Part shown: positions 1 through 64,000 of the stretch, one piece after another | How the letters are laid out: each line of letters starts with the position of its first letter | Numbering within the stretch: position 1 is the first letter of the stretch | Source of the DNA: Bilabrum cf. latius | Lineage: Eukaryota | DNA length: 64,000 nucleotides | Reading direction: 5' to 3' | Assembly (NCBI GenBank): GCA_965178125.1 | Contig: OZ237766.1 | Location: 744,001-808,000 of the forward strand | The notes under the pieces: model-generated | Told to the model about the DNA's origin: nothing | The model's input: only the letters and a program-made list of their open reading frames with translations | Databases searched by the model: none | Translations under genes and position numbers: made by a program

Positions 1-2344
1 GCTCGAGAACAGCGCTGCTGATCCGGCCCCGGCCACTGCCGCCGTGCGGATCCTCCGAGACGGATGACGACGAGGAGGAGGTGATGTTGCCAGGCGCCAT
101 ATCACTGCCGTGCAGTGCACCAATTCCCAACCCCACAGCTCCACGGGCCCCTGGTGTCCCCGGGACGCTCACGCTGCCTGCAGATCTAGCCCCCAGCCCC
201 CCGTGCACGGGGCCCGCCCCCGCTTGTGCCCCGACCTCAGCCCCTGCCCCCCGCTGCTGCCCCTGCCCGTACATGCTGCCCAGCGACTGCGCCCCGATGG
301 ACAGCGCGCCCAGCCCCATGAAACCCCCTGCTGGACTACTCCCCCCCGGACTCTGGCTATGCTCCTGCACGTGCCCCTAGCCTTGATGCAGGCGCAGGGT
401 GTGCTGGGGTGCCCCCGGGGGTGTATCGCTGGGCATGGTCATCATCTGCTGCCTGTGCTCGTCCTTGATGTCCCGCTGATGCTGCATCATTTCAATGCTG
501 TTCTGCATCTGCTGTAGTGCGAGCATGCGCTGCATGTGCAGTGCACGGTGGTGGTGCAGCTGCTGCTCCCTGTAGGCCTCCGCAGGGCCGGTCATCCCAT
601 GCACGCCTGCATACCCCTAACCCCAGCCGGGGGACGATGCGGGGTGCCCCGGGGGGTACGAGGGGGCGCCAAAGGCCCCTTGGGCGGCCGCCGACAGACT
701 CTTCAGCCCCTCATGCCTCGAGCTGTGCGAGCTGGCGGTGCTGCGGTTGGACGAGACATGCTGGCTTGCCGGGCCAGTGTTTGGCAGGACGCCGCCCATG
801 CGATCCGGTCGGCGACCTGAATCATGGTACGACTGCCCGGGGCCCCGCCCGTGGAGTCCTGGAGCAGCAGGTGGCAGGCTGGGCGGCACCGGATGCAGAC
901 TGAACTCGGAGCCCTGTGAGTGTGACGAGTGTGCCGCCGGAGCGACGGGTGACTCGGGCCTGGAGCCGACTGCCACCCCATATCCCATGCCATGGGCCCC
1001 CTTGCCCTTGCCCTTGCCCTTGCCCTTGCCCTTGCCCTTGCCTTTGCCTTTGCCCGCTCTCCCCCTGCTTGACCCAGGCCCTGCCCTCGGGGCCCTCCCC
1101 TGCAGCGTGGCATCCGCGGCCCAGTCAGACACAACAGTGGGTCCGCCCAGGCCCAAATACTCCCGAAGGTGCGGGGGGACTGCAGGGCCCTGCTGGCCTG
1201 CCTCTGCTCCGCTTGGGCTGGAGCCATCCCCCCCCCTGCCTGCACCCTCGGCAGGGGGGGGCAGCACGGGGATGGCAGAGCACACGAACATCTGCGCCTG
1301 CCCGTCGCTTGCCCGCAGCAGGGACATGGACACCAGCGAGGACACGGTCCCTCGCCTGAACTTGCACAGCTTGCGGAAGCAGTGCACCATCGGAGTGCCG
1401 CACCCGTCCTGCCCCACGGTGCCAGCCAGCGGCCTGGACTGCGCCGCCACCATCATGGCAGCCCTGGCGTCTTCGCACGACTCGCAACTGTGGCGGGAGG
1501 CGTCCTCGGCCGATCCCTTTCCTCTTCCATTGCCTTTCCCCTTCCCCTTTCCTGTACCTCTACTTCGATCACTGCCCGCACTGATGCTTCCCTGTCCTGC
1601 CTCCGCTCCGTCACCACCGCCATCACCACCGCCATCACCACCGCCATCGCCACCGCCACCCCCATTTACCCCCCTGCCTTCCTGCTTGCCCTGGTGAATG
1701 AGGGAGGACACCACGTCGAACATGCTGTCCAGCTCGCTCTGGGGGGTCAGCGAGAACACGCTAGAGGCGCGGAGCTGGTCTGCCGTGTACCCCGTGAGCG
1801 CCCTGAACAGGGCGTTCGTGCGGCGGAAGGAGCCGTCCGGGGCTGCCACCGCCATGGCCACGGGCGCCAGTTCGAACACGCAGGGCAGCGGCAGGGGGGC
1901 GCCGGGCAGCGGCAGCAGAGCGCCGGGGGCAGGCACGGGGGTGGGTCGCACGGGGACTGGGGCGGTGTAAGAAGGGACTCCCCCTTGGGAAGGCAAGCCG
2001 CTTCCAGGCACGGCGGGTATGCTGGGGTACGTCTGCTGGGAGGCCGCCTCCGACTCGCCCCCGGTCCGGAGGGACGAGAGCAGGCTGGCCCCGGGATCAC
2101 CGCCGACATGTCCAGCAGTAGGCGGCATCATCCCCAGCTGGATCTTCAGCTGCAGGATGTACTCGTGTGCCCCCGCCAGGATGGAGAACTTGTCCCGGCG
2201 CGTTTCTCTGCCATCTGCCTGCAGCAGCGCGCGGAGGTCCTCGATCTTGAGGCGAATCCTCTCGGCACGGCGCTTTTCGCTGGCATTGTGGCTTTCTCGC
2301 TTTCCATCTCTGCGGGGTGTGGGCTCAAGAGCAACGGGGGACAT
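1..2344 (-). CDS. bHLH-PAS transcription factor, 3'-partial (runs off window start)
   Basis: bHLH motif KRESHNASEKRRAERIRLKIEDLRALL...DKFSILAGAHEYILQL, then a PAS-like segment FELAPVAMAVAAPDGSFRRTNALFRALTGYTADQL. The frame continues through TAGs at 617-619 and 377-379 into a Gln-rich tail with no TAA/TGA down to position 1. A (GK)n repeat lies at about 1000-1053. Confidence 0.85.
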
Positions 2345-2786
2345 TTAGGGTCGCACCGTGGCGGTTTGGCCGCGGTTTCGACCTACCTGGGACGTGTCTT
2401 GAGCAGCTGGACGAGAGCCGCAAGCGCCAAGATCCCCAAGGCAAAGCTCACGTGTGACCATTCTGCAAGAACCAGAGAAATACTTGCGAAGGCAGATAGA
2501 TTGATCCTAGTCGGCAAACTGAACACCAAACTCATCCGACCCAAACAGCAGTACAGAACTTACTTCCGTCCTTCGGCGTTTCATGCCTACTCCCTTGGAG
2601 CTTATGTATCACAATGCAAACAGTGGTGCAAGCAATCTGCCCAGTGGACTCCTCTAACAGGCACAACGTGGAGCATACCGGTCAATTATCGGAAGTGTTG
2701 CATTGTTGCGTGCTGTTATGGGCATTTCGTCTGGTAAAGTTTTCTGCGCAATCTTCTCGTGCAACAGCAGCTTTCAGAAGGAGACG

Positions 2787-3823
2787 ATGGGGTCCACTGA
2801 GGCCAAATAGACCTTTTGGTGTCTCACTGCAGTAGCAGCTTTCGTCAGCTGCTTTCTGGTGGGCTACAGTGTCGGTGAGATTCTGTCCATTCGGGCCCAC
2901 CTTGTACTCAATACATCCCTGCTGAACGGTACTTACAAGGCTTATTGAACAGCATCAAACACGCAGACACGTACCACCCGCTAGAAATGGCGTTCGTCAT
3001 GGATCAGAACCGAGGCGTGCCCGAGACAGGCAGGCTATACAACAATGGTGGTGGGCGGATCATGACGGGGCTGGGACGCAGGTTTGGTTTCAAGTATCCC
3101 AGGAATGCACGTCGGCTGCTTTTCGTCAATGGACAAGGCGCGATGTCTCGACTGATTAGCGGCCGCCTTCGAGACGGCTTGCAAGTCGACATCGGCTTGT
3201 CCGTGCAGTACAAGCTCAGGCAAAGCCAGCAAGAGATGGAAGATCTGTTGTACTCCTACGGCGACGACTGGGAGTCGTTTTACGTGAGGTACATCCGTGG
3301 GGCCGCGCGCAACGTGCTCTCTCAGCACGGCGTGTTTGACATGTGGGAGCGCAGGGGCGACATCCAGGCGGGCCTGGAGCGCGAGATCGGGAACGTGCTG
3401 CGGCGGAGGCACGCCGACCTGGTGGCGGTGCAGCTGTTGAGCCTGGACATCCCCGCGGCAGTGCAGAGCGCGATCGAGAGCACGACGGTGATGGCGCAGA
3501 ACCAGTTCGAGGCATTCGAGCGCAAGGCCGCGACCAACGTGAGCGAGTACACGAGGTTCTTCGAGGCGGACAGGGACGCGGACATTTAGGTGATCAACGC
3601 GAGGAAGGACGGGTTCGTGCTGCTTAGACAGGCCGAGGCAGCGGCCACCTCCCGGCAGCTGGAGATCGACGCGCAAGCCGACTCTCTGGTGGAGCTGCAG
3701 CGTGGCCTCAACATCACGGACAAGGACCTGCTGCTGGCGCTGCTGTACATGGACACACTGTCTGCCACCAGCTCCAGGGTCAGGTTTGGGGTACCGCAGG
3801 CGCAGGCAACCGTGCAGTCATGA
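2787..3823 (+). CDS. SPFH/band-7 (prohibitin-like) membrane protein; exons 2787-2874 and 2967-3823
   Basis: N-terminal anchor FWCLTAVAAFVSCFLVGYSV. A GT-AG intron at 2875-2966 restores the frame. SPFH-like motifs RLRDGLQVDIGLSVQYKL and VQLLSLDIPAAVQSAIE. In-frame TAG at 2808 and 3587; ends TGA. Confidence 0.8.
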
Positions 3824-4277
3824 AGCAAGCTGTCGTTGGATCTGGCACGAATCCAAAAAGGATGCAAGTTCGAAATTCACCCTGTAGATTAGCAAGATAG
3901 ACTACCGGGTACTACGGGTAGCTGCAATCCCGGGTGCCCCACACGTAGCAACCTGCCACGCTTCTCCCACGCCCAACCCTATGCGTAGTGTCTTCTTTGT
4001 GTGGAACCCAACAGGAATGGAAGCTAACTCGGGCACCTCGCAAACTCAATGCTCGCCGAAGTGCAATGCCTTAATTTGGGATGCCGTCCCCGGGGTGGAC
4101 GGCCATCCACTGCCAGTGGCACCCCCCGTCCCCCCCCCCCCCCCCCCAAGTAGCACCCTCGCGGGGCTCAGGGGTCTGAGTGCACTCAGTTCACAAAATA
4201 TCAGATCCCTCCCACCATATCAGCCGCCCTCGGCATTCGTTCGTTCGAGCCTTGCACACTCACAGTTCTTTGCACAA

Positions 4278-5413
4278 ATGGCAAGTTTCAGAGCTATGAA
4301 TGGGCGATTTACCTTCGCACACATGGTGCTGGCAGGATTTGCAGGCACACTCGTAGGATTCTTCGCATTTAACATCGCACAGACAGGGACAACTACTGCA
4401 GTAAGTCAGAAGCCAACACTGGTGCATGGTCCGCGGCTCAAGTATTGCTTAATCTCCGTGCGACATGAGTTTCAAAACAGATACTGCAGAGCGAAACGGC
4501 CTCTGGGTTGTAGCAAGCACGCACCACTCCTCAGGCTGCTGAGAGTACTACCGAGAAAGCATGCCCGGCGTGCGTTTGTGAGTGCGCTGCACAAAAGTGC
4601 CCGGCGTGCCATGGATCTTCACCTGAGGCTGCCATAGCCAGTGACCCTAAAAAAAGTACGTGCGAGGCGTCCTTCGATGTAGCGCCATACAAGTTGGAGC
4701 CGTTGGCCATCAGCAGGTACTCTCCAAGCAGCTTGTGGAGAAAACAAGGCCGCGGCCGCATGCATGAAAATGTCCCAGAAGATGTACAGATGGATGGCAT
4801 CGGCGACTTCTACTCGCTGCGGGCCAAGAAGCGGATGAATGGGTGGTACGAGCCTGGGCAGCTACCTACTCGCCTCAAGCACACGCAAGGCGCCCTACGT
4901 GACGTGCTTAAAATCAAGCCAACAGAGAGTGTCTTAGATCTAGGGTGCGGAAACGGCCTTACGACCCGGTTCATTCACAACGAGCTCGGTGTGAAGGACA
5001 TCATCGGCTCTGATCTGTCGGAAGGTCTCCTGGCAGCAGCAAGGAAGCACAACCCCAGCATCAAATTCATCCAGCACGACGCGACGACCCTGGACCTGGG
5101 GCGCACCTTTGACGTCATCGCTATGGTGGACTCTTTCGAGCACATCCCACAGGAGCTGTACGACGGCATGTTTAGCGTTCTCCGCTAGCACTCCAAGGAA
5201 GGCACGCGCGTATTCTTCTCGATCCCGGCCCCAGAGTTCCAGATCCAAATCTGGAACGAAGGAAAGTCCTATGCACAACCTGTGGACGAGAGCGTGTGGC
5301 CCTCTAAACTGGCCCAGCGCTTGGAAGAAAACGGATTCTCGCTGAGGTACTGGAAGTACTGGAGCAACATTCGGGTGGATGCGGTAGCGGTGAGGCAGAA
5401 CCATGGGGCGTGA
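4278..5413 (+). CDS. Type II membrane class I SAM-dependent methyltransferase (copy 1)
   Basis: TM anchor in exon 1 (4278-4400); GTAAGT intron to CAG at 4480 or 4489. Motif I VLDLGCGNG and FDVIAMVDSFEHIP. In-frame TAG at 4511 and 5186; ends TGA 5411-5413. Paralog at 46192-47321. Confidence 0.85.
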
Positions 5414-5929
5414 GGGGAGACAAGCTAGCGCCGGCGGTAGGGCAGAACCAGGGGGCGTGAGTCCCGATTGTGATCATGATGCCACCAGTGATTCGTTTGT
5501 TCGTTCCGAGTCGTTCGTTCGTTCCGCGTTCGTTCCGAGTCGGTCCCATTTGCATGTAAGTGGAGCTGTGGCATGGTGGCTTGCCACTGGCAGTGGCGAG
5601 ATCAAGAGGGCAGGTAAAATGGACTGCCAGTGGAGGCCGTGCCATCGTTACTGCGACACCCATTTCCGTTTCCAGCGGTAAACTTCGCTACTTGTAGTAC
5701 ATAACCCTTCTACATAGGCTATCAGTATAGGCGTACTTTTTGCCTCGCACTCTCGCATGATAGATCGATATCGCTCGCTCGATCCTCTTTTGGGCACCGG
5801 CAGCCCGGTCAAGTTGTGTCCGCCGCGTGAGCTGTGCACCTGTATCGGCGTGTTCAGATTTTGATTTGTGGATCAATTTGACAAATGATCTTGGTTCTAT
5901 TGCTTGCCCCACACTTGCTTAGAGTCTAC

Positions 5930-7456
5930 TCATTGGAATGCCCATGCTGGCTCGGACGGGCAACTCTTCGCATCGGGTCCCCAGGGCCCTGAATCACAGC
6001 AACCCAGTGCGCTGCATCGTGGCAGCCAAAGCCTCCCCTCACCAACATCATCAACCTACCCGACCATGCAAGGCCCCCTGCAGGCCGGGTCTGTAAGCGG
6101 TCCCAACAGCCAGGCAAACAGCCCCACCCCCGCCAGGTACCCCGCCCACGCCATCGGCACCCACCACTGCACCACCCCCGCCTCCAGCAGCTCCACCACT
6201 GTCATTGGAGCCCCCTTCACCCTTTCCTCCTCCTCAGGCTCCGCCCCGCCCTCGTCTCCGTCCCACAGCCTCATACCCCCTGACAGCCGCCCCTCGAGGC
6301 CCTCCCTCGCGCGCACTAACCGGAGCAGGCCCTCCCGCCGTGCCTGCGCCCGGCTCCGAGTTGTCCCCAGGGTGACCCCCATGGTATCCAGGGGTATTCC
6401 CCGCAGTGCCCCCACATCGGGGAACCCAAAGAAGTTGCACAAGGAATGCGCAGCCATGCTGGCCCCTACGCTTCCGGTCCGAAGCATGACATACCCTGCA
6501 AACATGCCGAACAGCGTCGTGTACGCGAACTAAAAGATGCATTGCACTGTAGCTCGGCTTAGAGGTATGCGCTCCACGCGCACCAATCGGTACAGGTGGT
6601 GCAAGTGCGCCACCCCGAAGAGCAGCGGGGACATCAGTACTACCGCAGCATGCGAGAACCCGCCCTGTAGCAGCAGCGCACACACGCATGCCCTGAAGAC
6701 CCACTCCTCGGTGAAAGGGGCCACCACCAGGTTGCGACCGATCAGCAGCACCTGCTGCATGCGCGCCTCCTCACTGTCCCCGGGGTCCACCAAGTACCGC
6801 CCGCCCAGCCGCTTGGCACCGAGCTCGAGCGTCCTCCACAGCACGCCAAGCTCGAGGGGGGGCAGCGCCTGCTGCCAGCGCCTCGGGCCCTTCGAGAGGG
6901 CGCGGTCGGCTGCGGCCCGGGCTGCCTGCACTTCACCCTGCGCTTCAAATGACTGGCTCGGTGCGTCCGCGGCAACACCCCCACCAGTGCCCGCAAGCGG
7001 CGCCTCGGCGGCCTACTACTCGGCCCGCTCCATCGCCTACCGCAACTCGGTGGATTGGATGCATATTGCATCGGCGTGAGCCCAAACCCGTGCATCAGCC
7101 TACTGGATTGCCTGCAAGAATCCATGCATGCCGGATACGAGCACTGGTCCAAAGAACAGGGCCAGCACTAGCAACAATGATCTAGCGGTGGCGTCTACCA
7201 GCCTAACCATGTCTACCATGCCATGCAAGACGCCAAACGGAACATGAAACTGTCCCTAAATTGAATATATTGCTATGCTCGGCATAATTGCTAGAATGCA
7301 GTACAGTAGTGTCGCAATGCTCCTGAAGATGATCTGCTTGGGATGATCTCTGTCCAGTTTGCGAAGACTGCTTGGGGCCATGTACAAAATACCGACGAAT
7401 CCAACGGCAACCACAGTAGCAGCTCCTACAGCACCAGCTGCAGATATGGATTGCAT
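5930..7456 (-). CDS. RCE1: CAAX prenyl protease 2 (Rce1-like)
   Basis: Motifs RNLVVAPFTEEWVFR, FGVAHLHH, F*FAYTTLFG and HSLCNFFGFP. One continuous 509-codon frame with 7 in-frame TAGs (7256, 7100, 7037, 7016, 7013, 6530, 6056); ends TGA. Confidence 0.9.
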
Positions 7457-7639
7457 CGTATTCAGGGGGTAGCGGCAGTCAGTGATGCAATCGTAATTTT
7501 GACTTTTTCCACGAGTGTTGTTGCGACCGCAGCTCTTCCCGTGGTACACGGTGCCCCGGAGAGGCCCCGATACGACGGTGACCTAGGCGATCGATTTCCT
7601 GCGCTAGTGCCGGCCTTCGTGCTGGATCATGCCGCAGCG

Positions 7640-8716
7640 ATGTTCGTGGCCATGGATACAGTCACCCAGGGAGTGCGCAGGCACCGCATGGCCCACGCCG
7701 GGAGAGCTGCCACAGCGGCGGTGCAAGAAGCCGGCCGTGTGCTGCGCCAGGGCCAGCCTGCATGCCACCCGTGCGGCCTGCACCAGCTGCGGATGCAATG
7801 TGCGATTACAGCGCTCGTGCAGGCGCCAAAGGGCGCCTCGCCCGCGGAGATGCTGTGGGGGATGATTGTTCCAGTCGCGGTACAGCCAGCTGCGAGCAGC
7901 GGCTGGCAGTCCGGCGTGCGGAAGAGCCTGAAGGCTGCCGCCGCCTGCGTCCCAGCCGTGCAGCAGATGCTCAAGCCGTCACTCGGCCTGCACATGCTGT
8001 GCCAACGAGGGGAGAACTCGCGCGCGAGCGCCGTGGACGTGGCGCGAGCCGCACTGCCTGGAGCCCTGGCCAGGGCCTACTGCATTCGAACCAAGCGCGT
8101 GAGCCCGGATGTGCTGGGCACGAGGGTCCTCAGTTCGCCCGCCCCGCCAGAGCCGTCGGTTCCTACGCTGTCGGAGGAACAGCTCCAACTTGCCAATCTT
8201 CAGTGGAAGCTGTCCAGGCTCGGTTGCTAGCGGGACCTCACCGCAGCCACAGACCATTTTGAGTCGAAACGATCCGAGTACAGGCTGCCTGCCCACGCGC
8301 TGAAGTGCTTGTTGGCAGCGAAACAAGCACGCAAGGAGTCTGCTCGCACTGGCAGGGGAGTCGCTCGAAAGGCTGGGAGGGATGCGCAGAGCGCAAGCAG
8401 TGGGGGCAAGTCCGGCGCGAAGCTACGGCGCAAGTCCACCCGCACCGCAGCAGCATCTGCATCCGGACTGACCACCCATCGCCGCTCCGGGGGCGGCGAG
8501 ACCCCGGATACCCCAGAGCCCCTCGTGAATGACCGAGGCCCGGCAAGGCAAGACTCTTCGTTCATGTGGGCCCAGGCTGCCAAGGGCAACGGTGGTGGTC
8601 ACTATAAGTGGCGGGCGGCCATAGCCGATGTCGAGGAGGACGAGGATGATGGGCTGTAGAAGCCGGCATAGAGGGAAGCAGTCACGAGGCAGGCGCTCGC
8701 CCGCCGACGGGCATAA
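7640..8716 (+). CDS. Hypothetical protein, possibly transposon-associated; may extend to 9080 via a frameshift
   Basis: ORFs 7343-8230 and 8309-8659 share a frame joined by TAG; first TAA at 8714-8716. No recognisable domain. Adjacent sequence matches the interior of the long-TIR element. Confidence 0.3.
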
Positions 8717-8789
8717 CACACAGGTGGATGATGAGCTACCCACGCAGCCGGATGGCTCGGGCGACCTGGATGCCACGAGCATCCTCTCC

Positions 8790-9510
8790 AGCGGCACCGG
8801 GGTTGCGGACAGGAAGAGCAGCTCCCCGTCTGGCGTCGGCCAGGATGCATCTCTTTCGAGCGGCGATGCCGTAGCGGAGGGAGTTCACCTTGGTGGGGGT
8901 GGGATAGCGCGGAAGCCGCGGCACGGGCAGGGTGGGGCTGCCCAGCTCAGGATCGGCAGCAAGCGCCGTTGCCGCGGGGCGGAGGCCAAGGCCGACGGAC
9001 AGGGCACGGCTTCCGCGCCCGACGAAGAGGAGTCGCGCCCTTACAAGAAGGTTAGATTCATCGAACCAAATACTGCTTGATTTACGTGCGTTTCTGTACA
9101 TTGTCCTAGTCTAGCAGAGGAGCATCATGCCGGGAAGCCTCCGACCGCTGCCCAGGCGGTCGAACCGCACACCTGCGGCGATGCCAGCTCTATCTACCAC
9201 GCAAACGGCCATAAAGATAGCAAAATACCCGTGCCCGAGCCGAAAAAAAGAAAACCCTAGGCTCGGGCGGAGGGCGCCCCTGCCCGAGCCCAATGCTAGG
9301 CTCGGGCGCAGGTACTCGGCGCCCGAGCCTAACTTTCCGCTCGGGCGCAATCGCTGAAATCGCGGCAAACCCAGTTTAAATATAAAATTATTCGGCTTGG
9401 GCAAAGTTGTCCCGTGCCCGAGCCGAAAGTTTGGCTCGGGCATGGCCGCCCTCCGCCACAGCCCAAAGTTCCGCTGCGGCGCCAATGGCACTGCCAGTGG
9501 CAGCGGGGGA
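8790..9510. mobile_element. Partial, diverged copy of the long-TIR element (right interior plus right TIR)
   Basis: Clear similarity to about 18620-19309, including the GCCCGAGCC-rich arm ending CAGCGGGGGA. No left arm found. Confidence 0.85.
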
Positions 9511-9544
9511 GGCTCCGCAAGATCGGGAAAACCAGCACTTCACG

Positions 9545-10563
9545 ATGTCGAACGTTTGGAGCATGATCTGCAACCTGATGGTTGAACATTATGATATGAA
9601 TGTAGCAAAGGAGTTCGATGTATTTGGCGGAACACTAGTCAGCCGGCGAAGCTTCGGCGACGTGTGCAGCAGGTGCGGATTCTCGCAGACGACGCATTCA
9701 GCGTATGCTGCAGCGTTCTTGGTCGAAGCAGGTGTCCAGTACTGGGTCAAAGACCGGGTGAGAGGTGCCTGACATGCGCTTGCAAACTGCTTGCTGTGTG
9801 TGGTTTGGTTGAGTGCATCTACTGACAGCTACGTTCAAGCCTCTATGAGGATACATACCAGCCGAAAGTCTTGACCTCCCAGGATGGACAATCGGCAATT
9901 CAACTTGCCGAGCAGCTGGAAGACGAGCACGTGGTGGGACAGATACGGGCAAGCATCCGAAGGCGAAAGATCCGAAGCCTGCTGCTGTGGAAACGAGCGC
10001 ACCTGGCGCAGAAAGACGCCAATCTTGTGCTCTTGGCTGCTGCGAATGGGTGGCCCATGGAGCTCGCGAAGAGACTCAGGCTGGGCAAGCTCGTAGGGTC
10101 GTATTCCACGATTGGTCGGCTTCAGGCAGGACCACCCAGGGAGCTGATCCGATGTAGCCCGCTAGATGCAGCGCGTCTTGGAGGGCACAGCGAGTGCGCG
10201 AGTCTCCTGAGATAGGCACTGAAAGCAGAGCCTTGTGCGCGGGGGCTGGAGGCGAACGGTGCGTGTCGCCCTGAAGCGGCACGATTGCCTTGCTCCTGGA
10301 TTCTGCTCGACGACCGCGTTCGCCAGTGGGAGCGCAGGGTGCTTCCGAAGGGCTTGCAGGTGTGGACCGTGCCGTGTGCGATCCCCACACCAGAAGGTGG
10401 ACGTGCTCATGCTGACAATGGCAAAAGCCGACAGGATGACAAGGGATCGTCCAGCGTAGGAGGGCAAGGGTAGACTGTGGCATGGGAGGCGGATGCCATG
10501 TGGGCCCAGCTGTCGAAGAATTGGTTCGGGGGGAAGGACGGGGGCAAACCGGTGCGTGATTGA
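9545..10563 (+). CDS. Ankyrin-repeat protein, short paralog; exons about 9545-9757 and 9883-10563
   Basis: Homologous to 10992-13179 with the same intron position (YWVKDR/GTGAG...CAG/DGQSAIQLA). Ankyrin-like SPLDAARLGGHSECASLL. TAGs at 10213 and 10471; ends TGA. Start uncertain. Confidence 0.6.
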
Positions 10564-10991
10564 TAAATCAATCTATGTGTGATGCTACGTGAAATCCGCT
10601 CTACCAGGACCACTTGCTGAGAAGGACGCCGGGCCTGCATTCCACTTGCTGAGAAGGACGCCGTGCCAGGTTCATGAGCATAGCAGGTGCTGCTGTGCAG
10701 ACGCTGGTGCAAATGCATGCTACTAGCAGCTGATCCTCGTGACACAAGTGCCATCCAACGGATGAGCTAAAACTAGTCTCGCTGACGTGCCTTGGCACAA
10801 CTTATACAAATGATGGATTGTCTGAAAACCTGGCAACCAATCTAGAATCCGGATCCCGGATGCTGTCCAATCTAGTGGGTGTGATGAGTGGGTGGTGAAA
10901 GAGCCCAATCTGTCCATGCAATCGAAACCAGGACCATACTTACTTGTTGAGTATACAATCACAAAAGCAGCTGTATATATCCAGTTGTAGC

Positions 10992-13179
10992 ATGTTGACG
11001 CAAGCTAGTGCTTGGATTGGTAAATTATTCCCAGCTTTGCAGAGTACTGCCAGAAACCGTAGCATGAACATGTCGTACGTCTGGAGCATGATCCTAAACA
11101 TATCAATCAAGCACCTGTCGCAAAACCGCAGCGTAGTGCAAGAATTTGAAGTTTTCGGCGGAACGTTGGACGCACCGGTTCCGTTCAAGACTGTGTGCGG
11201 CAGATGTGGATTCTCACAGACGTCCAGGACGGAGGAGGTAGCACTCCATTTCCTGCAAGCCATCGCAAATGCGAGAGTCCGAGGAGCTAAGAATGTTCAT
11301 ACGGAGCTCAAACGAATTATCAGGTACTGTCTCACGGCATTTCTCAAGGTATCTGGGACATTTTCGCAGTTGGAAGAAGCCTCGAGTGGCAGGCTGCCTG
11401 TAGGATTCCCAACGTACCGGGAGTGGGTTCAGCTGAAGTCATACATGAGTTTTGGCCAGTGTCCGGTCACGCATATACTCTCCGAGAGTGCTATCCGTAT
11501 TTACTTCGGAGACGAGTAGCAACGCCCAGAGCACGGTGCACTTCTTAGGCGAGAGGCCGCGCGCACAAGTCCGGCCTCAGAAACGGACGTGATGGCCGGT
11601 CTCCTCCTTGATTCACCCGCGCTTAGAGGGGCACTTTGTCGCATTAAGTCATCTATGACTATGCCGGCGACTGCTTGGGATATAGCCCCCGAGGAGTGCA
11701 TTGGAGCTGCATTACGGATGCCAGGGTCCGAGCCCGAATCTGAGTCTACGATGAGCGCTACACTGAGATCACGCCTTTTTGCAAGGAGTGAGAGTTGGAG
11801 CAGGAGCCAATGCGCTAGCCGGGACGGCAGCGCGGCCAGCGATGGCAGCAGCGATAACGACTGTAGCAATCAGAAGAGCGGCAAGCAGCCCGAGCCCGAA
11901 TCGGATGAGTGCTTGATGGAACGGCTATGGCCGGTGCGGAGAGACAGCGGCAAGAGCTAGGAGGAAACGGACCAAGTGCAAGAGGACAAGCAATGGACGC
12001 AGGCATGGCCAGACAAAGACGAGCTTAAGAAAAGGCTGGACCGCGGGGCCAATGTCAACCATCGCTTCACAAGGGTGAGCTCAATTCTGTTAGGCTGCAT
12101 CCAAGTATCCCGAGTACCACTGCCAGGCGCAAGTCGCACAACCATGTGATGCCTTACCATGGAAACATCGAACGTATGAATGAGCGACATTTGTCTGCCT
12201 GGCCCTTCATGTGCTTCCTATGCATCCTGTATGGCCAGCCACCCATTGCTGACTACAATCGCAGACTGGTGGCACCTTGCTGCATTTGGCCGCAAGTGGC
12301 GGCAGACTTGCTACACTGAATCTTCTCTTCTCGGCAGGGATTCAGTACTGGATAAAAAATCGCGTGAGACACATATATTTCACCCGGACACGAGCCCTAT
12401 AGGCCTAGCCATGTACGAGTAGCGTTGCCTGCACATTCCAATAGACCAGCCTAAGTTTTGACTAGTGGTCATGGATCTACGTTCTTATTGACACAGCTTA
12501 AACTCGATTCACGTGTCTCTCGCGCAGGACGGCCTCACTGCACTTGAGCTTGCGCGCACCCAACGGAATCCTTTAACCGCCCGACGTATGGAGGCCAAGA
12601 TACGCCAGCAGAAAACCCTCGCAATGCTGCGATGGAGGCGGGCACACGAGACCAGAAGGGACACGAGTTTCATTTTCACAGCCGCTGCGAACGGATGGAC
12701 CATGGAACTCGAAAAGAGATTGAAGCTAGGCAAGCAGGCGGGGAGGCTCAGAAGGTGCAGCGAAAGGGCAGGTGATCAGATGCACACCCTTGGAGGCTGC
12801 TCAGCTTGGTGGCCATGAGGAGTGCGCGAAGATTCTTCAGAATGCTCTCAATCAGACGGCTTATAAAGCGGCACTGTGTAGGCGGACTCAAGTGCACTAT
12901 CCTCGTCTATTTCCATTGCCTTGCTCCTGGATTCTGCTCGACGAGAGCGTTCGCCAGTGGGAGCGCATGGTGCTTCCGATGGGCTTGCAGGTGTGGACCG
13001 TGCCGTATGCGATCCCCACACCAGAAGGTGAACTTGCACATGCTGACAATGGCAAAGGCCGACAAGAGGATAAGGGATCGTCCAATGGAGACGAGCAAGG
13101 GTACAGCGCGGCATGGGAGGCGGAGGCCATGTGGGCCCAGCTGTCCGAGAATTGGTTTGGCCTTGGCTAGAGGCCATGA
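10992..13179 (+). CDS. Ankyrin-repeat protein, long paralog; exons to 12074, 12265-12363, 12528-13179
   Basis: Spliced ankyrin repeats LDRGANVNHR/TGGTLLHLAASGGRLATLNLL/DGLTALELA/TPLEAAQLGGHEECAKIL. GTGAG...CAG introns in phase 0. TAGs at 11517, 11958 and 13168. One apparent 1-nt frameshift near 12740-12772. Start uncertain. Confidence 0.65.
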
Positions 13180-13712
13180 CGCGACGTAGACCTGGGATGT
13201 GCTCCATGAAGAAGCCCTTACATAGTTTCACCTGGCCATGCCCTGGGAAGCTCATTACATGGATGTACTTCATGAGCTGTGTTAGTGAGGCCAGCAAGGT
13301 CTCTGAGATTGAGGTCGCTCGGTGGGCGCAGGACCCGCTCGAGGTGCAGGCTCAGACGCGACGTAGCGACGCGGAGGAGAACGAGAGCGCAGTTAATGAG
13401 GCCAGGTTAGTGATGATGAGCATGAGCAGCGGGTAGGGGTGGGGGCGGACCAGGAAGGGGTGACGCTTCAACAAGCAAGTGAGGGAGTAGTAGAGGAGGG
13501 GATGATTGGTGGGGTAATCGCGTTGATACGGGCTGTGGCTGCAAACATCTTGGATAATCACCGCAATGGGGAAGGGTGTCCTTTGTTGCCAAAACCAGAG
13601 TGACACGCTTTGCCACAGGTACCAGCAAAGCTGTTCCTGAAGCAGACGTTCAGCAATTGATCTCCACGCGATAGCCACTACAATCCTGATTCAGTGCCAC
13701 GACTCCAATCGT

Positions 13713-15467
13713 TCATCCCTGCTGCTGCATGGTCTCGATGCCAAGATCGACGTACCGCTTGGTAATCGCCGCCCGAAGAACTTCCGTGGCGGATGGCCCG
13801 TCATAGTCGGGCCTTGCCCAGCGATGGCCGGGATCTCTCGCTGCCCCTGCGAAATGGAGGAGCTCGGCGGCCTGCTTGAGCCCATCACGCAGCTGCTCCG
13901 CCCTCTCATCGGATATGCCGCGCAGAATGGCAAGCACCTTTCCGCGCCGGAACACGTCGTAGTTCACCCTCAAGCTAGCAAGGTGCCACGGGATCAGGTC
14001 CTGCAATGGGAGCTCCAGATTGTCCTGCACCACCACGGGGATGCAGCCGGACACAAGCATGTCCACCAGCCTGTGGCTCCACAGATTCGGGTGCCAGCCA
14101 GGCAAATACAGACAGAACTTGGTGCGCTGTAACAGGGCGTTGTAGTCCTTAACCCTGCCATTCACGTACACGACCCCGTCTGCTTCCTCTGTCATATCGC
14201 CGTAGAGCCGAAGGCCCGCCTGCCTCACTCCCTGCGAGTACTTTGCCATTTCGTCGCTCTTGTACAGCACGGATCCAACAAACATCATCGTCACTGTCCT
14301 GTCCTGCATGGGCAGACCGAACGGGTGATCTTTGGTCAGCCCGTACCGCCCGACCGTCCCAAGGTCTTTGTACGATCGGAATCCCACACCAAGAGCATAA
14401 CTGGGAGCCACAGTGGTCACCATAGCATTCTACAGGCCAAATACGTGCTGCACCCACATCTTGCAGGTAGTGCGGTCTCTCCATGCCCAGCGCGCGTGCT
14501 CCATGGCCCATTCTCTCCAGTCCATGCCGGACTGAGCGAGGTGCTTCATAGTCAAATTCCAGCCCGGGCCATCCGCCGGAGACTTCGGCATGGTGGGTTG
14601 CAATCCGTGTAATACGTCTTGAATGCCGCGACCTACTCCTGTCACGATCACGAAATCTGCCCCACCCGTTCGTTCCCACCTTGCGGCCACCTTATGAGGA
14701 ATCAGCACCCTCCTTACTAGCTGGGCCATGACGTCTATGCATACACGAGCGAGTCGGGACGGCACCATGGTCTTCTTGCCCTTCCTTTCTACTTTCAGTC
14801 CTGCAAGCGTAATCGACTGCTGATGCATGGGCAGCACAACCAGGTCGGCGGTGTCCATGTCGGCTGCCCAGCCCCCAAACGATCGCTTTGACGATTTTCC
14901 AGAGTCTTGCACCTACAGGACACGGGCCTACTCCCTTTCAAGCGCGTCTAAAATGGTCCACTCCGACGCGAATCCTGCTTCTGTCGTGATCGCAGTCCTG
15001 AAGTCTCGGGGAAGTCGACCTACATCTGGCAGTTCACCTTCGCCCCCCCCTTCCAAAGACAAACCTGCAGCTGCGAGGTAGTCCTTCTCGTCAATACTGC
15101 TGGTCGACTTTGCAGCACACTTGCTTTCAGATGCCCAGTCTTGTTGCATGCAAGTTGCTGGACACAGCATGGATTCTCCCTTCAATCTCTCTGGCAGGAC
15201 GTGAAGCAGCACCTTTCTTGGCGACTAGGCATGAATTTCCCGCATTCGGTTTCGCACAATATGAACAACGTTTGCATCTGTGGCTCGACTCTCCGGACGG
15301 ATACTATCCACTGATCGTGGATAGCCGACCAGTCCACGAACGGCGTCAACCCGTTGAGCCTCCCGGCTGCACTATAAAAATACTAATACAATAGCCATAC
15401 AAAGCAAGACAGGGATACTATGAACCCATGAGAACCTTGAATTCGAAAGTCTTCCCTGGTTTGGCAT
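13713..15467 (-). CDS. Exostosin/GT47-family glycosyltransferase (copy 1), type II membrane
   Basis: TM anchor IPVLLCMAIVLVFL; GT47 C-terminal motif TKFCLYLPGWHPNLWSHRLVDMLVSGCIPVVVQDNLELP. 585-codon frame with TAGs at 15372, 15225, 14928, 14913 and 14430; ends TGA. Confidence 0.85.
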
Positions 15468-15981
15468 TGTCAAATCGTGAGAAGACACTGAGTTGATCTC
15501 CACCAAAATGATTGCTGTTTAGAACTACTGAGTCTACTACGTAAACACTAATTGCACACGCTGCGCGTTGTGTGTTTGATGCGGCACAAATAGCTAAGTT
15601 TTTGCACGTAAATCTCGACTTTTTGCGGAACATGCTGTATGGCGCCGCGCGCTCAGCGAATAACCCGAATTTTACACCGAGATTACGCTCACCTTTTTCG
15701 AAAAAATCATTTAGCCCAATTCGAACTAAGTCATCGTGTAGATGGTATATTTTTGAGTTGTACACATATCACTATCTCCGGCGTGCTCTCGGGACGATGA
15801 GCCGAGCTCGACCCATTGGTTACAGTTCCGGTCTTACAGGACCTGCATGGCCAATCTGAGTCTATTTAGGATGTTCTGTGTGGACAGGGACAGGCCAGCT
15901 CAGCCTACGCAAGTCGGTTAGGTCCTAAAATAAATATTCTTCTGAAACTCCGCGCATACTTTCACGCAAATCATGGTGCGT

Positions 15982-17280
15982 TCACGTCAAGTTACCATGT
16001 TCTCGCATGATCGCGTCAAGCTCAGCAAGCAAGGCCGGCTGATCTTTCCCGAGACCGCATGTTGCAAATTTTTTGGTAGAATTGGCTGGCCCATTGATTT
16101 TGAACTTTTTACCATTGAGGTGGGCGATGACAGCCTTGTCACCAATTTCGCCGTAGATGGTGTTCCCAGTCGACCTGAGAGATTCTGTACCAATCCTTGG
16201 AATTATCCATCCGAACCCTTTGCGCAGCTTGTTGTACTCTGCAGTACTTAGACAGTGTCTCCCTTCAACTGGAGCATCACTGTTTTCTCCCTTGCGGAGC
16301 GCACCATACATAGTGTGGAATCCCGTTTCCTTCAACTTCCACTCGAGCCCACTCGGACCTGCCTTGAGGTCAGTGAAATTCACATTTGCTTTTCGTATCA
16401 TGCGCATACCGCGCTCAGCATGCCAAAGCGTCGGGTTGTTCGAATTGCCAGGCGTGCGGCAGACCGTCACCTGCTGACTGGTATTGCCGAGCCTTTCTTG
16501 CAGAAGGCAAGGGGCGTCCCATACTCTAGGGACGGTCCTTGTCTTGCTGAAGCGAACGTTGCTAGCATAGGCATCATCTGCTAGCGCAGCCGATATATCT
16601 GAGATAGTGTGTCGCAATCCCCCGGGCAGAAAACACCAATCATGCTCCAGAAGCATGGCAGTCTAGCATTGGGGCGAGCTCGAACATGCCCCTAGTACCG
16701 CTCCCCAGGCCGGAGCAATGGACCCACCACCCTCAGAGACAAACGTGAACGACGCTGGCATGCTCATCACCGCAAAAATGCGCTTTAAATTTCGAATCTC
16801 ATCTTCCAAAGCAGAAGCAGTCTAGTAGGATTGTTGGTCCCTGTTTACAACAATCAGAATAGGGTCACGGTCTTGGAAACTGCTGCGTTGGTTCTAGACA
16901 GCGTTCTAGAAAAAACTATAAACGCTCAGTGCATCCATATGCGGCATCGGAGATAGCTACTTTCTCCAGTGCCCCTGTAGCAGAACAACAGTTCCATTTC
17001 GGCTACCAGCACTGCTCCCAAATGCATCTTGCATGCGTGCGGTGACCATTTGGGAGAAATTTTCATACCATTCTGATCCCTGCTGAAGTTTAATGTCATT
17101 CAACATCTAAAAATGTTGCTCAGCATAGATCTAATGATGTTGCGGATAGGCCTTTTCAGGCGGGCCGAGCACAAGGACTTGGGGGAGCAAGAGATAGATT
17201 CCACCAAGGATAGCTATACCTGCAACAAACAGTAAAATACTGAAAGTCAAGCAAGTTTGACTGCACAGAGATTGCTACAT
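15982..17280 (-). CDS. Putative GT-A fold glycosyltransferase (LLEHDW motif), type II membrane
   Basis: 433-codon frame beginning ATG-TAG-CAA; TM anchor FSILLFVAGIAILGGIYLLL; 8 in-frame TAGs and no TAA/TGA; DxD-like LLEHDWCF and SNNP motif; ends TGA. Family assignment is tentative. Confidence 0.6.
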
Positions 17281-17387
17281 CGTCACTTGGCCGCCACAGG
17301 CTGCGCTGATAGTTCTACGCCGTGCTCACACCTTGGGGAGTTGCAACCGGTTCTAACCTCTGAAGAGGTTGCAACCGCCGGTGATTT

Positions 17388-17511
17388 GTCCCGCGGACTT
17401 CAGGAATGTCGTGAACGCGGAGCATGCAGTGGTTAAGGTTTCTCAGTAGAGTGCTGACACCAGGCCTGCGAAACGTGCGCGAAATGACTGATCAGGGCGG
17501 GGGGTTTGCAA
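17388..17511. repeat. 124-bp dispersed repeat, inverted copy at 47437-47560
   Basis: Reverse-complement match with about 3 mismatches; both copies are intergenic. Confidence 0.85.
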
Positions 17512-17538
17512 GAGGAAGATTAGAAGATCTAAAACCGT

Positions 17539-19309
17539 TCCCCGCTGGCGCCGCAGCGGAACTTTGGGCTGTGGCGGAGAGCGCCTCTGCCCGAGCCAAA
17601 CTTTCGGCTCGGGCACGGGACAACTTTACCCAAGCCGAATTATTTTATATTTAAACTGGGTTTGCCGCGATTTCAGAGATCGCGCCCGAGCGGAATGATA
17701 GGCTCGGGCGCCAAGCACCTGCGCCCGAGCCGAACATTGGGCTCGGGCAGGGGCGCCCTCCGCCCGAGCCTAGGGTTTTCTTTTTTTAGGCTCGGGCACG
17801 GGTATTTTGCTGATACATTGGTCAGTAACTGCGAAATATGAAAAGTCTCAGCACCTACATCGCGCAAACGTGCAAATGCATTGGCAGTACTCGCTGCGAA
17901 CGTCAGGGACTCTGCCGAACGATAACCACTATCAACCAAGCCAAGTAGCATGACCAATTGTGCTCCAATCAAGCGATTGCCAGGGCCAGCAGATGCTCTT
18001 GGAAGCTTCAGCGGGCGGATCCCCGGCCGCGCGTGCTGGGTGGCTAGCCATGGGGTGGCTTTCCCGGCCAGCCTGGAGGCGGGCGAGGCCGTCTCGATGC
18101 AGTTGGCACCGTGCATGTGCTGGCACTGCGCTGCACTGCAGGACTTGCAGCTGGGAGCTGTGTCGGGCGGTGACTTGCTGAGCACCTGCGTGGGCGGCTG
18201 CAGCACACCCACCCGCCTGCCACCACTGGCACGCCAGCTCCAAGGCAGCCCCCGTGCCCCGCCCACTCTAGCAGGTGCCTGGCATTGTACTGACACCGGT
18301 GATATCGTGGATCTGCCTGGGCTGGCCGCTGGGGGCGAGGGTGCTATGGACGAGGAGGGGGAGGAGGGGGACGGGGCGGCGCAGCGCACATCGATGGCGG
18401 CAAGCAGAGGCAGGAGCAGCTGCCACAAGCACGCATGGGAGCCAGGGAGCCATGGGTCTGTTTGACGAGGAGGAAGCAAACCTCGTCGGGCAACCGCCGG
18501 GCAAGGGTGAAGGCAGCAGCAGCAGCAGCAGTGCGGCAGCATCGTGGTGGCAGGCGGGACGGCCTGGTCCTGGATGGTGATCTGAAGGGCCTCCCTGGGC
18601 TGGCCGCCGGGGGAGTGGGGGGGCACCGGGATGGTGGACAGAAAGAGTAGTTCGTAGCCCGGCGTCGGCCAGGGTGTGTCTCGTCCGAGCGGTGATGTCG
18701 TAGCGGATGAAGTTAGCCCTGGTGGTGATGGGGTCGTGCGGAAGCCGCGGCACGGCCAGGGTGGGGCTGCCCAGCTCAAGTACCGGCAGCAAGCGCAGTC
18801 GCAACGCCAAGGCCGACGGACAGGGCACGGCTTCCGCGCCCGACGAAGAGGAGTCGCGCCCTCAGAAGAAGGTTTGATTCATCGAGCCAAATACTGCTTG
18901 AATTGCGTGTGTTTCTGTACATTGTTCTGGCAGCAGGATCATCATGCCGGGAAGCCTCCGACCGCTGCCCAGGCGGTCGAACTGCACGCTGGTGGCGATG
19001 CCATCCCCATCTACCACGCAAACGGCCATAAAGATAGCAAAATGCCCGTGCCCGAGCCGAAAAAAAGAAAACCCTAGGTTCGGGCGGAGGGCGCCCCTGC
19101 CCGAGCCCAATGTTCGGCTCGGGCGCAGGTGCTTGGCGCCCGAGCCTAACATTCCGCTCGGGCGCGATCTCTGAAATCGCGGCAAACCCAGTTTAAATAT
19201 AAAATAATTCGGCTTGGGCAAAGTTGTCCCGTGCCCGAGCCGAAAGTTTGGCTCGGGCAGAGGCGCTCTCCGCCACAGCCCAAAGTTCCGCTGCGGCGCC
19301 AGCGGGGGA
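17539..19309. mobile_element. Non-autonomous long-TIR (foldback-like) DNA element, copy 1
   Basis: About 270-bp inverted arms (17539-17811 and 19036-19309) built from nested GCCCGAGCC/GGCTCGGGC hairpins. Near-identical copy at 33651-35408. No transposase motif and no clear TSD. Confidence 0.9.
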
Positions 19310-19649
19310 AGCGTGCGCCAATCCTATTCTACGTTTGGCTAGTAATGGAGAATTTGAGCAATACATTCTGAAACTGAACAGCCTAAAGGGCTTGTTTGTA
19401 CCGCTGCCACACGTTGTACCACACGGCAGACCCGTAGAAGCGCCAAGACGCTTGTTGAGCCCGTAAGCTGGATGCACATCTTGCATTCAGACGATACCCG
19501 TGCTTCTCTCCAGTGATCACTCCCTACCGGCATCTGCCTTTGGTGTGGAGAACGCTGCATCTTCATAAGTTGAAGTGTTTACTTGGCGCGCATAGGTAGA
19601 CGGCCGCCCACTCGCTGCACCGATCCGCCGAGCTGCCGCTGCTGCGCTG

Positions 19650-20987
19650 TCACAGCACACCGTCCATGCAACCCAGGCCAGGTTTGCCAGGAATAACTTT
19701 GATTCCCTGGTGGCGATACGTAGCTTGGGGGACGTGAAGCATTCGCTTAGGGCCTAGCAGCATGGCCGCACCGAGAGTGCGAATGGGAGCGTCGCCCCAG
19801 CGGTACTTCCACACTCCCCCGGCAACATCTACAAATTTGTACCACGTCTTGTACTCGTTGGATCGCAGCCAGTCGAGGTCCGCCATCTCGAAATTGTTGT
19901 ATATGTATCTCCGGTTGAAGTCCCAATCCCTGTTCTGATTGTCCCACCACGTTATGTTCGCTTTGCCTTCGCAGCTGCCCGGTAGGCTGGTAGTTTTCGG
20001 TGGCACTTTGGCTAACGAAACCATCACGGACTGGTTCAAAGCCAGCATGTCCGTGTGGACGGCAGCGAACGCCGATGCCGTCTTCCACAGATCGGTCGCA
20101 AACTTCGGCTACTCGACAGCGAATGCACCGTATGCGTAGGGCAAACCGCTCTCCCTGAACCTGGTCAGCAAATCTGCCTCCGGCTTGCCCGTCGGCTGCG
20201 CAGGTCTCCCTGCCTGGGCCGCAGCACGGCTCGGCCCTCTGCACCTCCCTTTGTCGAACGGGAGCCAGGCGAGGTCATCGTCCAGACGCATGTACCACTT
20301 GAATGGGCGCATGGCCACGTGCTCGAAGAAATGCCCAGCGAAAAAATCGCACATGCCCTTGTACCCAACCTTACGAGCAGGTTCCTCCAGTTTATAGCGC
20401 ACGCTTGCGGGCGCAAGGGTTCGAATATCGACATTCGCGAACACTACGGGTGCTCGGACCGCATCCACCCCTGGTTCAGAACCGTTCCGAATACTTGTTG
20501 CTTGTCGCAGCTCTTCTTGCTGCAAATCTGTGAACTATGCGTCGTAGTCCTGGAAGATTACTATCGGGTGGGGGTGCACGGGCCAAGAGATGCCGTCACG
20601 GTCACACACGCCTTGTCCATAGAAGTTCGAAGAGAGCTGCCGCAAAGTATTTTTCAGCAGCTTAAAAGTAGAACTTCTCGCCAAACATGCTATCACGGTC
20701 TTGTGCTGCGTTGCTCTTTGCCACTCCTCGCGATTCGCTGAGGAAGCCTCGAGGCACCATTGGCCATCTGGATCGATGCATGCCGGCCACTCCTCAGGGT
20801 GCTAGGTAACCACTTGCGTTGTAGGCTCTAAACCTCTCATTGATGTATGCCATCCGGAAAGTGGTCCCCATTGTGTGCACAAAAGAGACCCGAAAACTAA
20901 ACCGAGAGCGACGCCTGCAACACCAACAACCCCCCTGTGTGCAACGGAGGGTTTAAGAGAGGCGACACATCGAGCAACGAATTCCAT
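19650..20987 (-). CDS. GT15 (Kre2/Mnt1-like) alpha-1,2-mannosyltransferase
   Basis: Motifs GYKGMCDFF, WYMRLDDD, YNNFEMADLDWLRS and GGVWKYRWGDAPIRTLG; N-terminal TM anchor; TAGs at 20802, 20535 and 20109; ends TGA. Confidence 0.9.
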
Positions 20988-21501
20988 CAAGGATAAATTG
21001 CCCGTTGTGGAGGATACTCCCAAGAGATTCCCGACGGATGCGAGCGAGGGAAAAATCGGAACACAAAATCCGATATAGGGTCAATCATTACCGAACAATG
21101 TGTCTCGGGTGAGTTTTGAGTTGAATCGACAAAAGGATCGCCCTGGAGGAGGAGCAGAGGAGGGAGGCCGCGGAACGGGCTCGGCACCAAGCAGCGGCGG
21201 CGAACACAGGAGCAGCGGTTCACGTCGCAGCACCCGTAGCAGCCGCTCAAGCCCAGGCACACGCAGCTGCACCGGCAGTCCCTTCTCCAGGAACCGCACT
21301 CGGGGCACTCGAAGCCCCAGCGGCACTACAACCCTTCCACGGCGGGGTTCCTTAGCCACTGGGATCTCCCGAGTGATCTCGAGAGACTCGATGTAGTTCC
21401 GTGGAGAACTCGCTTCGGTGAGATTCTCGGAGGTGATGATGACGATTAAATATTGCGATATAGACTGATTTACAAAATATCAGATCCCCCCCGGTGAGGT
21501 G

Positions 21502-21546
21502 ACCTCACTGAGGTCAGTGAGGTACAAATGTATTCTGTATTCTGTG
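21502..21546 (+). repeat. Stem-loop plus (TGTATTC)n tail, probable 3' end of a short retroposed element
   Basis: Perfect 10-bp stem ACCTCACTGA-GG-TCAGTGAGGT followed by TGTATTCTGTATTCTGTG, similar to the LINE tail at 28613-28652. Confidence 0.4.
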
Positions 21547-22030
21547 AGGCTCTCCTAGGTCTCTGGCATTGAGGGCACGCGTTGGGAACAGTAGCCGTTC
21601 GAGGCGGACGGACGGACGGGAGGCGGGGGGAAGAACGCAGGACAACCTAGTACTCCGCTTGAGCGGGGGCAACTGTGTTGGCCCCATGTCCCCGATCGGC
21701 GATCGTCGATAGACAAAATATACTGAGACAGCCTCGCACCGAAATTAGAAACCATTCCCACGAGTGGTCGCGATGGGCTGTTGCGAACAGCCACAAGCAT
21801 TGACCGCAGCCTCTCCCTCAGCGCAACTGCAGCTCCGGCTGCGGCGTCGCTCGGGCCGTGTTCCGCAACTGGATAGCGAGACATGCCTTCCAAGCGGCGG
21901 CACCGTGGACACCTTGTATCCCGTGTCATGGCGGCCGAACGCTGGAATCGCCAGAACCAAACCCATCCCGCCCTCCCTCCCACCAGCCTTTGATCGTGGC
22001 CCCGACAATGCGAAAGGGGCTGCATGTCGG

Positions 22031-24415
22031 TCAGTGCGATCGTTCTATACCAGTCACGTTGAGAAGTGTCCCCGCATCCAGATCTGACCGCGTGACACTG
22101 GTGCGCCCCTTGTTGTGATAGTGCACCTGCGTGAGCTTTAGCCATGGCTCGTAGGACGTCAGCGCGTGGCCTCGGCGCCGCCGGAACTGAAGAAAGGCCT
22201 TGCAGTTATCAGTTCCGCCTTCCGTGCTGCGGCCCCGGACGGCCACTGCCCCCCTTGTCCCCACGGAGCCGCACGCGCCCTCTGTGCCGCAAGGGGACAC
22301 CCGCCCATCGCTGCACTCCGCTGCCCACCGTAACTCCACGTCTGCGCACGGCTGGAATGTCGCACTGTTGCAGAATCCTTGTGGTCCAAACCCGTTCTCG
22401 GGGTTCGCTCCGCCAATCCATTGCCCCCAACCCGCGCAATCGACGAGTCCGGGCCAGCCCTGCGGCACGGCACCTGCTGGGACAGCGAGTGGGCGAGCCG
22501 ATGCCTGCGCTCGAAGCTGAGGAGGGGACTTGGCATCGAACAGCAAGAGCGACTTCAGCCTCGCCATTTCGTTGCTTCCCTTGCACGCTGCAACCTCCGA
22601 CTCCGTGAGAATGCTTGGGGAGCACATGATGAATCCGGCAAGCCGGCGGAGCCCCGCGAGCGACTATACGAGCAGGAAGTTGGCTAGGGCGTTGTTTTTC
22701 CGCATGGTCGTAAACCAAACACCATTTCCGTACGCCTGTGCAAGCGGACGGAGCATGGCCACGTCCTCGTACAGCAAATTGTCGTTCTCCATGTGAAGCA
22801 GCTCCGTAGCGTTGTGCTCGTGCGCCCACGCGTCCAGCAGCAGCAGTCGCTCCGCCGTGAAGCGCCAGAAGCCGTCACGAAAGCCGGTGTTGAACGGTAT
22901 CTTACCTTTCTGAAACTAAAGCAGGGCCTGCGTCGGCTGGATGTTCTCAACAGGAACGAACTCCACGGGATGCCCGAAGCCATCGTCCAGCTCGAGCCGG
23001 CCGGCAAAGCGCCTCTCCGATATGACGATGCGGCGAGAGCGAGGGTTCCACATGCCCGCGTTCGCGAGGCTGTTGGGTAGAAAATCCGGCCAGCGTTTGC
23101 CCTTGTGCACCCAAACGAGGGGAACGGGTGGCGCCAGCTCGCGGTGCGCATGTATTCGCCTACTCCACCACGACAGCCGCAGCCATGGCACTGCCGTCCT
23201 CGGATCGTACGTGCCGAGCTTCGCGGCGAAACGATCGAACTTGATGTCTGCGAAGCCCTACGGTCCGCCAATCAGCACTGCAGCTCGCAGCCCGGGGCAC
23301 TCGTCCAGTAGCAGCGCCGTGAACGGCAAGTCCTCCAGCACGGGCACGCTGCCAGAGTACAGCGACTCCCAGAGGCGGTGCTTGTCCGGGCCACTGCCTC
23401 GGGGAGTTAGCACGAAGCGGTTCTTCTGTAAGACCTTGGTCACGTAGTCGCGCCCGCGGTGCTTGTCGGCCATGAAGTGGCCTGCCGCCCTCGCTGCATC
23501 CATGAGTGGGCCCCGGCTCCCGCTCGTCGGCCGCATGTAGGTGACCGTGACCCGAGCGGGCCGCTTTGACGCCCCCCCCTCGATCTCCTGCCTGCTAGCC
23601 CATGACCACATTGCCGGCCCCTGAGGATCCCACTGGGAGTTCTGCACCCCGTCGGGGAACAGGTGCGCCCGCTTGTGCCGGAACCCCAGGCCGACTGCGT
23701 ACAGGTGGACCTGCGGGTACCGGTCCAGGAACGGCCTCCACTTGTCCTCGCGCGGCGTCGCGGCACCGTTGTGCACAAGAACCGCAGTCAGTTGGCCGTG
23801 CGCTGCCGCGGCCTCCACGTATGGCCACCATGGCTCCTGTGCCGACCAATTGGAAAGGAGAGACAGCACCCTGGCTCTCTTGGCGTCTTCCCGCTGCGCC
23901 TCCGTCGCCGTCTCGAACACTCGGAGCTTCTGCCCAGCCTCCGCCGGAACTGAGTGCATGAACTTCGCCTCGCTTACGGTCCCCATCAGAACCAGGTCCG
24001 CCAGGGCTGCCAATCGAGCGCCCTGCACGATCTCGTCCGCCTCGATCGAGCTGTTGTCGAACACGGCCGTCGGAAGGCCACCGACGAAGTTGAAATGCGC
24101 CGGATGGCTCTTTGTATCGTGTGCTTTTACAGCTGGTGCGACAGGATCCTCGTTGGCTACGGGAACATGAGTGTCTCGAGGTCGCTCTTGGTCATTCGTG
24201 CTTGAAGCTATCGGTGATGAATGCATCGCACCATACCATGCGATGGTAATAGCCCATGCCAAAGCCGAGCAGGCGATCACGACGCCAACTAGCCTACAGA
24301 GCATTTCCTTTTGCCGCCATCTCACGCAGGCGAGGCAATGCGTGCTACATTGCGAGCTAAGCGCGGGCTTTTGAGCAGACTGCTGTTGTGTTGAGGCGGG
24401 ATTGGAGCGGATCAT
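22031..24415 (-). CDS. Two-domain glycosyltransferase: GT47/exostosin-like domain plus GT-A-like domain, type II membrane
   Basis: TM anchor LVGVVIACSALAWAITIAWY; RFVLTPRGSGPDKHRLWESLYSGSVPVL; after the TAG at 23258 a second domain FWRFTAERLLLL...LLHMENDNLLY. 795 codons, TAGs at 23258, 22916 and 22664; ends TGA. Confidence 0.75.
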
Positions 24416-24754
24416 ACGCCTGTTCGCGGTCGGCACAGCTTCAAGTCGTAAGGATGCTGCGACGTATTTCTAGCTGCTACTGGCAGCCTGATTCTTCGCA
24501 TCCTGATCGACGGGAAGTGAGCTCATCGCTGCTTCAGTTTGTGGAGTACTGAGACGAAGACACGGCGTTTCTAGTCGCTAGATGGTGTCGTCAGATCCTA
24601 AAAGAATTCAATATTATGTATTGGTCTTGATGTCTTCGCCCCTAGTAGAGGCGATCGACGAAAGAACTGCCTGGCTCCGCTCATTTCAGGCTCGCCCCCT
24701 GGTTATATCAAATTTTCGTGCAAAGTGTACGCAACCACCTGGCAGATCCTCAGC

Positions 24755-24799
24755 GGAATCTTTACCCAACAATGTATTTCTGTATTTCTGTATTTCTCA
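24755..24799 (+). repeat. Direct copy of the LINE 3' terminus
   Basis: GGAATCTTTACCCAACAATGTATTTCTGTA... matches 28595-28652. Confidence 0.9.
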
Positions 24800-24802
24800 G
24801 CA

Positions 24803-25946
24803 CAGACCTGTCCACAGCGGCACCCCCGGACAGGCCCCGGACACCCCCGGACAGCCATTTCTGGACATCGTGTCCGGGGGTCGAATTCTTAACTCGTCTA
24901 ATAATTGTCCTATGCAAAAAATAAGACCAGATTTGGCCTTCTCGCGGCGATTTAAGGTCGATCAACTCGGTCGCTCAACTCTCAGTTGCGCCGCCGCCGC
25001 GGAAAATTTCGCAAAACAGTACGCAACCTTCGATTCTGATATACACGTTTCCCATTCCCAGGCAACCAATATCCTCCAACAAACAATACTAGACGTACAG
25101 TCGCATATAATTAGTTTATTATATAATGTTGGTACTGAGTAATGTTGAATAAGTATTTCTGAGCCCAGAATCCGGCAACTACCTGTGGAGACCAGGTGCA
25201 ACTCCTGAGATGCATCCACCAATTCTGGATCAACTAGCAAAATTATGCACTGGTTATCATTAAATAGGTTTAATAAATCATGTTTCGTCGTTGGTGGTCG
25301 CTGTATGGAGATACATTGGCGTAAACCCCCTTGGGACACTGAGAAAGTAAGCGTTGGTGTTCTCAACGATAAGTGAGGTTTGTGTACTTATTGATACCCT
25401 GGATTGGGATTTTATGTAGCAAATATACCATTCGTATGATGTGAATGCTGATGCATGTCAATATCGTGGTACCCTTTGTGGGCGGCCAATCTGGCCAATT
25501 GAGAGCCGCCATACTGGCTGCTGTGTACAGAAATTCCAGAGCCTAGGACATCAATTATGTTTGATTTACACACCTTACCCTATTAATTGCTGGTAGTGTG
25601 CACGCTGGGGTGACTGGTCCTTAGAACTGGCCTGGAGCAGGGGCCCGGCACCTGCTCAGCCTTTCAAAGGAACATTGACCGCATTATAACTGCGTACAAC
25701 CAGAAATATCAATCTATATGATACTAAAAATGATGATACAACCATAAATTTGCAATATAACCCTCGGAGTCTGGAGGAAAGTGCCGGAATATGTCTCTAC
25801 GTCGATTGTAGCCTTCTGTTTGAAAGTACACCTTATCCCTCAGAGTTTCACTTTTCGACCCCCGGACAGGGGACGAGGGGTCCTGTCCGGGGGCCAGAAA
25901 GTGGATTTTGACCCCCGGACAGTCCGGGGGTCCGTGGACAGGTCTG
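24803..25946. mobile_element. Non-autonomous hAT-like DNA transposon
   Basis: 13-bp TIR CAGACCTGTCCAC/GTGGACAGGTCTG; perfect 8-bp TSD TCTCAGCA (24795-24802 and 25947-25954); subterminal CCCCCGGAC repeats; AT-richer interior without a transposase. Confidence 0.9.
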
Positions 25947-25954
25947 TCTCAGCA

Positions 25955-28652
25955 AGGCACAGGAGTCCCAGGAGTCGACGAATTCAGGCCAATATGCTGG
26001 ACATCGGCGCTTTCGAAAGTGGTGAGTACTATCGCAAACCAGAAGGTCATGTGGTACTGCGAAAAGCACGGACTCTTTGGACAGGACCAGGCTGGTTTTC
26101 GCATCGGAAAAAACTGTCAGCAGGCCTACTCAGCGGTGATGGAATGGATCACTCAACGAGGAGGGGCTGGAGGTTTCCTGGTGTTTTTTGATATCAAGGG
26201 AGCCTTCGACAGCTGCAAGTGGAACGTCATCGAGGCCATCATGACGGAACAAGGATGGGGACGCCAGACGATACGCTTCCTGATGGCCCGCATGCAGGTG
26301 GCCATCCGCGTCCGAGACCCACACACCATAAAGGTCTCTACCAGAGTGCAGAAGACGGCGGGCACCCCACAAGGGGAGATCCTGTCCCCCACTATCTTCC
26401 TGGTACTGATGGGGGTCCTATTGGAGACGCTACGGAAAGAGAGGCTCCAACACGGACACCAACAAAGGATCATTACCGCCACTGGACGATATGTGGAATG
26501 CGGACAAGTCGGGTATGCGGACGATTACGTGGCACTGACATCGCAATGGAACGAGGCAGTGATGGTCATGAAGCTAGTCAAGAGCCTGTTCGCACTCGCC
26601 GGCATGCAGCTGGGAATCAAACCTCTGACCGCACAGGGCCAGGGGACCAAGACAGCGATGATGGCCTTTGGCTACGCCCGAGACTCAACCCCTGGGGACA
26701 TGCCAGACGGCGTCGCATGCAGAGCAGCGGGTGCGGGAGATGCTGAAGGCGAGTGGACCATCCCACTTGCCTCATCTTACCTCTACCTCGGGCTACTCAT
26801 CTCAACTCAATCGGTGCGAATCAGCCCAGATGAGACAGTCGGGCTCCTGCAGGCTAGAGACATCTGGGTGATCGACATGGTACCACACGTGCGCAGGAGG
26901 CTTGCTATGGCGTACCGGGCGGCTAGAGACATCACACGAGCGGCGGTTATCAGAAACTGGGCAGTCTCTCTGCACGCTCAGCTGCTGCACGCAGGAGCGA
27001 TCACGAGTGCATTCTACGGAGCAGAGGCAGCGGCATGCGCAACAGGATGGGACTGCTTGTCAGGAGTAGGACAAGGTACTGGCATCTTCTACGGGATGAA
27101 GCTAAACCTAGAAGTCCTCAGGATGCTGGACAAATTCCTGCTGGACATGCGCTGGATGATTGCCAGCGGATCAACGCAGGTAAGGCCAATCTCCATGGGA
27201 GGCCGATATGTGCCAAGCCTTGCGATGAACACCGAGCTGCTCACTGCAACAGCAGCGGGACGAGTTGTAGTGAGCCTGTTAGATCTGATCGAGTGCCCCC
27301 TGAAGAAGGGCCTTGACGTAGCAGCCAGGTACATGTACCAGGGCCGACACCTGCAGGGACCACCGCTACAGACGGGCCCTCTCGGTGCTGCCCTGGCACT
27401 GGGATACAGGATCAAGATGCCTGGGCGGATTGTACATACTGACGACGCGAAGGACTGGCTGGGATACCAGGAGACTGAGAAAAGAGTCACGAAATGGATG
27501 CAATCCACGTCCGGAGCTGCGGAACGGGCATTCACAAGCCTTAGTCTGGGATGCTCGCACGATCCAGCACTGTCAGACCAAGACCGGGAGCGCGCCGCGT
27601 GCGGAGTGGTGATGTTTAACCGATTTGCAACGAAAGGACGGAATGCTTTCCGACCAGGAGCCATGGTGACTATAGCGGCAATGCAGGAGTACGGTCATCA
27701 AGGAAGACGAATCCTGCGCATTCGAGCTGGACAATATCCACAACAGGGAACGCCCAACCTCCAGGTATCGGGCACCGCGGTAGAGCAGATGGAGCGAGCT
27801 GAGCATGAGCGTCACGCCGAAACGAAGCCGTGGCAACCTGATGCCGGGAATCAGAATAGAGGGAGGTCGCCCGCCTCTCTTCGGAAGGCATGCGCGAAGA
27901 CAGCTCTCGCCCTGGATCCCTGGGACGAGAAGCTGGAGCACACCAACAGGGCCAAGCCAATCGTCGAAGGCGCGCTCATTCGGATAGAGCGCACGATTGC
28001 ACGGTCCTTGGAACGTACAGCTGTCAAGGTGCTGGCCAACCGAGTGGTGCAGGTGCTCCGAAACCAGCTGCGCCAGCAGGAGCAGCTGACATGCAGGCAG
28101 TGGATGCGTGGTGATGCGGCGGCTGCCTTAGCCGCCACGGCCACGCAGGAGTTGTTAGCGGCAACCAATGCGAACGCCCGACTACAGCAACGGATTTTCA
28201 AGCCCCACGGCTTGCTAAAGGATATAGAGAGGCAATGGGCCAAAGGCATGAGCGCGTGCATGCTCGCCTCTCTGAAGGATTGTGAGACGCAGACACGGTC
28301 ATGGAGGAGGAAATGGTGGGTCTCGACCGGGGACCCTGATGTGGGACTGGACCGCGCCTTGCGCCGGGCACACGCTCCGCACCTGTACGATTTCTCCTTG
28401 TGAAGGCAACAGGCTGAGGGCCTGTGGGGGACCACACTGATGGCGAAGAATGGGAACTCGGCGGCATAGGCTGAGAACGGGGGGCCCTTGGCCTGAAAGG
28501 GTCGGGGGTCTTGTAGTCCTTTGTTTGAGGGCTCCTCTGGATCTAGGTGATCACCCAAACCCCCTCGGGGGCGCCGGTGCATCTGGGTGCTTATGGAATC
28601 TTTACCCAACAATGTATTTCTGTATGTATTTCTGTATTTTCTGTATTTCTCA
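25955..28652 (+). mobile_element. 5'-truncated non-LTR retrotransposon (LINE)
   Basis: RT ORF, short 3' UTR with hairpins, and a (TGTATTTC)n-type tail. Confidence 0.9.
25956..28403 (+). CDS. Non-LTR reverse transcriptase, 5'-partial
   Basis: Motifs FRPI, QAGFR, FFDIKGAFDS, GTPQGEILSP, GYADD, YLYLG and FYGAE; ends TGA. The track's start at 25908 lies inside the hAT element. Confidence 0.92.
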   Translation, partial: GTGVPGVDEFRPICWTSALSKVVSTIANQKVMWYCEKHGLFGQDQAGFRIGKNCQQAYSAVMEWITQRGGAGGFLVFFDIKGAFDSCKWNVIEAIMTEQGWGRQTIRFLMARMQVAIRVRDPHTIKVSTRVQKTAGTPQGEILSPTIFLVLMGVLLETLRKERLQHGHQQRIITATGRYVECGQVGYADDYVALTSQWNEAVMVMKLVKSLFALAGMQLGIKPLTAQGQGTKTAMMAFGYARDSTPGDMPDGVACRAAGAGDAEGEWTIPLASSYLYLGLLISTQSVRISPDETVGLLQARDIWVIDMVPHVRRRLAMAYRAARDITRAAVIRNWAVSLHAQLLHAGAITSAFYGAEAAACATGWDCLSGVGQGTGIFYGMKLNLEVLRMLDKFLLDMRWMIASGSTQVRPISMGGRYVPSLAMNTELLTATAAGRVVVSLLDLIECPLKKGLDVAARYMYQGRHLQGPPLQTGPLGAALALGYRIKMPGRIVHTDDAKDWLGYQETEKRVTKWMQSTSGAAERAFTSLSLGCSHDPALSDQDRERAACGVVMFNRFATKGRNAFRPGAMVTIAAMQEYGHQGRRILRIRAGQYPQQGTPNLQVSGTAVEQMERAEHERHAETKPWQPDAGNQNRGRSPASLRKACAKTALALDPWDEKLEHTNRAKPIVEGALIRIERTIARSLERTAVKVLANRVVQVLRNQLRQQEQLTCRQWMRGDAAAALAATATQELLAATNANARLQQRIFKPHGLLKDIERQWAKGMSACMLASLKDCETQTRSWRRKWWVSTGDPDVGLDRALRRAHAPHLYDFSL

Positions 28653-28728
28653 ATGGGCTGAAACGTGGGGAGAAGCCCAAGCCAGCCTGAAGGCCCTCAT
28701 AGCGGGACCTGCCACGGAGCAAGCGCTC

Positions 28729-29470
28729 TCATAGGCCAGAGCATGCCTAGCTGCACATCGCCGAGCCAGCCTACGCCTCCAAGGGCGACAGCGGGGGCTC
28801 GACGGACGGATGCAGGCAACTTTCTTGGGGAGCACAGAGGTGAACCAGCAGGCCCAGGAGGGGTAGGAGTACTGGACGATGCTCATCTACAGCCTGGACC
28901 ATGATCGACGGGATGTCTTCGAGACCACTGAGCGAACCTCGATCTGGATCAACCGCCGCCTGCAGCCGGTCCCACCGCTCAGACTGGTCCACGATGCTGC
29001 TGAATGCTCCTTCCAGCTGGGTCACGACATGCCGGACAGCGGCTGCCTGGAAAGATGCAGCCAAATCAGCAGCCAGACGCACGTCCCTGCGAGCAGCCTC
29101 GGGCCCCCCGCGCTCCTCGACAACCCTCTCTAAGGCCGTCTTGAGCCCCGCAAAACTGAAGTCCCAGCGGCCCGTGCTTGCCTGCCGCTGCAGCACCCTG
29201 GGTGTGCGCATGGGAAGGGGCAGCGGGACTGCCCCGGGGGCCCCTCCCATCTCATTGGCCAGCCACTCGAGGCAGGCGCCGTAGTGCACAGGCCTGGGTC
29301 TAGCCTCCGTACAGCTCCGAGTCGATTCCGATTCCGAGGCAGCCCACTCCTTCTCCTGCTGCCTGTCCCTCTCCTTCTCCGCCCTTTCCCACAGCCGCTG
29401 TGTGTGCTCGTGCGCAAAACATAGCCTGGCAGCCTTGTCCCAGGCCTCGCCCAGTGCGTCGAATGCTCCT
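28729..29470 (-). pseudogene. Internal fragment of a Kae1/TsaD/Qri7-family t6A threonylcarbamoyltransferase
   Basis: DALGEAWDKAARL, DFSFAGLKTA and ADLAASFQAAAVRHV are present. The N-terminal HxxxH/SGGHT and C-terminal GGVxxN/DNxxMI motifs were not found. Confidence 0.65.
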
Positions 29471-29955
29471 GACGCGCCAAAGAATTGTCCGCACTGATGC
29501 TGCGTAGTACAGCTGTCGTGGCCCGCGGCTTGCGAATAATCATGGTGGCCTGCGAAACATCTCCAGAAGGTTCCACAGGTATGCCTATTGGCCATACCAG
29601 GCAACACAACACAAATGCTACACAATGTGGCGATGGTTTCCCACTAGGCTATCATATTAAGGGGTGTTCTGACTGATGCTCCCCCGGGGGCCCTCGCGAG
29701 CCCGCGCGGGTCCGACCGGCTATCCCACAGGGGTGTGGCGGTCTGGCTTGCCTATTTGGATCGCCGAGGGAGGCCTACCAGTGCATGCGGTCATGATGTG
29801 CGTTCTTGGTTGGTGTGGCGCGTGGGTGGGCATCTGCCGCAACTGCACTGAACACATGGTTCGCTCATGTCTAGAGAGATGCTGAAGCCCCATGGTTCGG
29901 GATAGGTACAGGCATCGTATCTGCACCGACGTTGAATTTGTTCCCCAGATGTCAA

Positions 29956-32900
29956 TCAACGGTTATCAGTAGAGGTGGATCGAGCGCACGCCACACGCAT
30001 CATCCTCTCCGAGACACGCACTGCACCCACCTGCAAGCCCCCACGGACAAGACCACCATCCTACAGGGCTTCACATGCCTTTCTCCGTGCCAAAACCCGT
30101 TCCTATGCGACGCCAAGCATCCAATCTACGACTGAGAGCGGGTCCGTTGCCCAGTTCAAGTACTGTCCCGCTTGGTAGGAGGCCAACCTCATCTTCAAGT
30201 AGACGTCCGGCGGAACCTGTCTCAAGATGCACTCTAGCCTGCCAACAGAGTCTGGGGACGCCGGCAACCGAATTGTGAAAGCATCCCAGTTGATGAAATC
30301 GCTTCCCGGCAGCAGCTAATCCGAGCTCATCACTACCACGGGCCGCCCAATCAAGGCCCCTTCCACCGGCCTGGGTGTCCATGAAGCCCAGCCCTGCGGC
30401 GCGATTAAGAACAGTGACCTTGCTGCCTCTTTCTTGTACGAATTGTGCGGTGACGCGGCAGTGATGTGCCCTGGTAGCCAGAACTACGGTGCGGGGGCAT
30501 CCTTTTTGCTCACTCGCACGGCAGCGTCAGCCTGCCCTGGAGCGTGATCCAGCGCCTTGTACCACTGCAGGCACGACCGGCCCTAGTTCTCCTTGAACGA
30601 GTCCAAGCTGTCCGGCTTCTGGTCGTTGGCCTAATCCCGTTTCTGGATCTACACAAATAGCGCGGCCTGCGAGGCATTCTAGCTGCTCGGTAGCGGTTTC
30701 CACGCTCGAACAAGCCCCGAGCCACTGCTATTCTCGGGGGATCGCTTAGCCGAAACCTTACCTGTGTCCCAGACGAACTCCTCGGGGCCGAATTTTGTCC
30801 TCATTGCCATGGAGCCGTAGACCGCGGCGAGAGCCATCCTGGTTCCATTGGAGTATCGCCTCGGCTTCTTGACTGTTCCTCCGAAGAGAGCCAGACGAAT
30901 GCCCAAATGCTGCTTCGCTGCCTTGGCCTCTAGGCTTCCAGTGTCTGACATGATTGCATCTGCAGTCACGCCGCCCCTCTTCAACGGATCAAACTTGCCC
31001 CCGTAGGGTTGCACGAGGTGCTAGGCAGAGTGGATCAGTTGTGACCTTGGCGTTGACAAGTCCCTGAAAACTCCTTTAGCCGACACTGGGACAGGCTCGA
31101 CCCCTGTCCTAAGCATCCATCGCTTGGTCATTCCTAGTTTGGCCACGGTTTGCGTCGTGGCTGCTGCCATGCTCGAAGTGTGGGGAAACCCCGCGTCGCT
31201 ATCTCTATCCCAGTGCACGTACGGCGGCATGACGAAGTCCCAAGGGTCGTAGTACACGGTGGCCTTCGTTGCTACTTGGTGCTGCCTGTCCTTCTTCCAC
31301 CAGTACGGCGCCTCCGGAGTACCCTTGAAGTCCGGCGCTAGCCCGCGGTGCTGCGCCAGTATCATGCCACCGAATCCAAGACCGGTAAGAGACTCGTTAA
31401 ACACCCGCGGGCTTAAACTAAACAGCCGCGACCCTTGGTCGTGTGCGAAGACCATGAAATGATCGGCACCTCCGTGCCGCCTCCACTGAGGCGTGTCTCT
31501 GATGCGCTCCATCAGCGGCCCCAAGTACGTGTCCCCGACCAATCTCTGGCACTCGGTCATGACCGACCCTTGTTTCTGCAAGCAGTTGTGGAAGTGGCAC
31601 TCCGTCGAATGCGGGACCACAAACATTGTGGCCTCATCAGGGTCTGTTGTCAATGCAGGCTAGTGCAATACGGACGCTGCGAAGAGCAATTCGCTCTGGT
31701 ACATGAATCGGTATCCACGCGCTTTGGGTGACGCCTAGACCATGGGTATGCACTGAGGATAGCCCTGCTTGGTGACCCACGGATGTTCGCACTTGCCCGC
31801 GCTCTTCCATGGGTTGCAATTGACCGCATCTCCCGAGCCGTACACGGGGCCGAAAACAGGCACTCCCCCCACCTCCCCACTCGGCCATCCGTACACGTAA
31901 ACCTTGGCCTTATCCATGAAAGACAGAGACGGTGGAGGTCGAAAGAGCGCAGCGGAGTCTTGCCGTGGGTACCGCAGCTTGTCCTGCTCGCACTCGCTGG
32001 TGACGCGCCCTAGCTCGCAATGCAGAGAATTGCGGGATGCCGCATCAGTAAGCACCTTTGACTGCCCTCCATTATCCCACGCATCGAGCTTCGCGGGGAG
32101 CCTATCCTGCTTGGTCGGGTCGCCGGGGCACACGCTCGGCGGGGTGGGATCCTGGGATACTTTGACAGGGTCAATCTCTAACTTGCGAATGTCCGAGACG
32201 CCACCAGCTGCTGCAGCGGTCGACACGAAACCGGAACCGGTCACCAGCAAGGCGTCCATCTGTCCGAGGGCAAACCACTCTGCCACCATAATTCTCTCTT
32301 GCAACTCGAGATCGGCTGGCTCCCCTCTCGACTTGCCCACATGATACATCCCCTCCCACCTGCCAGAAACATTCAGCGTGCGAACAGCAGCGAGGTTGCG
32401 AGATTTTTCATCGATTGCTAGGCGATTCACGGCTTCCTAGCCCCTTGCATGCGAATCAGCTGCCACAATCACTGCGGTCTCTTCGGCCGACCACCCGCGG
32501 TCCTCAACGATATGCATCACAGCTGCCGGCAGCCGCATCATTGCCGCACTTGCTACCGCAGGCTGTGTTCTCAAATCAAATTTGCTGCCTAGTCGCAGGT
32601 GCACTCCAATGTGCCGCTTGGTAATGAACAGCTCGGTTCTCGCACCTGCGCCTGGTTCAGCTAGTGATTCGGCTGGTGTCAAGGCCTCGTCCACAACGCG
32701 ATGAACCAGCTCAGATACGGCATTTACAGGTCTGAAGAGCAATGCAGCCATAGACTACCATAGCTCCAAATGAAATCGGCAGCCACGCTCCTTCAAGCCA
32801 GTGAGCGCCTACCGGGCGAATAGCTACCCCGCAGTTCGCTCCGGTGCTACGTCACTTTTCCCAGCCGCAGGCCAACTTATACTCGACGGCGGAATGCACA

Positions 32901-33537
32901 AACTGATTGGTATTTCCCAATGGAAGTTCCAGGTGACCCTGATATGTTGCTTACCCTTGACGATCTTGTCGTAGACGTCTCGAATCCAGTTGCACTTGCG
33001 GCCTTTTCTCGCACCAGTGTATCCGTTGATTTGGGCATCGAGCCAGTTGAAATCAGAAGTGACATCTTGGTTCTGCCACTGTTGCCGAACGTGATTCGGC
33101 GCTGTCCAGTTCAGTACAGGAGAGCTAGAAGCGCCAAGCAACGCCGGGCCAACGAAAGACTCCAGGCGAGACGGCCAGGACTGCTCGATGTAAAATATCC
33201 TCCCCGTCATGGTACTGAGGAAGAAAGTTGACATGATTCCTTTGATTCTGTCCCCAAAACCACTGCAAGGTCGCTCGCAAACCCAGGTCAAAGTGCTGGA
33301 CGCCGGATTGTCTCTGGTGTCGCGATGAAGCCGCACGTAGTCCTCGAAGGGCCCGCTGTACTCTGGTTTGGGTCCAGTTATAGATGATGATGCTTTGAGC
33401 GAGGCTACACGTGAGAGCTGTGAGCGCAAGCTATCATTTGCCCGCCACACGATGGTAGCGAACACGGCCACTGAAACGAAAAGGGCGACCCCTGCCACCA
33501 CGCGGACTCTAAAAATACTATCCGCGAAGAATTTCAT
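29956..33537 (-). CDS. Fucosyltransferase-like (GT23/GT37-type) plus exostosin/GT47 fusion, type II membrane, about 1193 aa
   Basis: TM anchor; GFGDRIKG, IGVHLRLG and EWFALGQMDALLVTGSGF; then KVYVY, TTDPDEATMFVVP, GADHFMVFAHDQG and SLFLIAPQGWASWTPRPVEG. A single frame of 1194 codons with 15 TAGs and no TAA/TGA until the TGA at 29956-29958. Confidence 0.85.
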
Positions 33538-33650
33538 GTTGCGTTATCAGTCAAGTGAACAGACCTGTTTGCGCAAGAACCTGAGGGGTTCAGCGACCTG
33601 AAACCTCAAATATACTTCGCGCCAGTCGATTGTGGGCAGCGAGCACTGCT

Positions 33651-35408
33651 CGCTGGCGCCGCAGCGGAACTTTGGGCTGTGGCGGAGAGCGCCTCTGCCC
33701 GAGCCAAACTTTCGGCTCGGGCACGGGACAACTTTGCCCAAGCCGAATAATTTAATATTTAAACTGGGTTTGCCGCGATTTCAGAGATCGCGCCCGAGCG
33801 GAATGTTAGGCTCGGGCGCCAAGCACCTGTGCCCGAGCCGAACATTGGGCTCGGGCAGGGGCGCCCTCCGCCCGAGCCTAGGGTTTTCTTTTTTTAGGCT
33901 CGGGCACGGGTATTTTGCTGATACATTGGTCAGTAACTGCGTAATCTGAAGAGTCTCAGCACCTACATCGCGCAAACGTGCAAATGCATTGACAGTACTC
34001 GTTGCGAACGTCAGGGACTCTGCCGAACGACAAACATGATCAACCAAGCCAAGTAGCAACACCAATTGTGCTCCAATCAAGCGCTTGCCAGGGCTAGCAG
34101 ACGCTCTTGGAAGCTTCAGCGGGCGGATCCCCGGCCGCGCGTGCTGGGTGGCTAGCCATGGGGTGGCTTTCCCGGCCAGCCTGGAGGCGGGCGAGGCCGT
34201 CTCGATGCAGTTGGCACTGTGCATGTGCTGGCACTGCGATGCACTGCAGGACTTGCAGCTGGGAGCTGTGTCGGGCGGTGACTTGCTGAGCATCTGCGTG
34301 GGCGGCTGCAGGACGCCCACCCGCCTGCCACCACGCCAGCTCCAAGGCAGCCCCCGTGCCCCGCCCACTCTAGCAGGTGCCTGGCATTGTGCTGACACCG
34401 GTGATATCGTGGATCTGCCTGGGCTGGCCGCTGGGGGCGAGGGTGCTATGGACGAGAACGAGGAGGGCGAGGGGGAGGGGGCCGGCACAGCGCACTTCGA
34501 TGGCGGCAAGCAGGGGCAGGAGCAGCTGCCAGAAGCACGGGTGTGGGAGCCATGGATCTGTTTGACGAGGAAGAAGCAAACCTCGTCGGGCAACCGCCGG
34601 GCAAGGTTGAAAGCAGCAGCACCAGCAGCAGTGCGGCAGCATCGTGGTGGCAGGCGGGACGGCCTGGTCCTGGATGGTGATCTGAAGGGCCTCCCTGGGC
34701 TGGCCGCCGGGTGAGTGGGGGGGCACCGGGATGGTGGACAGAAAGAGTAGTTCGTAGCCCGGCGTCGGCCAGGGTGTGTCTCGTCCGAGCGGTGATGTCG
34801 TAGCGGATGAAGTTAGCCCTGGTGGTGATGGGGTCGTGCGGAAGCCGCGGCACGGCCAGGGTGGGGCTGCCCAGCTCAAGTACCGGCAGCAAGCGCAGTC
34901 GCAAGGCCAAGGCCGACGGACAGGGCACGGCTTCCGCGCCCGACGAAGAGGAGTCGCGCCCTCAGAAGAAGGTTTGATTCATCAAGCCAAATACTGCTTG
35001 AATTGCGTGTGTTTCTGTACATTGTTCTGGCAGCAGGATCATCATGCCGGGAAGCCTCCGACCGCTGCCCAGGCGGTCGAACTGCACGCCGGTGGCGATG
35101 CCATCCCCATCTACCAAGCAAACAGCCATAAAGATAGCAAAATACCCGTGCCCGAGCCGAAAAAAAGAAAACCCTAGGCTCGGGCGGAGGGCGCCCCTGC
35201 CCGAGCCCAATGTTCGGCTCGGGCGCAGGTGCTTGGCGCCCGAGCCTAACATTCCGCTCGGGCGCGATGTCTGAAATCGCGGCAAACCCAGTTTAAATAT
35301 AAAATAATTCGGCTTGGGCAAAGTTGTCCGTGCCCGAGCCGAAAGTTTGGCTCGGGCAGAGGCGCTCTCCGCCACAGCCCAAAGTTCCGCTGCGGCGCCA
35401 GCGGGGGA
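33651..35408. mobile_element. Non-autonomous long-TIR (foldback-like) DNA element, copy 2
   Basis: Colinear and highly similar to 17539-19309 in the same orientation; the leftmost C-run is missing. Confidence 0.9.
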
Positions 35409-35460
35409 CCAGTGGCATAGTGTGATGGTGCTGAAGTTGATTTGCAGTGCCCACTGTTTT

Positions 35461-36528
35461 TCATCGACTCTTCGCTTCATTCGCCACAGTTTCAATCGGA
35501 ACAACTATACCAGCCCATGCGAGTCCCCGTGCTCGTGCTACCGTCCGCAGCGCTCCCCTTGCACGCTTCTGCAGCTCTTGCAGCCCACCCGAGTTCTCCA
35601 CCACCACCCCCGCCCGCTCCCTCATCCACTCCCTCGGCGGCTGGCTCGCGATCCTCGCCCCTGCCTACTCTTCGCTGGAGCCGTCCCTGCCCATCAGCCG
35701 CTTCATCTGCAGGTCCCTGGGCACATCCACCACCACAACGGGGGCGCACAGCGCGAGCAGCATGGGTGTCCTGAGCAGCAGCGCCGCGTCAAGAACTACC
35801 ATCTTGCCGCCCCACGAACCGTGCCACAGGGCCTGTTTGACCACCTCCCACCCTATTGCAGGGTGCGTGATCCCCTCAAGCACCCTCCGCCTGGCTCTGT
35901 GTTCCTCCGAGTCGCCGAACACCAGCTGCCCCAGCGCCTTCCGGTCCAGGGGGCTGCCCCCCTGCCCGTCCTTGCACACGACACCGGCGCCGAAAGTTCG
36001 GACAATGGCGCGGTAGCCCGATGTTCCCGGCTGGACCACCTGCCTGGCCACCTGATCCGCGTCGATGCAGTGCATTGCAGCGCCTCCTGCGGCGCTCCTC
36101 CACTCCCTCAGCACGGTGCTCTTCCCAGACGCGATCAGCCCAGTGAGGCCGACCATGAGCGTGCGGCGAGCCAATAGTATGCCCATGATATGGCTAAATG
36201 CTGGCAAAATGACTGCAGCGTCTAGCAATTGCCTGTCGGGGGCGAGCAAGCGGAGCGGGCTCTTGCTCGCATCACTCTGTGTGGCTAGCATTGCGTCGGC
36301 AACTGCACACCCGGGGTTCTCCCAAATATTAGCTACCACAGATGGGACCGGAACGGCAACGTCTGCTAAAAATAGCGCGACGCACCACGCTACGTATATT
36401 ACCGGGCTCTTGAGATGAACTCGGCCATATTTTAGAGCCAAAGCTCCCGTGGTTGACCCAACTAAGAGCGAAGCTGATATCCGAAGAAGCAGCAATGACC
36501 ATTGGTACGCAATGTCCATGCCAATCAT
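35461..36528 (-). CDS. coaE: Dephospho-CoA kinase with N-terminal hydrophobic extension
   Basis: P-loop VGLTGLIASGKST, IDADQVAR, LDRKALGQLVF and ITHPAI. After the TAG at 35665 the expected ARIASQ...VVENSG follows; ends TGA. Confidence 0.9.
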
Positions 36529-37331
36529 AGTGCCTATTGTTCGACGAAACGAATCTAGATTCTAGAATCTACCTCTCAAAAGGATCCGCCCTGTCAACTC
36601 AATGTCCTGTGCGTGCCGCAGGGCAGAGTTCAACCCTAAACACTATCTGAGATATATAAATACCAGAGATGTATCGGATACTAGTGTTGACGGGAAACAG
36701 CAGCGCTACGAACGAACGAACGAGCCAATCTGTGGGTTTTATAGCTCCGAGTCCAATGATAGCGTGCTAATACTGGTTTACGATCCGTACACCAGGAGCG
36801 TCACGAAGCGAGCATCACGAGTGGAATCCGAGAAGAAAAGAGAATATATAAAATTCAAGCTCGCCAACCTACCCAAACGCTATCACTTGAGCAAAAAATT
36901 GTCAAGAAGCGAGCGTTTGTTAATTGCTCAATTCCGGTTCGATTGTTGCAAACGATGCCCTGAACGCTACAGCTGCTGCCATCAGCTGAACCTGAAGAAT
37001 TTGTTCGTGGTATTTGTATATAGTAGTCTGTATTGTACGACACGGCGACTTAAAGTCCTACGGAATCAAGAGATTAAAGTACCCTGGAGGAATAAGACTC
37101 CGCGTTCATGCGCCGTGGGAAAAGTCGCGGGCCAAGAAACCCAATTCAAGCGGTAAGACAAGTAAATTGGATGGCAATATGATCACAGTACGATTCCACT
37201 GCGTTTCGGTGTTGGCTTGCTGCACGTGCATGATTCTCTTAAGCAACGGCACGCATTTGTCGGCCTTCAATCCATCTGCACAGGCAATGTAGTAGTGCGA
37301 GGTATCCTGTCGTACTTTCGTATACCGTCTC

Positions 37332-40300
37332 ATGCAGAGAAGGCGCGCATCTGCCATGATATTTGCCGGAGTGGTGATCGTGTTGGTTGCGCTAGTTGTC
37401 AGTAGTGTCGTGGTGCCGTCCGCAGCGAGCCGCGGGAAAAAAGATGTCCCCGGCAGGACACGAGGCGGACATGCAATCACTAGACCAGTTGAACCGGGGC
37501 CCAATCCACCCATCCCACAGTTCGGTGGTGGCACTAGCACTCTCCAAGCCCCGCCCACGTGGCCCAATGCAGGCCCCTCTCCTGCGGCGCTGCAACCCGG
37601 GCCCACACAATGCCCCCCCGGCTCCGAGTCCCACGTGCTCTTTTCCTTCGACGAGAGGGACCTGCCTGGCTTCTTTATCGCCACGCAGTCCATGTTCGCG
37701 CACGCCAGCAGGCCGGAGTGCATCCGGGTGCACGTGCTGTGCCCCTCCACTGCAGAGGCTGACATCAAGGCTGCGTGTAGCTGTGCCATGCCTCCGAGCG
37801 CTTGTTCCTCGCTGCATTTCGTCAGGACGCGCCCGCTTACCCGCACGGTCACAGGGTCCGAGACCCACGGCAAGCACCTGGGCTCCCCGTACAACCTGGG
37901 CCGGCTGGAGGCTTTCGACGCCCTGCCCCCCTCTGTGCACAGGTTCGCCTACCTCGATGCGGACATTTTGGTGCTGGGGGACATACACGACCTGGTGCAC
38001 TTCGACCTGCAAGGGAACGCGACTGCCTTCGCCTGGGAGCCGGACAGGTCCATGTGCAACCCGTGGGGAGTCAAGTGCGGTCACCCCGCTCTGGAGCAGG
38101 CAGGCCTTACGAAGCAGTTGCTGCAGCGCAAGAAGGTGGGCAATGCGGGGATCATGGTGGTGGACCTAGATGAGTGGCGGAGGCTGGACCTGAGTCGCCA
38201 GGCACGCCTTTGGTCCCAGCTGAACCACGACGGGAAGCTTTTCCTCCTCGGTTCGCAGCCCCCCATCATGCTGGCCACCATCAACAGCCGGGCTCAGCTG
38301 CCCAGCTAGTGGAACCTCAAAAACGAGAAGCGGAAGGACACGAAGCTGGTGCACTTCGCGGGGCCAGGCAAGCCTTGGCAGGTCGTGCGCCCGGGCCCCT
38401 ACGCCTAGGCCAGGCGCTACCTGCAGTGCAGGGTGGGCTACTCGAGCGCGGCTACCTCTGCTGACCGCAACATGGTGGCCTACTCGCGGTACATCGGCAA
38501 GTACGGGGTCAGGACGGAAGGAGAAGCGTTGCCTTAGACAGTGAAGGACATCCCCCTGCGGGACCTGCTTGCGTGGCGCGCGCGTCAGCCACAATCGCGC
38601 AATCTCGGCGTGTTCATCGACCGTGCCGCTCACAAGCATTTTGTGCGCACGATGCTGGGGCAGGAGGGATACACCACCGAGACGATGGGGGTGCTGGAGG
38701 CGGGGGAGGGCGGGGACGTGGGCGCCATGGAGGAGGGCTTGCTGCCTCAGGGGCTGCTGGCGGGGACCCAGGGGCCTCACCTGATCGTGCGCCCGCTGCA
38801 CCTTCCCGGGCTGGTGATGCATGTCAAGGATGGTCTCGTGACCAACTCGCCGTGGAAGGAGGACGAGGGGAAGACAGTGACCAAGGAGCTGGTGTCCGGT
38901 TGGCTGCAGGATGTGGGCAAGCGGTGCCAGCACTGTGAGACGGAGCGGCAGAATGCAGACGTGACGAGGGGGCTGATTGTGGAGAGGGAGGAAGAGTCGC
39001 TCGAGGGGCAAGAGGGGGTGCGCCTGCTGCAGGACGGCCTCAAGATCTGGTGCACGCGGGGGGTGCCCATGTTCATAGAGGTGGAGAAGCACTCGGCCAG
39101 CGGGAAGACTCGGTCCTTCTACACGCCCGGGTGGAGGCTGCTGGCGGCCAGCAAAAAATACCCGGTGGATCCAGAGGCTGTCGGTGTCAGGGCGCCCATG
39201 CTGCTGCCCGAGGCGGTGCGTGTGGCGGCAGAGTTGAGCAAGTCCTTCTCCTTCGTGCGAGTGGACCTGGGCTCGATCGGGACTCGGGTGGTGGTGCAGC
39301 GGCTGTCGTTCGTTCCAGACGGGGTGGACGGGCCCCGCTTCCAGCCCCCTGCCTTTGGATACGCTGTCTCCAAGCTCGTGCAAATGGCACCGTCTGTGGC
39401 AGCGGCTCGGGCAGCCATGCTGCCCTTCGTCAGACAGCAGCAGTGCGCCAAGACCCTGGTTACGGGCGCGGCCGGGTTCATCGGGAGCCACCTGTCCAAG
39501 GAGCTGCTGGAGAGCGGGCGCCCCGTGGTGGGGATCGACTCGTGGAATGCGCTGGACGAGGAGCACAGCGCGCTGATGGACGCTCGGGTGGCGGGGCTGG
39601 AGAAGGATAAGGGCTTCCACCTCGTGCGATCAAGCACCTGCGACGTGCATACCATGGTGGCTCTGCTGCACGAGCACAGGGTCTGCGACATCGTGCACCT
39701 CGCAGCGCAGCCGGGGGTGAGGCGGTCCACTCGCAGGCCCATGGAGACGGTAGAGCTCAACGTGGGCTGCTTCGCCAGTATCCTCGAGGCTGTAGCTCGG
39801 TTCAACTCCACCATCCGGGTCGTGTACGCTTCCAGCTCCTCCGTGTACGGGGCCAATGCGGTGTCCCCCTTCGTGGAGACGGCATACCCCGTACCAGCCA
39901 GCATATACGCAGCCTCAAAGGTGGCCGATGAGGCGTTGGCGCAGTCGTACCGCAACGTGCACAAGCTGAACCTGCTGGGACTGCGGTTCTTCACCGTGTA
40001 CGGGCCCCGGGGCAGGACGGACATGGCTGCGTACATGTGGGCGCGGGCCATCGAGGCAGGTGAGTCCATCAAGGTGTTTCAGACTCCTTCGGGGGTGGAG
40101 ATGGCCAGGGACTTCACATATGTGGGTGATATCGTGAGCGGGATCCGGTCTGTGCTGCCTAGGAGGGACGTGACGGGCGTGCTCAACATCGGTAAGGGCA
40201 GTCCAGACAAGGTGTCAGACCTGATCGGCGAGCTGGAGGTGTGCTTTGATAAGAAGGCGACCCTGGTTAAGGTGCCACAGCCACCGGGGGATGTGCCGAT

Positions 40301-40448
40301 TACATTTGCAGACACGGCTCGGATGTCTAGCTTGGTGGGGTACGCCCCGCAGGTCAGTCTCAAGGAGGGCATTCGGCGGTTCTGCGAGTGGTTCAAGTCG
40401 GATGAGGCCAAAGAGGTCAGGAGCAAGGCGGCTATTGCATTGGGTTGA
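37332..40448 (+). CDS. Triple fusion: GT8 glycosyltransferase, degenerate TupA-like ATP-grasp, UDP-glucuronate 4-epimerase-like SDR (copy 1)
   Basis: TM anchor. GT8: YLDADILVLGDI, NAGIMVVDLDEWR, LGSQPP, HFAGPGKPW. ATP-grasp-like: FSFVRVDL. Epimerase: LVTGAAGFIGSH, HLAAQPGVR, YASSSSVYG, YAASK, LRFFTVYGPRGRTDMA. TAGs at 38307, 38406 and 38535; ends TGA. Confidence 0.9.
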
Positions 40449-40534
40449 ATAAATACTCGGGTTGTCGTGGACGTAACTGGATAGGCCTACCTAGTTTTGC
40501 CGGTACGTGCAAATAAGCTTGCGCTCATGTCTCC

Positions 40535-42865
40535 TCAAGCCCCTACAGGGCCTGCACCTCGACGAATGGCCTTCAGCTGCTCTGGGGAAGCCGCATTCGG
40601 GTCATGCATAGTCAGCGGCATCATCGCCCGAGTGACCTGCTCCTGTGTCAGGACAGTCCCGGGTGGTGCCCCAAACCCCGACTGCCACCCGTCGCTATTT
40701 TTGGGCTCAGGTAGATGGTGCGCCACAATGCGGCCCGCAGTTTCTTCCAGCATAATAGGCTCAGTCAACACCAGCGCGCCGGCAGGTGTAAATGTCATCT
40801 CGCCGAGGTAGACCTTGCCATTGACCTCGAACAAGTCCACGCGCACAAAGGGGAAGGGCTCCGAGAGCTGCTGGGCGATGCGCACCATCTCTGCCAGCTT
40901 GGAAGGGGGCTGGGAAGGCTTTTTCATGCGGGGTGGTCCACCGAGCTTGTATACGTCAGGGAGGAACGTCCAGTCAGGAGAGAAGAATCCATTGTGCTTG
41001 CCACCTCTCTCATACCTGCTGGCTACTTCCAACACGTACATAATGGTTCCCCGCGAGCAAAAGAACTTGTAGTCCGCAGGAATCGCCCCACCCTCGTACA
41101 GCTTCTCCAAAATCAGCGACCTGCGCATACCCACGTACTGCAGCTCTGTCTCGGCCATGTGCACGCGCTGGGACACCTGCCTCAGCACGCCCTGGTACAG
41201 CTCCTTGGACAGCTCCTGCCCTTTGCAGTTCCTCTCTCCCATGTTCCTGGACACTGCATCAAAGTGCCCCGTGCACACGATCATTTTGCCGTCAACCACG
41301 ATCGCATTGGTCCCTGACATGCTGCTGGCCTTGAGCGCAAAGTCCCTCATCCCGGGGACAGGCGGCTAAAACCATGGCTCAGTGTTGGGCAGTACGAGTC
41401 CGAGGGTGTCTACGGTGTGTCCCTCGCCCAAGTGCACCCTGGCAAAATGCTTCACGGAGGTCTTGTCCGCGAACACCGCCCGCGCCGTGTTGGGCCTATA
41501 CACGCTCAATGACAAGAAGAAATCGGACACACGCAAACCATCACGGTAAGGCGGCACCCGCTCCTGCAATGCCTTCTATAGCGCCTTTGAATCCACCCGT
41601 GGCCTCCTGGGCCAGTCCAGGAACCACGTCCTAAGGTCCCTGTAGTACCACACGTACTGCAGCCGCTCGTAGTCAGCAGATGACAAACCCGGCCGAGGAT
41701 CGTACCTGCACTCAAGTAAACGCTGAGCCTCCCGCCGAACCGTCCTTGCGCTGCAGCTCTCTGCATCCTCCAGCTCCGCCCGAGTGGCGGGCGCGTCCCT
41801 CCCCTGCCATGGCTTCTCCCCCACCCTCGACACCTCAGGCAGCCCTTCCCATGGCTTGGACTCGCCAGACATTCGTAAGAGTACCGGCCCACCGGCACCG
41901 GCCTGCAATGGACAGCTGGGAGGCGATATCAGCACCCCACCTGTGCTTCCAGCACTGCCAGGAGCCCATGCCTCCACAAGCCCCGGTCGCAACCTGCCCT
42001 GACTCACCCAGGCCGGGGGAAACGCGGCGGCTGCTTCATTAAGCACTTTCCCATTGACCGGGCACTGCGACCAGCCTGAGGTGTCCTCCTCCGCCAAAGC
42101 GTGTTCCCGGAGCTGGGCCTGCCACCTCTCTGTGTGCACCAGCAGAGGGGCCCCCGGGGCCAGGCCTCTGCCCTGTGCCCCCGGTCGGTCGCCCACCAGC
42201 ACCGTCTCGGGTCTTCTTCTCAGATCCTACAGCAGCTCCGATGGACTACGTGTCACCATCACGTGCGGGTCAGGTAGCACCAGCACCGCCTCCGACTCGA
42301 GACCGGCACCTGCACTGCAGGAGGTCAGCCTGGCCAGCACGGCCATGTCTCTAGCCAGCCTGAGTGCTGAAGTCCAGCGCGGCTCGGCTGCAGCTTCACC
42401 TGAAATGGATAGATGGTCCTACGACGGATCCGGAATATGAAGAATGCCATCGCAGCTGGCTGCTGGGAGGTAGCAAGAGCAAGCATGCGATACCTCGCGC
42501 CAAGCTCTATTCCCGGCCAGCATGGCAAATCGAACAGGCTCAGCGCCAGGAATCGCGGAAAGTCGTTCCACGAATGACCGTGCAGCTATAAGAAAAGCTG
42601 GTGCTGACATGAAATCGACTGGGACTGCAACTAAGAAACCCTTTCTAGACACGGTGGACTGCCCAATCTACGATCCGCCTGTTGAACCAGGTCTGAAAGC
42701 ATACAGACCAGCAGTTACTACCAGGGTAACCATGACAATAGTCAGTGCGCCATAGAGGCGCGGTTGTGTCGGTGACAGTCTCCAGGCAGCCTTTGAATTT
42801 GAGCTGTCGTGCCGATTTGCACCAAATCGGTTCGGCAGCACCGATCGCTTGCCTATCTTCCGCAT
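40535..42865 (-). CDS. TupA-like ATP-grasp protein with degenerate GT8-like N-terminal domain (copy 1), type II membrane
   Basis: Motifs ADKTSVKHF, FALKASSMSG, ILEKL, DYKFFC and FPFVRVDLFEVNGKVYLGEMTFTP. 777-codon frame with TAGs at 42668, 42419, 42227, 41576 and 41366; ends TGA. Confidence 0.85.
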
Positions 42866-43317
42866 GGCTTCCTACAACCAAGCTAATAACAGAATTGCTC
42901 TTCTATGAATATAACAGTACGGGGAATGCAAGCCTTCTAGCAACCAAGCAACTTGAAGGGCGACCTGAGGATGAACTCAGCGTGGCGGCCGTGATCACTT
43001 CTATTATATCGTAGTGTAGCACATGCAAGTGCACGCAACTAATTGTCTGGCTGCTGATCAAGCGCTCACCGGCGGTCACTCGAAACATCAAAACAATACA
43101 ACAGTTGTACTAAATACGAACCAAAACCACGGTACTTCGGACTAGATTAGTAATAGCCGTGTGCTCATCAGTGCAAAGCCCAAGGCCCACAATGGACCCC
43201 ATTGGGGATCTCAAGGTGGTCAGAGCGGGCTTGCCAGGGGGGCTATCGAACAAGACTAGCCCCTGAGGATGATGGGTGCAGGTGGGCAACAACCGCCACA
43301 AATTGTAGTGTACAAGT

Positions 43318-43397
43318 GCATCCGGCGGTTCTGCGAGTGGCCCAAGTCGCATGAGGCCAACGAGGTCAGGAGCAAGGCGGCTATTGCGTTGAGTTGA
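43318..43397 (+). pseudogene. Duplicated fragment of the epimerase 3' end
   Basis: Matches about 40369-40448 with a few substitutions, including the stop codon. Confidence 0.8.
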
Positions 43398-43539
43398 GGC
43401 TGAGCATGTCTAGCGTTGTTCGTGCTGTGCAGCGTACTGCGTAGACTAGAATGGCAGGATGTGCAGTCGTCACACTGGTTTGGAGCACGACTTCTCGTTC
43501 GTCCCTCGGGAAAGCTGTTTACAATTGGTTGTCTGGAGC

Positions 43540-43822
43540 AAAGCCTGTTACGTATGATAGTATTATTTGCTATTTTGCTTTGCGTGGCAACGATGTCAAC
43601 GTTTAGCAAGGCTGCCGGACAGGCCCACGACGGTCTATGTGTGCCGAGGGTCCCAATTCAGTAGAGTATGCTGCGTCCTTCGGTGTGGGACGATGAAGTG
43701 CCCCTAGTTCTGACAGCCTTTCCGAATCGGAAGCCAGGAAGTGTTACCCTTCTTGTACAGGGCGTGGTGCTTCCTATTCGAAGCTGCGTGATTGGCAGCC
43801 ACATTGTCGGGATCATGAACGC
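43540..43822 (+). pseudogene. 283-bp duplicate of the 5' end of the GT92-like gene
   Basis: Identical by eye to 44552-44834, then diverges abruptly. Confidence 0.85.
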
Positions 43823-44565
43823 AGGGACTCGCAAAATAGGAATCAGCGAAGAAACCAGGCAGTCCTGGAAAAGCCAGGCGAATAGGGGACTGGAGTGCAT
43901 CTGTGGGGGCTGCACAGCCCGAATTATCAGCGCGAATGGCAGAGTCCACAGGTGCAGTTGCCGCTTTTGGGGCCGAGACGGTACAAAGGTGGGCCGTGAA
44001 GCTGGTCGAGCCTACCATTTGGAACGACTGTAAAAATCCATGATACCATTGAATACTAGAAGTGCGAATATATACAATCACGAAGTTGCAGCAAAATCGA
44101 AATGGCAAAGTTGATTCGCGAAATCCTGGCCATGGCATGAAATCGAGCCATACTTGCCGATATTTCTCGGTATCGAAGTCATAGGTACTCTCAAATGAAA
44201 ATAATAGTAATTAGCCTTCTTTCGGAGAAGGAAAGGAAAGCAATGCGGCATGGCAGGGACTTACGGCTGATGGCAGAATTATTGTCCCCAATCTCGCGCC
44301 AGAATCGGCCCAAGAACGCCCTGAGTTAAGCGTCCCGAATCTTAGTATCAAATGACCGTATCAGCAAACCGAAACTAGAAAACACGTGCGTTTGTGGTCA
44401 AGGATATATTGAGAGAGGGAGTAGTTCGCTGCGGGGAGCCCAGGGGTTGTTAGAAAGTTCGTTTGAAGTCGTGGGGGGCGTCAAAATTCCGGAAGTGGCT
44501 CCTGAGTACTCGCATCCCTCGCTCTCCCCTCGCTGTTTACAATCGGTTGCAAAAGCCTGTTACGT

Positions 44566-45906
44566 ATGATAGTATTATTTGCTATTTTGCTTTGCGTGGC
44601 AACGATGTCAACGTTTAGCAAGGCTGCCGGACAGGCCCACGACGGTCTATGTGTGCCGAGGGTCCCAATTCAGTAGAGTATGCTGCGTCCTTCGGTGTGG
44701 GACGATGAAGTGCCCCTAGTTCTGACAGCCTTTCCGAATCGGAAGCCAGGAAGTGTTACCCTTCTTGTACAGGGCGTGGTGCTTCCTATTCGAAGCTGCG
44801 TGATTGGCAGCCACATTGTCGGGATCATGAACGCTTACCAGATAGCATTTAGTTCTGCGCGTGCGGCAGCAACACTCGTCGTTGAGTGTGAGCCACTTCC
44901 GAGTGGTACATATCCTAGGCATGGGGACCATGTCACCGTGATGCTTAGTAGGGGCGATCGCGGCTTGGTCCCAACAGCTATGCGATGGGACCATCGCCTG
45001 GTCGACGAGTGGCAACCAGCAGATTCCGGCCCGCGATACTTCTTGTGTGCGGCAACTCAAGTCAAAAATATGGCCAAGTATCTTCCCGACTGGGTGCAGT
45101 ACCACCGCCGCATCGGCGTGGATAAGATGTACATCTACGACAACAACAGCACGGATGGGATGGCTGCGCTTGGGCGCACGCTGGACGGAGTGGAGGTCAT
45201 CCCGTGGCCCTGGAGGCGGAGTCAGCGGCAGGCATACACACACGCACGGCTTATCGGCCGCCGCCGCTGCCGCTGGATGCTGTTCATGGACCTGGATTAG
45301 TACATATTCGCAGGGGACCAGCCGGGGGGGTTCGCGAGCCTCGTGCGTCGAGTCACCAGGGAGCCGGGGGCAGGGGGGGGCAAAGCATTGGCGGATGGGG
45401 ACAGGGTCGGGGGGGTGTAGCTCAGGAGCAGGCAAATGACTACTCGAGACATCACCTAGTGCCCACCGGAGGGTGTGCAAGTTCCAGAGGCGTATCTCGA
45501 CCGCAAACCAGACAAGCAAAGCTGGGACCCGCGGACCAATGGTTTGGTGGCGCCGGATGAGTGCATTGGCATCCATTGGATACACAACAGCTACTTGAGA
45601 GATGGAGCCGTCGAAGTAGAGGTCCCATCGGAGGATGCGCACTTCCTGCACTACAGCTACAAGTGCTGGCGCGAGATTTTCCTCCAAAAGTTCATGGGAA
45701 GGAACGGCGTCCTGGACTGGAAGTACGACCCATCTAAAGTATCACCAGACAAGCCGATTCAATCGTACGTGGATGGAGGGAGGGCAGCCACCGTCAGAGA
45801 CACGTCCTTTCGAGACGCGAAGAAGTTGGTTTAGGCTGGCTCAGTCCCCGTGCAGTTGGTCCTGCCACCGTTTTCTACGGAGCCTGTTGCAATGACGTGT
45901 ACATGA
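44566..45906 (+). CDS. GT92/DUF23-like glycosyltransferase
   Basis: Signal or anchor at the N-terminus; CAATQVKNMAKYLPDWVQYHRRIGVDKMYIYDNNSTD, WMLFMDLD*Y and HFLHY. TAGs at 44674, 45298, 45418, 45457 and 45832; ends TGA. Confidence 0.85.
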
Positions 45907-46007
45907 AACGTATCAGCTGGTAGGATGCATACAGGCCTAATGAATGACGATGATCAATCCGCGGCGCCAGTAGTGGCAATGCCAGTCACGGTGCCACCAG
46001 TGGTTAC

Positions 46008-46124
46008 GGCAGTGGACCCAGTGCTACTGCAGTGCCAGACCTGCTCTGATCGAGCGGTGATCAAGGCAAGGCACCGGGCCTCTGGACAGTGGGGCTGGAC
46101 GATTTGCCTTTGCTTCAGCTGAGT
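46008..46124 (+). repeat. Dispersed repeat whose second copy is split (59367-59429 and 60265-60306)
   Basis: GGCAGTGGACC.AGTGCTACT.CAGTGCCAGACCTGCTCTGATC and TGGACAGTGGGGCTGGACGATTTG.CTTTGCTTC.GCTGAGT occur at both loci. Confidence 0.7.
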
Positions 46125-46191
46125 GTACAGTGGGCCCAAGAATACATCCAAAGGCAATCTCAATCCATTCACGACAAGTTGTAAGCCCAAG

Positions 46192-47321
46192 TTATGCGCC
46201 ATGGTCCTGCCTCACCGCCACCGCATCCACCCGAATGTCGCTCCAATAGGTCCAGAATCGCAGCGAAAACCCGCTGTCTTCCAGCCATTGGGCGAGAACA
46301 GAAGGCCACACCATCTCATCCACAGGCTATGCCATGGCCCGCCCTTCGTTCCAGATACGCAGCTAGGTCTCCGCTGCGGGTATGGAGAAGAAAACACGGG
46401 AGCCTATCTTGGTATGCTTGCGAAGGACCGCAAACATGTCCTTGTACAGCTCCTTCGGGATGTGCTCGAAGGAGTCCACCATGGTGATCACGTTGAAGGT
46501 ACGCCCCAAGTCAAGCGTCGTCGCGTCGTGCTGGACGAACTGGATGCCCGGGCTGTGCTCCCTGGCAGCAGCTAGCAAGCCCTGCGACAAGTCAGACCCG
46601 ACCAAGTCCTTCACGTGCAGCTCATCTCGAATGAAGCGCGTCGTAAGACCGTTACCACAACCTAGATCAAGCACGCTCTCTGTGGACTTGATACGCACCA
46701 CGTCCCTAAGCGCCTTATGGTATGCTGCAAACGCGCCGGCAGCTTGCCAGGCTCGTACCACTAGTTCATCCGTCTTTTCGCATTCATAGTGTAGAAGTCC
46801 CCAATTTTATCCATGTCCTTGGACTTTGTGTCGTGCTCATACAAGTTTGCACGGCCCAGCTTGCTCCATTCGCTGCTTGGTAGCGACTGAGTGGCAGAGG
46901 TTTTAGCTTGAAGGGCTCTGTGTTGAAGATCAGATCATTGTCTTTCTCGGAGCCTGCAGATTTGGCTGAAGTGCCTTTGGCATCACACTTCTCCGGAGAA
47001 GGACACACGGGCCAAGCATCTGCACGAGCAGTGGCGTACTAACACACGCACGGCGCACAAGATGGAGATTGCTCCTGTTCGCCAGACCGAAGTAAAACGG
47101 CTTGCCGCTACTGCGCACGCGAGTATGACTCATGCCGGTACGAATGAGTGTGCACTCTAGAACCACATGATTAAATATCGGCTGTCCTTCGAAGCCTCTG
47201 GCCTTTCCGACGGTTCAGGCCCATCTCCCATCAGGTTACAAGCCACAAATCCGAAGACTACACCTACAGTGCCAGTGATGATGAGGTGAAGTATAGAAAA
47301 GCGGTGGTTATTGCTCCGCAT
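46192..47321 (-). CDS. Type II membrane SAM-dependent methyltransferase (copy 2), two apparent 1-nt frameshifts
   Basis: Colinear with copy 1 (VLDLGCGNGLTTRFI, MVDSFEHIP). TAGs at 46761, 46363 and 46327, plus one upstream. Single C missing in C-runs near 46879 and 46719. Ends TAA at the position where copy 1 ends TGA. Probable intron near 47075-47140. Confidence 0.75.
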
Positions 47322-47436
47322 GGATTCTATGGCGTATTCTTAGGCTGTGGGAGGCAACCGTTCGGCGCCGGGTTCCGGCGGCGGTTTTAGTCTTCAAGAA
47401 GTTCTTCTTGAAAGTTCAACACGCTACAAAGGACCT

Positions 47437-47560
47437 TTGCAAACCCCCCGCCCTAATCAGTCATTTCGCGCACGTTTCGCAGGCCTGGTGTCAGCACTCT
47501 ATTGAGAAACCTTAACCACTGCATGCTCCGCGTTCACGACATTCCTGAAGTTCGCGGGAC
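47437..47560. repeat. 124-bp dispersed repeat, inverted copy of 17388-17511
   Basis: Reverse-complement match; lies between two divergent genes. Confidence 0.85.
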
Positions 47561-47772
47561 TAAGTGAAATTGACGGCATCACACCATCCTCCGGCGGCGG
47601 TCGCAACCGGGAGATGCGACCACTGGCAAGTTGGTCGCACCAAGACAACGGATTGCAGTGCTGTATCCAGGAGAGAGGCGAAGATCGGGTGATTTCTTTG
47701 TGGCATCGCTCGCAATCCATTTGATATATTGCCCCTTTATCGTGGGGACGATCGACCTGCGAGGCACGAAGG

Positions 47773-49683
47773 ATGAAAGTCAGGCAAGCCCGTTCAAGAC
47801 ATGGACCTCCCAAACAATACTTGTCAATGAAGGCATGGTACCTGGTGCTAGTGACAGTGGGAGTGTGCATCGCAATTTTTGTGGCAATTGTATAGGTTGC
47901 TCCTCCTGGTAGCTCTTGGACTCAATGTAGTGGAGCAAATTGTAGTCCCACCACGCAGGATTTGGCAGATAAAGACTCAATTATAAGCGCGTCAGAGCCT
48001 TCGAAAGCACATATCCTGATGTCGTTTGATGGCCCTGATGTAGCTGGCTTCCCAGTGGCCGCAAGATCGATCTTGATGGCCACGGCAGACCCCGCGCTGG
48101 TTCATTTCCACCTGGTCACGCCGCAGGCATCTGCCGCCAAGGTGCGTTAGGCTTGCACGTCTTGTCTTGACGGCATCGGCGGAATCGATTCATCAGGCGC
48201 AGCAGCATGCAGCACTGGGTAGCCGCACCAAGGGGTGTTTTGCTGCGAAGACCAAGTACACTTCCTCCGCGGCGTGGACACAAGTACGACCACGGCTGTG
48301 GGTATCGCGGCCAAGCGGGTCTCCTCCCCTTTCAATGCGGCCCGGTTCGCAGGGATGGATGCAATGGTGGATGTGGCAGACCGTTTTGTGTACATGGACC
48401 CCGACATCGCAGTCGCAGGTGATGTGCAGGAGCTGGTGCACATGGACCTGGGGGGTTAGGCCGCCGCCCTTGCACGGATCCTGCACGTCAAGGGCGAGCA
48501 GAAGCAATCCATGTGCTCGGTAAAGGTGGGAGTGGACTGTAACGGACCTGGCGTGAGAGAGCGTTTGCTGGGGCTGGGAGTGGATACCAAGAAGCTGTCC
48601 AAAGAATGGGTGGGTAACGCTGGGATCGTGGTGATCGATGGAGCCAAATGGGGGCAGCAGCGGCTCGGCGACGCCTCCCGCGAGTGGATGGCCAGGAATG
48701 AAGGGGGCAAGATGTGGTAGCTGGGCACGCAGCCGCCCACAAACCTGGCACTCCTAGGAAACAGGGCGGAGATAGATCCTCGTTGGAACACGCCTTGGAT
48801 ACGGCTTGGTCGCACGTCAGAAGGGGATGAGGCCCCACTGCTGATGCATTTCCCCGGAGAAGAGTATAAGGCATGGCGGACTAGCCCAAAGAACATGGCC
48901 AAAGTCATCAAGGGGCACTGGGCCGCCCAGCGTTACTACGACCTTAGCGTCCTGTACCACCGCGCGTGTTTCGTGGGGGTGGGCAGCGAGCCGGCACCAG
49001 AGGCAGGGGAGGGCACCCGGCGATGGGGCTGGGATGCAAAGACAGGGATACGGGTACCACCACGGGAAGCTGGGGTGCTCTCACGGAGCGCAGACCCGTT
49101 CCGCTTTCGCCGCGAGCCCGCTGTGCTTGTGGTGGTTGCTCTGGATGGGGAGGAGCGGGAAGTGGCAAATCTGATTGTGGGGGCCGAGAAGAGCCTGGCC
49201 TCGCCCTGGCCCTGGACCGCGCTGCAGGTGTTTGTGGCCGCGACGAGTGAAAAGGTGGTCAATGTGGTACGAAGGAAAGCTGATTGCATCCCGGGAGGCA
49301 CGGGCGAGGGCGAAGAGTTATCGATGGAGACGTGCAGGTCCATTCGTGGAGTTGTCATGGGCACCCCGATGCAGCATGGCGACCATGGGGGTGGGCTATA
49401 GATAACCGGTGCATCGGTTGTGTGTCGCGATGGTGGCGAGTGGGACCCGTAGGGGGCTAGACCGCTAAGGGCTGGCATTTGGCGGGAGACCCAAGGGGCC
49501 TACATGCGCGGAGGTGCACCAGACAGGCTGGGCGATCGGTTTGGAGCAGTCGAAGGTGCCCTTGGAGAGCTGCCCAGCTATGTGACGAGGGCCATCGTGG
49601 TGCCGTGGCCAGGTGGCGGGACCGTGGTGGGTGACGCGTGGGAGGCACTGCATGGGCCTGGCTCGTGCTACCAAGCAGGCTAA
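47773..49683 (+). CDS. GT8 glycosyltransferase with C-terminal extension (copy 1), type II membrane
   Basis: TM anchor; YMDPDIAVAGDV, GNAGIVVID, MW*LGTQPP and LMHFPG. 7 TAGs (47893, 48148, 48220, 48457, 48718, 49399, 49450); ends TAA at a position comparable to the paralog's TGA. Confidence 0.85.
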
Positions 49684-49909
49684 GCTCATGTAGCCCACCG
49701 TTTGGTTGGGTTGCGGTTCAACAGGGGCTCCATGTACGTGCAATGGCCACAAGTGATCTACCCCGTTACAGTACACTACAGTCCGAGGGTTCGTAGCAAG
49801 TCACCTTCTCTGTATCTCCCCACAGCTGGTACAGGCTGGTTGTACCACTCCTTTACCGTGTGCATCTGGAGTAGAACAAGCTGCTCCGTGGTGATGACCT
49901 ACGCGCTGG

Positions 49910-52285
49910 TCAGTGGCGTTTCTTGTGCAACCGCTTGAGCTGCTCCGTGGTGATGGCCTCCGGGTCATGCTTGGTCAGCGGCTGCATCGCCTGCGTCACC
50001 TGCTCCTGGGTGAGCACCGTCCCGGCAGGTACCCCGAGTCCAGAGTCCCAACCGTCCGGTACTACTGGCTGCGGCAGGTGGTGCGCCACGATGCGGCCTC
50101 CGATGGCCTCGAGCGCCATCGGCTCCACTGGGGCATGCGCACCCCTCGGTGTGTACGTCATCTCCCCCACATATACCTTGCCGTTCACCTCGAACAGATC
50201 CACGCGCACAAACGGGAAGGGCTCCGAGAGCTGCTGGGCGATGCGCACCATCTCTGCCAGCTTGGATGGGGGTTGAGAAGCTTCCTTTGCTGGGTACGGG
50301 TACTCGAACTCAACCACGTCTGGCAAGAAGGTCCAGTCGGGCAAGTAGAACCCCCGCTTATTCTTGCCTTGCTCGAAGCGCCCGTCCACTTCTTGCACGT
50401 AGATCACGCTGCCTCGGGAGCAGAAGAACTTGTAGTCTGCTGGGATGGCGCCCCCTTCGTACAGCCGCTCCAGGATCATCGACCGCCGCACATGGTCATA
50501 CTGTTTCTCGCGGCCGTTGCCCTGGCGTCGTTTTGTCACCTTAGATAGGACACGGTCGAATATTTCGCCGGAAAGCCCCTGCCCCTTGCAGCCCGGCAAG
50601 CCAAGCTCTTTAGCCACGTTTATGAAGTAGCCTTGGCAGATGATCATCTTGCCATCACGCAGGATGGCATTGACGCCAGCCAAGTTGCTGGCCTTGAACG
50701 CAAAATCAGACAGCCCGTCCACCGGAGGCCGGAAATTCGCAGCCACCTCTGGAAATACCACGCCCAGTGTATCCACAGAATGCCCTTCCCCAATCGCTAG
50801 GCGTGCAAAGTGCTTCACAGATGCCTTGTCTGTGAAGGGGGCATAGTTGGTTTGTCCCTAAGACGCTCCCATTCGCACGGTGAGGTCGGTCAAGCGGATG
50901 CCATCTGCCCTGGGAGGCTCCCTCGGGTTGCTGCGCACCTCCCCAACAGGCACAGATGGACGAATGGGCCCTGGATGGAACCAGTCTCTGAAATAGCGGT
51001 AGTACCACACGTACTGCAGTCGCTCATACTCCACGGACTCCATCCCGGGCCTAGCCACATACCTGCACTCCAGCAGGCGCAGCGTCTCCTGCTTCACCGT
51101 CAGAGGGTTCGGGTCACCGCCAGGAGGACATACAGCCAACTCGACCCCAGCACTAGATGGTGCACGCTGCCCCGGCACCGGCAGTCCCTCCCACGGCTTG
51201 ATCCTGTCCACTAGCCGCAGCAGCACGGGCGGTGAGGGAGCCATGGAGCTTCCTTGCCTGACTGAGGCCGGACAACCAGGAGAGGAGATTCGCAGGGCAC
51301 CCTGGCCTGCCTCTGCTTCCCGCAACAGGCCCACTGAGACTGAGTCCATGGGTTGCACAATGATACTGGAGGGGAAGAATTCGGTAACAGATCCCTGGGT
51401 CTAGGTCAGGGCATCCCTTTGCCCCCCTTCATTCAGAGGGCACCTCCAATCTGACCCTGCCAGTCTCCACCGCTATCCATGCACGAGCAAGACCTCAGCA
51501 CTAGCCGCGCCAGCACCAACTGGCATGGATGAACCCCTTACTCTCGATGACATCCCGCCCCCGGAAAGCACAACTGGCCTGGTGGTCCCGTAGCCGTCTT
51601 CATCCTCGAAACCCTACATGAGCTGCATTGGATCCCGTGACGCTATCAGATGGGGATCCGGCAGCACCAGCACTGCCCCCGGTGCCGGCTGCTGCTCCTC
51701 TTCCTATCCGGTGGCAGGCAGAGAGGCGCACGAGGCCAGGGACACGAGCACACGGCGGTCAGCAGCCGAGCGGGTGTCGTCCTCCCACCGAGCTGGGGCG
51801 CGAGAAGCGGCGGACCGAGTCGTGGACTGCTTCCCCTCCTTCCTAGTCTGCTGGTCCGCCACTCGAATGATGGAGTCGCAGGTACCGGTGGGCAGGTAGC
51901 ACGGGCACGAGCCCTGAATCTCGGTCCAGGCAAGGTCGTCTGCCAGCACGGCAAAGCGGATGTCAGAGCTACGCGAAGCTCTCTCATACAAGGACCGTGC
52001 ACCGATCAGGAAGCTAGGTGTGTTCGCATAATCAACAGGGGCAGCAACCAGAAGGGTCAAAGCCGTCTGGTCAGCCTGTGCTCGTCTGAGCGTAGGCTAT
52101 GATCTCCCCAGTATCGCCCATCCTGCAGCCACACAGACAATAGCAATCAAAACGCTATTTGTGTAACGACTAGCCACGACGCTGCAGCAAGAAGTGTACA
52201 CCTGCGTGGCCGTGGATCCAACAACTCGTCGCAGTGATTGCTGTTTCTCCTTGCCTTCTCTAGAACCAGTGTGTCGACGTTGCAT
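49910..52285 (-). CDS. TupA-like ATP-grasp protein with degenerate GT8-like N-terminal domain (copy 2)
   Basis: Motifs TDKASVKHF, DYKFFC and FVRVDLFEVNGKVYVGEMTYTP. 792 codons with TAGs at 52097, 51704, 51614, 51473, 51401 and 50858; ends TGA. Confidence 0.85.
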
Positions 52286-53795
52286 GCTCCAGCTGATGTG
52301 CGAGGAGCCTCGTGGAACAGTTTGTATACTCTCTGGTGCTGGATGCTAGCGCACTACTAGGACTCCCCAGGGTGCAACCGGTAGCACGCTCTAAAAGTCT
52401 GCTAGTGGTAATAACAGAAGAGACTTAAAATTTGCTAGACATCTGGCCAAAAGAGGAGCTGAATCGAACATTACGTTAAGACACGCGCGCCAGCATGAGA
52501 TATGCAATGCAACTTCGGGGCGCAGTCTCGAGCCCAAACGGAAAGTACAACTCAGGCATATGCAAACCATTTAAATGGCCCGTCTTACCTTTGTAGGGCT
52601 AGCGTCTACTTGAGTTTCCGAAAGGGTCGAATAGTGCGTTGGGAACCCAAAATCACCCACAAAAGGTAAGGTAACGTGCACTTTCCCCCGTCGGCCCGTC
52701 GGCCGAGTCCGGTCGCATAGGAAGGATGTGGTCGCACTGGGTTGCCAATGTAGTCGTCCAAAATGTGGCATCAGCTGGACAGTTGCTGAAGGCTGGTCCT
52801 AACGATAAGGTTGCAGTTCGACAACAGGGGGAACATGAGACGCAGGCCACCAACGAGCTGGGACGAGGTGGCAGCGGGCAGCGGACAGGCCAATGAGTAG
52901 GGGAGGTGATGGAATTTGCAGTCAGGTGGGGAGGTCTGATGTGCCCAGAGATGATCACGAAGGCAGGCTGCTGCTGGAAGTGTAGCGCTGAGAATGATTT
53001 GGGGGGAGGGAGGGAAGTGTGGCAGAGACGAGTCAGCACCGTGCTCTGCACATAAGCTTAGCGTGTCTGTTAATTGAGAAGCGTGTTATATGGTTGGCAG
53101 CGAACGGATTCCCGCACAGTCGATCCGGAGTCCGGACGGGAGGCATGAAGAGGTGGAGTGAGACGGGCCTCCGCATTTCTCTACTTTATTGGAACCATCG
53201 CAACTGACGGCGATCGGGCCCGGATCTGACCATGTGTAGGCAGGAGTAACAAAGTCAATTGTATCAGAGTTCATCGCAGTTGTGCCAGCCACACCAACCC
53301 AAACCACTGGTGGATTGGCCATTGCAGGGCATTGCCACTTTCACGCATGAGCACCTTGCTTCAGGCTACCACCCACTGGAGTAGTACCAGTGCCACTAGC
53401 ACGACATAGCAGTGTTTACCATACAGCGTAGGTGCCGTGCAAGAAGTATATTTCAGCCGCTCTTGCGTATTGCACGGTAGAAGCTGGTGCTATTCGCAAT
53501 TTGAAGTTGAGCATAATACATGTCAGTGAGGAGCCGAAAGACCCACATGCCGGAAAATCATGTATTAGCTGTAAGCTACGGTACACAATGCGAATTCAAT
53601 GCCCGCCTTCTGTTTCAGGAGTGTCTCCAACTATAAGTTTGCAGGTAGCGTCAGTTGGTCCCTGTCACTTGTTGCCCCCGATTCACCCAAAGGTTCTTTT
53701 TCCCGATTATTATTTAGTTTTAATGTTAGCAGGTACTTCATTGGTGTGGGGTGACTTGCAGGTCGCTTGGTCATCGTTTTGCCCAGAGACAACTG

Positions 53796-56700
53796 ATGGC
53801 AGCCATGCTATTCGCCGGAGCTGTTCTAGTCTTGGTGGCGCTCTTCGCGAGCAATGTAGTTCTGCCGTCTGTAGCTAATCGAGTTAAGCTAAGTCCTCCT
53901 GGCGCTACGCGAGGCCAACAGCCAGCTGTCCGTGTCGCTGTGCCGGGCGAAGCCCCGAGCACAGGAATAGGCCGGGGGTGCCCCGCCGAAGAGCAATCGC
54001 ACGTGCTCTTCTCGTTTGATGAGCTGGACTTGCCGGGCTTTTTCATCGCCACTTCCTCTGTGTTTGCCAACACCAAGCGGCCGGAGTGCATCAGGGTGCA
54101 TGTGCTGTGCCCCTCGTAGGCCGAGGCAGACATCCGGGCCTCGTGCGCCTGCTCCATGCCTCCCTAGGCCTGCGCCTCCCTGCACTTTGTGCGCACGCGG
54201 CCCTTGACCAAAACAGTCACTGGCTCCAACACCCGCGGCAAGCACCTGGACTCCCCGTACAACCTGGGTCGGCTGGAGGCTTTCGACGCACTGGCCCCTT
54301 CTGTGGGCAGGATCGCCTACCTGGACTCTGATGTACTCGTGCTGGGGGATGTGCGGGAGCTCGTGCAATTTGATCTGCAAGGTACCGCGACTGCCTTCGC
54401 CTGGGAGCAGGACAGGTCTATGTGCAACCCATGGGGGGTCAAGTGCGGTCACCCCGCTCTGAAGCAGGCAGGCCTTACGAAACAGTTGCTGCAGCGCAAG
54501 ATGGTGGGCAATGCAGGGATCATGGTGGTGGATCTACAAGAGTGGAGGAAGCAAGATCTGAGCAGACGGGCCCGGCTCTGGTCTCACCTGAACCGCGACG
54601 GGGAGCTTTTTCTCCTCGGTTCGCAGCCGCCCATTATGCTGGCCACCATCAACAGCCGGGCTCAGCTGCCCACTGCCTGGAACCAGAAGAATGAGAAGAA
54701 AAACGACACGCAGCTCGTGCACTTTGCGGGCCCGGATAGGCCCTGGCGGGTGGATCGCCCCGGCCCGTACGCCGAGGCCAAGGCATTCCTGCGATGCCGC
54801 ATGGGCTACAAAGAGGCCTCCACCTCGCGTGACCGCAATATGGTGGCTTATTCGAGGTATATGGCGGAGTACGGCGTCAGGACGGAGGGTGAGGCGCTGC
54901 CGCAGACCGTCAAAGACGTTCCTCTGCGTGACCTGCTAGCCTGGCGTGCAAGGCAGCCAGTGGCACAGCGGCTGGGCGTGTTTATAGACAGGGCAGCCCA
55001 GAAGCACTACGTCAGGACGGTGCTGGGGCAAGAGGGGTACTCAACGGAGACGCTCGCTGTGCTTGAGGCAGGACCACAAGGGGATGTAGGCGCGCTGGAC
55101 AGGGACCTGCTGCCCCGAGGGCTTCTGGCGAGCTCGTCCTCCTCCACGGTGAGGGGCGGTGGCGGACTAGGTGCCTCGCCGGGGTCTATGCATCTCATCG
55201 TGCGGCCGCTGCACATGCCTGATCTGGTGATACACGTGACGGATGGCGCCGTGGATTCATCCCCCTGGAAGAAGGATGTGGGCCAGGCTGTGACGGAAGG
55301 ACTGATCCGTAAGTGGCTGGGCGTGGTGACCCAGCGGTGCCATCGCTGCGAGACAGAGCTACAGAACGCGGGTGTGACGAGGGGGCTGATTGTGGAGAGG
55401 GAAGAAGAGTCGCTCGAGGGGCAAGAGGGGGTGCGCCTGCTGCATGACGGCCTCAAGATCTGGTGCACGAGGGGGGTGCCCATGCTGGTGGAAGTCGAGA
55501 CGCGTGGAGGGGGCGGCAAAGGGCGCCGCAGATCGTTCTACACCCCCGGATGGGACCCCCTCCGAGTCAGCAAAAAATACCCGATGGATCCAGCGGCCAG
55601 CTCTCGCTAGGCCCCTCTGTTGCTACCAGAGGCCCTTCGGGTGGCTGCCGAGCTGAGCAAGCCCTTCTCCTTCGTTCGGGTGGATCTGGGCTCGATAGAC
55701 AACCGCATCGTGGTGCAGCGGTTCTCTTTCGTGCCAGACGGGGTGGACGGCCCCACCTTTGAGCCCCCTGCCTTTGGATACGCTCTATCTCGGCTCGTGC
55801 AAGCCCCCCCTTCGCATGCTGCTGCCAAAGCCGCCATGCTGCCCTTTGTCAAACAGCAGGAGTGCAGCAAGACCTTGGTGACGGGCGCGGCCGGATTCAT
55901 CGGGAGCCACTTGTCCAAGGAGCTGCTGGACAGTGGGCGCCCCGTGGTGGGGATCGACTCGTGGAATGCGCTGGACGAGGAGCACAGCGCGCTGATGGAC
56001 GCTCGGGTGGCGGGGCTGGAGAAGGACAAGGGCTTCCACCTCGTGCGATCAAGCACCTGCAACGTGCATGCCATGGTGGCTCTGCTCAGGGAACACAGGG
56101 TCTGCGACATCGTGCACCTCGCAGCGCAGCCGGGGGTGAGGCGGTCCACTCGCAGGCCCATGGAGACGGTAGAACTCAACGTGGGCTGCTTCGCCAGCAT
56201 CCTCGAGGCTGTAGCTCGGTTCAACTCCACCATCCGGGTCGTGTACGCCTCCAGCTCCTCCGTGTACGGGGCCAATGCGGTGTCCCCCTTCGTGGAGACG
56301 GCATACCCCGTACCAGCCAGCATATACGCCGCTTCCAAAGTGGCGGACGAGGCGTTGGCGCAGTCGTACCGTAACGTGCACAAGCTGAACCTGCTGGGCT
56401 TGCGGTTCTTCACCGTGTACGGGCCCCGGGGCAGGACGGACATGGCTGCGTACATGTGGGCGCGGGCCATCGAGGCGGGTGAGTCCATCAAGGTGTTCCA
56501 GACTCCTTCGGGGGTGGAGATGGCCAGAGATTTCACGTACGTAGGAGACATTGTGAGAGGTATCCACGGGGTGCTGCCTCGACGGGACGTGACGGGCGTG
56601 CTCAACATCGGTAAGGGCAGTCCAGACAAGGTGTCAGACCTGATCGGCGAGCTGGAGGTGTGCTTCGGCAAGAAGGCCGTGCTGGACAAGGTGCCGCAGC

Positions 56701-56867
56701 CGCCGGGCGACGTACCGATCACCTACGCGGACACGACCAAGATGGCGAGGCTGGTGGGATACCGCCCTGAGGTGAGCTTGTAGGAGGGCATCCGGCGCTT
56801 CTGTGAGTGGTTTAAGTCGGACGAGGCCAAGGCAGTGAGGCGCAAAGCAGCGGTGGCTCTTGGCTGA
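53796..56867 (+). CDS. Triple fusion: GT8, degenerate TupA-like ATP-grasp, UDP-glucuronate 4-epimerase-like SDR (copy 2)
   Basis: Colinear paralog of 37332-40448. TAGs at 54117, 54165, 55608 and 56781, none shared with copy 1; ends TGA at the same position. Start uncertain. Confidence 0.9.
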
Positions 56868-57350
56868 ACACATGGAATGAAGTGCTCACCTCAGGATCCG
56901 ATACTGATCTCGGTTGGGATTAAATCAATTTTGGAATTGACATGACTTCGTGGTATCAATACTGTTGGGTCTAAGGTTAGCTAACCGTGGCCAGGTGGTA
57001 CAGCGGGGGGATTAGCAAGCGTGCGGAAGGGCTCGAGGTTGTTGGGTTGGACGATGGTCTAGACTCTAGACTCTAGACGTCATGATTGTACAACTAGTGG
57101 GTGCGTAAACTGTAAGTTTTGCTACTCTAGATCGTTGGTTCACCATGAGTCGGCTGCCTAGGCTCGGGCATGCACGGCCTGCACTCGTACTTGGTCGATC
57201 CTGCACTGTTGCATTACCCGCAAGCCCAAGAACGGCACTGCTGTTGCCACAAGTATGTGTGGTCTAGGCTAGCCGTTCATCGAGACCTCACAAGAGCACT
57301 CCATGGCACGCGGAATCCGGTTGAACCCCTCTCTCTGCCCCAGAGGAGGC

Positions 57351-59135
57351 TCAAAGTGGATCTACATGTGCCCTACCTTGCGACTTAACAGTGCCTTGCT
57401 CCACATAATTCTTGGTGATCGCAGCCCTGAGTATATCCACGGCAGAGGGACCCGTGAAGTCCGCTCGATACAATGCGTCTGTAGGCCCACGAGCCACGCC
57501 GTAGAAATTGAGCATCTCGGCAATCGCTCGCACTCCCTCCATCATCTCTCGCACCTTGCTGTCGGGAATCGCGCGCAGAATCGGAAGCAGCTTGCCTTGG
57601 CGAAACATCGCGTAATTGACACGCACGCTGGCCAGGTGCCAAGGGATGAATTCTCGAAACGGCATCTCCACATTGTCTTGCACGACGGCAGGGACACATC
57701 CAGATACCAGCATGTCTACCAGCCGGTGACTCCACAAGTTCGGATGCCACCCGGGGAGGTACAGACAAAACTTGGACCGCTTCAGCAAGTCCATGTATCC
57801 AGATACTCTGCCGTTTACGTAAACGACACCATCCGTCTCCTCGTTCATGTGCCCGTACAGCCGAAGGCCTGACTGACGCACTCCCTGCGAGTACGATGAG
57901 GACTCATGTTTCGGATATAGTACAGAGCCCACGAAGGTCATCGTGACGGGCCGGTTCTACAGGGGGGGCCATCGGTGCGTGGACTTCAATGCGTACCTCC
58001 CTATCGTGCCCACATCTTTATGCGCCCGGAACCCTAACCCTAGAGGGTAGCTTGGTGCAACGGTGGCAAAGATTGCGCCATGAAGACCAAAGACGTGCTG
58101 CATCCACGTCCTGCACGTCTTGAGATCTCGCCACGCCCACTTTGCGTGATCGATGGCCCACTCCCTCCAATCCATACCGGATGACGCGAGATGCTTCGCG
58201 GTAAGGTTCCAGCCAGCGCCTGCCTTCGGTGTCTGTGGAATATCTGTTTGCATGCCGAGCAAGACTTCGTTGAGGCTCCTCCCTCCCCCAGTGACTATGA
58301 TGAAGTCTGCGCCGCCAGATTGCTCCCACCGGCGTGCGAGATATGGACGCCGCAAGACACGGCGAACCACATGAGCCATGGTGTCTGCACACACACGGGT
58401 CTTGATCGACGGGGACATGGGTACCTCGGCTGTCCTCTCGATCTTCAGGGCCGCAAGGGCGATCGACTGCGTGTGCAGAGGCAGCACAATCAGGTCGGCC
58501 TGCTCCGGGCCCGCAGCCCACCCTGTGGTAGCAAGTGCACTGCTCGAAGTCTTCGTCGCAACTGACGATCTCAGAGCGGCCGCTTGCTGCCGCTGGAGGG
58601 CATCAAGTATTGCCCACTCGGATGCAAACCCTGCCTCTGCCGTTATGGACGTTCGGAAGTCCTTTGGTAGCATACCGATACCAGATAAGCCTTTGGGATC
58701 TCGTAGATCCGCAAAACCGGCTGCTGCAAAATAGCCGGATTGATCAAGCGGGCTTGTGCCCCACTTCTTGCAATTATCCTTCGTAGGCTTCGTGCGCATA
58801 CATGTAGTAGGGCACATGCGGGATTCTTCTCTTATTTCTTCCCCAAGCACGAAAAACTGCAGCTGCCCACCGGCTTCAGTCGCAGCAGCGTTCAGCCGCT
58901 GCTGCACTACACGTACGACTTTGTCGTAGGGCTGTTCTCCCCGCACCTGCATCGGTGCTTGTGTTGAGACTACTGTTTCTTTTTGCCGAATTAATTGCTA
59001 CCCATTTGGGCTACTGGCACCGCGCGATGGGATATAGGCAGCCATAAGCAGCGCAAGTGCTGCCACTACTGCTACTACTGCAAGAAGAAATAAGGCTAGA
59101 CGGGAGCGATTTTTCATCTTGGCTCTAGCAGGCAT
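57351..59135 (-). CDS. Exostosin/GT47-family glycosyltransferase (copy 2), type II membrane
   Basis: TM anchor LALFLLAVVAVVAALALLM; SKFCLYLPGWHPNLWSHRLVDMLVSGCVP; TAGs at 58998 and 57957; ends TGA. Confidence 0.85.
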
Positions 59136-60567
59136 TTTGTTTATTATTTATTCCTGATTGCGGCTCTCTTCTCTTCCAACTATGCACAAGATTGTGGCAA
59201 GGTACCTGATTCGCGTCCATTCGTAAATGATAATCACACACAACAAAACCTTCAACTTTCGGCGCCGGTATCCGTCTAAAACTTGCGCTACTCCCGAGTC
59301 CGCCATATTGACTATATTCCTGGGCGCTTTGTCAGCATCCTGCCCCTGCTGAAGTCCATTGGAAGTGGCAGTGGACCAAGTGCTACTTCAGTGCCAGACC
59401 TGCTCTGATCCGGATCGATCGGTGACAAGAGGGAAAGGACCTAAGCCCACCACTCATAGGTCTGGAGATGGGAGCGGGTGGCGGGCTGGGTAGCGGGAGT
59501 GGAGAGCTGTCGTCGCGTGCCGGGGGTCGCAGCCTGGCGCAAGCGATGCCAGTGGTCGCAAGCAGCAGAGTGTCAGGCACAATGGGCGTGCCTGCCACGT
59601 TGGAGGTCACACAGAGTCAGGAGCTGCATCTGAATCGTTGGCTGCAACTAGCTGCCGCCGTGATGCTTCGCGCTGTTGCTGCCATGGTGCTCGGGGGGCC
59701 AGCTAGCAGTTCTGAGCGCGATCCGAGCTCACGAGGCACAGAGCGCATGCCGGCGATCGGCGGCGGCGATGGGATATATCATGAAACGCTCCATAAAGTC
59801 GTTTGTGGCGGCACATCGCCGTCTCCCCGAATCCTGGATCGCTCTCGCGGTCGGCTTGCGCTGCGGTAATGTGGAGGGAGGGAGGGCGAGCAGGCCGCTT
59901 GGAGTCCTCACTCCCCAATCGAGCCGGCAGTACACGCATGCAATCGAATTTATTTCTTAATTGGTTCCATTCAAAGCGCTGTTGCATCTGCGATAGGAGC
60001 TAACTGGAGTGCTGACGCGTTGTGCCTCGAGGCTGGTGGCGTTGCAAGCTGCTGTTGGCCCGCTCATTCGACTCACCGATGCTATGTCGCCTATCTCATC
60101 ATGAAATTGCATGTTTCATACTCAATCAAGTAGTATTTCGTGGAATCACTGCTGCGGGCATTGAGCTTGCAATTGGAGGTGACAGTATTCGCGCGCCTAC
60201 GCCCGCAAGGCCCCTAACTAATACCCCGCCCGGACGCCTTTTAGTATTACTATTTATGTTAGTATGGACAGTGGGGCTGGACGATTTGTCTTTGCTTCTG
60301 CTGAGTATAAGATCGATGGCGACAAAACCAAGGATGCCAGCGCGGGGGTGAACCGGTGGGAAATCAAATTTACTACAAACATCAGGTCAAATACTAAGAC
60401 TAAACACGGCGATGCATGCAGTAGAGGTGGATCCGGGGGCCCTCAGCTCCGGCTGGGAGGGGCGCGGGTTGGCGGGAGAGCCCGACTGAAATAGACTAGT
60501 CTACCTTACGGTTGGCAGGCAATGGCTCTAAGGGTAATTCCGGACCCGCTTTGCCGCGACCCCCTAC

Positions 60568-62511
60568 TCACTATGCTCGGGGGCACAGCGCGATGCCGGC
60601 TGGATCTACCTTGAACTACACCTCTGGATGCACGAGCACGATGGCTGCCCGCACGTACTTCCACACCTTTCGGAGGCCCTGCCGCGCCATGGTAGCTCGT
60701 TTCTCATAGCGGTCACCCGACTCCCGCCCCTCCTGCCACTCGTTCTACTAGTTTTGCTAGGGCCCCCTCAACCCTGTGCCAGCGAAGTGCCGCAACTCAT
60801 CCTACCCCAGCATACGAAAGGGCAGCAGCTCCTCCAGTCCCTGCCCTCCAACCTGTCGGCACGCCACGAACGGCTCACGCCCATTGATACTTATCTCTCG
60901 GCTTGCATGTTTGGTTGGCAACATCAGCGAAGCACGCGTGGCCACCCCTTGCCCACTCTCCTTGTATTCGGGAGCAGCGCTAATCCTCTCGATGGCCCTG
61001 CATGTCTCGTTCGAAGGGCCACTCACTGACCGCAAGCACGCCTACACAGCATCCTCGTACACTTCCTTGGAATCAGTAACCGCCATCACATGCAGCGCCG
61101 TCCACGGCCAGGGTGCTTCCAGCTGTCGCTCGGCACTCCTCAGAGCCATAAGGAATGCCTCGCCATCTCCTCTCAGCAGCACCATCACAAGCACCACGGG
61201 CTACCTCCTCCAATCGAAGGGGACCGACTGCCGCGACACAACTCCTGCTGCGGCTGCAGGCACTCGGGTCCCAGTCGCTGGGTCCCACGTCCAGTACACG
61301 CTGGATGCCACCCTAGGTGCAGGCGTGCTGCCCGAACCCACGAAGCAAGCCTCGTGGTACAGCACGCTCAGGTCGTAGTAGCGCTGCGCTGCCCACCACC
61401 TCCGCTTCCCCACCAGACGCATGTTTTCCACACTAGCCCTCCACGCCTTGTGCGAGGGTCCCTTGAAATGCATAAGCTTCGGGGCCTGATCGACACCATA
61501 CACTAACCCCGCCATGTTCCAACCCGTGTTCCACGTTTGCGGGATGCGGGCCCGCCTGCCCAGCAGCGCCAGGTTCGTGGGCGGCTGCGTGCCCAGTGTC
61601 CACATCTTGCCCCCCTGGTTCCTGTCCATCCACGTCTTGGCCTCATCGCCGATGCCCTGCTGCACCCATTTTTGCGTATCGATGACCATAATCCCAGCAT
61701 TGCCCAGCCACTCTTTCTCGAGGCGTGACACGGACATGCCCCAGCTCTGCAGGGACTCCTTGACACGCCGGTTCTTGCAGTCCAAAGCGGCCAGCGCGAA
61801 GCACATCGTGGGCCACTTGGTGCCCCGATGGCCAGGCCTGGGGCACATGGCAGCCGGCTGGCCCTCTAGCTCCATCCAGACGAGCTCATGCACGTCCCCG
61901 ATCACAGCGATATCAGGGTCCAAGAACGCAATCCTGCGGGCATGAGCGGCCATGGCGTTGATCGCATCAAACCTTGCTGCGTTGAAAGGAGACTTGATTC
62001 GCTCCGCAGCCGAACCCACCACGGTTTCACGGTCCGTGCTGATGCCATCTAGGAAGTGCAAGTGTACGTCGCAGCAAAAAGCGCCAGGCTTGGGTGGATT
62101 GCAAGCTGGGCCTTGCAAGCCTAGCCCATCTAGGCACCGGGTGCAAGCTCTTCGGACAATATCGTTTGCGCGAGGAGACACGACCAAATGGAAATGGATG
62201 AGTGAGGGGTCAGCGGCAGACTGCAGGATGGAGCGGGCGGCCACTGCGAATCCTGGCGCATCGGCCTCATCAAACGACATCAGGATATCTACCTACTCTC
62301 GAGGTTTTGGTGCTACCTCCAGCCCAAGTCCGGGTGGCATTGGAGATTTGATAGCCTCTGTAACCCCAGCGCGGTGAGATATTGACAAGGCTATCGTAAT
62401 GGTAGCCGTGACCAGCACCAAAAGAGCTATCAAGACGCGGTGCTGGACGAAAACTGCAACCCACCGCGACCTTGCCTGTGGTGACCGCCGCTTGCTAGAG
62501 CTTTCCATCAT
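60568..62511 (-). CDS. GT8 glycosyltransferase with C-terminal extension (copy 2), type II membrane
   Basis: Motifs FLDPDIAVIGDV, GNAGIMVID, MWTLGTQPP and LMHFKGP. Similarity to copy 1 continues past the TAG at 61201 (PWPWTAL, GDRY, YVRAAIV). 9 TAGs; ends TGA. Confidence 0.85.
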
Positions 62512-63317
62512 CAAAAAGCCAAAATATGCCTGTGGAATCCCGTGGAACTACACTGCCGCTGCACGTATTGTGGCGACGAGATGCTTCCAACCGCTGCGAC
62601 GCCGCCTCCACTGCTTGGCCGACCAAAGCTTTGCAAGCCCAGCACCTCGTAATGAAAGGTTGTTATTCTAAACCGTGTCGGGAAGAAGTAGTTGAGCGCG
62701 GGAATCCAAACAGGGAACTCCGAGATAATCATTCCTACTTTGCAGCATAGTAACGTGTGGTTTTGTATATCAGACGCATACTGCCACAAGCATGCTCAGC
62801 CCAAAGCTAGGGAGGACTTCGCCAAACCGGCGGACAATCCGTTTATTCAACTAGCTATTATTGCTCATGCGTTTTTGATCCAGCCATGGCTTCAGTCTCG
62901 GCCGCGGCCATACGCTCTAAGATGCTGCGAGTACTTGCGAGAACCGCACCTGATGCGTCTTGCTTGCGGATACCTCGAACTGCGCGACAGTTCTCGCCAC
63001 CGCACTTACGTCGGAAACCCCGATTATGTTGCTACAACAGGCTTTGCACATTTTGGCTGGATCGGATGGCCAGGGCTTGGCGCGCTCTCGATCCACCTCC
63101 GTTTGTTGCCGATTGCAAGCCAAGCTGAAGTGGTTGCAACTTCAAAATTAGCAATTCTGTGGCATGTTGCGTGCTATTTTGAGCGCTGAATGACATCGAA
63201 TTGGTCCCCGCTGCACAGGAGCGGAACGACCGTGAGCTGGGTCGGGCTCAATAAAGTACTGCTTCATTTTTAGGTACTGCTCGAGTGCAGCTCCTGGTTA
63301 TATCAATTTAGCTCGCA

Positions 63318-64000
63318 ATGCCGTCGCCCGCCCTTCCGCGGCCGCTGCTGAAATCTACTTCCCGTCAGGTGATCGTTATCAGCGTCTTGGTTCTTGCTAT
63401 TGTCACGCTCCCGTTGGTGATTCCATCACTAGCAGGGTTTCGTGTGAACCGGGGCTCGCAGTACGCTGTGCAAGTACCGACAGAGCCGCCAAGCGCTTCC
63501 GTTGATTCGCCTGTCTCGTCGGGCTAGGGAGCACAGAACCTCGAAGGTCCAAAACCTCCATTACAGTTAAAGCGGGACGGAAAATGGAGAGGCGACATGT
63601 CGGTGCGGGATGAAGGAATCACAGTGGTCCTGTTGAACTTTAAGCGTCCCGAGCATCTCAAGAAGATCGTACGGGCTTACCTCGAGATGCCAGAGGAATT
63701 CATCCGCGATGTTTACGTGTTCAACAATGACGATATTGATTTCCGGGATATGTTCGACCCCTTGCAGGGAGGGAGCTCTCGGGTGAGGGTAGTGGACGCC
63801 CACGCCAACCTTGGCATCGGGAATTCACGATTCTTTGCTGGGACCCTGGCGCGGACTAGGGCCGTCCTGACGCAAGATGATGACTTGCTCTTGACTAGGT
63901 AGGGAGTGGAGCGTTTGTACGAGCATTGGAAGCGGGAACCGGACCGCATCCATGGCGCCTACAGCCGAGGCCCAACTCTGAATCGTAAGGCTGGGAGCAG
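63318..64000 (+). CDS. GT64 (EXTL2-like) glycosyltransferase, 3'-partial
   Basis: TM anchor; ITVVLLNFKR, NSRFF, TRAVLTQDDD and WKREPDRIHG; TAGs at 63525 and 63900. Confidence 0.8.

What the first reader, a model, noticed from the sequence alone, without database searches (positions are those of the whole stretch)
1..64000. Non-standard nuclear genetic code: UAG read as sense (most likely Gln), UAA and UGA still stop
Seen: about 22 genes are interrupted only by in-frame TAG (roughly 100 by hand count), and family motifs or paralog similarity resume in frame after it. Paralogs mostly carry TAG at different positions opposite sense codons. About 19 reconstructed termini are TGA, two are TAA, and none clearly TAG. 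Known: in eukaryotic nuclei UAA and UAG are usually reassigned together; UAG-only reassignment has been reported rarely (for example Iotanema, UAG=Gln). Inference: this is a UAG-only code equivalent to NCBI table 15, possibly an unreported origin for this lineage. I cannot confirm novelty without knowing the organism.
Basis: partly seen in the sequence, partly recalled or inferred. Interest (0 to 1): 0.97.

Follow-up and report, generated by a model that had tools for sequence, protein, structure and literature searches.

The report
Nuclear code: UAG read as glutamine
This GC-rich stretch of a eukaryotic genome is packed with genes that only make sense if the stop codon TAG is read as an amino acid, most likely glutamine; this is a rare but already known kind of genetic-code change, and the organism could not be identified.

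Summary
In 20 gene-like ORFs (12,901 codons) the coding frame holds 108 TAG, 0 TAA and 0 TGA. The other five frames each hold 40-72 TAA and 88-254 TGA. 16 TAGs lie inside Pfam domain matches and 34 inside paralogue alignments. Of the 40 TAG codons in the 20 kb laid, 34 stand unchanged in contigs of two RNA-like runs that also show GT..AG splice joints. Editing, miscalls and pseudogenes are therefore excluded. Of 19 complete 3' ends, 18 are TGA and 1 is TAA. The residue is most likely Gln. At 23 well-aligned TAG sites the homologue has Q 8 times and E 3 times, and log-odds are Q 20.2, E 11.7, K 7.2, S 0.7, L -24 bits. Two relatives' ORF fragments end exactly where the window has CAG. Pfam scores cannot separate Q, E and K (938.9, 940.1, 938.1 bits), and one TAG sits at a position that scores 4.4 bits better as Glu. 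Evidence that TAA stops is thin: one terminus plus its absence in frame. No tRNA, eRF1 or rRNA could be examined and the organism is unidentified. UAG-only Gln codes are known (Iotanema, some ciliates), so this is a new or unplaced member of a known kind.

The parts
2..2344 (-). bHLH-domain protein; 2 in-frame TAG; its 3' part runs off the window start
   Evidence: Pfam HLH, E 5e-11; TAG positions
2879..3823 (+). SPFH/Band 7 protein; 1 TAG; ends TGA
4469..5413 (+). Class I methyltransferase; 2 TAG, with codon 240 inside the domain; ends TGA
5930..7798 (-). Rce1-like CAAX protease; 9 TAG, with codon 423 inside the domain; ends TGA
13713..15518 (-). GT47 exostosin-type glycosyltransferase (GT47a); 5 TAG; ends TGA
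15982..17325 (-). Membrane-anchored protein with no Pfam family; 8 TAG; ends TGA; a weaker gene call
19650..21080 (-). GT15 alpha-1,2-mannosyltransferase; 3 TAG; ends TGA
22031..24526 (-). GT47-like protein; 4 TAG; ends TGA
28729..29790 (-). TsaD/Kae1-like fragment; 4 TAG; weak call, next to the RT element
29956..33537 (-). Large GT47 protein; 15 TAG; ends TGA. Relatives' fragments have Q opposite codons 367, 1145 and 1159, and V opposite codon 1074
35461..36738 (-). Dephospho-CoA kinase; 4 TAG, with codon 358 inside the domain; ends TGA
37014..40448 (+). GT8 + TupA-type ATP-grasp + NAD epimerase fusion (F1); 5 TAG, 3 of them inside the alignment to F2; ends TGA
40535..42943 (-). TupA-type ATP-grasp protein (A1); 6 TAG; ends TGA
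44506..45906 (+). GT92 glycosyltransferase; 5 TAG, 3 inside the domain, one in the stretch D-L-D-TAG-Y; ends TGA
47773..49683 (+). GT8 protein (GT8_a); 7 TAG; the only gene ending in TAA; fully covered by an RNA-like contig with no differences
49910..52570 (-). TupA-type ATP-grasp protein (A2); 8 TAG; ends TGA. A 5' intron at 52399-52588 means the true start lies downstream of 52398
53751..56867 (+). GT8 + ATP-grasp + epimerase fusion (F2); 4 TAG, all inside Pfam matches; ends TGA; has a 5'UTR intron at 53526-53732
57351..59147 (-). GT47 protein (GT47b); 2 TAG; ends TGA. RNA-like contigs of two studies span 57104/57126 to 59180
60568..62748 (-). GT8 protein (GT8_b); 11 TAG; ends TAG-TGA. A relative's fragment has Q opposite codons 516 and 569
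63255..63998 (+). GT64 glycosyltransferase; 3 TAG; runs off the window end
25908..28403 (+). Contrast case: a reverse-transcriptase ORF of 831 codons with no TAG at all

Best explanation
The window comes from the nuclear genome of a GC-rich eukaryote that is not a ciliate. In it UAG is an ordinary sense codon, about 8 per 1000 codons and about 18% of Gln-type codons if it means Gln. It most likely encodes glutamine, while UGA (the main stop) and UAA still terminate. This matches NCBI table 15. Shown here: TAG lies in frame inside conserved domains, is kept in transcripts, and is the only stop codon found in frame; homologues most often have Q opposite TAG. Inferred, not shown: UAG is decoded by a tRNA-Gln with anticodon CUA, derived from tRNA-Gln(CUG), and eRF1 has lost recognition of UAG while keeping UAA and UGA. 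This is what was proposed for Iotanema (passages of PMC5304391).
For: Frame 0 of 20 ORFs holds TAG 108, TAA 0, TGA 0 in 12,901 codons, while stops of all three kinds are common in the other five frames. 16 TAGs lie inside Pfam best stretches and 34 inside paralogue alignments. Contigs of runs X3 and X6 show four GT..AG or CT..AC joints that the DNA runs X1 and X4 lack, and have no depth over intergenic 52672-53338. Their listed pieces cover 34 of the 40 TAG codons in 44001-64000 with 0 other letters. Termini are 18 TGA and 1 TAA of 19. F1 and F2 both end at ...ALG, at or before the point where the aligned epimerase homologues end. GT8_a (TAA) and GT8_b end at aligned positions. For the residue, the homologue at 23 reliably aligned TAG sites is Q 8, E 3, T 2, S 2, R 2, K 2, and A, H, P, V once each. 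BLOSUM62 log-odds are Q 20.2, E 11.7, K 7.2, R 4.2, S 0.7, L -24.3 bits; BLOSUM45 and BLOSUM80 rank them the same way. Controls with the same share of identical partners, run at the 19 sites, recover CAG as Q in 96% of resamples and GAG as E in 97%. Fragments P0173 and P0172 end exactly where the window has CAG.
Against: Pfam score sums over 12 family hits in 10 segments do not separate the polar readings: TAG=Q 938.9, E 940.1, K 938.1, S 932.7 bits (my sums). In GT92 the TAG in D-L-D-TAG-Y scores 4.4 bits better as E than as Q. From memory, not from any call, that position is a conserved Glu in this family. The CoaE column opposite TAG is D 89, E 18, A 5, Q 3. The epimerase column is E 17, R 8, A 8, D 4, S 3, Q 3. 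In the closest paralogue pair, F1/F2 at 80% identity, only 1 of 7 TAG sites faces Q; TAG sits mostly at variable sites, which weakens any inference from conservation. Only one gene ends in TAA. No tRNA, eRF1 or peptide evidence exists: the window has no tRNA gene and no whole genome is held. The tool itself labels X3 'RNA? (probably DNA)'.
Confidence: 0.74

Rival explanations
1. UAG is a sense codon but encodes glutamate, or lysine, rather than glutamine. UAG means Glu in the ciliate PL0344, and UAR means Glu in Blastocrithidia.
For: The Pfam total is 1.2 bits higher for E than for Q. The GT92 D-L-D-TAG-Y site favours E by 4.4 bits. The CoaE and epimerase columns are dominated by D and E. F1 codon 465 faces E in F2, A1 and A2.
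Against: Homologues show Q at 8 of 23 TAG sites and E at 3. Pairwise log-odds favour Q over E by 8.5 bits and over K by 13 bits. In relatives' fragments, 5 of 8 TAG sites face Q and none faces E. Two fragment ends face CAG.
Confidence: 0.1
2. Both UAA and UAG are reassigned to Gln (table 6 type, as reported for Amoeboaphelidium and some ulvophytes). On this view UGA is the only stop, and TAA is simply rare in a GC-rich genome.
For: 18 of 19 termini are TGA. The single TAA terminus has no further in-frame stop within 50 codons. UAA and UAG usually change together (passages of PMC5304391).
Against: There are 0 in-frame TAA in 12,901 codons. From the A-ending to G-ending ratios of CAR, GAR and AAR codons (0.31-0.40), 33-43 would be expected alongside 108 TAG. 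TAA is present 40-72 times in each of the other frames. GT8_a ends at TAA within one aligned position of its paralogue's end.
Confidence: 0.07
3. UAG has a dual meaning: sense inside genes and stop near some 3' ends, as in codes whose termination depends on context.
For: GT8_b ends with TAG directly followed by TGA, and 6 of the last 97 codons of this ORF are TAG. In-frame TAG is common just after the TGA stops.
Against: None of the 19 termini needs TAG. The C-terminal tails of GT8_a and GT8_b still align to their ends.
Confidence: 0.05
4. The TAGs are not translated at all. They would be sequencing or assembly errors, RNA-edited sites, spliced-out pieces, or lesions of pseudogenes.
For: None found.
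Against: Only TAG interrupts the frames: 108, against 0 TAA and 0 TGA, with no frameshifts. Two DNA runs and two RNA-like runs, from three studies in all, agree letter for letter across the TAG codons. The only joints lie in 5' leaders, apart from one weak 110-base joint at depth 2.
Confidence: 0.02

Closest known systems
Iotanema spirale (Fornicata): UAG = Gln, UAA and UGA stop (PMC5304391; passages read)
   Same: Only UAG is reassigned, the residue is glutamine, and it is a nuclear code in a non-ciliate.
   Different: In Iotanema UAA is the primary terminator; here 18 of 19 ends are TGA. Iotanema is known from a transcriptome of an anaerobic metamonad. This window is 58% GC genomic DNA with bHLH, GT47, GT64, GT15 and retroelement genes. 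Relatedness was not tested.
Protocruzia tuzeti and two phyllopharyngean ciliate lineages: UAG = Gln only (PMC11687900; passages read)
   Same: Same codon, same residue, and UAA kept as a stop.
   Different: The window does not look like a ciliate macronuclear genome: 58% GC, introns of 89-207 bases, a retroelement and a TIR element. This is inference from general knowledge, not a test.
Amoeboaphelidium protococcarum: UAR = Gln (cited in PMC5304391 and PMC6299283; the original 2013 paper was not seen)
   Same: Stop-to-Gln reassignment. The best named CoaE hits for the window are also from Fungi, the group aphelids are related to.
   Different: Both TAA and TAG are reported as sense there. Its genome is 40.5% GC (PMC10608142 Table 1) and its proteins are in NCBI, yet no close hit was found. 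The window is not that organism.
Scotinosphaera (UAG = Ser) and rhizarian exLh (UAG = Leu)
   Same: UAG-only nuclear reassignments with UAA kept as a stop (PMC8271138; PMC5304391).
   Different: Ser is 19.5 bits and Leu 44 bits below Gln at 23 sites. Ser is about 6 bits lower in the Pfam totals.
Code 15 in crAss-like phages
   Same: TAG = Gln (PMC9523058, abstract start in the listing).
   Different: The window has spliceosomal introns and eukaryotic gene families, so it is not a phage.

Membership tests
UAG-only Gln nuclear code (NCBI table 15 type) | In-frame UAG inside conserved coding sequence | tested here: met
   16 TAG inside Pfam best stretches and 34 inside paralogue alignments
UAG-only Gln nuclear code (NCBI table 15 type) | UAG present in the mature mRNA, neither edited nor spliced out | tested here: met
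   34 of 40 TAG codons lie in contigs of the RNA-like runs X3 and X6 with 0 differences. That these runs are RNA is inferred from their splice joints
UAG-only Gln nuclear code (NCBI table 15 type) | UAG aligns with Gln in homologues | tested here: met
   Q at 8 of 23 sites. Q leads E by 8.5 bits. Pfam totals are neutral between Q, E and K
UAG-only Gln nuclear code (NCBI table 15 type) | UAA is not used as a sense codon | tested here: met
   0 in-frame TAA in 12,901 codons, against 33-43 expected if it were used like TAG. This rests on one 64 kb window
UAG-only Gln nuclear code (NCBI table 15 type) | UAA terminates genes | tested here: inconclusive
   1 of 19 termini (GT8_a), supported by the aligned end of its paralogue
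UAG-only Gln nuclear code (NCBI table 15 type) | UGA terminates genes | tested here: met
   18 of 19 termini. F1 and F2 end at or before the point where the aligned epimerase homologues end
UAG-only Gln nuclear code (NCBI table 15 type) | A tRNA-Gln with anticodon CUA | not testable with these tools
   No tRNA gene in the window and no whole genome held
UAG-only Gln nuclear code (NCBI table 15 type) | eRF1 N-domain changes that weaken UAG recognition | not testable with these tools
   eRF1 is not among the window ORFs given to Pfam, and no genome is held
UAR = Gln code (NCBI table 6 type) | In-frame UAA as well as UAG | tested here: not met
   0 TAA against 108 TAG in frame
UAG = Ser (Scotinosphaera type) | UAG aligns with Ser | tested here: not met
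   S at 2 of 23 sites. 0.7 bits against 20.2 for Q. Pfam total is 6.2 bits below Q
UAG = Leu (rhizarian exLh type) | UAG aligns with Leu | tested here: not met
   L at 0 of 23 reliable sites; -24.3 bits. Not run through Pfam
UAG = Glu (PL0344 type) | UAG aligns with Glu | tested here: inconclusive
   E at 3 of 23 sites and 8.5 bits below Q, but the Pfam total is 1.2 bits above Q and one conserved position favours E

The most novel reading that the evidence does not exclude
This is an independent, so far unreported origin of a UAG-only glutamine code in a GC-rich, intron-poor, non-ciliate eukaryote that terminates almost only at UGA. Genomic DNA and RNA-like runs already exist for it. The resident reverse-transcriptase ORF has no TAG at all. 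That fits a mobile element that arrived recently from a standard-code genome, and would let one test whether a code change limits incoming mobile elements.
Probability: 0.35. Interest if true: 0.78.

Novelty: new member of a known kind. Interest (0 to 1): 0.62.

Why it matters
Nuclear codes in which UAG and UAA differ in meaning are few, because eRF1 reads both codons. Each independent case is a natural experiment on how eRF1 and a suppressor tRNA uncouple them. This case would stand out for three reasons. It is GC-rich. UGA is its main stop, whereas Iotanema uses UAA. TAG is about as frequent in frame (108) as in the non-coding frames (85-140 each), so the reassignment looks complete rather than recent. 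There is also a practical point. Standard gene callers cut these genes into pieces: the related proteins found in public collections are fragments of 153 to 469 residues, and three of them begin or end where the window's homologue carries TAG or CAG. Annotation of this genome and its relatives therefore needs table 15.

Tried and rejected
- **Whole genome:** none is held, so tRNA(CUA), eRF1 and 18S could not be examined.
- **tRNA and Rfam scans of the window:** nothing found.
- **RNA holders:** no RNA holder is listed on record. X3 and X6 are only guessed to be RNA.
- **Metagenome scan with F2:** one distant locus at 23% identity and no close relative.
- **Word-index search with F2:** only epimerase-domain hits at 27-47% identity.
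- **Profile search of 1.84 billion representatives with the GT47 alignment:** only distant hits, plus two useful fragments, P0256 and P0178.
- **PDB search with GT92:** no hit.
- **PDB alignment of the methyltransferase:** TAG faces N, V, R or A, which is uninformative.
- **GT47 family columns:** mostly too few sequences. Two columns are hydrophobic: I/Y/L/V at GT47big codon 1074 and V/I/L at codon 985. These fit no polar reading.
- **Pfam rescoring under TAG = Q, E, K, S:** cannot separate Q, E and K. L, Y and W were not run.
- **Amoeboaphelidium as the source:** rejected on GC content (40% against 58%) and the lack of close NCBI hits.
- **Nuclearia thermophila:** only its GC content was checked, 44% against the window's 58%.
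- **Lineage:** unresolved. The best named CoaE hits are fungi and animals. The best long GT47 hit is Cafeteria. One epimerase hit is Aureococcus. The word-based candidate choice biases these lists, so I built no tree.
- **Literature searches:** none returned a paper on a GC-rich non-ciliate with UAG-only Gln other than Iotanema.


Full report
**What the window is.** It is 58% GC and has no tRNA gene and no Rfam match. Under the standard code, ORFs of at least 150 codons sum to 26,135 codons and the longest is 859 codons. Freeing TAG alone gives 48,217 codons and ORFs of up to 1,195 codons. Freeing TAA alone changes little, to 32,772 codons. The TAG-read ORFs carry Pfam domains: bHLH, SPFH, a methyltransferase, Rce1-like, dephospho-CoA kinase, GT15, GT92, GT64, four GT47-type proteins, two GT8 proteins, two TupA-type ATP-grasp proteins and two GT8 + ATP-grasp + epimerase fusions. 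Their codon-position GC pattern is coding-like (GC2 about 0.45-0.52, GC3 about 0.6-0.78). Many start with a short tail followed by a hydrophobic anchor, as type II membrane glycosyltransferases do; that reading is mine, from the translations.

**Is TAG really in frame?** In 20 ORFs (12,901 codons) frame 0 holds 108 TAG, 0 TAA and 0 TGA. The other five frames each hold 85-140 TAG, 40-72 TAA and 88-254 TGA. The ORFs were delimited by TAA and TGA, so the zeros alone are not independent evidence. The independent evidence is this:
- 16 TAGs lie inside Pfam best stretches (my count).
- 34 lie inside four pairwise paralogue alignments spanning 5,754 codons.
- Paralogues carry TAG at different positions; only one site is shared.
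- Paralogue pairs end at matching positions.

Some N-terminal TAGs are probably not coding. F1 codons 93-94 lie upstream of where F2 begins. The first ATG of the A2 ORF lies inside an intron seen in RNA-like contigs. The safe number is therefore below 108.

**Transcripts.** One search for sequencing runs listed 8 rows that hold all or part of the stretch, from 4 studies, with coded names. I laid four of them on 44001-64000. X1 and X4 behave as DNA, with even depth that includes intergenic DNA. X3 and X6 are labelled only 'RNA?' by the tool, and X3 'probably DNA'. They nevertheless show joints with GT..AG ends on the gene's strand: 53525>53733, 53570>53733, 59987>60077 and 52398>52589. X1 and X4 lack these joints. 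X3 and X6 also have no depth over intergenic 52672-53338, and their depth varies about 100-fold. I therefore treat them as RNA. Their listed contig pieces cover 34 of the 40 TAG codons in this stretch with 0 other letters. None of the differing letters listed lies in a TAG codon. For GT47b, contigs of both runs span 57104/57126 to 59180. That is a transcript whose 1,797-base ORF fills it only if two TAGs are read through. This excludes editing, splicing-out and miscalls.

**Terminators.** Of 19 complete 3' ends, 18 are TGA and 1 is TAA (GT8_a). F1 and F2 end at the same residue, at or before the point where the aligned epimerase homologues end. GT8_a (TAA) and GT8_b end within one aligned position of each other. 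If TAA were used like TAG, the A-ending to G-ending ratios of CAR, GAR and AAR codons (0.31-0.40) predict 33-43 in-frame TAA; there are none. TAA therefore behaves as a stop, but the direct evidence is a single terminus. No terminus requires TAG. GT8_b ends TAG-TGA.

**Which residue?** I first checked for serious rivals, because UAG = Ser, Leu and Glu are all described.

*Pairwise evidence.* I took the closest homologue at each TAG site and kept sites with at least 4 of 10 flanking identities. This gave 19 sites, with log-odds Q 13.9, E 9.9, K 6.9, R 4.4 and S 1.9 bits. Controls resampled to the same share of identical partners recover CAG as Q in 96% of resamples, GAG as E in 97% and AAG as K in 91%; some other codons do worse.

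*Fragments from other assemblies.* A profile search with the GT8 paralogues found only three proteins. All are ORF fragments from Logan assemblies: P0173 (86% identical to GT8_a), P0172 (78-82% identical to GT8_b) and P0174. The GT47 search gave two more, P0256 and P0178, at 47-50% identity to the large GT47 protein. Opposite eight TAGs these fragments have Q, Q, K, T, Q, V, Q, Q. P0173 and P0172 end exactly where the window has CAG; P0174 ends where it has AAG or CGA. I could not see their DNA, so I only infer that these ends are TAG codons. I also cannot tell whether the fragments come from relatives or from paralogues.

*All 23 sites together.* Partners are Q 8, E 3, T 2, S 2, R 2, K 2, and A, H, P, V once each. 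Log-odds are Q 20.2, E 11.7, K 7.2, R 4.2, S 0.7 and L -24.3 bits, with the same order under BLOSUM45 and BLOSUM80.

*Results pointing the other way.* I rescored ten gene segments against Pfam with TAG read as Q, E, K or S. The totals are 938.9, 940.1, 938.1 and 932.7 bits (my sums), so Pfam cannot separate Q, E and K. The GT92 site D-L-D-TAG-Y scores 4.4 bits better as E. The large GT47 protein scores 3.0 bits better as Q. The CoaE column is D 89, E 18, A 5, Q 3 and the epimerase column is E 17, R 8, A 8, D 4, S 3, Q 3. In F1/F2 (80% identical) only 1 of 7 TAG sites faces Q. TAG sits mainly at variable polar positions.

*Net.* Gln leads Glu by roughly 7 bits. I put Gln at about 0.85 given that TAG is sense.

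**Who is it?** Unknown. No whole genome is held and the run names are coded.
- Close proteins are absent from the named databases. The best hits are 38-47% identical for CoaE (fungi, nematodes), 39-47% for the epimerase, and Cafeteria for the longest GT47 match.
- A metagenome scan found nothing close.
- I tested the idea that it is Amoeboaphelidium, for which TAR = Gln is reported. I rejected it because that genome is 40.5% GC and is in NCBI.
- GC content, introns of 89-207 bases with GTRAG...AG ends, a retroelement and a TIR element argue against a ciliate macronucleus; this is inference.

**Comparison with what is known.** UAG-only nuclear codes are described for Iotanema (Gln), rhizarian exLh (Leu), Scotinosphaera (Ser), Protocruzia and phyllopharyngean ciliates (Gln and Leu), and the ciliate PL0344 (UAG = Glu, UAA = Lys). 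I read passages of PMC5304391, PMC11687900 and PMC8271138, and only the listing abstract of PMC10553269. The present case has the same meaning as Iotanema's but differs in stop usage: UGA here, UAA there. Eight full-text searches found no paper matching this organism's features. That does not show it is unpublished.

**Verdict.** It is a table 15-type nuclear code in an unidentified GC-rich eukaryote. It is a new or unplaced member of a known kind.

Noticed in passing
window 25908-28403 (+): The reverse-transcriptase ORF (RVT_1; weak likeness to R2-type and group II intron RTs) has 0 TAG in 831 codons and 53 CAA/CAG codons. At the host genes' TAG rate the chance of none is about 1e-3. By TAG's 18% share of Gln-type codons it is about 3e-5. 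It may be a recent arrival from a standard-code genome. It lies next to the truncated TsaD-like ORF at 28729-29790.
   Followed up: partly
window 17543-19309 and 33651-35408; partial copy 8793-9484: A 1.77 kb repeat, 96% identical between copies, with terminal inverted repeats of about 270 bases (98%). No Pfam hit in its ORFs. It looks like a non-autonomous TIR transposon.
   Followed up: partly
window 37014-40448 and 53751-56867: Two paralogues (80% identical) fuse a GT8 glycosyltransferase, a TupA-like ATP-grasp domain and an NAD-dependent sugar epimerase behind one membrane anchor. No protein with this full architecture appeared among the 51 hits. Stand-alone GT8 and ATP-grasp paralogues lie nearby, so the region is a cluster of sugar-polymer genes.
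   Followed up: partly
window 53526-53732, 53571-53732, 52399-52588, 59988-60076: The only well-supported introns lie in 5' leaders, with two alternative donors for F2. The long coding regions appear to have no introns.
   Followed up: partly
window 45298-45300 (GT92 codon 265): A TAG sits in the stretch D-L-D-TAG-Y just after the DxD motif. Pfam scores Glu 4.4 bits above Gln there. Either this enzyme carries an unusual Gln, or this is a hint of Glu decoding.
   Followed up: partly
window 60568-60573: GT8_b ends with TAG directly followed by TGA, and 6 of the last 97 codons of this ORF are TAG, well above the average of 8 per 1000.
   Followed up: no
window 49380 and 59231; also 49222-49333: Contigs of DNA runs X1 and X4 join 49380 to 59231 with only a 20-base side, which suggests a short shared repeat or a structural variant. 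X6 shows a weak 110-base joint (depth 2) inside the GT8_a coding region.
   Followed up: no
window 43514-43822 and 44532-44834: A 309-base direct repeat at 97.7% identity. Its second copy overlaps the first 330 bases of the GT92 ORF.
   Followed up: no

Follow-up and report, generated by a model that had tools for sequence, protein, structure and literature searches.

Probable reading of UAG as glutamine, with UAA and UGA retained as stops, in a window of a Bilabrum cf. latius contig

Gene content of the window

The window analyzed here is a stretch of 64,000 nt with a G+C content of 58%, taken from Bilabrum cf. latius contig OZ237766.1 (positions 744,001-808,000, forward). Within it we examined 21 ORFs, together comprising 13,575 codons, and 19 of the 21 contain Pfam domains scoring above the curated cut-off. 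The families detected include bHLH, Band 7, methyltransferase, Rce1, and CoaE domains, the glycosyltransferases GT47, GT15, GT8, GT92, and GT64, and TupA-like ATP-grasp, NAD-dependent epimerase, and reverse transcriptase domains. No Pfam family matched the ORF at 15985-17325 (447 codons, 8 in-frame TAGs), and the GT47-like ORF at 22034-24607 yielded a sub-threshold match of 20.9 bits against a cut-off of 33.4. A tRNA scan of the 64-kb window returned no tRNA genes, and no eRF1 gene lies in it either. The best explanation for the window is that it is nuclear, from a GC-rich eukaryotic genome whose introns are short and bounded by GT..AG.

The 21 ORFs, which are free of TAA and TGA by definition, contain 106 in-frame TAGs and no in-frame TAA or TGA; reading the same stretches in their other two frames gives 154 and 86 TAGs, 45 and 57 TAAs, and 274 and 203 TGAs. 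The largest number of in-frame TAGs in one gene is 15, found in the ORF at 29959-33543. When TAG is counted together with the 375 CAG and 161 CAA codons of these ORFs, it accounts for roughly one sixth of the Gln-type codons, and TAGTAG doublets are not enriched (14 observed, about 21 expected). Opening TAA barely lengthens the ORFs, with the longest remaining at 860, while opening TGA also swells ORF totals in this GC-rich window. Because of that inflation, total ORF length was not used as evidence, and continuity of homology was used in its place. By that measure TAG is a sense codon here, as both conserved domains and paralog alignments run through the TAGs.

The only argument for TAG being a true stop, with the genes being pseudogenes, assembly errors, or RNA-edited to CAG, is the role that this codon has in the standard code. 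We consider this reading extremely improbable, as across the 21 ORFs the frames are interrupted by TAG alone and never by TAA or TGA, in-frame conservation resumes past each TAG, and at least one TAG position (38535) appears to be common to a close homolog, judging from where the frame of the public protein P0010 ends. Furthermore, the same TAGs are found in contigs from four sequencing runs (X1, X5, X6, and X7) belonging to three studies, which were compared over window positions 1-8400. The kind of runs X5 to X7 is unrecorded, and we took them to be cDNA-like solely from the GT..AG-bounded joints in their contigs, at 4401-4489, near 2875-2966, and, on the minus strand, at 2310-2563. Seven TAGs (377, 617, 3587, 5186, 7037, 7100, and 7256) are unchanged in contigs of these three runs, with at least 31 nt on either side and no differences. 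One of them, the in-frame TAG of methyltransferase gene a (5186-5188, plus strand), lies in a spliced contig, X5 record 12, which joins 4200-4400 to 4490-5700 without any difference from the window. RNA editing is thus unlikely, since contigs with spliced joints keep the TAG, with the caveat that contigs can hide rare variants.

An in-frame TAG at a conserved glutamine of Rce1

On the minus strand, the ORF at 5933-7456 encodes an Rce1-like type II CAAX prenyl protease and contains seven in-frame TAGs; its start was placed at the first plausible ATG and its end at the TGA at 5930-5932. The Pfam family PF02517 (Rce1-like) matches it with an E-value of 3.7e-18 (66 bits, against a cut-off of 22.4), and the translation contains the EExxxR, FxxxH, and HxxxN motifs, which we take to be the catalytic motifs of Rce1. 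The Pfam match covers the TAG at 6530-6532 (minus strand), placing this codon within the catalytic domain of the protease, in the motif F-Q-[FLM]-x-Y-T-[TS]-L-F-G. This TAG also lies in an X1 DNA contig spanning 1064-7551 and in an X6 contig spanning 6506-6742, both without differences, although in the latter the flank is only 24 nt.

A reading made earlier from the letters of the window and its ORF translations (the sequence-only reading) had proposed that this codon stands at a conserved Gln of Rce1, in the peptide IF*FAYTTLFG, and had given the family motif as FQFxYTxxFG. The ORF does give IF-TAG-FAYTTLFG. We aligned 125 distinct Rce1 homologs with MAFFT, seven from one search and 118 more from a second, and the column containing TAG 6530 is Gln in 124 of the 125 and Met in the remaining one. 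The preceding column is F in 89 of the 125 homologs, and the following one is F in 65, L in 29, and M in 14; after a variable column come Y (118), T (125), T (116), L (112), F (125), and G (125). The motif given there was therefore essentially right, and the invariant residues 3' of the TAG are all retained in frame.

Like known members of PF02517, the window protein has the same Pfam match, all three motifs, and the FQ.xYT.LFG helix. It differs from them in having, ahead of the catalytic half, an insert of about 110 residues that includes four TAGs, as well as a long C-terminal tail. The six other TAGs of this ORF fall in variable columns or in the insert absent from homologs. A sequence comparison of the Rce1 protein to solved structures found no match, even at an E-value of 10.

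Paralog comparisons and likelihoods

Several genes of the window have paralogs within it, and the six closest-paralog alignments cover 34 sites at which a TAG faces a residue, alongside 2,900 positions without TAG, which are 64% identical. This tally leaves out a column in which TAG faces TAG (42227/51614) and a site at which it faces a gap (48220). The longest stretch of continuity is offered by the epimerase-fusion paralogs, whose alignment of 1,072 residues at 76% identity passes through nine TAGs.

All six of the pairings of TAG with Gln named in the sequence-only reading are real, with the codons it gave. In methyltransferase gene b (minus strand), the TAG at 46363-46365 aligns with CAG 5240-5242 of paralog a and the TAG at 46327-46329 with CAA 5276-5278, each with a local identity of 10/14. 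The TAG at 38535-38537 (plus strand) of the GT8/ATP-grasp/epimerase gene a aligns with a CAG of paralog b at a local identity of 13/14. In GT8 gene c, the TAG at 48457-48459 (plus strand) faces Gln in paralog d and in the public protein P0009, and Lys in its own close homolog, P0011. Finally, the two GT47 genes on the minus strand provide a reciprocal pair of cases, with the TAG at 14928-14930 of gene a aligned with a CAA of gene b, and the TAG at 57957-57959 of gene b aligned with a CAG of gene a.

Over the 34 sites, the TAG partners are R (7), Q (6), E (4), T (4), two each of K, H, S, A, and L, and one each of G, W, and P. The earlier description of these partners held in part: R, E, K, and T are frequent and Asp is absent, but no Tyr was found, L, W, and P are present, H, S, and A each occur twice rather than once, and the Asn it listed is found only in a distant GT8 comparison. 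Gln thus makes up 18% of TAG partners, compared to 3.4% of aligned residues. Genuine Gln codons pair with Gln in 45% of cases, however, against 18% (6/34) for TAG. Either the positions that TAG occupies are unusually variable, or part of the ORF sequence is noncoding; probably TAG lies mostly at weakly constrained positions and some stop-to-stop stretches are untranslated.

To rank the candidate residues, the frequencies of partners were taken from these alignments themselves, BLOSUM62 pseudocounts were added, and the results were converted to log-likelihoods relative to Gln. For all 34 sites these are -7.6 for K, -7.8 for R, -24.0 for S, and -24.5 for E; for the 20 sites with a local identity of at least 6/14 they are -8.2, -12.2, -19.3, and -14.1; and for the 14 sites with a local identity of at least 9/14 they are -2.7, -7.9, -8.4, and -7.4, in the same order. 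In the set formed by close-homolog sites and frame ends, described below, the values are -11.5 for K, -16.1 for E, and -28.5 for S. Gln ranks first in every paralog subset and in the close-homolog set.

These figures bear on two other residues in particular. Lys is second in every ranking, and it faces TAG at 5186 and 56781 in paralogs and at 48457 in a close homolog. Nevertheless, a code in which UAG means lysine is very improbable, given that Lys is found in none of the 125 homologs at the Rce1 column, that the combined close-homolog evidence places it 11.5 log units below Gln, and that three close-homolog frames end where the window has CAG rather than AAG. Glutamate has a precedent, as UAR is read as Glu in peritrich ciliates and UAG in one oligohymenophorean, and Glu faces TAG at 4 of the 34 paralog sites as well as at 38406 in P0010. 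The Rce1 column argues against UAG meaning glutamate in the same way (0/125), as do all of the likelihoods, from -7.4 at the best-aligned sites through -16.1 for the close homologs and frame ends to -24.5 over all paralog sites, leaving this meaning about as improbable as Lys. The preference for Gln over Glu expressed in the sequence-only reading is accordingly borne out by the likelihoods and close homologs, which reject Glu firmly. Its supporting argument from the absence of Asp is factually correct (0/34) but weak, because only about 1.9 Asp would be expected if TAG were Glu.

Remote homologs were also compared at TAG positions outside Rce1. A GT8 profile search retrieved 3,045 matches at E <= 0.001; from the best 150 of them we tabulated the residues at nine TAG columns and computed scores for seven. 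Among these best 150 of the 3,045, the seven columns score 3.4 for E, 3.4 for S, 3.2 for K, 2.1 for T, and 1.2 for Q, so that Glu is the top-scoring residue here, jointly with Ser. All of these columns are variable, surface-type, and without a preference for Gln. Comparison to solved structures gave D, Q, H, and H at the CoaE TAG column and K, S, S, R, and A at the epimerase TAG column, and the nine non-Rce1 columns from GT8, CoaE, and epimerase are all variable, with Gln not favored in any. For GT15, the alignments to solved structures stop short of the TAGs, and for the methyltransferase, the only stretch reaching over the TAGs is one insignificant second stretch. Among individual sites, the TAG at 30316 faces the hydrophobic residues L and V in a GT47 motif, and the TAG at 48718 faces T in three sequences.

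Only one window TAG, that at 6530, falls in a strongly conserved column, and the sole TAG in an invariant column is at a Gln column. Because the other columns are variable, the assignment of Gln rests on this one invariant column together with the close-homolog evidence. The caution about sample size voiced in the sequence-only reading was justified on the same grounds.

Close homologs and the ends of their frames

Using a profile of the four GT8 paralogs and a short-fragment search, we retrieved four proteins from public assemblies (P0009, P0010, P0011, and P0169) which are 78-92% identical to window genes, with 86% identity over 1,404 aligned positions. These may be orthologs from related species or paralogs lying outside the window. 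The short-fragment search with the 1,195-residue GT47 protein returned a single match, P0169, which spans no window TAG but has a usable frame end. A metagenome scan with the same GT47 protein found two loci, with 36% identity over 57 residues, and no close relative.

Six window TAGs are spanned by these proteins. Gln is found opposite three of them: in P0009 for the TAGs at 61201-61203 and 61042-61044 of GT8 gene d (both minus strand; at the former, paralog c has Glu), and in P0010 for the TAG at 38307-38309 of gene a (plus strand; Ala in paralog b). The remaining three face Glu (38406), Lys (48457), and Thr (48718). Pairing with Gln at this level is thus 3/6 for TAG, compared to 71% for true Gln codons.

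The positions at which the four proteins terminate provide a second and weightier line, and the close homologs as a whole are the strongest evidence added by this analysis. Each frame ends one codon before a window CAG (three proteins) or a window TAG (one protein). P0011 stops at the CAG at 49225-49227 (plus strand), midway through a region that is conserved in paralog d as well, and P0169 stops at the CAG at 31753-31755 (minus strand), with the GT47 domain continuing just beyond. P0010 ends just before the TAG at 38535, where paralog b has CAG, and P0009 stops at the CAG at 60853-60855 (minus strand), near the C-terminus, the least secure of the four. Three of the frame ends lie well inside conserved regions whose sequence carries on in the window, which makes them interruptions rather than genuine protein ends. 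With a codon frequency of 4.7%, the chance of all four frames ending on a Gln-type codon is about 5e-6. The natural reading, from the protein ends alone, is that the DNA of the homologs would have TAG where the window has CAG.

These data, together with those above, also bear on serine, which is the meaning reported for TAG in the green alga Scotinosphaera (PMC8271138). The codon pattern is the same in both, with TAG as sense and TAA and TGA as stops, green algae are the best named Rce1 matches, and some window TAGs face Ser or Thr: the residue opposite 54165 is Ser in both comparators, 54117 is paired with T and S, and 47893 with S. Yet Ser is absent from the Rce1 column (0/125) and from the six close-homolog TAG sites (0/6), it is found at only 2 of the 34 paralog sites, and the close-homolog frames end at CAG rather than at Ser codons. 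Its log-likelihood relative to Gln is -24.0 over all paralog sites, -8.4 at the best-aligned sites, and -28.5 for the close homologs. A Scotinosphaera-type code was rejected on these counts, and we regard Ser as extremely improbable.

Termination codons

Nineteen ORF ends were available, of which 17 are TGA and two are TAA. TGA is retained as a stop, and so is TAA, the latter from its two ORF ends and its absence in frame. The TAA at 46192-46194 (minus strand) ends methyltransferase gene b and aligns with the TGA at 5411-5413 that ends methyltransferase gene a, while the epimerase-fusion paralogs both end with TGA at aligned positions. All gene ends fixed by homology are TGA or TAA, and none is TAG. 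CAA constitutes 30% of CAR codons, so a Gln meaning for TAA too would predict about 45 in-frame TAAs, and none was observed. A table-6 code, in which both UAA and UAG mean Gln, was ruled out by this absence and by the TAA at a homology-fixed gene end.

Two places remain at which TAG could act as a terminator. The TAG at 6056-6058 lies nine codons past the last conserved Rce1 helix, and homologs end shortly beyond it; the ORF at 60571-62769 has six TAGs in its last 85 codons, which resemble an untranslated tail. Both would suit an ambiguous UAG, either one decoded, for want of a dedicated suppressor, by near-cognate tRNAs that supply Gln for the most part, along with some Lys or Tyr, or one that serves as sense within genes and as a terminator near their ends. 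Such ambiguity would also accommodate the more mixed partners of TAG relative to real Gln codons (18% against 45% self-pairing) and the second-best rank of Lys, which trails Gln by just 2.7 log units over the 14 sites of best alignment. However, genes with as many as 15 in-frame TAGs (29959-33543) need efficient decoding, a mixture of residues would not be tolerable at the invariant Gln of Rce1, Tyr is not found among the partners at all, and the homology-fixed ORF ends are all TGA or TAA. We therefore consider ambiguous decoding unlikely, although it is the most plausible of the alternatives discussed.

Discussion

Taken together, the results make it very probable that UAG means glutamine in this genome and that UAA and UGA still terminate; Gln came out best in each comparison with the power to discriminate between residues. 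In the mechanism we propose, UAG would be an ordinary sense codon read as glutamine by a tRNA-Gln with anticodon CUA, presumably derived from tRNA-Gln(CUG), which would pair with UAG and not with UAA. An eRF1 with lost or weakened recognition of UAG would be expected to act alongside it.

Knowing the identity of the residue makes the proteins of this genome translatable, as gene calling under the standard code fragments its genes. The consequences are visible in the public close-homolog proteins, which are truncated at TAG or at positions aligned with Gln. For many years, reassignment of UAG alone was regarded as prevented by its coupling to UAA, and to our knowledge it is documented in no more than a handful of lineages. 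A GC-rich case with mainly UGA termination widens the conditions under which a UAG-only change can arise.

The placement of the organism is less certain than the code. The gene content of the window is not that of a ciliate or a fornicate. Among named sequences, those of Chlamydomonas species (chlorophytes) match the Rce1 protein best, at 53-55% identity, and an Rce1 tree of 39 rows places the window sequence within a polytomy; because of that polytomy, this identity is the only basis for a green-algal placement. We tentatively raise the idea, which we think is doubtful, that the window derives from a green alga within or close to the sole lineage reported to have TAG but not TAA as sense, and that TAG there means Gln and not the published Ser. 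If so, the ulvophycean codes would fit a single stepwise path, in which UAG would have been reassigned to Gln first through a CUA suppressor and UAA captured later in sister orders, with this GC-rich, TGA-terminating genome representing a living intermediate. A green-algal origin would also bear on whether green-algal codes arose once or several times and on the published Ser assignment. In the literature, we found no report of a UAG-only reassignment to Gln in an alga.

Comparison with known codes

Among green algae, UAA and UAG both mean Gln in four ulvophycean lineages (PMC2984419), and the users of this code (table 6) listed in the sources drawn on here are Dasycladales, Cladophorales, Trentepohliales, and Blastophysa, along with many ciliates, hexamitid diplomonads, and oxymonads (PMC2984419, PMC11687900). 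For the green algae, a stepwise model involving a suppressor tRNA-Gln and a change in eRF1 has been proposed (PMC2984419, PMC11687900). The window shares with table 6 the reading of a stop codon as Gln, but TAA is not a sense codon here (0 in 13,575 codons). Scotinosphaera (Ulvophyceae) is described as having TAG as Ser with TAA and TGA as stops (PMC8271138), while a bioRxiv preprint describes its code simply as non-canonical (10.1101/668475). TAG alone is reassigned both there and in the window, and a green-algal context is possible for the window as well; the amino acid differs, being Gln here and Ser in Scotinosphaera (PMC8271138).

The closest likeness is to the code of NCBI table 15, in which UAG alone is reassigned to Gln. 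It is described for Iotanema spirale (PMC5304391) and for the ciliates Protocruzia tuzeti, Hartmannula sinica, and Trochilia petrani (PMC11687900). In the ciliate cases, Gln accounted for 58-70% when conserved columns were tabulated (PMC11687900). As set out in the source on Iotanema, CUA is the sole anticodon that reads UAG but not UAA, and in known Gln cases the tRNA with anticodon CUA arose from tRNA-Gln(CUG) and the codon-recognition motifs of eRF1 are changed (PMC5304391). All four of these organisms share with the window UAG at conserved Gln positions and UAA and UGA as stops (PMC5304391, PMC11687900), and a tRNA-Gln with a CUA anticodon would likewise be the expected mechanism in the window (PMC5304391). 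In contrast to the table-15 lineages, for which UAA is given as the main stop codon (PMC5304391, PMC11687900), the window uses TGA at 17 of 19 ORF ends and has a G+C content of 58%, and its gene content is, unlike theirs, neither that of a ciliate nor that of a fornicate. As UAG read as Gln with UAA and UGA as stops is the table-15 pattern, the window would very probably represent a further case of a known type of code.

Gene content of the window

Duplicated glycosyltransferase genes cluster across the whole window, with four of family GT8 and three to four of family GT47, and the ATP-grasp domain is present in four copies. In two fusion paralogs of about 1,100 codons each (36996-40445 and 53724-56864, both on the forward strand), a GT8 glycosyltransferase, a TupA-like ATP-grasp domain and an NAD-dependent sugar epimerase share a single frame. 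In another GT8 ORF, that of GT8 gene d, the final 85 codons (60571-60825, reverse strand) contain six TAGs (7%), and this stretch looks like an untranslated tail. The methyltransferase paralog b (46195-46934, reverse strand) is divided between two overlapping frames, 46195-46806 and 46614-46934, a split that suggests either an intron or a frameshift; Gly stands opposite its TAG at 46761.

A GC-rich repeat is found in three copies (8500-9700, 17500-19600 and 33600-35600). The copies are 85-97% alike in all reading frames, and it is therefore the DNA itself that is similar. Inside them, the long Pro/Ala-rich "ORFs" are probably non-coding.

ORFs at the extremes of TAG density

Within the window, TAGs are densest in the ORF at 15985-17325 (reverse strand), which has eight in 447 codons; a Pfam search of this ORF matched no family. 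An intact reverse-transcriptase ORF of 859 codons (25824-28400, forward strand) has no TAG at all, versus about 6.7 expected at the window rate of 7.8 per 1,000 codons. This ORF may belong to a young or newly arrived retroelement that is still without the host's additional Gln codon.

Comparison with contigs from sequencing runs

Joints, at which a run contig skips a stretch of the window as in splicing, were found in the contigs of runs X5-X7 at 2310-2563 (reverse strand), about 2875-2966 (forward strand) and 4401-4489 (forward strand). These joints mark short introns with GT..AG ends; at 2310-2563, 11 additional letters lie between the two sides of the joint. From 7554 to 8282, the window differs from the X1, X5 and X7 contigs at 28 single bases, and in the 6.5 kb preceding 7554 there are zero differences between the window and the run contigs. 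The differences at 7554-8282 may mean that another haplotype, or else a diverged copy, starts near 7550.

The Rce1 ORF

The ORF of the CAAX protease Rce1 contains an insert of about 110 residues, around 7013-7102 (reverse strand), that is absent from homologs. Four TAGs, including one TAGTAG doublet, fall within it. The X5 and X6 contigs carry the insert without a joint, and it is thus not an obvious intron. Toward the 3' end, the TAG at 6056-6058 (reverse strand) lies nine codons past the last conserved Rce1 helix (..PLTDP..), and the ORF continues beyond it for 42 codons before TGA. If TAG has a dual use, this TAG could be a terminator, and its position is roughly where homologs end.

Follow-up and report, generated by a model that had tools for sequence, protein, structure and literature searches.

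What does a protein do that appears to carry a glycosyltransferase, an ATP-grasp ligase and a nucleotide-sugar epimerase in one chain, and are all three domains still at work? The DNA analysed here, hereafter the window, is a stretch of 64,000 nt (G000:C32:744001-808000) near the end of a contig in an assembly of 48.6 Mb and 111 contigs, and by Pfam it is a glycosyltransferase cluster with four GT8, three clear and one weak GT47, a GT92 and a GT15. The gene in question, F1 (37332-40448, plus strand), is a single frame of 1038 codons with TAG at codons 326, 359 and 402 and a TGA end; the standard code splits this stretch into pieces, and reading through TAG restores the single frame. Our preferred reading, to which we give a probability of about 0.45, is that F1 would be a Golgi epimerase-transferase built around a pseudo-ligase scaffold, and that its duplicates in the window would split the work. 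The features of F1 are as follows, with residues numbered from 37332 throughout (add 31 for the spliced form).

37108 to 37152, plus strand: probable first coding exon, encoding a basic cytosolic tail (open spliced frame; the contig from run X5 starts upstream)
37153 to 37283, plus strand: N-terminal GT..AG intron of 131 nt (joint in runs X5 and X6; intron at the matching place in the paralog F2)
37284 to 40448, plus strand: second exon, with the remaining frame for GT8, putative pseudo-TupA and epimerase (no joint inside among the pieces listed)
37359 to 37418, plus strand: signal anchor or single transmembrane helix (the sole segment above 1.6 in hydropathy, peak 3.09)
37635 to 38381, plus strand: GT8 domain (Pfam, residues 102-350, E 2.5e-22, above cut-off; census against 142 other GT8 domains)
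38592 to 39341, plus strand: TupA-like ATP-grasp domain, probably dead (Pfam ATPgrasp_TupA, residues 523-664, E 1e-11, above cut-off; alignment, census and dN/dS)
39447 to 40406, plus strand: UDP-glucuronate 4-epimerase-type SDR domain (Pfam Epimerase, residues 709-954, E 2.8e-43, above cut-off; best PDB matches 5u4q, 6zl6 and MoeE5; residue census)

The copies and relatives of F1 within the window are listed separately.

53520 to 56867, plus strand: F2, a three-domain paralog like F1, with the Glu-to-Arg change common to both (1046 aa; intron 53526-53732)
40535 to 42865, minus strand: T1, with an anchor, a degenerate GT8 and an intact TupA domain, no epimerase (Pfam TupA E 1.7e-15)
49910 to 52570, minus strand: T2, with a degenerate GT8 and an intact TupA domain, no epimerase, 5' end uncertain (Pfam TupA E 2.7e-17)
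47773 to 49683, plus strand: G1, an intact GT8 of the F1 clade with a different C-terminal region and a TAA end (Pfam, census, tree)
60568 to 62748, minus strand: G2, an intact GT8 and paralog of G1 (Pfam, census, tree)
43315 to 43397, plus strand: 83-nt relic of the F1 3' end, 90% identical (self-BLAST; weak tblastn match)

The F1 product has a short basic N-terminal tail, a single N-terminal hydrophobic helix, a stem and then the domains, with 18 Cys and two sequons. From this layout, F1 is predicted to be a type II membrane protein of the secretory pathway with all three domains on the same side of the anchor; that side is in all likelihood the lumenal one, and the protein probably sits in the Golgi. 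A preliminary description of this DNA had read a single frame with a signal anchor and three domains, and the frame, the Pfam matches and the hydropathy profile all bear this out.

The GT8 domain (PF01501, 80.1 bits against a cut-off of 24.3) had been called intact, rightly so in our census of 142 other GT8 domains: R191, D209-x-D211, N271-x-G273, Q309, H341, K347 and W349 are all kept, comprising the DxD, the NAG, the C-terminal His and Lys, and the stretch from H341 to KPW. In F2, Arg replaces the Lys. The nearest solved chain is LgtC (E 0.0011), and the best NCBIfam GT8 match is a galactosyltransferase model, far below its cut-off. F1 has the DxD, NAG, C-terminal His and KPW in common with the GAUT/GATL proteins and LgtC, and it also has the type II anchor. 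On a FastTree phylogeny of 151 rows (T1 and T2 omitted), all of them uncharacterised matches without GAUT/GATL or any other characterised reference, F1, F2, G1 and G2 share one clade with three relatives at a support of 100. The one pointer to the donor is the fusion partner, which inclines us slightly towards UDP-GalA as the sugar nucleotide that the F1 GT8 may use. In plants, the epimerase and the galacturonosyltransferase are separate proteins. One source names the DxD and the C-terminal His as GT8 core residues and describes subfamilies that differ in donor, namely GalA, Xyl, Glc or Gal (PMC7185993). Another treats homogalacturonan GT8s as a streptophyte feature (PMC3797821), and a GalA-transferring GT8 in this organism, if true, falls outside that range.

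We looked for fusions of the same or a similar kind in a database search of proteins of 570-1817 aa, in which the best 120 of 188 matches were listed. The resulting counts are lower bounds, because the scoring covered 8000 candidates and the genes of organisms with a TAG code lie in databases as fragments. Among the 120 matches listed, P0159 (1362 aa, stop-free under the standard code) has the three domains of F1, arranged as in F1, at 29% identity over 865 columns. It retains all 11 TupA columns examined, and it has in common with F1 and F2 a Thr after the equivalent of Arg185 (numbering of the epimerase UGAepi) that occurs in 0 of 235 others. Its GT8 reads Asn-x-Asp in place of DxD, and with Asn for the first Asp, the function that has been conserved may be another than the transferase. 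The branch of P0159 is long in each of the three trees: on a quick epimerase tree (63 of 64 chosen rows) it groups with F1 and F2 at an SH-aLRT of 98, on a TupA tree (27 of 55 domains) it joins them loosely at 91, and on the GT8 tree it does not group with the F1 and F2 domains. GT8 and epimerase without TupA are found, among the 120 matches listed, in Geodia barretti CAI8046779.1, Salpingoeca helianthica EP00048_P017821 and P0161, ordered as epimerase-EGF-GT8 or GT8-methyltransferase-epimerase. These proteins are like F1 in carrying both a GT8 and a UGAepi-type SDR on a single chain that has a hydrophobic segment near its N-terminus, and unlike F1 in having no TupA, in their domain orders, and in their separate places on the GT8 and epimerase trees.

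Other searches extended this picture. No GT8 joined to TupA or to an epimerase was seen in the 65 Pfam-scanned of 150 matches listed in another search, and precomputed annotations of long proteins gave 19 TupA matches, GT8 in none of them. An atlas search with P0159 as query returned no cluster of the three-domain build (best score 0.89, a lead at most), and among the matches listed a metagenome scan returned at least four weak SDR loci and nothing more. For a viral origin, one scan with P0159 patterns, a weak test, gave no match. Judging by these domain matches, fusions of a glycosyltransferase with an epimerase recur, and the version with three domains is rare without being unique. The preliminary description had regarded the architecture as unfamiliar from characterised proteins. 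In the searches run we found no characterised protein with the GT8-TupA-epimerase build, and the build is not common; its uniqueness fails, as it recurs in the same order in the distant homolog P0159.

These fusions bear on the alternative that survives best, which we nevertheless consider unlikely: the epimerase would be active, the GT8 donor would be UDP-Gal, UDP-Glc, UDP-Xyl or UDP-GlcA, and the epimerase would be merely tethered here, feeding G1, G2 and the GT47s. The diversity of donors described for GT8 (PMC7185993) speaks for it, as do the two further intact GT8 genes of the same clade in the window (G1 and G2) and the fusion of this epimerase type to many unrelated transferases (TOD1/MUCI70 in 12 and GT2 in 5 of the 120 matches listed). 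Against it, GT8 and epimerase have been joined repeatedly, in at least three orders (4 of the 120 matches listed) and at separate places on the epimerase tree, which fits a link between donor and transferase.

The middle domain of F1 belongs to the TupA-like fold family by Pfam (PF14305: 45.2 bits for F1 and 29.1 for F2, cut-off 25), as the preliminary description had it. The domain is not intact, and a probable pseudo-enzyme was overlooked in that earlier reading. R657 (39300-39302) replaces the Glu of the GExT motif in F1; the same Arg is present in F2 and in P0004, a fragment from a relative. All 48 other TupA domains compared have Glu there, and most of the 48 come from one double-domain protein family. 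As in ATP-grasp enzymes generally, we take this Glu to be a metal-binding residue. Two lysines have also become Arg, at 431 and 487 of F1 and likewise in F2: the helix Lys, which is Lys in 45 of 45 others with a residue there, and the strand Lys, which is Lys in 44 of 45. The column of the DYK Asp holds Gly in F1 and F2 (Gly569) and Asp in 48 of 48 others, a loss that may be an alignment shift because an Asp sits one residue earlier in both. F1 and F2 retain the hinge Glu, the DYK Lys and R-V-D. A profile search of the PDB gave no significant match to a solved TupA structure. The two lysines and the C-terminal acidic residues, lost in F1 and F2, are present in T1, T2, P0022 and P0159; such residues have been used to tell secreted ATP-grasp domains that are intact from those that are likely inactive (PMC2824669). 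On these losses, we judge the F1 ligase likely to be dead.

The neighbouring genes present the opposite pattern. T1 and T2 retain all 11 TupA columns examined, and their GT8 domains read D-P-H in place of DxD and are without the NAG and the C-terminal His. T1 is collinear with F1 across about 650 columns (E 6e-26), and both T genes align with F1 over GT8 and TupA and end before the epimerase; a joint at 52398-52589 is present in the T2 region in X6. The four TupA matches found genome-wide all lie within the window, and each F gene adjoins a T gene. By their motifs, T1 and T2 are the mirror image of F1 and F2: TupA intact, GT8 broken and epimerase absent. The F1 and F2 TupA domain is nonetheless under purifying selection despite its lost residues, with dN/dS between F1 and F2 (Nei-Gojobori, one pair) of 0.24, compared with 0.19 for GT8 and 0.08-0.13 for the epimerase.

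This selection, together with the retained hinge Glu, DYK Lys and R-V-D and the conversion of both lysines to Arg, is what could be said for a three-step enzyme whose middle ligase is still active at a rewired site, with Arg657 in place of a metal ion. We think this improbable: the Glu is invariant in the 48 other TupA domains, intact copies adjoin, and losses of such residues are a criterion for likely inactive secreted ATP-grasp domains (PMC2824669).

The C-terminal domain had been described as an SDR UDP-glucuronate 4-epimerase, and its residue signature agrees. The NAD-binding GxxGxxG (G712-G715-G718) and the catalytic S835, Y859 and K863 (YxxxK) are all present. Plant GAEs (GAE1-6) are type II Golgi proteins. 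For B. cereus UGAepi, two reports give a carboxylate clamp of Thr126, Ser127, Ser128 and Thr178 with Tyr149 as base, and Glu at position 128 as the mark of decarboxylases (PMC7984243), and add Arg185 to the key residues (PMC12338863). In F1, the counterparts of Thr126, Ser127, Ser128, Thr178, Tyr149 and Arg185 are S835, S836, S837, T888, Y859 and R895, so that the clamp and the arginine are in place, and the 128 column is without Glu, unlike in decarboxylases. F1 has in common with UGAepi (6zl6) and MoeE5 the SDR motifs, the Ser/Thr-Ser-Ser clamp, the Tyr/Lys pair and the equivalents of Thr178 and Arg185. Unlike in UGAepi, MoeE5 and GAE1-6, the epimerase here comes last in a 1069-aa chain of several domains, and Thr instead of Pro follows Arg185. 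F1 and F2 are the only strong epimerase matches genome-wide (2 of 6). In a 244-row alignment, three other SDR matches of the genome differ at the 128, 178 and 185 columns; by their motifs they are presumably dehydratase-, UXS- and GalE-like, and Glu stands at 128 in the UXS-like and dehydratase-like ones. The genome also holds one match to the UDP-glucose dehydrogenase family. Taken by its residues, the C-terminal domain of F1 is very likely a UDP-glucuronate 4-epimerase. It could instead act on another uronate nucleotide, such as UDP-GlcNAcA, or have drifted to another reaction, and the distance of its best database relatives (40-47% identical) and the Thr after Arg185 leave some room for this. 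Such a shift has a low probability in our estimation, given the match at all six UGAepi positions, a score of 80 bits against a cut-off of 760 for the TviC model, and the single UDP-sugar dehydrogenase-family match in the genome.

All of the above presupposes that F1 is one polypeptide. The preliminary description took sense codons in the paralog as proof of the fusion. Where F1 has its three TAG, F2 (53796-56867, 77% identical to F1 over the F2 length) does have Ala, Glu and Gln. It also has four TAG codons of its own, which interrupt it too when read in the standard code; the case for the fusion rests on the genetic code. In the nuclear code, TAG is Gln, and TAA and TGA are stops (table 15 type). 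This follows from conserved dynein columns, a nuclear tRNA with anticodon CTA (G000:C23:907607-907679; 48 tRNA matches, 63 of 780 candidates scored), and Gln at F1 codon 326 in P0003, the 96% identical ortholog from a relative. Across 17 genes of the window there are 91 in-frame TAG; TGA terminates 16 of these genes and TAA one. Since paralogs and relatives showed a mixture of residues opposite the TAG of the window (Gln 7, Glu 7 and Arg 8 of 45), we turned to dynein heavy chains, aligning 19 stretches of 10 kb each to one another with TAG as X. Well-filled columns contained 191 TAG; the 24 of them at positions conserved to 70% or more faced Gln 20 times, Arg 3 times, Val once and Glu never; as controls, CAA faced Gln in 19 of 28 cases and GAA faced Glu in 47 of 60. 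Fourteen of the 19 stretches were open throughout the 10 kb with no in-frame TAA or TGA. Prp8 had just four TAG, all at uninformative places. Glu as the meaning of TAG, suggested by the tRNA loop and the tally in the window, was ruled out by its absence from the 24 dynein columns. It was unnecessary to assume that TAA, too, encodes Gln (table 6), as 16 of the 17 genes end in TGA and the long dynein frames are without TAA; the single TAA end, that of G1, matches the end of its paralog.

Four runs (X1, X2, X5 and X6), of which X5 and X6 are presumed to be RNA, were aligned over 37000-56950. The GT..AG joint at 37153-37283 is present in X5 and X6 and absent from X1 and X2, and a second, at 53526-53732 in F2, is present in X5 and absent from X1 and X2. 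Among the pieces listed from the four runs, no joint falls inside the F1 or F2 coding exon. Four of the five TAG of F1 stand unchanged in contigs from X5 (37283-38297) and X6 (38084-38507), and no contig in any of the four runs covers the whole gene. A separate look-up gave no RNA record for the gene. Without the intron, the F1 frame is open to ATG 37108, giving 1069 aa with five TAG, read as Gln, at 37290, 37293, 38307, 38406 and 38535 of the second exon, before the TGA stop. The spliced X5 contig begins upstream of this ATG. The true start is probably 37108, across the intron, and the earlier start at 37332 is probably 31 codons short because removal of the intron opens the frame this far. 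A place for this intron in the 5' UTR was ruled out by the open spliced frame. Removal of the F2 intron likewise opens its frame to ATG 53520. That there is no single working polypeptide, with the TAG being stops or intronic (a pseudogene or split genes) or the product cut into domains, is very improbable: standard-code callers do split the relative's copy at codon 402 (P0003, P0005) and whole-gene contigs are lacking, but TAG is Gln genome-wide, the window holds 91 in-frame TAG, the X5 and X6 contigs keep their TAG without an exon-internal joint, dN/dS is low in all domains, and P0159 is one stop-free protein. That F1 is a single chain is close to certain.

We return to F1 as an epimerase-transferase. 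Under our preferred reading, its C-terminal epimerase would convert imported lumenal UDP-glucuronate to UDP-galacturonate, the N-terminal GT8 would attach the uronic acid to a surface glycan by a retaining mechanism, and the middle TupA-like domain would no longer ligate and would persist as a spacer or a surface for binding. The common starting point would have been a GT8-TupA-epimerase gene; after duplication, F1 and F2 would have kept the epimerase and transferase, and T1 and T2 the ATP-dependent amide ligase, which would amidate uronate carboxyls. The dead-looking F1 ligase beside intact neighbours hints at a bacteria-like decoration of surface sugars. A fuller version is speculative, and we regard it as doubtful: the product would be a Golgi-made surface glycan of amino-acid-amidated galacturonic acid, made by a complex of reciprocal pseudo-enzymes (F1/F2 with T1/T2), and the ancestor a three-step GT8-TupA-epimerase enzyme whose build survives in P0159.

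There are partial precedents for these steps. ATP-grasp ligases are described as acting in teichuronopeptide and O-antigen synthesis (PMC4431377), and a Vibrio capsule gene of the TupA-like family is reported as required for phage infection, with a proposed role in amidation (PMC11382117). Four genes of the window match this family of amidoligases (PF14305; capsule, O-antigen and teichuronopeptide clusters) above the cut-off; unlike the bacterial proteins, they are eukaryotic, lie behind a signal anchor and are fused to GT8, appearing dead in F1 and F2 and intact in T1 and T2. Metazoan C7orf58 is a secreted ATP-grasp fusion, inactive in some lineages, whose predicted role is to attach amino acids to polymers of the surface (PMC2824669). 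F1 resembles it in that a eukaryotic ATP-grasp of the secretory route is joined to a domain that modifies glycans, and differs in being of the TupA type with GT8 and epimerase, whereas C7orf58 has a TTL-type ATP-grasp and a PC-esterase partner. For paralog pairing in the Golgi, GAUT1 is described as depending on GAUT7 for its retention there (PMC3355623); the GAUT1:GAUT7 complex is a precedent, and F and T may pair likewise.

Each domain is already known; the combination, a TupA domain in the eukaryotic secretory pathway, and the reciprocal loss of active sites are features that we did not find described in the open-access literature searched. The architecture is hidden in databases because standard-code gene calling fragments such genes, as in P0003, P0004 and P0005. 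Three activities that lie in separate genes in bacterial capsule and O-antigen clusters would here be linked in one eukaryotic secretory-pathway protein, and the mirror-image losses of active sites would be a clean natural case of subfunctionalisation. Because no solved TupA structure turned up, T1 and T2 with their pathway context make the reaction of the TupA family testable, and the F and T genes as a set point to a possible amino-acid amidation of uronic acids on the surface of a protist.

The two genes encoding a GT8, TupA-like ATP-grasp and SDR epimerase fusion, F1 and its paralog F2, share 98% identity where their epimerase domain begins (230 codons, window 39450-40140), and dS there is 0.20, compared with 0.7-1.3 elsewhere. 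From this local excess of similarity, it is likely that gene conversion took place between F1 and F2 across these codons. Further traces of copying, along with other repeats and genes, were located in the window as follows (strand given where assigned).

2-2344, -: bHLH protein gene (Pfam HLH)
8793-9484: third copy of a ~1.77-kb non-coding element (self-comparison)
17385-17511 and 47437-47563: 127-nt repeat, 97% identity between copies (self-comparison)
17537-19309 and 33651-35409: ~1.77-kb non-coding element (self-comparison)
26049-28403, +: reverse-transcriptase ORF (Pfam)
28729-29655: TsaD-like fragment, adjoining the reverse-transcriptase ORF
43315-43397: debris of the F1 3' end (self-BLAST)
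43514-43822: 309-nt copy, 97%, of the GT92 gene start (self-BLAST)

Judged by sequence, the segments at 43315-43397 and 43514-43822 are duplication debris. The ~1.77-kb element has terminal inverted repeats of ~270 nt and appears MITE-like; one of its three copies is partial, and the other two share 96% identity. The 127-nt repeat is probably a short high-copy element, as the depth of the bin holding its second copy is raised to ~10x usual in sequencing run X1 and ~4x usual in run X2. In the bHLH gene, the bHLH part is followed by a stretch that looked PAS-like by eye.

In the nuclear code, genome-wide, TAG encodes Gln and the stops are TAA and TGA, and a nuclear tRNA with the TAG-reading anticodon was located.

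G000:C23:907607-907679 (L017:1501-1573), -: nuclear tRNA, anticodon CTA

In contrast to its neighbouring genes, the reverse-transcriptase ORF uses TAG for none of its 49 Gln codons. Dynein heavy chains are numerous in this protist (28 AAA_6 matches in the genome), and among the papers listed by open-access literature searches none was evidently on such a nuclear code in a dynein-rich protist. Two nuclear tRNA-Ile genes have the anticodon GAT (L023:1501-1573 and L059; contigs G000:C32 and C4); the usual eukaryotic anticodon is AAT. A 38.4-kb contig, G000:C111 (L065-L068), is of mitochondrial type, with a tRNA(TCA), clustered tRNAs and open table 4 frames.

P0159, a distant standard-code protein with the domain order of F1, has an additional C-terminal region (residues ~1060-1362) with a D-x-D-E motif reminiscent of the window's GT92 gene; no Pfam match at 1e-5 was found in this region. 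The Atlas includes bacterial clusters in which an SDR epimerase is fused to ATP-grasp families other than TupA (scores 0.75-0.77, leads only). In a relative, the T-type (degenerate GT8, intact TupA) and G-type (intact GT8) proteins, P0022/P0395 and P0006/P0396, lie on contigs of matching size (7331 and 7376 bases), which suggests that the glycosyltransferase gene cluster is conserved there.
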